Source: a virus (Duplodnaviria > Caudoviricetes). Taken from it: DNA of 30,002 nucleotides. The stretch lies in IMG/VR virus record IMGVR_UViG_3300032278_000081, positions 1 to 30,002 of that record; one strand, 5' to 3'. A program made the position numbers and the translations under genes. Shown piece by piece: positions 1 through 30,002 of the stretch. Below the pieces are notes generated by a model that saw only the letters and a program-made list of their open reading frames with translations, was not told where the DNA came from and did no database searches. Position 1 is the stretch's first letter. Every line of letters begins with the position of its first letter.

Positions 1-2
1 TG

Positions 3-404
3 CCGCATCCACTGGAGATAGGTGTGCTGTGGGGGTCTAGCAAGGCCGCTGAGCGGCAACGCGCTTTGCGGTTGCTACACCCTGAGACAGCCCCGACCGG
101 GGCCGCTGTGGTCATTGGGACGCCGCAGACGGGGGCCATGGGGATTACTTTAGCCGCGAGCCATACCGTAGTCTACCTAAACAACTCACACTCGCTCAAT
201 ATCAGGATGCAGTCTGAGGATCGCACCCACCGCCCCGGCCAAACGCACGCGGTGTCCTATTTTGAGGTGGTCGCTACCGGCCCGAAGGGGCAGCGCACGA
301 TTGACCATATCGTACTCAAAGCTCTCCGAGCGAAGCGGGATCTGGCTGACTGGACAGCGGCAGCGTGGCTTGATGAACTGAAGAAACAGAAAAGTGAGAA
401 ATAG
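3..404 (+). CDS. SNF2/SF2-type helicase, C-terminal part (5'-truncated by window)
   Basis: Frame open from base 3; HELICc-like motifs GAMGITL, TVVYLNNS and QSEDRTHRPGQ (motif VI). Confidence 0.85.
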   Translation, partial: PHPLEIGVLWGSSKAAERQRALRLLHPETAPTGAAVVIGTPQTGAMGITLAASHTVVYLNNSHSLNIRMQSEDRTHRPGQTHAVSYFEVVATGPKGQRTIDHIVLKALRAKRDLADWTAAAWLDELKKQKSEK

Positions 405-412
405 TTGCTCAG

Positions 413-567
413 AAACCCCCAGAAACATTGGGGGTTTTTTATTATCTGAAAAAAAGTGAGAAATAATTGTTTTATCCCCTTGTTTTTTTCCGCTAATCAT
501 GTATACTTACCTCATCATGTTGATTGATTCAAAAGTTAACCACGCTTCTGAGGGAGACAAACTGATG
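413..567 (+). repeat. Expression cassette copy 1 (hairpin, AT box, promoter, leader ATG, SD)
   Basis: Near-identical to 844-998; hairpin AAACCCCCA..TGGGGGTTTTTT, GAAATAATTGTTTT 460-473, TTGTTT 480-485, TATACT 502-507, ATG 517, GGAG, ATG 565. Confidence 0.9.
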
Positions 568-783
568 GCAAACAAAGGCGATTATTACTACGAAGCTAAT
601 ACTGGTGGCGTAAGCAAGGCAATTGAGAGAATGGGCAACACGAATCAGGTACGCGCGGCTGTTGTTCTTGCGAGACTGCAAGCAAAACTCAAGGCTCTTG
701 TAAAGCAAAAGGAAGAGATTGAAGATGAGATCAGGACGGTCATTGACTGCATCGATGAAGAGATTCAAGATGAGGTTCGGTAA
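565..783 (+). CDS. Small hypothetical protein with predicted coiled coil (72 aa; 88 aa from ATG 517)
   Basis: SD GGGAG upstream, own promoter and terminator; heptad-like C-terminal half. Confidence 0.7.
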   Translation: MANKGDYYYEANTGGVSKAIERMGNTNQVRAAVVLARLQAKLKALVKQKEEIEDEIRTVIDCIDEEIQDEVR

Positions 784-810
784 CGTCCCGCGCCGCTGAT
801 TAGCATCACA

Positions 811-834
811 GGGGGCCATCCGGCCCCCTTTTTT
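811..834 (+). terminator. Rho-independent terminator
   Basis: GGGGGCC-ATCC-GGCCCCC followed by T6; same element at 1161 and 27661. Confidence 0.9.
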
Positions 835-843
835 ATTGCTTGG

Positions 844-998
844 AAACCCCCAGAAACATTGGGGGTTTTTTATTATCTGAAAAAAAGTGAGAAATAATTG
901 TTTTATCTCCTTGTTTTTTTCTCCCAATCATATATACTTACCCTATCATGTTGATGGATTCAAAAGTTAACCACGCTTCTGAGGGGGATAAAACAATG
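844..998 (+). repeat. Expression cassette copy 2
   Basis: Box 891-904, TTGTTT 911-916, TATACT 933-938, ATG 948, ATG 996; direct repeat of 413-567. Confidence 0.9.
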
Positions 999-1130
999 AC
1001 TACGATGACCGCAAAAGAAAAGGCCTTGTTTCTCACAATTCTCAAGAGCGGCTACTACGGTGGGGTCAAGCTCACTGAATCCCAGCGGCACATCCTTCAA
1101 GCGTGCTTGAGGGGTGAGCCTTTACCCTAA
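996..1130 (+). CDS. Small hypothetical protein (44 aa; 60 aa from ATG 948)
   Basis: SD-like GAGGGGG upstream; flanked by cassette promoter and terminator. Confidence 0.65.
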   Translation: MTTMTAKEKALFLTILKSGYYGGVKLTESQRHILQACLRGEPLP

Positions 1131-1160
1131 CTCCTAACGTGAGAGGGACGTGCATCACAG

Positions 1161-1186
1161 GGGGGGCCATCCGGCCCCCCTTTTTT
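1161..1186 (+). terminator. Rho-independent terminator
   Basis: GGGGGGCC-ATCC-GGCCCCCC followed by T6. Confidence 0.9.
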
Positions 1187-1327
1187 ATGCGTGGCCGCGA
1201 ATGGCCGCAGAATAATCAAACCCCGATCTATCTATCTCACACAAATGTCTCTTCCCCGATCAAGAACTGAAAATACGCGGCCATGCGTGACCACTTGGGT
1301 GCCTCCCAGTGGTTATCAATTAAATTA

Positions 1328-1375
1328 AAAATATTTGTTTAGGGAGCTTGACAGGTTTCTAAAACACTGTATACT
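1328..1375 (+). promoter_or_regulatory. Sigma70-type promoter of the cassette family with no substantial ORF downstream
   Basis: AAAATATTTGTTTA box, TTGACA 1348-1353, 16 nt, TATACT 1370-1375. Confidence 0.75.
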
Positions 1376-1427
1376 TGTTATCGGTGGGGAAGAATGTTTT
1401 TTTAATACACGAAAAACTGAAAAAAAT

Positions 1428-1775
1428 TTATGTATACGGCACCGCGAAGCCGTGAGTGATCAAGGCGTCATTCAGGTTCAGATCATCAGCCCAGACCGTA
1501 ATCAGCCACCGACCGTATTTGCCTTGCTGTGCGGCTGTCTCAGGCCGCGTTTCGATCAGGACGGTCTGAGCCTCATCCATCCTCGTGCGGAGCCAGTCAC
1601 GGGCTTCTAAGCCCTGCTGACGGGTTGATCCGCGAAGCTCTGGGGTGTTAATCCCGAAGAGCCGCCCCGTGATGGTGATCGTAATCCCGAAGCCCAGATC
1701 AAGCGTGAGATCCATGACTGAATCCCCGTCATACACGCGCCACGACCGCGCTGGAAATGTCCAGCTATGGGACAC
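1428..1775 (-). CDS. Thermonuclease (SNase-like) family protein
   Basis: RVYDGDS, LDLGFG, RLFGINTPE and GKYGRWL motifs. Confidence 0.9.
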   Translation of the reverse strand: MSHSWTFPARSWRVYDGDSVMDLTLDLGFGITITITGRLFGINTPELRGSTRQQGLEARDWLRTRMDEAQTVLIETRPETAAQQGKYGRWLITVWADDLNLNDALITHGFAVPYT

Positions 1776-1969
1776 TAGCGATCCATCGTACGGACGGCTC
1801 CGTAAGCTCTGCCGCCTCTGGCCTTGCTCATGCCCTTGGATTCATCCCGGCGAGCTTTGAGGCTTTGGCTTTTCTTCCCGCGCCGTGCGCCCAGTGACTC
1901 ATCAAGTCTTGCATTGTAGCCTTGGGATTTCATGCTGATTTTTTTACCGTAGCCAAGTCCTTTAGGCAT
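1775..1969 (-). CDS. Small basic hypothetical phage protein
   Basis: SD AAGGAG; coupled to next gene; K/R/G-rich. Confidence 0.75.
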   Translation of the reverse strand: MPKGLGYGKKISMKSQGYNARLDESLGARRGKKSQSLKARRDESKGMSKARGGRAYGAVRTMDR

Positions 1970-1972
1970 GTC

Positions 1973-2110
1973 TTATCTCCTTGTTTTTTTCTTCTTTTTC
2001 GCGGTGCTATAGGCAATCGCTAGAGCTTGTTTCGCGGGGTAGCCTTCGCCCTTTAATTTCTTAATATTACTTTGTATCGTCGCTTTCCCGCGTCCTTTTT
2101 TTAGCGGCAT
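1973..2110 (-). CDS. Small basic protein, 45 aa (MPLKKG...KQALAIAYS type), not in ORF track
   Basis: Manual translation MPLKKGRGKATIQSNIKKLKGEGYPAKQALAIAYSTAKKKKKTRR; start abuts the endolysin stop; resembles a recurrent phage small-protein pattern. Confidence 0.8.
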   Translation of the reverse strand: MPLKKGRGKATIQSNIKKLKGEGYPAKQALAIAYSTAKKKKKTRR

Positions 2111-2529
2111 TATACGTCCCGCATCGCGGTGCCCGCGCTCTGTTTATTCCACGCAATCAAGCGGGTGTGCGGGCGCAGATCCCAATGCACGCCCCACGTA
2201 TAGAGGCCGATCCCCCCGATGCGATCATCAGCTTTGGCAAACGCTTTAGCTCCCTCGATAAAATCATAGAGGAACATTTTTACTGGAGGATGACAATCGA
2301 GGGCGCGTCCGTGGACGTGCTGCGAGTGGGGCACCCCGCCGATGCGCTTATTGTGTTCTGGAGTCCGGTAGGCCGAGGCAATCATGATGGGTTCCCCGCC
2401 CAGTGCCGCACGGAAATCTTCAAATACTTCAGCGAGGTGCACGGCCCGATCATGCCATGCCGCAGGATACGGCGTGCCATCCTTGCACGCGAGTTCTTCC
2501 CATGAGAGATGCTTACTCAGATTCGACAT
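2110..2529 (-). CDS. Peptidase M15A family endolysin
   Basis: SAYRTPEHN..IGG..SQH..GRALD and VHWD zinc-ligand motifs; next to membrane genes. Confidence 0.9.
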   Translation of the reverse strand: MSNLSKHLSWEELACKDGTPYPAAWHDRAVHLAEVFEDFRAALGGEPIMIASAYRTPEHNKRIGGVPHSQHVHGRALDCHPPVKMFLYDFIEGAKAFAKADDRIGGIGLYTWGVHWDLRPHTRLIAWNKQSAGTAMRDV

Positions 2530-2788
2530 TGGGCTGCTTACTGGCTACGATGTTTTCGAGCGCGACGAAGGCTTGCATACAGGCTCTCACGGCCCGGTTT
2601 ACATCCTCGTCATTCAAGAGGTCTTTATCCACACCCGCTTCAATCGTCTGCAAAATTGCGTGCGTCATTGCGACGGCAGCATTTTCCTTTTCTACGCCCC
2701 GCTTCGGCCCCTTTAAAAATCCTTCCACGGCCTGTACACAAGACAAAATAAAGGGTAACAGTTTCAAAGATACGTTTAACCATTTCAT
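2513..2788 (-). CDS. Hypothetical protein in lysis region
   Basis: SD AGGAG; hydrophobic N-terminus; overlaps endolysin start. Confidence 0.7.
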   Translation of the reverse strand: MKWLNVSLKLLPFILSCVQAVEGFLKGPKRGVEKENAAVAMTHAILQTIEAGVDKDLLNDEDVNRAVRACMQAFVALENIVASKQPNVESE

Positions 2789-2791
2789 CGT

Positions 2792-3094
2792 TCATTCTCC
2801 TTTCACACTTGTTGAAAATTTCCGCGTAATAAATGTGACCACCGCAATCACCGTCGTGACGGTAATTCCCACTTGTTCCGCTGTCAGGTCAAGGCCAAAC
2901 GCGGCAAAGAGTGCCACAGCTACCGAGATCATCCCGCCGTACGCTACTGGTTCATCTTTTGGTTTTTTGATCATGCGTTGCACCGCCTTCACCACACGCT
3001 GCCGTTTGGAGGCATCCGTGACCGTGGCCCGCGTTAAAATATCATCCACAGCTTGCCCCATGACCCACGCCGTGAGCTTCGATCTAAACCCCAC
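2792..3094 (-). CDS. Holin-like membrane protein
   Basis: Two C-terminal hydrophobic segments, basic tail, lysis context. Confidence 0.6.
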   Translation of the reverse strand: MGFRSKLTAWVMGQAVDDILTRATVTDASKRQRVVKAVQRMIKKPKDEPVAYGGMISVAVALFAAFGLDLTAEQVGITVTTVIAVVTFITRKFSTSVKGE

Positions 3095-3269
3095 GGCGCA
3101 GCCATTCGTTCAGTAAGCTGACGAGAGCCACGCCGCCCACCACGCCCGCTTCCCCGTCAAGTTGCGCGTCCCAACTGGTCGCCGTGATGAGTTGTAAGCC
3201 GAGCAGCGTCCCGCAAATAATCGACGTTCTGAGAATACTGACCCACCACGGATGATCGTGCTTTCCCAT
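3084..3269 (-). CDS. Small two-TM membrane protein (holin candidate)
   Basis: Two hydrophobic segments; coupled to neighbours. Confidence 0.6.
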   Translation of the reverse strand: MGKHDHPWWVSILRTSIICGTLLGLQLITATSWDAQLDGEAGVVGGVALVSLLNEWLRRGV

Positions 3270-3511
3270 TAGTTTCTAAATACCGAATAGAGTGCACCTA
3301 TCACCGTGGAGATTACCGCCCCCACTGCACTTCCCCATTTGACCGCAATACTTTTTGCAGCGGCCAGTTCTCGATCTGACCGATCATTGATGATCGCTAC
3401 CTGCAACTTGAGGGCCGATATATCACTATGAAGTTGATCGAGTTTTTCCCCATGCTCGTGCATTTTTGACAATACTAACTTTTCCATTTCCTTCCACTCG
3501 CCGTTAGCCAC
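3269..3511 (-). CDS. Coiled-coil protein with C-terminal TM helix (XhlA-like architecture)
   Basis: Heptad pattern followed by WGSAVGAVISTVIGALYSVF. Confidence 0.6.
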   Translation of the reverse strand: MANGEWKEMEKLVLSKMHEHGEKLDQLHSDISALKLQVAIINDRSDRELAAAKSIAVKWGSAVGAVISTVIGALYSVFRN

Positions 3512-4667
3512 GACTCACCCCAGAACTCAGATCAAATTCGGCTCCGTGTTCTAATAACACTTTGCCACGTTTCTTAGCTTCTTTCAGTGTACGTGTTGGT
3601 TTCCACTGCTGTCCCTCATAGACAAGAGGCAGCGAATGCTCAAAGACGGCATTGACGTGATCTTCAAGAATATGCCCCTGAGAAGCGTAGCGAGACATTC
3701 GATCCCCATTACTCTTGATAAAACCCGCCGCGCCATCGTAGGTATGCCCCCCTCCCGGTGAAGTCACCTGATCCTCTGGTCGGTTCTTTCCACCCGTGGG
3801 AGTTCTAAAACCAGTTTGAAGTCCTGAGATTATCGTACCGCCCACGTCACGGAAATCATCCACGGGAATCTCAGTTAATCCGCGTTCATGTTCTGCGAGA
3901 GGTAAACGCGGTGCCCCTCGCCGCATCGCCTTAAACATCCCGTTGCGTTCGGGCATGTGGGAGCCATTGTAGATTTCCCCAAGCTCACGAAACGGAAGTG
4001 CGATGTGACACGCATCCCGTACCAATTCGCAAATCGCTTCTAAATACTCAAGTAGGCGATCATGCTTGCGGCCTAATTTTTGGATAAAAAATTCCTGAGA
4101 CATACAAAACGCAATCGGCGCGAAATCTGCGGCTATCACCTGATCAAAAACGGCTTGCACTTTGTTTGTATTTTTTAATCCATCAAACGGCTTTTCAAAA
4201 ACATCGGGGCGCGTGCCTGTGCAGACCGCGATGAAAATATGGGTGCTGTCTTTCACATCTGGGTGAGTAAGATAGGCGTGGATTTTTTCCGGTGTCCACA
4301 CCATAAGGCGATGGCTGGCAATCCATGTGGCTTCATCGCCGGGATACAGCCACGCATGTCTCGCTTTACGCCAATCGTGCCGTAACCCGTTTCCCGTGCC
4401 AATCGGCGGCGGTGCTGGTGTGTGGTGCTTTTCTTTCAGCCAGTCCCGATATTCAGCGAGTGAGTGACACTTCATAGACTCGCCATACAGAACTGCCCCG
4501 CCCATCACCCACTTGGCCTCACCGATCAGGTTGTCTGAGGGTTCAACGCCCACCACTTCTCGATAGATGCGCCGGATGTCTTCGGACTCTTTTCCGCACA
4601 GCGATTTCCACGTGCCTTCTTCGCCCTCTGGCAAATTGATTCCGGTGAACCGTTGGTGGTTATTCAT
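3504..4667 (-). CDS. Hypothetical protein, 387 aa, two-domain
   Basis: Long co-oriented ORF with PAPPP linker near residue 85; no family recognised. Confidence 0.75.
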   Translation of the reverse strand: MNNHQRFTGINLPEGEEGTWKSLCGKESEDIRRIYREVVGVEPSDNLIGEAKWVMGGAVLYGESMKCHSLAEYRDWLKEKHHTPAPPPIGTGNGLRHDWRKARHAWLYPGDEATWIASHRLMVWTPEKIHAYLTHPDVKDSTHIFIAVCTGTRPDVFEKPFDGLKNTNKVQAVFDQVIAADFAPIAFCMSQEFFIQKLGRKHDRLLEYLEAICELVRDACHIALPFRELGEIYNGSHMPERNGMFKAMRRGAPRLPLAEHERGLTEIPVDDFRDVGGTIISGLQTGFRTPTGGKNRPEDQVTSPGGGHTYDGAAGFIKSNGDRMSRYASQGHILEDHVNAVFEHSLPLVYEGQQWKPTRTLKEAKKRGKVLLEHGAEFDLSSGVSRG

Positions 4668-4669
4668 GA

Positions 4670-5029
4670 TTATAACTTTGCCTTGATACTGTCTATGACT
4701 TGGGCTTCTACATCTTCACCAGCCACACTGGAGAGAACTTCTACAATAGCTTGTGCGACTCGCCTGTCAGCCAGCATTGTGGTTGCAATACTTGTCAAAT
4801 ATACTTCGTTCGCCGCTTCCGCATCTGCGTCAGATACGGCGTTAATTTCTGCGGTGGTTGGTTCGTCACCATAACTGACATCGGGCGGCGTCCATGCTGC
4901 GATGAATGGGTCATCGCCCATTCCATCATCTTGCAATTCGTACACGCACGTCCCATCAGCCGCGTGATAATGCGGATCACAACCACGTCCGGTGATTACT
5001 GCGTCAAGTCTATTTTTGAAGTTCGGCAT
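4670..5029 (-). CDS. XkdW-like tail fibre assembly protein
   Basis: YELQDDG..PFIAAW..EPT pattern; directly follows the fibre gene. Confidence 0.6.
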   Translation of the reverse strand: MPNFKNRLDAVITGRGCDPHYHAADGTCVYELQDDGMGDDPFIAAWTPPDVSYGDEPTTAEINAVSDADAEAANEVYLTSIATTMLADRRVAQAIVEVLSSVAGEDVEAQVIDSIKAKL

Positions 5030-5031
5030 CG

Positions 5032-6009
5032 TTACTGTCCAATGTAATCAATTGAAAAATAGGTGTCTGCCAACCCCGCGACGAGTTCGGTGTCGCTCCC
5101 ACGATTATGTTGTGAGAACACTTGCACGTATTGATCAGTGTCCACTTGGAGCGTTACGCCAACTGGGAGGTTCCCGCCGTACATATTCTGAAAGCGGTTA
5201 ATTCGGGTGGACACATTACTGATTCTGATCTGTGTCATGCACGACGAATCGTTTGGGCCGTCGATATAGGCTGCGGCAGATATTTGGTAATAGCCATATC
5301 GTGGCACGGTAAACTCGAAGTTGCCAGCGTTGTTCCAGCCGCCGAACGTATCGTAGACCTCAGTATCGTAATTGACGCGCCGATACGCACCACTGGCGAC
5401 CGTTTGATTCGCGTTCAATCGCACCAAACCGTGAATACTCTGATGATCGCTTGTCACGTACCAGTTTGCCCCGTCGTTTATTAACGTGCAATGGTCGGCG
5501 AGGGCGAACAATTCAAATCCCGTGGTTTGTCCCGGCGCGTTCGTGATCGTTTCCGATCCGTCTGGTGTCACCGTGACCTTGTGGTTGTCATCGGTTTCCT
5601 TGAGAACCGTTACCCGATTGCCGACTGTCGATGCGCTGCTGGCGTAGAGAGTGATCGCAAACGCCGCCGCGCCAGCCGTCATGTGGCATTTAATCACGAC
5701 ATCATCCCCGTCTGACGTGAGGACGGTATACGCTGCGGTTTTCTGTAGCACATTCGCGGCCAATGAGACTTCAGCCCACGCGGGTGCGCTGCCTGTGCCA
5801 TTCGTCTGGAGAAAATATCCCGATGTGCCGCCCCCAAGTCGTGCAAGTTGCGTGCTGCTGCTTGCGTAAAGCACGTCGTTCGCGGCTTGGCTTGCTATCG
5901 CAATCCCGCCAGCGCGTAAAGCGGCATCGTTATCACTAACAAACGTATTCATATCGCTTGCCAAGACCTTATAGCCAGTGGCCCAACTTTTCGGACTGCT
6001 CCACGCCAT
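5032..6009 (-). CDS. Tail fibre / receptor-binding protein with C1q-like C-terminal domain
   Basis: Fibre-type segment LARLGGGTSGYFLQTNGTGSAPAW; C-terminal VNYDTEVYD..FTVPRYGYYQIS pattern. Confidence 0.75.
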   Translation of the reverse strand: MAWSSPKSWATGYKVLASDMNTFVSDNDAALRAGGIAIASQAANDVLYASSSTQLARLGGGTSGYFLQTNGTGSAPAWAEVSLAANVLQKTAAYTVLTSDGDDVVIKCHMTAGAAAFAITLYASSASTVGNRVTVLKETDDNHKVTVTPDGSETITNAPGQTTGFELFALADHCTLINDGANWYVTSDHQSIHGLVRLNANQTVASGAYRRVNYDTEVYDTFGGWNNAGNFEFTVPRYGYYQISAAAYIDGPNDSSCMTQIRISNVSTRINRFQNMYGGNLPVGVTLQVDTDQYVQVFSQHNRGSDTELVAGLADTYFSIDYIGQ

Positions 6010-6027
6010 CGCTGTAACTCCTTCTAA

Positions 6028-7764
6028 TTACCAACCCAGAATGGTTGTCTCCCCAAGCTCTGACCGCCCGGTAGTCCCAAGCAGCCACATGGCAAAAGCC
6101 GTCGCGGGCGCAAGCCCATACGTGCACGTCACCCACGGCCCGCTGCTAATGTCGAGTGCTACCGATTGGATGACCATTTCGATCTCATCAGCCCCCACCG
6201 TTGACTCACTCACAGACACGATATCCCCCGGCTCCCTCGCAAGACTTTGCAAAAGTAAATCAGAACTATCGTTCCCCATGAACGTGATCGACTCTAGCTG
6301 GGCACTGGCTTGATCGTTGTACTGTTCTTCAACGGTCAGGGCATAACTCTGGGCGTTCCCCGTATCGCTTTGATACTTTAAATCTATCGTGAGCATCTTA
6401 TCGCCGTACGGCTGGCTGCTCGTGGCTTCAAAACTTTGCGGGCTGCGCTGATAGATTCCCTTCCCCCGTAGTTGCAGAAACGCATCCCCATCGGCATCCA
6501 CCAAATACACGGTGGATGCGCCCGTATTTTCAATCGCTAGCTTGGCCGTCGATGCGTACGCCGTAGTCGTAATTGTGAGATCCGAAGTCAGATTAGAGCC
6601 GGTCCCCGACACATTGCTGTTCCCCAAATAATCCGTGGTTGCTGTGGCGTTCACTACCGCCGTCCCGCCGATCAATGTTTGTGTATCTGAGGGATCGCGG
6701 TATTCCAGATACACGGTGATCGTATCTCCCGCCGCCACTGAGAGCGGCGTGCCGGTTGTGGACGCGATCACCGTGGTCGCGGAAGCGTCCACCGTTCTGG
6801 GATTGATGGTAGTACGCACGTTATTCACAAGCTCATCTACATTTGCTGCGGTAGATAACCCTGACATTGTTTCATCAAAGTGAAAGGCACTGGCTCCACT
6901 GCTGCGCGTGTCCCGTGATTGCAGCACCAGCGTCCCATCGCCTTTCATATAGATCGTCGCAAAGGCTGACACAGCAATATGCTTCACCACGCTCAGCGCG
7001 ATGGTGCCACGCCCAAGCTCGTTAAAGGCGTACGGGTAGGTGTCCACCCCCGTGGCGAAATCCCTGCGTAGCGGTTGTGCTGTGGACGGCAGCGAATCGA
7101 GCAGGAGCGTCAACAGTTCTGCTTCGGTTTTATTCACCGCCACATCAATGGCCCGCGCTTTGGTTTCAGCGAGATCCCGAATGCGATCATAGCTCGTCAC
7201 TCGCACCAGATGCGTGCGGTAGGCACCGGGATTCGGGTCAGCAGAGCGCAGCTTGCCCCAGTGCTTGATGTAGCCTAGCCGTGCGGTGATCGTCCCGCTA
7301 GCGGGCGTAGACGGCGTGAGCGTGCCGAGATCATAAGTGAAGGTTGTGGCAGCGGTCTTGGTGATTTGAAACGTGCCGTTATAGCCAGATTCCGACGCGC
7401 CCGCGATGGTGATCCAGTCATCGGTGGAATAGCCGTGACTTGCTGCGGTGGTGACGGTGGCCGTGCTGCTAGAGCGCGTAATGGAGGACACGCTTTGTGC
7501 GGTGTCCGTGGTGCGATACAACACCACGCGGATACCCGCGCCAAATTGAAACCCGCTCAGCACGTCGGCATGGTGGAACGAATACTTGAGGCCCAGCACC
7601 GTGAAGGAACACTCTCCAGTACCCGCCACCGTGTCTAATGGCTTATCTCCCGCAATCCCATAGGAAATGGACACACCCTCAGACGCCATCACGTCCGGCG
7701 TCAGATCCGTCCAGACATCCGTGGCGGTTTCACATTCAATCAGGACTTCAAGTGCGGCACCCAT
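6028..7764 (-). CDS. Tail tip / baseplate hub protein with inserted FCCH-like beta domain
   Basis: Directly follows tape measure; insert SITRSSSTATVTTAASHGY..ITIAGA..YNGTFQIT. Confidence 0.7.
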   Translation of the reverse strand: MGAALEVLIECETATDVWTDLTPDVMASEGVSISYGIAGDKPLDTVAGTGECSFTVLGLKYSFHHADVLSGFQFGAGIRVVLYRTTDTAQSVSSITRSSSTATVTTAASHGYSTDDWITIAGASESGYNGTFQITKTAATTFTYDLGTLTPSTPASGTITARLGYIKHWGKLRSADPNPGAYRTHLVRVTSYDRIRDLAETKARAIDVAVNKTEAELLTLLLDSLPSTAQPLRRDFATGVDTYPYAFNELGRGTIALSVVKHIAVSAFATIYMKGDGTLVLQSRDTRSSGASAFHFDETMSGLSTAANVDELVNNVRTTINPRTVDASATTVIASTTGTPLSVAAGDTITVYLEYRDPSDTQTLIGGTAVVNATATTDYLGNSNVSGTGSNLTSDLTITTTAYASTAKLAIENTGASTVYLVDADGDAFLQLRGKGIYQRSPQSFEATSSQPYGDKMLTIDLKYQSDTGNAQSYALTVEEQYNDQASAQLESITFMGNDSSDLLLQSLAREPGDIVSVSESTVGADEIEMVIQSVALDISSGPWVTCTYGLAPATAFAMWLLGTTGRSELGETTILGW

Positions 7765-7765
7765 A

Positions 7766-10700
7766 TCAATTCATCAGCGTCAAACTATCTGAAAGAGCAA
7801 GGCCAAGGGCACGCGGCTGCTGGCGTAACAGTTGTTCGATGCTTTGCAGCCGTTTGTCCAGTACGTCAATCCCTATCGCTTCGCTCTTCGCTTCGTCTAG
7901 TGTTTGCACCCGTTCTTTGCCGTGAAGTATCGCGGGTGTTCCTGATCCGAAGTCGAGGAATTTCCCTCCGGTGCCGTGTTGAAAACCGAAATCTTTTAAC
8001 CCAAATGGCCCTTCTGCCGCATGTCGGATTTCTTCAATGTTTATCCGCGTCGTAATTTCTCGCGGTAATCCGCGTAAGCCGCTATCAATGCCACCCAAGC
8101 GGTTAATGAACGCATCCAGCTTTTCGACCACGCGATTGACGGCCTGTTCCACTGCGGCCCACCCGGTCTTCTGTGTGGATTCCAACGCGCCCGCTTCCTT
8201 CGCTTGGTCAATGAGTTTTTGCGTATTCGCCGTGATCGGGATTCCGAGTTTCTCATGGGCTTCCATCATCAGCGTCAAGGCGGGGCCAAGCTGAAGTACC
8301 GCTTCTTGCTGCGAAAACCCCGCTTCGATCAATCGGTCATACATCCGCAAGCCTTGTTTTTCAAGACTCGCCATCGTTTCCGCGTTGAGTGCCCCCGTGC
8401 GAGACAGAGCCAGCATCGTATCGTCAAGGGCTTCCACCGCTCCCACCAGCGTGGCATTTTCCTTCACGCGATCTCTGAAAGCCACTAACTGTTTGAGGGC
8501 CACATTATCTGTTGTCACACCCAACTTTTCTTGTTGGGCGATCACCATCTCAAGAGCGGGACCATGCGCTTTCACGGCTTCGGTAAAGGACATCCCCGCA
8601 GCTAGCGCCGCTTCAAATGACGCGACGGCAATTGTCCCTAAGTCTTCAAGTTCTTCCTTCGTTTTAACACCACTTGCCCCCATTGCCGCCACGCCTTCAG
8701 CCGCTAGCTTGGATTGCTCACCGACAAACTTGATCGTTTCGGCAGCAGTTCCAAATCTCTCCGCAAGTGTGATCAGTTCCACGAATTTTTTGGAGGCGAT
8801 TTCCCCAGACTCCACCACCACTGTGGCAATATCTCCAAACGCTTCACCAAATTCCTTTGCGGCTTGCTTTGCGGTGACAGCGTGCGTTTCAATAGCCACG
8901 AAAATATCTCTGACAGCCGCAATACTTCGGCTGACCCCATATGCCACTACACCCCCGCCCTCTTCGATCACGTCGGAGATGTGGAGCATTAACGCCCCGA
9001 AATCAGACCTGACTCGTTTGCGTGTTTCCGCGATAGAATCAGCGAGTCCCTTAGAAAGAGCTATGCCCATAGTACGTTTCACGGTTTTGGTCACGTTCTC
9101 TTGCACAGTCGGGCCGCTAAACAGTTTTTTGAATGCTCCGATAATCATGGGAGCCATAGCCCCAATCGCTGATCCAATCGGGCCAGCCATATCACCTAAG
9201 CCGCCTAGCAGCTTGCCAAACATGCCACCCTTTTCTTTAGCCATCGCTCCAAGCTTAGTTCCCAGCGATTCGCCTAACCCACCGCCCAGCACGGAGCCAA
9301 TTTGAGTCCCTACCGCCAGCATCGCACCGCTAAAACCACCGCCGCCCTTGAAAGCCTCGATAAGGGTATTAGGCAACCCTTTCACGATGTCTGAAAAGCC
9401 CCCCCTGAAATGTCGGGCCGCAGTTTGCCCAAAAGATTCAAGGACTGGTGCGGGTGGCATTCCTACGTCCACTCCAATCGGAATGGTGATCCCCATGCTT
9501 ACATTTTTTTGTAATTCTTTTGCTAACTTCGTCCAGTGACCCGGTGGCACTTCAATAATCGAAAGCTTATCCAGCGAAAGTTGCACAGGGTGAGCATCTA
9601 AAACCTCGTGCAAGTCACGAATAGAGTTAGCAACTTCTCGCATGGCCTCTGGAGCTTCACGCCCCATCAGTCGATATTTTTCTAACCCGTCTTCTAGCGT
9701 ATTCAATAACTGCTCTTGATCTTTTCGTGTGAGCTTGGTGATGCTCCCAAATCTTTGAAATGCGGCTAGCGCTTTGTCTGCTGCTGGAATCGCGCCGTTT
9801 GTCCACAGTGTGACCTGATCGGTGATCTGTTTGTTTAGCTCTTGTGTGGCTTCGTCCAGTGCTTTCGTTTGTTTAGCGAGTTCTTCCGCTTCTTCCGCAG
9901 CTTTCGCCGCCGCTGCTCCTTTTTTGTCCATAAGGTCGGCAATTTGTTGTAATGTTGGAGACACTTCTTCGTTTGCTTCACGTAACCGATGCACCCCATC
10001 CGCGATCCGCTGCATTTGCTCGTCGCTTAGCCCGCCAACTTTCGCTATGTTCTCCATTGCCTCATGTAAGGCTTCTGCCGAACCCTCAATTGCTGCCACA
10101 GTTAACGCAGTTTCCAATTCTTCAAGTTGTTCTGCGAGTTCTTTGACTCCGCGTGCCGCTTCCTCTTCTGCCGTTTCCCCCACGCGGCCAAGCCATGTAT
10201 TCCAACTTTTTAATCCTTCAACGACAAACTCCATAGCTTCAATGATAGGTTGCATAAACGCAGCATTAGCTACTACATCTTTGAATTTCGTCCAACCTTC
10301 CCACACCTTCTTCACAATAAACATCAAGCCCTTAAACGCGGCGATCACCACGTTCATAAGTAACTGCGCCAATTCCCACAAGATATCCCGCACGGGTTTA
10401 ATCGAAAGCAGCAGTCCGGCCAGAAGAAGGGGGATCGCTACCCACCACGATGCTAACGCCCCCAAAGGAGCAAGCAAGCCGCCGATAGTCCCAAGTAATC
10501 CCGTAGTACCTAATGCCGTAGCGAGAGAACCAAACAACATGGTAACGGTACCCGCCATCATTAAAATAGGGCCAATCGCTGCAAGGAGAGCCGCAAACCC
10601 TAAGACCAGCTTTTGAATGCCGGGAGAAAGATTCTGAAACGCGGGCACTAACGTATCGGATACCCAATTTGATATCTTGATCCCGATCTCTAAAAATGAC

Positions 10701-11767
10701 GTGAGCATGGGCGCTAAGACTTCCCCGATTTCAATCAGTGCGCCCGTTGCTGCCGACTGCATCAGGGTAAACGTCCCAGCGAGTCCTTCCATTTGCGTTT
10801 CAGCAATTTCTTTGGCAATGTTTCCGACGCCTTCTAGATCACCTGTCATCTTTTTCAGCGCGTCTGACCCTTGACCCACCAGCGCGGCCATCGCTGGACC
10901 CGCCCGCTGCCCAAAGATCGTGATCAGTTGTTCTGTGGTGGCACTACTTGATCCCAACTGCCTTACGATCTCGTCCATGGGTTTAATTTGCCCACTCGCG
11001 TCTGTGACATTTAACCCCAAGGATCGCATTTCTTTTCGGGCTTTACTGGTTGGCCCTAGCAGTTTGGTAATGGCTCCACGAAGCGAGGTGCCCGCCATTG
11101 ATCCCTGTATACCCGCATTTCCCATCAGCGCAATCGCCGCAGCGGTGGATTCAAATGATAAGCCCGCAGACTTCGCCACTGGCCCCGCGTATTTAAACGC
11201 CACGCCTAACTGCGTGAGATCCGTATTGGCCGAGGTAAACGCTTTAACCAAAACATTATTGGTATGCGCGAGGTCTTCCGTGGTTTGCCCGAAGCCCGTC
11301 ATAATGTTTGACGTAATATCAGCGGCACTGGCAATATCGAGCGTGGCAGCAGCCGCGAGTTCCAACACGTTCGGCATCGCCCCATAAATTTCAGTAGTTT
11401 CAAATCCTGCCATACCCAAAAAACCCATTGCGTCAGCCGCTTCCCCGGCTGAAAATTTTGTGGTCTTGCCGAGTTCTTTGGCTTGATTTTCTAGGAGTTT
11501 GAAATCACCGCCCGTGGCCCCCGTCAAGGCTTTCACACGGTTCATGGATTTTTCAAATGAACCAAACGCAATCCCCGCCGCTGCTCCCAATCCCACAATG
11601 GGAGCCGTGAGGCCCATCGTCATTTGCGATCCCGTGGCTTGCATCTGACCACCAACCTTGGTCAGTTTTGCGCCGGTATTTTTAAGAGATTGTTGCGCTT
11701 TTTTGAGGGCGGGAGTCAGTAAATCTTTAAGGCGTAGCGTAGCGAGAAGTGTCCCAATGTTGATCAT
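7766..11767 (-). CDS. Tape measure protein (TP901 family core)
   Basis: 1333 aa, Ala/Gly-rich; AKELGKTTKFSAGEAADAM and GIQGSMAGTSLR motifs; follows chaperones. Confidence 0.95.
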   Translation of the reverse strand: MINIGTLLATLRLKDLLTPALKKAQQSLKNTGAKLTKVGGQMQATGSQMTMGLTAPIVGLGAAAGIAFGSFEKSMNRVKALTGATGGDFKLLENQAKELGKTTKFSAGEAADAMGFLGMAGFETTEIYGAMPNVLELAAAATLDIASAADITSNIMTGFGQTTEDLAHTNNVLVKAFTSANTDLTQLGVAFKYAGPVAKSAGLSFESTAAAIALMGNAGIQGSMAGTSLRGAITKLLGPTSKARKEMRSLGLNVTDASGQIKPMDEIVRQLGSSSATTEQLITIFGQRAGPAMAALVGQGSDALKKMTGDLEGVGNIAKEIAETQMEGLAGTFTLMQSAATGALIEIGEVLAPMLTSFLEIGIKISNWVSDTLVPAFQNLSPGIQKLVLGFAALLAAIGPILMMAGTVTMLFGSLATALGTTGLLGTIGGLLAPLGALASWWVAIPLLLAGLLLSIKPVRDILWELAQLLMNVVIAAFKGLMFIVKKVWEGWTKFKDVVANAAFMQPIIEAMEFVVEGLKSWNTWLGRVGETAEEEAARGVKELAEQLEELETALTVAAIEGSAEALHEAMENIAKVGGLSDEQMQRIADGVHRLREANEEVSPTLQQIADLMDKKGAAAAKAAEEAEELAKQTKALDEATQELNKQITDQVTLWTNGAIPAADKALAAFQRFGSITKLTRKDQEQLLNTLEDGLEKYRLMGREAPEAMREVANSIRDLHEVLDAHPVQLSLDKLSIIEVPPGHWTKLAKELQKNVSMGITIPIGVDVGMPPAPVLESFGQTAARHFRGGFSDIVKGLPNTLIEAFKGGGGFSGAMLAVGTQIGSVLGGGLGESLGTKLGAMAKEKGGMFGKLLGGLGDMAGPIGSAIGAMAPMIIGAFKKLFSGPTVQENVTKTVKRTMGIALSKGLADSIAETRKRVRSDFGALMLHISDVIEEGGGVVAYGVSRSIAAVRDIFVAIETHAVTAKQAAKEFGEAFGDIATVVVESGEIASKKFVELITLAERFGTAAETIKFVGEQSKLAAEGVAAMGASGVKTKEELEDLGTIAVASFEAALAAGMSFTEAVKAHGPALEMVIAQQEKLGVTTDNVALKQLVAFRDRVKENATLVGAVEALDDTMLALSRTGALNAETMASLEKQGLRMYDRLIEAGFSQQEAVLQLGPALTLMMEAHEKLGIPITANTQKLIDQAKEAGALESTQKTGWAAVEQAVNRVVEKLDAFINRLGGIDSGLRGLPREITTRINIEEIRHAAEGPFGLKDFGFQHGTGGKFLDFGSGTPAILHGKERVQTLDEAKSEAIGIDVLDKRLQSIEQLLRQQPRALGLALSDSLTLMN

Positions 11768-12081
11768 GCTTTCGATCCTGTATCAATGCCCAATTCCTGC
11801 CCCACCGAGAGCAGATGCAGCCGGAGATAACGCTGCGCCGATTTATCGGTGGGTACATGTTTCCCATCTGCACCGTCGATCCGCGATTTTGCATCCGCTA
11901 ACGACCGCAGATCAAGAATTTGAAACAGCGATCCATTCGTGTCATTTTCCAATGCTTTGCGTGCCGTATCCGGTAAACACTGAAACTCATCACAAATGCG
12001 AGAAATCACCCACAACTCAGGGGGCGGGATGTCTGTCCCTTGCTGCTCTAGGTACTCGACAAACCGCCGTGCCCTTCCCCC
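11764..12081 (-). CDS. Tail assembly chaperone GT extension (-1 frame)
   Basis: -1 frame is open from GGGGGAA (12081-12075) through GRARRFVEYLEQ.. into the tracked ORF 11764-12015. Confidence 0.75.
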   Translation of the reverse strand, partial: GGRARRFVEYLEQQGTDIPPPELWVISRICDEFQCLPDTARKALENDTNGSLFQILDLRSLADAKSRIDGADGKHVPTDKSAQRYLRLHLLSVGQELGIDTGSKA

Positions 12082-12482
12082 GCTTCTTGCTCCGTTTCAG
12101 GCCGGGAGAAATCAAAAATTTCTTGAGCGAGAAACGCCGCCGTAGGCTCATCCAATTCCCCGATCACGTCGGTGCGGTTCGTGTCACCAATCCCCGGCGT
12201 GAGCGTCCACGACACGATCCCCTTTTCAAGAATCGTATCGCGGTGATAATTGGAAATGCTGGCTTCCTGCGTTTTCTGTAAGCGGTCGAGTTTCCCAGAA
12301 TCTTCATTCCGCAGGGCTTGCATCAATTCCGCGCCGACTTCACGCATAAAGCCGATCCCTTGGCTTTGTTGTTTCGTCGCGGCTTCGGCCAGTTTGCGAT
12401 GGCTCAATTTCCGAATCACCGCACTCTCTCCCGCATCATGCGGCAGATCAATTTTTTTAGTAACACCGATCACTAATCCCAT
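12048..12482 (-). CDS. Tail assembly chaperone (gpG-like)
   Basis: Between tail tube and tape measure; SD AGGAG; slippery site near 3' end. Confidence 0.8.
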   Translation of the reverse strand: MGLVIGVTKKIDLPHDAGESAVIRKLSHRKLAEAATKQQSQGIGFMREVGAELMQALRNEDSGKLDRLQKTQEASISNYHRDTILEKGIVSWTLTPGIGDTNRTDVIGELDEPTAAFLAQEIFDFSRPETEQEAGEGHGGLSST

Positions 12483-12506
12483 TCGTTCATTCTCCTAACG
12501 ATTACG

Positions 12507-12932
12507 TTACGACCAGACGCCCGCACCCGTGGGCACCAGTTCAGCCACAATCGTCTGAATTGATCCCATTGCGGCCACCACTTCACTGGACATCAGCCGC
12601 ACATCCACGGTGAAGGTTTTGCTATCCCCAAACACCACGACCAACTCGCGCCCATCGTCCTGCGGCCCGTCATCGACGGTCCCTAGCACCGCGTGCGTTC
12701 CTGTCGTACCTGTGGTGTCCCAGATACAGGTCAAGGTAATATTTTCTACGGTTTTGAGGCCCGTGGGGGTCTGCTCCGTAAAGCTATCACCCAGCGCGGT
12801 GGTGTCCATCAGTTGTGCTGATGTTTTGGCCGTGATGCCTTCCAAAATAAAATTGGTTAGTGCACGGGCTGTTCCACCGGGACCATCTTCTAACGTGACG
12901 GTGACACTTGCTGGGCCATATTTTCCTGCCAT
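12507..12932 (-). CDS. Tail tube (major tail) protein
   Basis: DTTALGDSFTEQTPTGLK tube-loop motif; SD AAGGAG; synteny. Confidence 0.75.
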   Translation of the reverse strand: MAGKYGPASVTVTLEDGPGGTARALTNFILEGITAKTSAQLMDTTALGDSFTEQTPTGLKTVENITLTCIWDTTGTTGTHAVLGTVDDGPQDDGRELVVVFGDSKTFTVDVRLMSSEVVAAMGSIQTIVAELVPTGAGVWS

Positions 12933-12946
12933 TGTTTAACTCCTTA

Positions 12947-13693
12947 CTATGAACGTGAAAATCCCGCAAAAATAGTTATTGATCCTGTTCCCGATACTAT
13001 TCCTGTAAAAGATAAGTAGCGGTTCACAGTCCCAGACACACTCACACGTTCTGCAAATGGTGCTGATACATTATCGGTAAACGATAAGAGGTCAGAATAC
13101 GTCACATTATCTGCTGAGTGCCTAACCTTTCCGACAAAGCCACTAAACCCTGATGCCGCTGTACACTGCATGAATCCTACGCCACCGGCTGATGTAGAGG
13201 CCGAGTTGTCCACAGAGGTAGACGTTGTATCCCAGCTATCCGTTTTCGTGACGAGCTTTTCAAGAATGACCCCCGCACTCCGTGCGCCGGTCATCGAGTA
13301 GGTGACATTAGCCTTTTGTAAATTTCCTAATTCTGCCACCACTTCATATTCTGAAGAGTACGTGCCTTCAAATCCCACAAACGGATAGCCGATGGTCTGT
13401 CCCGCAAATCCGACGCACAGCACGCGGGCTGTGGCTTGTGGTGAACTAGGCACGCTCCCACTCAAGGCATCATGGGAGTAGTTCGTCGTGGTATCAAAAA
13501 ACGCCCCTTCCTGCACCACTTCTAAACTTGCCACCCCGGTGGGGTACTGCTCCGTAAACGTATCCCCAATTCCGGTGCCGTCTGTCAGTTCTGATGAAAT
13601 CTTCTCGCGCAGTCCGGTGATCTTATTGGACAGCATGTTGTAGCCATCTATTAAGCAGATCCCACTTGCGGGGCCAAATTTTCCTACAGCCAT
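12947..13693 (-). CDS. Tail tube paralogue with C-terminal extra domain
   Basis: Shares GK(F/Y)GPAS and GD(T/S)FTEQxPTG with 12507-12932. Confidence 0.65.
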   Translation of the reverse strand: MAVGKFGPASGICLIDGYNMLSNKITGLREKISSELTDGTGIGDTFTEQYPTGVASLEVVQEGAFFDTTTNYSHDALSGSVPSSPQATARVLCVGFAGQTIGYPFVGFEGTYSSEYEVVAELGNLQKANVTYSMTGARSAGVILEKLVTKTDSWDTTSTSVDNSASTSAGGVGFMQCTAASGFSGFVGKVRHSADNVTYSDLLSFTDNVSAPFAERVSVSGTVNRYLSFTGIVSGTGSITIFAGFSRS

Positions 13694-13698
13694 AATCG

Positions 13699-13938
13699 TT
13701 ACCTTCTTTTAGTTTTTTTCGCCGTTGGAGTCACTTCCTCAATACTCCCTTGGGCTACTAAACTTTTGATGGACTTCTCAGGGATGTCCTCACAGAGTGC
13801 CCCCGCTTTGACGTTTTTGAGTGTCACTTTTTCCCGTTGTGCCTCACTCAATTTCGAGATCCCCCCCGCCTTGAGTACAATTTTCAAACTGGCGGGCGTC
13901 GGGTACATCAGGCCGACCAGTGCCCGGTATTTCGCCAT
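13699..13938 (-). CDS. Small hypothetical protein in tail region
   Basis: SD GAGG, co-oriented, basic C-terminus. Confidence 0.7.
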   Translation of the reverse strand: MAKYRALVGLMYPTPASLKIVLKAGGISKLSEAQREKVTLKNVKAGALCEDIPEKSIKSLVAQGSIEEVTPTAKKTKRR

Positions 13939-14040
13939 CTAGCGTGCCTCTCTTTCTGCGCCGCACGTCATGCACACCTCTTTCCCTCCCAAGACCGGCT
14001 TAAACTGATCCGAAGCCGCTCCACACTGGCACCGTCCCAT
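13939..14040 (-). CDS. Putative 33-aa zinc-ribbon microprotein, not in ORF track
   Basis: MGRCQCGAASDQFKPVLGGKEVCMTCGAEREAR; stop abuts next ATG; no clear SD. Confidence 0.5.
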   Translation of the reverse strand: MGRCQCGAASDQFKPVLGGKEVCMTCGAEREAR

Positions 14041-14081
14041 CGGTTGCGGTTGCGGTGGTGGCGGCGTGGGGAGTTCTGTGA

Positions 14082-14486
14082 TCATCCGATGTCTTTCGTA
14101 AAGATCATGTTAAATCCCACCGTGGGACGATCTTGCTCATCCACATTCACCGGGAACGGCTCTTGGAGATTCTCACTCATATAATAGCGCGTGCCCGACA
14201 AATCTTCTGTTTCAATCGTGGCAAGATTTTCCCACACCGTTTGCGCAGTCGTGCGGGCCGTTTCATAATCCGCTGGGGCACCACGTACTAAAATTTGCAC
14301 ACCGGGACGCTCATACTGCACCCCAGCGGTACCTAGGGCGCGAGTCGGAGCTAAGCCCCCTGTTTCGATCACGGTGACGCACGCATCCGGCAGCGCGGGC
14401 ATCGTGCTTTTGAAGACATCCGTACCCACCGTGCCGCTGATCGTGGTAGCAATCCGCACAGCTAAATCATCCAACACATTTGCCAT
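14082..14486 (-). CDS. Tail terminator (minor capsid 3-like)
   Basis: ERPGVQILVRG and DEQDRP..FN motifs; synteny. Confidence 0.75.
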   Translation of the reverse strand: MANVLDDLAVRIATTISGTVGTDVFKSTMPALPDACVTVIETGGLAPTRALGTAGVQYERPGVQILVRGAPADYETARTTAQTVWENLATIETEDLSGTRYYMSENLQEPFPVNVDEQDRPTVGFNMIFTKDIG

Positions 14487-14906
14487 TTAAACCATGCCTT
14501 GATTGAGTTTGATGCGCTTCGCAAGCCGCGCCATTAGTTGCGGCTCCGCTTCGTTAATCGCTGACTCTAAAAATTTCTTTTGCCCAACCTTATGCTTGAA
14601 TGGCGCGGCGGGCGGTTCAGGATCTTCATGCTGCACTATTGCATATGAAGCCGCTGGGCCACCCACAGAAATTTCTACATTCAGAAATTTTCCCTTCCAG
14701 TACGGCGCACTGGTTTCATGGCTATCCCGAAGCGTCCCGCCCCCGCTTCCTCCCGGCCTAACATCCACAGGCGTGCGCTTCATCGATTCTTTTTGAATAA
14801 CAAGTGCTTCCTGATAGAGTGCCGCCGCCGCTTGGAGGGGCACATTTTTTTCTAGCTTTTTCATATTCCCGATCACCTTCGGGATATTTTTAATAAAGAC
14901 AGCCAT
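14487..14906 (-). CDS. HK97 gp10-like tail completion protein
   Basis: TPVD..GTLRDS, YAIVQHE, GQKKFLESA motifs. Confidence 0.8.
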   Translation of the reverse strand: MAVFIKNIPKVIGNMKKLEKNVPLQAAAALYQEALVIQKESMKRTPVDVRPGGSGGGTLRDSHETSAPYWKGKFLNVEISVGGPAASYAIVQHEDPEPPAAPFKHKVGQKKFLESAINEAEPQLMARLAKRIKLNQGMV

Positions 14907-15262
14907 CAGCCTAGCTCTACTTCCACCACAAACTCTGCATTCGTGGTAGGGTCAACGGGTCCACCGATCCGCAAGATGGGCATGGTCGATCCATCTGGTA
15001 ACGTAAACTCATCCCGCTCATCCACCGTGACCGGGACCAGAAACAACAACCGCGCTAGCGAAAGTTTTTCTTCGCCCGTCGCAGTGCGTACATATTTTTG
15101 CCGACGTTCAACAATCGCCGTGCGATTCACGCCGGTTGCATAAGTTGGCTTCCCATACCCATCCACACTAGAAAATGCTTTATGCGTCACTGTCGCTTGC
15201 AGCGCACTGGTCACACTGTCAGCAATTGCCACACCGTCTTGCACAATCGTGGCAAGACTCAT
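14906..15262 (-). CDS. Head closure / stopper protein
   Basis: DGYGKPTY motif; lies between adaptor and gp10-like gene. Confidence 0.65.
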   Translation of the reverse strand: MSLATIVQDGVAIADSVTSALQATVTHKAFSSVDGYGKPTYATGVNRTAIVERRQKYVRTATGEEKLSLARLLFLVPVTVDERDEFTLPDGSTMPILRIGGPVDPTTNAEFVVEVELG

Positions 15263-15789
15263 GAAGCACGCTCCAAAGTTCTCGTGGCTGACATGCGCCC
15301 GCGCACCGAGCTAAACCACGTACCGGGGATCATGAGGTACACCGCATCCGGTACGACCTTGTTATATTGATTCGCTGTGAATTGCAGAAACACCGATCCC
15401 GCTTTGATGGACGTGATCCCTTGCGCTTCGATTTCATTATCCTGCGCCCGGTTCGCTACGAGCAATTGCCGCGCATATTCCGCTTCGGCATTCTTCACTT
15501 CTGAAGGCACGGTATCGGAATCCAGCACCACATCGATCCGCTCCAGCAGTCCCGTACGCGGCCAGCCGAGGGCTTGCGTCGTGGTGGTGGCGTAGCTGTT
15601 CCACGTAAACAGGGCTTCCATCAGTTTCGTAGCCCACAATAACGCTCGTATTTTATTGTTTTCGGAGGCATCTGCCCACGTCGTTGACACGGCTGGCCGA
15701 TCATCGTGATACTGATCCGCTTCGGCCAGTGTGCAATAACTATTGGCCGTGGCACTTTTCGCCGTCGCAACAAGAGTGGATGTACCCAT
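15259..15789 (-). CDS. Head-tail adaptor (DnaT_2-like family)
   Basis: ANSYCTLAEADQY, QALGWPR and VPSEVKNA motifs. Confidence 0.8.
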   Translation of the reverse strand: MGTSTLVATAKSATANSYCTLAEADQYHDDRPAVSTTWADASENNKIRALLWATKLMEALFTWNSYATTTTQALGWPRTGLLERIDVVLDSDTVPSEVKNAEAEYARQLLVANRAQDNEIEAQGITSIKAGSVFLQFTANQYNKVVPDAVYLMIPGTWFSSVRGRMSATRTLERAS

Positions 15790-16211
15790 CAGTTAATGCA
15801 CACGTTAATGTCCAGCGTGGAGGTGCTGGAATACGTCCCGACCACCACCGTTTTCACGCGCAGCCGATCTCCGATCACGCCATCAAGAATCGTGTTGTCT
15901 GACAATGCCCCATCAGTCGGGGTGACGTTCGCGGCCAGTGCAATATAGGGACGCACCCCGCTGATCTTGGTGACGGTAGTAGTCGCAAAGGCAAACTGCA
16001 TGATATCGATCCACGTCGATCCGTTATCTACCGAAGTCTGCACAAACACATCACACGTCGTATCCCCACCACCACGCACAAAAGCCGCTTGCGTCAAAAT
16101 CACCGATGCGCCCATGGGGATGGAAATCTCCGCACTGGAATAGGTGCCCGCTGTGGTATTCGTCAGATTCAGAGATTGCAGAAACGTCGAACGCTTGGGG
16201 AAAACCGCCAT
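15789..16211 (-). CDS. Putative virion structural / decoration protein
   Basis: Beta-rich, VQTSVDNGSTWID motif; downstream of capsid. Confidence 0.55.
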   Translation of the reverse strand: MAVFPKRSTFLQSLNLTNTTAGTYSSAEISIPMGASVILTQAAFVRGGGDTTCDVFVQTSVDNGSTWIDIMQFAFATTTVTKISGVRPYIALAANVTPTDGALSDNTILDGVIGDRLRVKTVVVGTYSSTSTLDINVCIN

Positions 16212-16355
16212 TTACTTGGCCCCCTTAGCCTTCTTCTTCGTACTCTTTTTCTTGGTGCCCGCAACGGTATGCAGGGCCGGATCAAACTCTGACGCATTGA
16301 TCACCGCGTCTGATCCATCCTTGAGCGTGACCGCTATGGTTTGGACAATCGCCAT
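16212..16355 (-). CDS. Small 47-aa protein with Lys-rich tail, not in ORF track
   Basis: MAIVQTIAVTLKDGSDAVINASEFDPALHTVAGTKKKSTKKKAKGAK; stop abuts next ATG. Confidence 0.75.
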   Translation of the reverse strand: MAIVQTIAVTLKDGSDAVINASEFDPALHTVAGTKKKSTKKKAKGAK

Positions 16356-16376
16356 ATATCACCCGCTTTCTCACCG

Positions 16377-16418
16377 AATAGGTGAACCCCTCCGCTGAGA
16401 TGGAAGGGTTCACCTATT
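16377..16418 (-). terminator. Long stem-loop after major capsid gene (terminator or stabiliser)
   Basis: 13-bp perfect inverted repeat AATAGGTGAACCC / GGGTTCACCTATT; weak U-tract. Confidence 0.6.
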
Positions 16419-16434
16419 AAGCGATCTGTTCCAA

Positions 16435-17574
16435 TTAACCGGCGATGATAACGCCAAGCTCTGGCCGGATAACCGCACCACCATAGAGCGCATCAAACGC
16501 CCATTGGTACTGCTTGTACTGTCTGGTGATCTCTAGCCGAAGCGCTAACCCAGAGTCTTCATCGACGGCGGTTGCTGACATACTGCCACCTTCAAATTGC
16601 TCTGTTTCCATCAGCGGAGCCATCGCAAATCCAATGAGATCCCGATGAAGGAGCAAGTTCTCGACATACGATCCCTTAAACGTTAAGGCCGCATTGTCAG
16701 CATAGGCGTACTGGATCGAGGGGGTCATGGTAATCACTGTGGAAGTTGCCGAGGACACTTGATAGGTCTGCGTCGATCCGGCTACCACAAAAATATCACC
16801 TTCAACCGGGGCACCAGAGCCGCCATCAACCGTGAGCGTCGTATCACCCACGGCAACGCTGGCATCATTCACAAGCCAACTACTGGGGCTGTTGGTTTCC
16901 GTATGTGTCGCCACGTTCTGCGACATCAACCACCGGGCACCTAACTTGTACCCGATCTCGCCTTCCACTATGGTTTCCTTGGTGCCCGCTGCTGACGCAT
17001 CCAAGAACGCCGAGAGTTGCAGGGCATTAGCTTCCGCATCCGCATCAAGAATCACAAAGCGGTTATCCATCGGCATCAGTTGATTATTCGCAATCGCACG
17101 CGCATCAAGGTATTGCGAAACATTCGATGCAAACGGCGTGGTGCCCGCTGTGCCCGTGTAGCCATAGACGCCAGCAGTGGTGTCAATCAATGACCAGAGG
17201 TAATCATCCACGGTGTTCGCCAAACTCTTCACCGCTTCTGACATCTGCATGGGAATGATCCCCCGCTGCACTTGACTGATCGCTTGATCAGACATCGCAA
17301 AGGGGGCTTCTTTCCACTGGTCGAGGGTAATGGCTACGCTCGTGGGCGTGACCGCTGTAACAGCCGGAGGCACCACATCAGCCGTGACGGTGCGGGTAGT
17401 AATCGCAGACGGCACCGCGACGTTGACCGTCGATCCTTGCCGAGCGGCAGGGCCGATCCGATCTTCGTATGAGCGATTAACAATCCGAGGAAGTACGACT
17501 TGCTGACGGAGGGCATCAAGGCCCATCGCCACTGCCGTTTGAACGATATTAGTTGTTACTAAGGTTCCAGCCAT
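16435..17574 (-). CDS. Major capsid protein (P22 coat-like)
   Basis: SD AAGGAG before ATG 17574; QGSTVNVAVP, ITLDQWK and FDALYG..IRPE patterns; follows scaffold. Confidence 0.85.
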   Translation of the reverse strand: MAGTLVTTNIVQTAVAMGLDALRQQVVLPRIVNRSYEDRIGPAARQGSTVNVAVPSAITTRTVTADVVPPAVTAVTPTSVAITLDQWKEAPFAMSDQAISQVQRGIIPMQMSEAVKSLANTVDDYLWSLIDTTAGVYGYTGTAGTTPFASNVSQYLDARAIANNQLMPMDNRFVILDADAEANALQLSAFLDASAAGTKETIVEGEIGYKLGARWLMSQNVATHTETNSPSSWLVNDASVAVGDTTLTVDGGSGAPVEGDIFVVAGSTQTYQVSSATSTVITMTPSIQYAYADNAALTFKGSYVENLLLHRDLIGFAMAPLMETEQFEGGSMSATAVDEDSGLALRLEITRQYKQYQWAFDALYGGAVIRPELGVIIAG

Positions 17575-17586
17575 CAAGAAGCTCCT

Positions 17587-17693
17587 TACTGAAAAAAATG
17601 TGTTTCAGTAGTCAGCTTCCCCGAAGCTGGATACCCTACGCCCCGCGTAGGTATCGGACGCCACTTCTGCCCCCGGCAGCGCAGCATCCCTGC
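17587..17693 (-). promoter_or_regulatory. Hairpin array upstream of the capsid gene
   Basis: Five consecutive stem-loops, three with identical CGGGG loops on the mRNA strand. Confidence 0.7.
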
Positions 17694-17702
17694 TCTCGTT
17701 AG

Positions 17703-18509
17703 TTATTCATTCACAATCATCATTTTTCCGCTGCGAATCTCTTTTGCGTACTCACCGAGTTGGTGCGCGGTCGGATTCCGCAACTCTTTCACGCCCGCCG
17801 GAATGCCGCCCGTGTTGCCGTCTGTATTATGCGCCCCGCCGCCATTACTACTGCCAAACGCAAAACCAATTTCACGGGTTTGCTTGGTCATCCATTCCCC
17901 AAGGCTCAGCGGTTCGCCGGGGTTGTCCGTGCTATAGATCCCCTGTTTTGCCGCTAACTGATCGCCGGTAATTTCAAAAATCTCACTCGCACGGCTCACC
18001 ACAAAATCAATCGCGGCATCCTGCCCCCCCGCTGCCTTGAACTGGGTCAACACTTCATTTTTCAGTGCAGCTTGCGAGACTTTCAGATCGGCGGCTTGCC
18101 GTGCGGTTTTTTCGTCCGTCAATAGTTGCCGGAGCGGATCAAGTTCTGATGTTTTGAAGGATTGCAGCGCACTCTTCACCGCATCATCGACATCGCTGGC
18201 TTTGCTCACGCCTTTTTTCTGTAGCTCTGCCACTTTCGTGAGGGCAGCGCGGGCCGCGTCGGGATCGAGATCCTTATAGGCGTCCAATTTTTTTAAAGCC
18301 GTTTCGTGGGCTTCCAGATCCGCCTTGAGCTTCACGTTATTGTCTCGAAACTCTGCAACTTTATTAACTTGCTCCACATGGGTATCACGGGCCACGAAGC
18401 CGTGGGGATCACCGTCCATTTGCAGCACAAACTTTTCCCCTTCGGAGACATAGTGCTGCCGCAAATCTTCCGTAACCTGATCGAGCGAATCAAGAACCGG
18501 CTTTAACAT
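17703..18509 (-). CDS. Capsid scaffolding protein
   Basis: Coiled coil, LRQHY..FVLQ N-terminus, F..SNGGGA C-terminal motif; precedes capsid. Confidence 0.8.
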   Translation of the reverse strand: MLKPVLDSLDQVTEDLRQHYVSEGEKFVLQMDGDPHGFVARDTHVEQVNKVAEFRDNNVKLKADLEAHETALKKLDAYKDLDPDAARAALTKVAELQKKGVSKASDVDDAVKSALQSFKTSELDPLRQLLTDEKTARQAADLKVSQAALKNEVLTQFKAAGGQDAAIDFVVSRASEIFEITGDQLAAKQGIYSTDNPGEPLSLGEWMTKQTREIGFAFGSSNGGGAHNTDGNTGGIPAGVKELRNPTAHQLGEYAKEIRSGKMMIVNE

Positions 18510-18579
18510 AAAAAAAATGCTCCTTTACTGTAAGGAATTTTGTAAGAATTGACAAGGAAAGTTTCATACACGCGGCTAA

Positions 18580-18810
18580 CTAGAAAATACGTCCCGGTGG
18601 ATCTAACTCTTCAATATACGTAATCGTCGCTCCCAATTCCTTAGAAACATAGCGGGCCAGTGTCCAATCAGGATCAGGATCGGAAGGTTGTGGAAAATAA
18701 GGCTGCTTTATAGCCGCAAGCTCACACAGACTTCTAAGCATATTACTCTTTGAAGTCCATTTCCCTTTCTCGACACTAGCCTCCAACCCGTCCCGTTCTA
18801 TAGTAACCAC
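18580..18810 (-). CDS. Small hypothetical protein with own promoter (candidate immunity protein)
   Basis: GTG start with SD AAGGAG; downstream of MuF-toxin. Confidence 0.7.
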   Translation of the reverse strand: MVTIERDGLEASVEKGKWTSKSNMLRSLCELAAIKQPYFPQPSDPDPDWTLARYVSKELGATITYIEELDPPGRIF

Positions 18811-18832
18811 AAAAAACTCCTTTAATCTTACT

Positions 18833-18860
18833 ATTCTACAGGGTTTTAGGAATTAGTCAA
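18833..18860 (-). promoter_or_regulatory. Sigma70-type promoter for 18580-18810
   Basis: TTGACT (18860-18855), 16 nt, TAGAAT (18838-18833). Confidence 0.75.
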
Positions 18861-18875
18861 GCCTTTAGATAACTA

Positions 18876-19076
18876 TCAATCTACTTGGTTTATTTTCGCT
18901 GCAATTTTAGCCGCGAAATCATAAGCGACAGTATCAAGAGATTCACCCTTCTTAATACGCTGACGGGCCGCTTTAAGCTCTGCCTGTGACAAATCGCGCC
19001 GGATAAGCCTGACCCCATCAGCGGGCTGTACCCAGTAGGCTTCTGGGTGCTTGCTTACTCGCTCTTTATCTACCAT
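18876..19076 (-). CDS. Small hypothetical protein coupled to MuF-toxin (candidate immunity protein)
   Basis: ATG overlaps the toxin stop codon (TAATG). Confidence 0.65.
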   Translation of the reverse strand: MVDKERVSKHPEAYWVQPADGVRLIRRDLSQAELKAARQRIKKGESLDTVAYDFAAKIAAKINQVD

Positions 19077-21814
19077 TAGTCCACCATTTCGACTTGTACA
19101 ACAAGTTGCTTCCGCTCATGCACCCCACCACTGGTTCTAAATTCAACTTCTTTGCGTCCTACTATCCTAACCTTTGTTTTATGAGGTAACAAAAACTCTG
19201 ATTCTCCCATAGAGAAACCCCGACTCTGAGCAACGGGTTGAGTATACAGCCCTTTTGTCGGCCTAATCTCCAACACAATATTTTCCGATCCCTTACGATG
19301 AAAAAACTTTTTAGCTGTACTAGGATCAATACTAGAAGATTGAAAACCATCAAGTTGTAGCACCTCACCATCTATTTTTCCCTGTAGTGCTTTCTCATTC
19401 ACACCTCTCCATACTAACTCAGGTGGTGGGGGTTTCGGGGCATTATCTATAGCTTTCTGTATGTGGACGGCTTCATCCGTTAACTGGTTAGGGTTTTTTC
19501 TTAGCTTACTGTTTATCATATTATAATAACTACCAGTGTAAGTTTCTAGTGCTTCCATTTCTTTTACAGATAACTTACTGGCGTAATCCTCATAATGCTT
19601 AAAAACCTGTTTTTGATATTTTTCTCCCATATCCCGTGGGACTTTATCTGATATAGGCCACGGGGTACTATTTTTGATCTGCTCCTTAATGTCTGACGTG
19701 CTTACTTTGGGCGCACCCTCTTTCCAGTCAAAATCATACATATCTACTGGTTTATCTTTATATAGTGATCCCCGACGTTTACCTCCGAGTTTAGATGTAG
19801 TTTTTTTCAATACCTTCATGTTTTCTATTTTTACGCTATAAGACGATGAGTCATGTGTAAATTTCCTCTTCACTACTCGCTCATAAATAAAATCAAATAA
19901 CTTTGGCTGATCACGCGCTAACGCTACGGGGTTTGCAAACATTTCTTGCACCCCCATCGTCAGTACTTCTGTGGCGTCTTGTAACCCATCTTTTCCATTT
20001 ACACGCACTGGCCCCATCATGTCGCGGGTAAATTCTTGTTTCTTTGCTTTCGCGTATTTCCGTGCCATTTTCTCATTGTAGACTTTTCCTGTATAAAGAC
20101 GCTCAAAGTCATCTTCATAGGCTATTTCCCACGGTTTGTAATTTTTGTTACCAGTTACTTTTTTTAAGAACTTTGCTTTTTCTCCAAGCGTCAACGATTC
20201 CCGCCACCGTATAGATTCTGCTAGAAGGTCTGGATTATTAAATTCCACATGGTGTGTTAATTCATGCACAATGGAAGTTTGTCTCCTGCGAGACAAGTCC
20301 CAAAGGTCTACGTTAATGGTGCCATCATCTAAAGACGCAGCCCTAGCACTAGCTCTGCTTTCTACGCCACTAGCTCGAATTTTATATTTAATGTCACGAG
20401 GCACACGCTGCAACCCTACCAACTTCCCGCTTTTATCGTAGGCTTCTTCTAATCGATAAGAAAATAAATCGTCATCTACTAAGCGCCGCCAACGGTTTAC
20501 GGTGCCATTAAAACTTTTCATTTCCGCTTCCGTTAAAGCATCGCGCCAACTTACCATCTGCCCTTTCTTAAATTTAACAATTTCTCGCACTTTCCCTTCA
20601 TCATTCACCCATAAATCTATATCTACATTCTTATTGGGATTAGAGTTATACACAAATCGATCTAAGACATCATCAACAGCGGTCGCTCTATACGCAGATA
20701 ATTCGTTACTGACTTTTGATAAGCCCCCTTTACCTTTTTGCCACTTAGCTGAAAACTTCTTCCATTTTCCCGTCTGACGTTTTGACTGAAAAAGAATCTG
20801 ATTTTTGTTGTAGGATTTGCCTGTAACCTTATCGATCACTTTATTTATTTTTGACCAATCTTTACTAAAAAATAAATCACGCCCCACCGCGTCCATGCCG
20901 TATTCACGCTGCCACTGAGCGTATAACTCGTCCCATTTTTTCCCCTCTGCAACAAGTGCTTGTGATTCTTTTTGTTGTAACTTCCATAGATCGTCCGTCT
21001 TCTTTTCGAGTTCCTTTAATTTCACGTTATACGCCGAATCAGGATCATCCGCATATTTCAGTAGCGCCTTCCGTGCATCTGACCCCTTGAGCAAATCCCC
21101 ATCTGCACTTACCGCCATCCGCGCCATGGTAGACGCGGGCGCACCAGTCGCTTGCACGGCGGGCGGGGGAGCCACCGCGCCGCCCATCCCCGGCACCGGA
21201 GCAATCCCACAGCGACAATTGGGGTGCGCCGTGGGGCGATCTAATGCTCCAAGTGTTTTAGAAATAAATTTTTTGTTAAGAAGAACTTGATCCCCATCAA
21301 GAGCTTGGCAAATATTGCACGCCCCAAAGGGGGTGGTCATCCATTCCTTCTTGGCGTTGTTCCCTAATAAGCCTTGCTTTTGCGCTTGCCCCCATGCGAG
21401 TTCGACGCCCCCCGTGAGACTGTCGATCACTTCCGTGCGGGCAATCGTGATCGCCCGCCGCCGGATCATTTTATTTTTAAGTTTGATCTCCGCTTTCTCT
21501 TTCGCGGCTGTCGAAAGCGTGGGCGAGAGCTTCCGCACGTAGCGTTTCAGCGCCAACGCTTGCGGGCGATTCAGGCCCACGCTCTCGCGGATCTGTTTTG
21601 CCGCCTCACGCGGGGGGATGCCGTCGCGGATCGATTCCGAGATCACACGTTTCAGCGCATTTTTTGTTTCTTTAGTGATCCGGTCAACCTGCTCAGCGGC
21701 GTATCGCTTCGCCACCGCTTGCGCTTCGCGGGATTTCGCGTTGAAACCAAACCGGACTTTACTCTTGGGGGAGTCGGTTGAGGATTCTGGCACCGAGATG
21801 CCCCCCACGGACAA
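19076..21814 (-). CDS. MuF head morphogenesis protein fused to HEXXH metallopeptidase-like and ADP-ribosyltransferase domains (main frame)
   Basis: RAITIARTE, KKEW, CxxC, PTAHPNCRC (MuF); HELTH; YTG..INSKLR, VWRG, FQSSS, ESEFLLP (R-S-ExE ART). The TTG start is doubtful. Confidence 0.85.
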   Translation of the reverse strand: MSVGGISVPESSTDSPKSKVRFGFNAKSREAQAVAKRYAAEQVDRITKETKNALKRVISESIRDGIPPREAAKQIRESVGLNRPQALALKRYVRKLSPTLSTAAKEKAEIKLKNKMIRRRAITIARTEVIDSLTGGVELAWGQAQKQGLLGNNAKKEWMTTPFGACNICQALDGDQVLLNKKFISKTLGALDRPTAHPNCRCGIAPVPGMGGAVAPPPAVQATGAPASTMARMAVSADGDLLKGSDARKALLKYADDPDSAYNVKLKELEKKTDDLWKLQQKESQALVAEGKKWDELYAQWQREYGMDAVGRDLFFSKDWSKINKVIDKVTGKSYNKNQILFQSKRQTGKWKKFSAKWQKGKGGLSKVSNELSAYRATAVDDVLDRFVYNSNPNKNVDIDLWVNDEGKVREIVKFKKGQMVSWRDALTEAEMKSFNGTVNRWRRLVDDDLFSYRLEEAYDKSGKLVGLQRVPRDIKYKIRASGVESRASARAASLDDGTINVDLWDLSRRRQTSIVHELTHHVEFNNPDLLAESIRWRESLTLGEKAKFLKKVTGNKNYKPWEIAYEDDFERLYTGKVYNEKMARKYAKAKKQEFTRDMMGPVRVNGKDGLQDATEVLTMGVQEMFANPVALARDQPKLFDFIYERVVKRKFTHDSSSYSVKIENMKVLKKTTSKLGGKRRGSLYKDKPVDMYDFDWKEGAPKVSTSDIKEQIKNSTPWPISDKVPRDMGEKYQKQVFKHYEDYASKLSVKEMEALETYTGSYYNMINSKLRKNPNQLTDEAVHIQKAIDNAPKPPPPELVWRGVNEKALQGKIDGEVLQLDGFQSSSIDPSTAKKFFHRKGSENIVLEIRPTKGLYTQPVAQSRGFSMGESEFLLPHKTKVRIVGRKEVEFRTSGGVHERKQLVVQVEMVD

Positions 21815-22046
21815 GCGTAGTTTTGATGAGGGTTTCTACGGGAGCCATCGCCTTGCGTAGTCCCGTATCCGTGACCGCTGCCCGCAGCGCGGCCTCTCGA
21901 TCCCCTTTCGCCAGCGCTAACGTCAAGCGATCTAGGTTGACCCCCGCGTGCATCCGTTTAGCGGCACGTTCATACCGCGCTTGCATTTCAGGTTCGTACT
22001 GATCTGCTAACGCGCTGAGTTCTTCATGATCCTCCACGCGGCTCAT
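21759..22046 (-). CDS. Probable N-terminal segment of the MuF protein in a different frame
   Basis: Coupled to portal stop (ATGA); overlaps MuF frame by 56 nt; joins it by +1 at CTCCCCCAAG. Confidence 0.7.
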   Translation of the reverse strand: MSRVEDHEELSALADQYEPEMQARYERAAKRMHAGVNLDRLTLALAKGDREAALRAAVTDTGLRKAMAPVETLIKTTLVRGGHLGARILNRLPQE

Positions 22047-23512
22047 GCGTCATCTTCTTCCGTGGTCACATCTTCATCCCCGTCTTTTTCTACCTTGATT
22101 ACTTCTTCCGTGGGCGGCGGCAGTTGTTCCGGCTCCCGGCTAATTTCCTTCTTCTCTTCCACGTCAGTGATCCCGTACCGCGCCCAGCCACCTTCGGTTA
22201 AAATATTCCAAAATGTTTTGTATGAAATCTCCCCGGCTTGAAGTGTTGCGAGTGCGGTTTGAATTTCCTGCGGCTGCGCTTTGACCTGTAAGAAATCCTT
22301 ATTAAGTTCGACACGCACCGGCACCGTGAGCGGCGTAGCTTCCAGCCCGTCCCACCACGCCATGATTTGCAGCACAGCCCCCAACCCCTGCTCCATCGCT
22401 TGGGCCATCGTGCGAAGCGTGGCATGTTCTCCCGCATGGCGGGCTAACACCGCTGTCGCTGTCTCCTGCGCCACCGTAGGCTGCTCTTCCAACAGCTTGG
22501 CCCCCAGTGTTGCCATCTGGTGCTGCTTGGCAAGCAGAGCTTTTTCGAGTGCCCCCATGCCCGCGCCGGTAAACTCCACCATACCCGCCTGTCCATCCTT
22601 CTCCAGAATCCAGACGGTGGACGGCCCGATCTGCAACACCGCCACATCTTCCGCTGCGCCTTTCATGCCGCTCACATACGGCGTTGGCAACGCCACCAAA
22701 TGCAACCCCTGTTCGTGATCGCAACTGTTGCGCCAGTGCGCGAGCGAAATATTCGCCAGATCCAACAGCGGCGGATCTTTGATCTCTGTCGTAATATACG
22801 CGGGGCCGAGAAACGTAAACGGAATAAACGGCAGCGGTTGCCCCCGTCGAAGCGGCGTGACTTCCTCGCCAACTTTTTCCAGTTCCCCCCCATCATCCGG
22901 CGTGCGCCAAATCTGCTGGGTATACCGCAGCGTATCGCCCTCCTGCTGCAAGCGCAGTTCTCGATATTGATCAAGCGTTTTGTAACGGAACGGATCAGCC
23001 TCATCCACCACGCGGGGGCGTTCGTGCAGCACCACCAGCGTCAGGATTTCATCCCCGTTCAGTGTGCGGGTATCCCAGTTCACAATATTTTCTGTGGTGT
23101 AGCTCACGAAGTACGGGCGCTTTTCTAAGTACGGCGAATCGGCCATCTCCACCAAGATCCCATACCGTGCCATCAGCATCACTTCTTCCGTAGCACTCAG
23201 CGCAAACGCTTCCATCGGAATATTGGTGAGCGTCACATCATCCAGCCACGGCACCACGCGGCGGGGCACATCAAAGCGCGGGGTCTTTTGAAAAATGCCG
23301 CCGGTTAAGCCGCTCACCGTACGCCGCACGGCGTTGTAAAAATTCCCGCGATGCAAATACGCTTGCTGCGCGTCGGGCGTGGCGGCTGGGAGTCGGGGGG
23401 TATAGCGTTCCCCCGCATCAATAATTTGATCGCGGCCCCCGTAGGTGTCGCGCATCCGACGCCAGATCACTTTGGTCTTTTCGTAATCATCACGTGGGGT
23501 ATTGACTGGCAT
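22043..23512 (-). CDS. Portal protein (DUF4055 type)
   Basis: YLHRGNFYN, IPFTFLG, PPLLDLANISLAHW and LGAKLL motifs; follows terminase. Confidence 0.9.
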   Translation of the reverse strand: MPVNTPRDDYEKTKVIWRRMRDTYGGRDQIIDAGERYTPRLPAATPDAQQAYLHRGNFYNAVRRTVSGLTGGIFQKTPRFDVPRRVVPWLDDVTLTNIPMEAFALSATEEVMLMARYGILVEMADSPYLEKRPYFVSYTTENIVNWDTRTLNGDEILTLVVLHERPRVVDEADPFRYKTLDQYRELRLQQEGDTLRYTQQIWRTPDDGGELEKVGEEVTPLRRGQPLPFIPFTFLGPAYITTEIKDPPLLDLANISLAHWRNSCDHEQGLHLVALPTPYVSGMKGAAEDVAVLQIGPSTVWILEKDGQAGMVEFTGAGMGALEKALLAKQHQMATLGAKLLEEQPTVAQETATAVLARHAGEHATLRTMAQAMEQGLGAVLQIMAWWDGLEATPLTVPVRVELNKDFLQVKAQPQEIQTALATLQAGEISYKTFWNILTEGGWARYGITDVEEKKEISREPEQLPPPTEEVIKVEKDGDEDVTTEEDDA

Positions 23513-23515
23513 GGC

Positions 23516-23722
23516 TTACCTCTTTTTCCCAAGGATCTTATTCGCCCGTGCACGGATTTTTTTCCGATCCGCTGCACTCAAGTCTTTGGCTTGTGACAAA
23601 CGTGCGAGCGCATTGCGGGCGTGCGCTTTGTCCGGCATCGGAAACCGATACCGGGTGCCGCCGTTAGTTTTTTGCACAATCGTCGCGGATCGTTTTCGCG
23701 CTTTGGCTTTCAGTTCGGCCAT
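23516..23722 (-). CDS. Small basic protein (DUF6582-like)
   Basis: RFPMPDKAHARNALARLSQ motif. Confidence 0.65.
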   Translation of the reverse strand: MAELKAKARKRSATIVQKTNGGTRYRFPMPDKAHARNALARLSQAKDLSAADRKKIRARANKILGKKR

Positions 23723-23725
23723 CCC

Positions 23726-25180
23726 TTACCCCCAGACCGCTTCCACTACCCGAATTTCGCGGGGCGCACTCCGCAGTTGAAACAGCGCCCCCGCTGCGGC
23801 ATCCAGTTGATCTTTATATTTGCTGCGGCGGTTCGCCACTACTTCATCTAGAAATTCTTTGTTCCAGTGCCCCGCCACGAGCTTCACGCGCCCGTAAGGT
23901 TCATCCTCTGACGCGGGCCGCGCTTGAGAGGCTAACGGTTTCCAGCGCGTGACTTTATCCCCCGTGGCCGTGATGCCGGTGTAGGTATAGCCCGCCAGCA
24001 GATGCCGATGCGCGGCAATCACCGCTTTCCCCGCACTGCCGGGTTCTTGCTCTTCCGCAATATCCACGGTGGGGCCGTCAAGCTGCGCGGTCTGCCGCAT
24101 CAAGGCATCGACTTTGGCCGCAACCAATCGATCCCGCTGCACATCTTCAATAAAAAAATTCCCGCTGCGCGTTTCGCTCATCAACACGCCCGCCGTGTAC
24201 GGACTGCGTTCGGTTTCACTCCCCGCTGCATCCCAGAAACGCACACGGGTCACGACATCCGTGGGAGGGCGATCCACAATCTCAAACCACGCCCGTTCAA
24301 ACATCCCGCCCTTTTCAGGCATCGGATTTTGCGCGTGTTGGCAACTATAGTCTATTGGTCCTAACTCGTGTTTAATAACTTGATTTTCTTCCACCCCGAT
24401 CCGCTCTGGGTTCAGCAGTTCCCCCACCTCATGGCGCGGATCATGCCAGCCGAGCGGAGACACCCACGGCGTCGGGACATACTCCGTGGGCAGTTTGAGA
24501 ATAGTCCAATCCCCTTGCTCTAAGAGCGCGTGGGTTAAATCATCTTCATGCCCGCGCTGCATGATCACAATCTGCCGATCAAATTTTTTGTTGTTGATCC
24601 GAGAAGACCACACTTTGAAAAACCACCGCACGTCTTCCGTGCGGATAATATCCGAGTGGATCGTTTTGAGGTTATGTGGATCATCCACGATCAGAATATC
24701 GCCGCCCTTCCCCGTCGCACTGCCACCCACGGACGTAGAGATCCGATACCCCGCCATGGTGTTAGCATAAAACCCTTTATTGTTTTGATCGCCGCTCAGC
24801 GTCACGTCCCACCGGGTCTGATACCACGGGCTTTCAATCACGCGCCGTGCGGTGGTGGCAAACTCTAGACTCAGATCGCTGCTGTAGCTGGAAAAGAGAT
24901 ACCGGGTCTGGGGTTGCCGCGTCCAGCCCCACGTCGGGAGCGCCACCGAAGTACAGATCGATTTCCCAGAGCGCGGGCAGACGTTGATGATCAGCTTTTT
25001 AATCTCGCCAGTAAATACCGCTTGCTCATGCTCACAGATCGCCCCCAAATGGAAGCCGTCGATGAAAGGCGTGGCGGGTTCGATCACCGGCCACATCGCG
25101 CCGAGATAATCGTGGAGAGATCGCTTGCCCAGTTCCGCTTCCAAAGCGATGAGTTCCGCTATCGCTTCATGATCCACCAT
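23726..25180 (-). CDS. terL: Terminase large subunit
   Basis: Walker A IINVCPRSGKS, Walker B ILIVDDPH, nuclease motifs RFWDAAG and DQLDA. Confidence 0.95.
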   Translation of the reverse strand: MVDHEAIAELIALEAELGKRSLHDYLGAMWPVIEPATPFIDGFHLGAICEHEQAVFTGEIKKLIINVCPRSGKSICTSVALPTWGWTRQPQTRYLFSSYSSDLSLEFATTARRVIESPWYQTRWDVTLSGDQNNKGFYANTMAGYRISTSVGGSATGKGGDILIVDDPHNLKTIHSDIIRTEDVRWFFKVWSSRINNKKFDRQIVIMQRGHEDDLTHALLEQGDWTILKLPTEYVPTPWVSPLGWHDPRHEVGELLNPERIGVEENQVIKHELGPIDYSCQHAQNPMPEKGGMFERAWFEIVDRPPTDVVTRVRFWDAAGSETERSPYTAGVLMSETRSGNFFIEDVQRDRLVAAKVDALMRQTAQLDGPTVDIAEEQEPGSAGKAVIAAHRHLLAGYTYTGITATGDKVTRWKPLASQARPASEDEPYGRVKLVAGHWNKEFLDEVVANRRSKYKDQLDAAAGALFQLRSAPREIRVVEAVWG

Positions 25181-25210
25181 CGTGGAGCATTGTAAAACAA
25201 AACAGGGGGT

Positions 25211-25570
25211 CTACTCCTCACAAAACCATTCGCTGTTAATCCATTCCCATGACCACCGATTGTTGTGGTCAGCGTCACACCGTTCATTGGCTGCTGCCAT
25301 GGCTGCAAAGCGAGATTTGTACTGCCCGCGATGGGGGGTTTCGTTGAGTGGCTCAAGTTCACTTACATGGTCAATAAATTCACACCGTATTTCTTTGTAA
25401 CAGTCAATTTCCCATGCTGTTTTTAGTGCGTTCTGCGATACGCGGATAAGGTCTACGTCAGTCCTTACGGGATGCCCAACATTCTCCGCCACAACTTCGC
25501 GGGCGTTCGTGGCTTCCATGAACATGCGCCCGTCCATGAATCGTTTCAGTTTGAAATTCAAAGTTGCCAT
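25211..25570 (-). CDS. Hypothetical cassette gene (119 aa; 132 aa from ATG 25609)
   Basis: SD GGGAG before ATG 25570; driven by inverted cassette copy. Confidence 0.7.
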   Translation of the reverse strand: MATLNFKLKRFMDGRMFMEATNAREVVAENVGHPVRTDVDLIRVSQNALKTAWEIDCYKEIRCEFIDHVSELEPLNETPHRGQYKSRFAAMAAANERCDADHNNRWSWEWINSEWFCEE

Positions 25571-25711
25571 CTCGTTGTCTCCCGCTGCGTTTGTTTGATT
25601 CATCAACATTTGAGATAAGTATACACTATTGAGAGAACCTGTCCAGCCCTAAGACAGTTATTTTTCACTTTTTTTCAGATAATAAAAAAACCCTCCATGT
25701 TTACAGGGGTT
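25568..25711 (-). repeat. Expression cassette, inverted copy
   Basis: Shares TTTTTTATTATCTGAAAAAAAGTGA with copies 1 and 2; TGGACA 25645-25640, 16 nt, TATACT 25623-25618, ATGTTGATG at 25609. Confidence 0.85.
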
Positions 25712-25725
25712 ATTGAGTAAAAGTA

Positions 25726-25806
25726 CGGCTACGACGGCTACCCTGCGGGTTTTCTCTCACAAGGCAGCGTTGAGCCTCAAAACCTGCAACTTACCCGTCG
25801 TAGCCG
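25726..25806. other. Extended imperfect hairpin between divergent promoters
   Basis: CGGCTACGACGG / CCGTCGTAGCCG outer stem; TGCGGGTTTT / AAAACCTGCA inner stem. Confidence 0.7.
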
Positions 25807-25814
25807 CACAGGTT

Positions 25815-25870
25815 AAAATAATTGTTTTGAGGGCTTGACAGTTTCTAGTCTAACCCTATAGAATTAGTTT
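25815..25870 (+). promoter_or_regulatory. Cassette-family promoter giving a leaderless transcript
   Basis: AAAATAATTGTTTT, TTGACA 25835-25840, 18 nt, TAGAAT 25859-25864, ATG 6 nt later, no SD. Confidence 0.75.
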
Positions 25871-26365
25871 ATGCTTACTGAGAAAGACATTCCAACCGTT
25901 GAAGGCGTTGAGCCAAGAACAGGCAAAAAGCTAGATTACACTTGGGAAGTCAGTGGACTCTACACGCTTCCTCACGATGGCTTTATTGGTAGCCCACGTA
26001 AGGGAATTGAGGTTAAAGCGGGTGATCTTTTTGTCGAGTTCTGGCGCGTGGATGAGGAGTATGAATCAGGCGCACGGGAAGGCTTCATTAAAAGCGTGGA
26101 GCATCGCTATGTGCATGTGCCGACTGGCACCGCGTGTGATCAAGTCAACACAAACTTCCGCATGGCGCGGGATTCGTGGGTAGACAAACGTGGCGAGAAA
26201 CAGTCAATAGAGTGGGAAAAATGCGATCAAATTTTCAATCTTTGTTGTGAGGAAAAAAGGATGTACAAAAAGCGGATGCCGAAGCAGCACAAAGTAGAGT
26301 GCGAGTGTGGATGTGAATGCGCGGTTGATAATTGTGATGAGGCTTTTGGCCGACATGAAGCATAG
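25871..26365 (+). CDS. Hypothetical protein with Cys-rich C-terminus
   Basis: 164-aa ORF directly after promoter; CECGCECAVDNC tail. Confidence 0.7.
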   Translation: MLTEKDIPTVEGVEPRTGKKLDYTWEVSGLYTLPHDGFIGSPRKGIEVKAGDLFVEFWRVDEEYESGAREGFIKSVEHRYVHVPTGTACDQVNTNFRMARDSWVDKRGEKQSIEWEKCDQIFNLCCEEKRMYKKRMPKQHKVECECGCECAVDNCDEAFGRHEA

Positions 26366-26394
26366 TTGATACTTTTAACAGGAGAGACAGAGAC

Positions 26395-26679
26395 ATGACC
26401 GCTAACCTGAATACAGAGATGTTGACGATGAAGGCCACCACCGGCCTCTTAGCGTTGGATAAAACTTTTATCGGCACCGAGGACTATATGGGCATGGCGT
26501 ATTTCTGGCATTACGAGTATCGCCACTATCTGCGCCCCATGAGCTATGCCGTGAATCGCCGCGTGCATCGCGCACTTCTCGCCGCTGGGCTTGAAGTCAA
26601 CGAAGCCAGCCCCGCGCATGAGGCGATCATCCTGACAACCTTTGACCGCCGCCGCGTGTATGGCCGAGCTTCCGCATAG
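26395..26679 (+). CDS. Hypothetical protein
   Basis: SD-containing GGAGAGACAGAGAC directly upstream. Confidence 0.7.
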   Translation: MTANLNTEMLTMKATTGLLALDKTFIGTEDYMGMAYFWHYEYRHYLRPMSYAVNRRVHRALLAAGLEVNEASPAHEAIILTTFDRRRVYGRASA

Positions 26680-26694
26680 GATTAGAAACAGCCG

Positions 26695-26907
26695 ATGCCC
26701 TTCCCCCACAAGAAGCAACCCGCACGGAAGGAAAAATTTACCGGGAATCTGGGATCAACCCGTCTGATTTATCAGGCGGGAGCCGCCGCCCGCAAGAACG
26801 GTGATCCCATCTGGGTCAATCCCCTGCTGGGAGAACACGCCCGCGTCTGGGCCAACGGCTGGCGCGGCGTGCCGCATACGAAACCCCCCAAACAAAGTAA
26901 GAAATAA
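26695..26907 (+). CDS. Rmf/CrpP-like small protein (tentative)
   Basis: YQAGAAARKNG...NP...WANGWR matches the G..A...G...P....W..GW pattern of the ribosome modulation factor fold. Confidence 0.5.
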   Translation: MPFPHKKQPARKEKFTGNLGSTRLIYQAGAAARKNGDPIWVNPLLGEHARVWANGWRGVPHTKPPKQSKK

Positions 26908-26991
26908 TTGTTTTAACCTCTTGCTTTTTTCTCTCAATCGTGTAGACTTAGGTTGTTGATACTTACTTACTACATAAGGAGACAGGAAATG
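26901..26991 (+). repeat. Expression cassette, degenerate copy
   Basis: GAAATAATTGTTTT 26901-26914, TTGCTT 26921, TAGACT 26943, TTGTTGATA 26953, AAGGAG, ATG 26989. Confidence 0.8.
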
Positions 26992-27654
26992 CTTACAGAA
27001 GTGCAGTGTGATGTTTTTAAGTCTGTTGTGCAGCCAGTGCACCCCACCGGCACGTTGATGGTGTCGAAATATAAGGGCTGGTGCAAATCGTGTAAATCGC
27101 CAATTGCTGTTGGCTCTGAAATTCTCTGGGCCAAGGGTGAAGGCGCACGCCACGCCACGCAGGAAGCCTGTGACAAAGCCACGGCTGCGAAGGCCGCACC
27201 ACAGGGCCACGCAAATCTTGCCAGCATCATCAGCTTTATCGTGGGCGCACGGGATCGCGGGATCAAATGGCCGAAGCTCCGCGTGTTGGATGCTGATGGC
27301 ACGTCTGAACTGGTGCTAGGGCTGACCGGCGAAAAGAGCAAGGTGCCCGGTTCGGTCACCGTCAAGCGTAACGGGGAGTATGTTGGGCTGGTACGTCCCA
27401 CGGGTGATGTGATTGGCGCATGGGATAACCCCACACGCTTTGATGCCACGCTGATCGCGCACTTGGCACAGGTAGCCGAAGCTCCGGCCATCGCCGCCAA
27501 GGACTACGCGGGCATCACGTCAAACTGTTCTTTCTGCGGCAAGACCCTCACCGACACGGGCAGTGTCGAGGTAGGCTACGGCCCCATCTGTGCAGAGCAT
27601 TGGGGTTTGCCGCACACGCCGAAAGGCACCCCAGCACTGGAGGTTGTTGTATAA
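26989..27654 (+). CDS. DUF6011-like zinc-finger protein
   Basis: C-terminal CSFCGKTLTD..S..GYGPIC motif; N-terminal CKSC...H. Confidence 0.75.
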   Translation: MLTEVQCDVFKSVVQPVHPTGTLMVSKYKGWCKSCKSPIAVGSEILWAKGEGARHATQEACDKATAAKAAPQGHANLASIISFIVGARDRGIKWPKLRVLDADGTSELVLGLTGEKSKVPGSVTVKRNGEYVGLVRPTGDVIGAWDNPTRFDATLIAHLAQVAEAPAIAAKDYAGITSNCSFCGKTLTDTGSVEVGYGPICAEHWGLPHTPKGTPALEVVV

Positions 27655-27660
27655 GTATCA

Positions 27661-27685
27661 GGGGGCCATCCGGCCCCCTTTTTTT
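27661..27685 (+). terminator. Rho-independent terminator
   Basis: Identical stem-loop to 811-828 followed by T7. Confidence 0.9.
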
Positions 27686-27690
27686 GTCTG

Positions 27691-27795
27691 AAAATAATTG
27701 TTTTGCACTCTTGTTTTTTTCTGCCAATACTGTATACTTAGTTCATCATGTTGATGGATTCAGTCAATGCCGACTCGCAAGGAGACAAAAAGATG
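27691..27795 (+). repeat. Expression cassette copy
   Basis: Box 27691-27704, TTGTTT 27711, TATACT 27733, ATGTTGATGGATTCA 27748, AAGGAG, ATG 27793. Confidence 0.9.
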
Positions 27796-28101
27796 ATGTT
27801 ACTTACCAAAGCCAATCGGAACGCCCTCCCCGCGCTGTATGCCACGGATGGAGACAAAGCCGCCAAAGCCGTGGTGAAGTTCTTCACGCCCGATGGCAAC
27901 TTTACGTGGTACGCCAGCGAATTTGACGGCAACGATACTTTTTTCGGTCTGGTTGACGGCGGCGCGTGCAAGGAGCTTGGGTATTTCTCCCTGAGTGAAT
28001 TGACGAACCTGCGCGGTCGGATGGGATTGCCGGTAGAGCGGGATCGCTACTTCTCCCCCACGCCGCTTGCGGAACTGGGATCGAACGTCCACGCCAGCTA
28101 A
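27793..28101 (+). CDS. DUF2958 family protein (102 aa; 117 aa from ATG 27748)
   Basis: VVKFFTP..TWY..E..FFGLV..ELGYFSLSEL..VERDRYF signature. Confidence 0.85.
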   Translation: MMLLTKANRNALPALYATDGDKAAKAVVKFFTPDGNFTWYASEFDGNDTFFGLVDGGACKELGYFSLSELTNLRGRMGLPVERDRYFSPTPLAELGSNVHAS

Positions 28102-28120
28102 GACACGAGCTACACCTAGA

Positions 28121-28142
28121 GGGGGCTTCGGCCCCCTTTTTT
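28121..28142 (+). terminator. Rho-independent terminator
   Basis: GGGGGC-TTCG-GCCCCC followed by T6. Confidence 0.9.
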
Positions 28143-28150
28143 ATTGCCTG

Positions 28151-28246
28151 AAAATAATTGTTTCATCCTCTTGACTTTTTCTGTCAATAGTATAGACTTA
28201 CCTTATCATGTTGATGTCAGACACAAACCGGGGAGACAAAACGATG
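28151..28246 (+). repeat. Expression cassette copy
   Basis: Box 28151-28164, TTGACT 28171, TAGACT 28193, ATGTTGATG 28208, GGAG, ATG 28244. Confidence 0.9.
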
Positions 28247-28648
28247 AACTGGTTAGAAACTTCAGACGAAAGCATCGAAATGGAAATGGCGAACTCCGTG
28301 AAAGGTGGGCGCGAGGGGCACGTTATTACGACTGACGGCACCGCAGCCATTCAGACCGTAGCCAGCGCATTCATCAACGCTGATGGATCGAAGCGCACAA
28401 AAAAGTTTGCCTACGATGAGAATGAACACATCGAGGTAACAGAAGACCCAAAAGAAGCGCGACAATTTACACTGTATCGCCGCCCCCTCACCGTGCTTTT
28501 CCAGCGCCGTGGCCGTATCCCTCGCGTGAATCGGATCTACGCATTCAAGGCAGTCGATACCGTGAGCGGCGTGACCTCAGAGTGGACATCGAAGAAATAT
28601 GCCATCGCTCAGATGGAAACACAAAACAGACAACCTATCAAGTCATAA
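28244..28648 (+). CDS. Hypothetical cassette gene (134 aa; 146 aa from ATG 28208)
   Basis: SD GGGGAG; cassette promoter upstream. Confidence 0.7.
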   Translation: MNWLETSDESIEMEMANSVKGGREGHVITTDGTAAIQTVASAFINADGSKRTKKFAYDENEHIEVTEDPKEARQFTLYRRPLTVLFQRRGRIPRVNRIYAFKAVDTVSGVTSEWTSKKYAIAQMETQNRQPIKS

Positions 28649-28665
28649 GGAGAGACAGAGACACC

Positions 28666-28863
28666 ATGACTCTGATTGATCTCGACCGACTCGCCGCGTA
28701 TGACGCGCTGCTGGCGTTGCCCGTTGATCCGACCATCAAGGATTTCATCGGCCATCACCGCACGCACGCTGGAAAACCTCACCCCACGTTAATGCGTGAT
28801 CTTAAAAACAAATTCGTGCGGTATCTGATGGAGCGTCAACTGGAGCGCGACGGGGATTTATGA
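28666..28863 (+). CDS. Hypothetical protein (65 aa)
   Basis: AAGGAGAGACAGAGAC precedes ATG 28666, preferred over the tracked start at 28582. Confidence 0.7.
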   Translation: MTLIDLDRLAAYDALLALPVDPTIKDFIGHHRTHAGKPHPTLMRDLKNKFVRYLMERQLERDGDL

Positions 28864-29048
28864 ATCTCTCCCTGATTTGGAATTTGCTAGCCGTGGGTGC
28901 GAGTGGCACCGCCGTCTATGTGATGGACTGGTGCCCTCTCCTGTCGGTGCTGCTCGCCGGACTCGCGGGGCTGATCATCGGCCTCACCAGCCGCTTTGAT
29001 GTGGGGGTAACTAGTGCACCCGATCCGAAGCCTGATGCCCCGCCGTGA
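28860..29048 (+). CDS. Small two-TM membrane protein
   Basis: ATGA coupling with previous gene; two hydrophobic stretches. Confidence 0.55.
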   Translation: MNLSLIWNLLAVGASGTAVYVMDWCPLLSVLLAGLAGLIIGLTSRFDVGVTSAPDPKPDAPP

Positions 29049-29292
29049 TAAACCGGAGTTCGTCCAACGACATCTCTTCCACCCACAGCGGTGTGGCTTC
29101 CCCGACATAGGTGGACTGGGAATGCTCATATACAAATTCCCGCGCCTCCTCTCGATCCATGCCCCGCGCTTCCAGAATCTCCACCGCTTTGGGAATCGAG
29201 TAGATCGCGACCTTGGGCAATCCTGATCGACAGCCGATCCCAACAAACGCCTCTTCAAATCCAGCCGCTAACAAGATCGGCGTGTCGCTCAA
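29011..29292 (-). CDS. Conserved hypothetical phage protein
   Basis: GFEEAFVG..Y..K..IL..GM..EEA.EF..YVGE.TP pattern; coupled to upstream gene. Confidence 0.7.
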   Translation of the reverse strand: MSDTPILLAAGFEEAFVGIGCRSGLPKVAIYSIPKAVEILEARGMDREEAREFVYEHSQSTYVGEATPLWVEEMSLDELRFITAGHQASDRVH

Positions 29293-29684
29293 TGCACCGG
29301 CTCCGGCTCATCCAGTTCCTTCGCTTCTGCCGCCGCCGCCCGCTTGACGATGTCCATCGCCCGATCCTTGAGATCCGCACTACTCAGCGAGGCCAGATCA
29401 CTGGCTTGATCATCCACTCTGAGTGAGGCTGTCGGCCCGAAGCCCGCCCGATCTAAAACCGCAATCGCCGCCCGCACTTTGGTCGGCCACTCCTCGCATT
29501 CTTCCACCGCCCGCAAGAGCGCCGTCATCGCCGGATCGATCATGCTGATCAACCGACGCTGCGCGGCCAGCTTCGCGGCTGGTGCACTCCCGCCGTGCAC
29601 GACGCACACCGTGCCGCCCGCTATCGGTGCCCGCTTGCATTGTTCCCCTGTCTGTTTCGCCCGCGCTGTGCATTGATCTGGCAT
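29289..29684 (-). CDS. HGGxSTG-like zinc-binding protein, probable terminase small subunit
   Basis: CTARAKQTGEQCK..VCVVHGG and AAIAVLDRAG motifs; same strand as and upstream of terL. Confidence 0.65.
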   Translation of the reverse strand: MPDQCTARAKQTGEQCKRAPIAGGTVCVVHGGSAPAAKLAAQRRLISMIDPAMTALLRAVEECEEWPTKVRAAIAVLDRAGFGPTASLRVDDQASDLASLSSADLKDRAMDIVKRAAAAEAKELDEPEPVH

Positions 29685-29686
29685 AG

Positions 29687-29953
29687 TTACAGATTACCAC
29701 GGTGATGCTTAAAAACTAAATACGCCCACGCCGCAATCTTGATCAAGTCTTCAGGATTTCGCTTTCGCATATAGCGTATGGCTTTGTACATAATCTCCCC
29801 GATGGGATGCCCGTGATCGCCCGTCGCGGTGTAAATAAATTCATACACATCATTGGGGCCATCCGTACCGCCCGCGCTATACCCCTTATTTTTTGCGCCG
29901 ACACTTAACATCGCTTCGACCTGCTCACAAAACTGCCTATAACTTCGATCCAT
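29687..29953 (-). CDS. Hypothetical protein, weak DUF3310-like pattern
   Basis: GEIMYKAIRY..K..EDLIK..W; SD GAGG. Confidence 0.5.
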   Translation of the reverse strand: MDRSYRQFCEQVEAMLSVGAKNKGYSAGGTDGPNDVYEFIYTATGDHGHPIGEIMYKAIRYMRKRNPEDLIKIAAWAYLVFKHHRGNL

Positions 29954-30002
29954 ACACCCCTCGCATAATCGCCTTGTCTTTTCCAGCCTTCGTTGACGGG
30001 GC

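Follow-up and report, generated by a model that had tools for sequence, protein, structure and literature searches.

Repeated phage promoter-leader cassettes with a near-5′ ATG kept in frame with an SD-led ATG, a likely dual entry for translation

The cI mRNA of phage lambda is an example of a leaderless mRNA. Leaderless genes average 13.3% in three Acidobacteria genomes (PMC3160421). AUGs at the 5′ terminus of SD-led Escherichia coli mRNAs are also translated, as described by Beck, Fleming and Janssen (2016; PMC4965119), who deliberately chose out-of-frame 5′-uAUG cases and set aside those giving a longer isoform. Because the in-frame class was set aside in that E. coli work, it was left unanswered how both initiation routes share one mRNA. 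PeSL are promoter/stem-loop cassettes of the T4-like phages RB49, phi1, PST, and nt-1 (PMC2839356; PMC4122927); the terms “leaderless” and “in frame” have no occurrence in PMC2839356, nor have “leader” and “in frame” in PMC4122927. Our literature search found no paper describing an in-frame two-start phage module of the kind reported here.

The DNA analyzed is a 30,002-nt stretch of a marine phage genome (the window), numbered throughout from its first letter, in which promoters were assigned by consensus match and their activity is inferred. The repeated module consists, in order, of a stem-loop, an AT-rich block, -35 and -10 boxes, a 5′ ATG, an open A/C-rich linker, an SD, and the ATG of the gene. 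It recurs ahead of unrelated small, swappable genes, and its frame and openness are conserved while length and amino acids drift. The 5′ ATG lies at, or no more than about 3 nt from, the predicted mRNA 5′ end, with the SD-led ATG 11–17 codons on. We consider it probable that these promoter-leader cassettes keep the near-5′ ATG in frame with the SD-led ATG as a dual entry for translation.

Cassette 1, on the plus strand, lies downstream of a terminator-like C-tract/G-tract stem-loop with a T run (413..441). Its promoter (461..507), assigned by sequence match, comprises an AT-rich AAATAATT block, the -35 box TTGTTT (480–485), a 16-nt spacer, and the -10 box TATACT (502–507), and its leader (517..564) has 16 open codons and the SD GGAG (553–556) ahead of a 72-aa gene without a PHROG or Pfam family (565..783). 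A GC hairpin with a T run ends this cassette and a second stem-loop precedes cassette 2 (both within 810..868, plus strand), which carries a matching promoter (892..938; -10 TATACT, 933–938), a leader of 16 open codons with the SD GAGGGGGA (948..995), and a 44-aa gene without a family (996..1130), followed by a terminator-like hairpin (~1159–1187). Another plus-strand promoter of the family (TTGACA-16-TATACT; 1329..1375) has no convincing gene downstream. The minus-strand cassette has a stem-loop farther upstream of its promoter (25618..25665; -35 TGGACA, 25645–25640; -10 TATACT, 25623–25618), a leader of 13 open codons with the SD GGAG at 25582–25579 (25571..25609), and a 119-aa gene showing a DUF7183 match below the cut-off (25211..25570). 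Back on the plus strand, a terminator hairpin (27660–27679) and a promoter with the -10 box TATACT at 27733–27738 (together 27660..27738) precede a leader of 15 open codons (27748..27792; SD GGAG, 27781–27784) and a DUF2958 gene of 102 aa (27793..28101). Another terminator hairpin (28118–28139) and a promoter with -35 TTGACT (28171–28176) and -10 TAGACT (28193–28198; together 28118..28198) then precede a plus-strand leader of 12 open codons (28208..28243; SD GGAG, 28232–28235) and a 134-aa gene without a family (28244..28648), whose 70% homologue has a different leader, likewise in frame.

In these five leaders ATGTTGAT begins at the 5′ ATGs 517, 948, 25609 (minus strand), 27748, and 28208, which lie 9, 9, 8, 9, and 9 nt past TATACT or TAGACT, and the SD-led ATGs at 565, 996, 25570, 27793, and 28244 follow after 48, 48, 39, 45, and 36 nt, all in frame and open. 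All of these positions and distances, first noticed in a first-pass annotation of the DNA, were confirmed when determined again. A G/C-tract stem-loop is found upstream of five of the six SD-led cassettes of the window and is absent from the sixth, which has a plus-strand promoter with the -10 box TAGACT at 26943–26948 (26902..26948), an ATG-less, SD-only leader (TTGTTGAT; 26953..26988), and a DUF6011 gene of 221 aa (26989..27654). The TTG at 26953, previously taken for a variant of the 5′ ATG, is indeed in frame, 36 nt from 26989, but we do not count it as a sixth case because it stands only 4 nt past the -10 box, before transcription is expected to begin, and because its closest homologue (contig L183, ~1001) is out of frame.

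The same promoter family also precedes five long ORFs having a 5′ ATG and no SD. Divergent from the minus-strand cassette, a plus-strand copy (25816..25864; -10 TAGAAT, 25859–25864) is followed by such a gene (25871..26365), predicted to be leaderless, whose ATG lies 6 nt past the -10 box and whose starting Met is shared by 5/5 aligned homologues. In both SD-less genes checked, window 25871 and L015:938-1183, homologues begin at the promoter-proximal ATG, and position and homologue N-termini are consistent with a start at the predicted transcription start. Because an SD is present in the cassettes with two starts, these are not plain leaderless genes.

To go beyond the window, the cassette set was collected by searching the window and related loci with a profile of the promoter alone; the related loci were partly fetched with a pattern requiring ATGTTGA, which inflates the presence of the ATG but not its frame. 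The group has 65 distinct copies of the promoter, and 30 of the 32 cassette genes of the relatives have no Pfam family above the cut-off. Of the 45 cassettes with two starts, 41 keep the frame without a stop (33/36 when the window and its overlapping neighbor contig are excluded), with leaders of 33, 36, 39, 42, 45, 48, or 51 nt, 36 nt being the length in 23/45. The four others measure 35, 37, 38, and 58 nt, and one of them is on L183, a contig overlapping window positions 1–127 at 100%. The earlier statement that the two ATGs are always in frame thus describes the five window cassettes but not the group, although the frame among these homologous cassettes, checked for spacer length modulo 3 and for stops, is kept more often than chance would give. 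Since the copies are related, and probably homogenized by recombination, such counts overstate independence, and the initial chance estimate of (1/3)^4, right in pointing to more than chance, is only approximate as a figure. A spanning tree of the 43 unique leaders is a better test: 13 of its 17 changes in length involve whole triplets (p=3.4e-4), and the four out-of-frame leaders all sit at terminal leaves.

No in-frame stop triplet occurs past leader nt 9, whereas the other two frames hold 5 and 25. Measured from the -10 box, the position of the SD-led ATG falls in every residue class (14/19/12 mod 3), indicating that the frame tracks the 5′ ATG and not the promoter. The frame is kept where the TTG codon is missing, where ATG has become GTG, where the 5′ sequence is a different one (ATGGATAAC), and where the SD register has moved, and frame and openness together are conserved over 33–51 nt and three leader types; the DUF2958 gene alone has three different leaders in the group, every one in frame. 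RB49 served as a control (129 of 164 kb covered): only 1 of 31 promoter-to-SD leaders has an ATG or GTG at a gap of 6–10 nt, running into a stop, and leader lengths, unlike those of the cassettes here, are not tied to frame (8/12/11 mod 3). In two of our four exceptions a TGA overlaps the gene start (ATGA, GTGA), so that these could still hand ribosomes on to the gene. Six related promoters have an SD only, which together with the 4/45 out-of-frame copies indicates that the 5′ ATG is dispensable.

Under dual initiation, host RNA polymerase would start about 6–8 nt past the -10 box, and 70S ribosomes would engage the 5′-proximal AUG and elongate across the linker into the gene, yielding a form with 11–17 additional polar residues, while 30S subunits would initiate at the SD-led AUG to give the family-length form. 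The frame would be held by selection, since a ribosome that starts at an out-of-frame 5′ AUG yields no useful product and runs over the SD. Upstream ribosomes may also remove structure around the SD, and the benefit would be high, context-independent early expression of any gene recombining in behind the module.

Judging from capsid identity alone (50–64%), the host likely belongs to the class Vicinamibacteria. In the candidate host TANNNT lies 6–7 nt before 17/307 early ATGs versus 5/888 mid-gene ATGs (Fisher p=5e-7), a predicted leaderless signal of a -10 box adjoining the ATG with its peak at 6–7 nt; the cassette pattern itself did not turn up among 401 genomes of this class. From gaps of 7–9 nt versus this host peak, the 5′ ATGs of the phage group are predicted to fall within 3 nt of the mRNA 5′ end, and because the window gap of 8–9 nt exceeds it, the AUG of the window type is probably 1–3 nt inside the mRNA. 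In Caulobacter reporters, leaderless initiation was about 2-fold lower per base added as a short leader (PMC8459731). The 5′ route is probably minor in the window type and probably strong in relatives whose leaders carry ATGATG 7 nt past the -10 box. The original proposal of leaderless plus SD initiation is thus supported indirectly, by the conserved frame and openness, neither of them seen in the PeSL-type leaders of RB49, by the SD-less genes, and by the host signal, and is qualified for the window by the probably internal AUG. Stress-proof or broad-host expression, suggested along with it, is hypothetical.

Such an internal position would also suit a 5′ AUG acting as a ribosome loading or standby site for the SD-led start, or as a shield of the mRNA 5′ end, the long protein being incidental and scarce. 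A loading or standby role was proposed for the 5′ AUG of E. coli ptrB, whose expression needs this AUG but not translation of the uORF (PMC4965119). The persistence of out-of-frame exceptions and the barely constrained linker amino acids agree with it. We nevertheless find this explanation unlikely, as frame and stop avoidance are conserved though loading without elongation requires no frame.

Quite unlikely, in our judgment, is a mutational by-product, in which the ancestral leader was in frame by luck and duplication, gene conversion, and slippage in tracts of the ATGATG/ACAACA type produced mostly 3-nt indels without translation from the 5′ ATG. The lost TTG codon, a duplicated TCG, and repeated AAC all reflect triplet-periodic events, several 3-nt indels sit in triplet-periodic tracts where slippage alone yields threes, and the copies are closely related, with one leader length in about half of them. 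However, some net-triplet changes are made of non-triplet gaps or move the SD register, slips of one base do occur in runs of A and G but only as terminal leaves, and leaders of the ATG-less type stray from the frame. Neither the lack of in-frame stops, nor the use of all residues by the similarly A/C-rich RB49 leaders, nor the start of the SD-less genes at the same ATG is expected from such a by-product.

If the 5′ ATG were the sole real start, the extension would belong to the protein and the SD block would be a recombination site or relic. The SD-less genes behind the cassette promoter point this way, as does L165, where a copy of the leader peptide makes up the N-terminus of the gene. This is very unlikely, because the out-of-frame and SD-only copies can start their genes solely at the SD-led codon, the SD-to-ATG spacing is conserved, and the DUF2958 and LPD29 profiles begin just past the SD-led Met; the Pfam match of the DUF2958 gene at 27793..28101 begins, at profile position 2, with residue 4 counted from the SD-led Met, which places the leader extension outside the family.

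The capsid targeting sequence of T4 internal proteins is a short N-terminal peptide with conserved amino acids; proteins that bear it are packaged into the head, and the prohead protease cuts it off. The first-pass annotation suggested, as an alternative, that the extension (12–16 aa there, 11–17 residues in the group) is a shared tag of this kind, and a localization or degradation signal would be comparable. Its composition is consistently polar, and third codon positions carry 48/102 leader substitutions (p=0.003). The synonymous changes, though, amount to 29/102 versus 23±4 expected under a base-matched null (P=0.083, not significant), and unlike in the T4 sequence non-synonymous changes dominate (43 versus 17 single-change codons). 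The motif ML(M/I)..N..GD(K/N) put forward earlier is present in its head and GD(K/N) parts, but the latter is simply the SD sequence GGAGACAA translated in frame, and in 51-nt leaders the SD, in a different register, reads PKEAT. The common residues trace to the ATGTTG head and the SD, and even the heads vary (ML, MM, MD, VL). The motif is confined to the five cassettes, and none of the window's structural proteins carries it. Amino-acid constraint on the extension is weak, which leaves the tag unsupported and highly improbable; the linker looks like a neutral spacer rather than a signal. Least probable of all is a repressor operator over the transcription start with the ATG incidental, since the two short palindromes readable in window-type leaders (ATCA-N3-TGAT and TTGA-N5-TCAA) are not conserved in the ATGATGTTGAAC, ATGATGAAC, or ATGGATAAC leader types and would leave triplet length changes 10–40 nt downstream unexplained.

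If dual initiation is true, one small module applies both known bacterial translation-start routes to the same protein, evolution has tried it on dozens of unrelated genes, and early phage proteins should be annotated with two N-termini each. Versions with both starts in frame, with stop/start coupling, with an SD only, or leaderless only, and with 5′ gaps of 6–9 nt, form a natural series and a ready allelic set for asking how one mRNA is divided between the leaderless and SD routes. The module bears on how phages switch on freshly captured genes and on the design of expression leaders for bacteria with many leaderless mRNAs. More tentatively, it may be a plug-in expression adaptor, a captured gene being translated immediately by both routes and the 5′-AUG route sustaining early proteins when SD initiation is throttled; this would be a natural analog of the insulating leaders made by engineering, and a strategy recurring among phages for which our search gave no paper. 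Settings proposed for such throttling are starved or stressed marine hosts and host shut-off.

The synthetic bicistronic design (BCD) has an SD-led first cistron whose stop overlaps the start of the gene. Our cassettes resemble it in a short leader, here predicted to be translated, that holds a second SD and would insulate expression from downstream gene sequence, but their first start is 5′-terminal and mostly runs on in frame, with stop/start overlap in only 2/45 copies. Leaderless mRNAs share the -10 box a few bases ahead of the ATG, and the gene at 25871 and four related genes would pass for ordinary leaderless genes, whereas the cassettes retain a full SD-led start downstream and the window type has a gap of 8–9 nt, not 6–7. 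The E. coli 5′-uAUG mRNAs also have an SD-led ORF downstream, like our 45 cassettes; they are scattered single genes (PMC4965119) with a separate out-of-frame uORF, while here a repeated module is 41/45 in frame and keeps its frame over dozens of unrelated genes. The closest likeness is to PeSL: a repeated intergenic module ahead of variable small genes without assigned function, with a G/C-tract stem-loop, an AT-rich block, sigma70-like -35 and -10 boxes (consensus match; spacer mostly 16–17 nt), an SD and start codon closing its 3′ end, and evidence of gene swapping at the module. Recombination between PeSL modules yields mini-circles and an exchange of genes; here the evidence is indirect, from L191, where the upstream gene and promoter match those of window 26953 and the leader and gene differ. 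The PeSL carriers are T4-like myoviruses; the window encodes a tape measure and a major tail protein, its nearest cultured capsids are at 42%, and no tail sheath match was found among the 43 proteins scanned. The cassettes thus likely work as PeSL do, but come from a siphophage and represent a variant whose leader opens with an in-frame ATG, likely for dual initiation.

The phage has a GC content of 52%, and this 30-kb piece of a tailed-phage genome carries genes for terminase, portal, head-morphogenesis protein, scaffold, capsid, tail and tape measure, with holin and endolysin genes on the minus strand; no sheath match was found among the 43 window proteins scanned. The closest cultured capsids share 42% identity with the window capsid, and uncultured relatives up to 96%; the RNA runs linked to the stretch carry the label marine metagenome. 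The head-morphogenesis protein (19076-21814, minus strand) is MuF-like and has a C-terminal ADP-ribosyltransferase domain (Pfam PF03496, E = 9e-15), which was matched in related loci L135 and L024-L026 and unmatched in several other relatives having the MuF part. A tie between the cassettes and this domain was rejected; several cassette-bearing relatives have no domain match.

Small-gene clusters at about 400-1200 and 25200-29000 are made of a repeated module, which runs in the order stem-loop, AAATAATT block, CTTG, 19-21 nt, TANNNT, short leader, Shine-Dalgarno (SD) sequence, ATG and gene, and a GC hairpin and T run often close the cassette genes. The six coordinates and distances given in the first-pass annotation were all reproduced. 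In five cassettes an ATG stands 8-9 nt after the -10 box (517, 948, 25609 on the minus strand, 27748, and 28208), and the frame is open from it to the SD-led ATG over 48, 48, 39, 45, and 36 nt, respectively. The TTG at 26953, which had been offered as a sixth case, did not hold up: because it sits at a gap of 4 nt from the -10 box and in its nearest homologue (L183 near 1001) the leader is not in frame, we treat this ATG-less leader type as a control. A TTGATACTT stretch resembling the 26953 leader lies at 26364-26397 (plus strand), before the second, promoter-less gene of the 25871 operon; it is out of frame with the ATG of that gene and is perhaps a decayed cassette. At 25618-25864 two family promoters diverge with a 200-nt gap between them, inside which lies a 31-nt imperfect inverted repeat (25723-25809). 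A 70-aa ORF at 26695-26907 (plus strand) gave a weak Pfam match to ribosome modulation factor below the cut-off; at its 3' end it runs into the next promoter's AT-rich block, and a 95% copy is present in related locus L191. Because the match is below the cut-off, no solved structure was matched and the ORF clusters only with its own cluster, no shut-off model was built on it, and its proposed link to the cassettes was dropped.

Related loci were gathered by capsid, terminase, and helicase similarity and with a promoter pattern that needs ATGTTGA and is blind to frame; copies with an ATG are over-represented among these loci. This main pattern gave 54 distinct matches, 17 of them excluded beforehand as outside this phage group, with the two loci that represent the window itself omitted. 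The loci were then scanned with promoter-only models, a weight matrix first and a profile HMM second, under fixed classification rules. One of the 153 profile-HMM matches lacked a -10 box; the others represent 65 distinct copies in the window and related loci, namely 45 two-start cassettes (a 5' ATG or GTG plus an SD-led ORF), seven with the 5' start only, six with the SD-led start only, two with neither, and five truncated. The five incomplete copies and the match without a -10 box were excluded from the frame counts. In 41 of the 45 two-start cassettes the leader is in frame and stop-free, at lengths of 33, 36, 39, 42, 45, 48, and 51 nt; the remaining four have leaders of 35, 37, 38, and 58 nt. 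The wording "always in frame" is thus wrong for the phage group, and the frame of homologous leaders is not random. The recount replaced an earlier 40/43, adding three cassettes (one out of frame) and merging one duplicate. The bias was found both in the window plus L183 and L185 (8/9) and in the other 18 loci (33/36). L183, which overlaps window positions 1-127 at 100%, probably comes from next to the window in the same genome or in a near-identical one. Among viral contigs, an exact promoter-only pattern gave 12 matches, every one AT-rich and unrelated, and a leader pattern with SD gave 64 single matches, none with the promoter family of the cassettes. Family promoters with no convincing gene occur at window 1329-1450 (plus strand), L190 near 3948, L017 near 4061, and L167 near 1117; behind three of the four stands a purine-rich stretch leading into a T-rich run, and these promoters possibly produce small non-coding RNAs.

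The sequences directly show a repeated module with a frame bias, and variants of it that either lack the SD or have only the SD-led start. As the probable explanation, we propose from comparative sequence dual initiation on the cassette mRNAs, at the 5'-proximal AUG and at the SD-led AUG. Transcription would start about 6-8 nt past the -10 box; 70S ribosomes would load at the 5'-proximal AUG and translate through a neutral linker of 11-17 codons into the gene, and 30S subunits would initiate at the SD-led AUG as well. An A/C-rich, weakly folded linker would suit both routes alike, and CA repeats after the start codon were reported to raise translation (PMC9031893). The likely gain would be strong expression of any gene recombining in behind the module. 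L191 and window 26953 have the same upstream gene and promoter and a different leader and gene, which fits exchange at the module. Folding of the leaders is weak (0 to -9.8 kcal/mol), and no structure is common to them. In cassette 2, the block preceding the -35 (894-915) is almost the complement of the cassette's own SD/start region (978-999; -20.6 kcal/mol duplex) and could hide the SD when RNA reads through. Such pairing was rejected as a general device; it is strong only at 948, and own pairs are no better than cross pairs (-9.7 vs -9.6).

That the 5' AUG serves as a ribosome loading site without much elongation seems to us rather unlikely. We also consider it unlikely that the frame bias is a mutational by-product, a reading favored by the relatedness of the copies, which weighs against taking the frame count as more than ancestry, and by several 3-nt indels that fall within triplet-periodic tracts, where slippage could yield them. 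A spanning tree joining the 43 unique leaders has 17 changes of length, and 13 of these are whole triplets (p = 3.4e-4 against an expected one third); all four frameshifted leaders are terminal leaves. Past nucleotide 9 of the leaders, the in-frame register has 0 stop triplets, and the two alternative registers have 5 and 25. Measured from the -10 box, the SD-led ATG falls evenly over the residues modulo 3 (14/19/12), and therefore the frame is tied to the ATG. It is kept despite loss of the TTG codon, change of ATG to GTG, and an unrelated head (ATGGATAAC), and also in a 51-nt leader with the SD in a different register; the DUF2958 gene has three different leaders, each in frame. Length changes upstream of the ATG include no triplets (0/13), a contrast on which we do not rely because promoter geometry confines them to 1-2 nt. 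Among more distant relatives, which have no in-frame 5' ATG, ATGTAG (start-stop) occurs 2-3 nt past the -10 box, ahead of where transcription is expected to begin, in L134 near 6402 and L137 near 1870 and 2215 (all minus strand).

Each start codon has evidence of its own. Five ORFs, the shortest of 82 codons and the longest of at least 197, have no SD and an ATG at a gap of 6-8 nt behind a family promoter; two further SD-less GTG cases, which are short ORFs, were left uncounted. In this phage group the position of the 5' ATG probably functions as a start, because homologues begin there or just after: window gene 25871 has the same initial Met in 5/5 aligned homologues, and in L015:938-1183, which has the standard ATGATGTTGAACGCA head and no SD, the first conserved block starts a few residues past that ATG (22 of 33 homologues aligned). 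The SD-led start is likely real as well, because DUF2958 and LPD29 profiles begin right after it and because it is the sole possible start in four frameshifted and six SD-only copies. These ten copies make it quite improbable that the 5' ATG is the sole start. A TGA overlapping the start ends the leader in two of the four frameshifted cassettes.

It had also been suggested that the extension is a shared tag, possibly for capsid targeting, which we consider very improbable. The residues GD(K/N), read as a peptide motif, are the SD itself. In the earlier set of 40 leaders, across 24 tree edges that join leaders of equal length, third codon positions take 48 of 102 substitutions (p = 0.003), synonymous changes number 29 against 23 ± 4 expected (P = 0.083), and codons with a single change comprise 17 synonymous and 43 non-synonymous cases. 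The leader motif was absent from all structural proteins of the window. Because selection appears from these comparisons to act on frame and openness rather than on the peptide, a capsid-targeting tag is not supported. In L165:664-1003 (plus strand) the SD-led gene opens with a second leader-peptide copy, which a similar L190 gene does not have, and this N-terminus seems to be a former leader absorbed into the gene. That the conserved bases are an operator we find hardly credible.

Among bacterial genomes, the top capsid match (63%) comes from a record titled Candidatus Marinacidobacterales (Acidobacteriota, Vicinamibacteria). The candidate-host genome (G001, marine Acidobacteriota, reached through L211) has nine related terminase matches; its two capsid regions, ~98% identical to each other, belong to an unusually large related-prophage set. 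Capsid matches were found in 3/401 genomes of the class (best per genome 50-64%), and Vicinamibacteria are a lead rather than an assignment. The cassette pattern was found neither in the one candidate-host genome nor in the 401 genomes of its class, and no cassettes were seen in 15 regions flanking the prophages. In 400 kb of the candidate-host genome, TANNNT lies 6-7 nt ahead of ATG at 17/307 early in-frame vs 5/888 mid-gene positions (p = 5e-7), and leaderless genes were reported to average 13.3% in three Acidobacteria (PMC3160421). The 5' ATG stands at a gap of 7 nt in 21 cassettes, a position fitting a true leaderless start. In window-type leaders it follows CAA or ATC at 8-9 nt (11 and 13 copies), and for this reason their mRNAs probably carry 1-3 extra bases before the AUG. 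Because each added base reduced leaderless initiation about two-fold in Caulobacter reporters (PMC8459731), the 5' route is probably minor in this window.

The architecture of the cassettes works like that of the promoter/stem-loop (PeSL) cassettes of T4-like phages (PMC2839356; PMC4122927). As a control we scanned 129 of 164 kb of coliphage RB49, the type case, and found 77 promoter-like sites, 31 with an SD-led ORF within 80 nt. Only one of these 31 leaders has an ATG or GTG at a gap of 6-10 nt, its frame running into a stop, and leader lengths modulo 3 are 8/12/11. Because this phage, unlike PeSL carriers, is not T4-like and the RB49 leaders lack a 5' ATG, we do not file the cassettes as PeSL. 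A search of mostly open-access papers turned up none that describes in-frame 5' AUGs on phage cassettes; a review of bacterial N-terminal proteoforms has one mention each of leaderless mRNA and of phage, both in other senses (PMC13515050). The cassette 5' AUG works like the E. coli 5'-uAUGs, whose authors chose out-of-frame cases on purpose, and the window-type AUG with its predicted 1-3 extra bases is still within their definition (PMC4965119). The in-frame 5' ATG with an SD-led start is a real, conserved feature, and in it two kinds already known are combined, the PeSL-like cassette and the 5'-terminal AUG on an SD-led mRNA.
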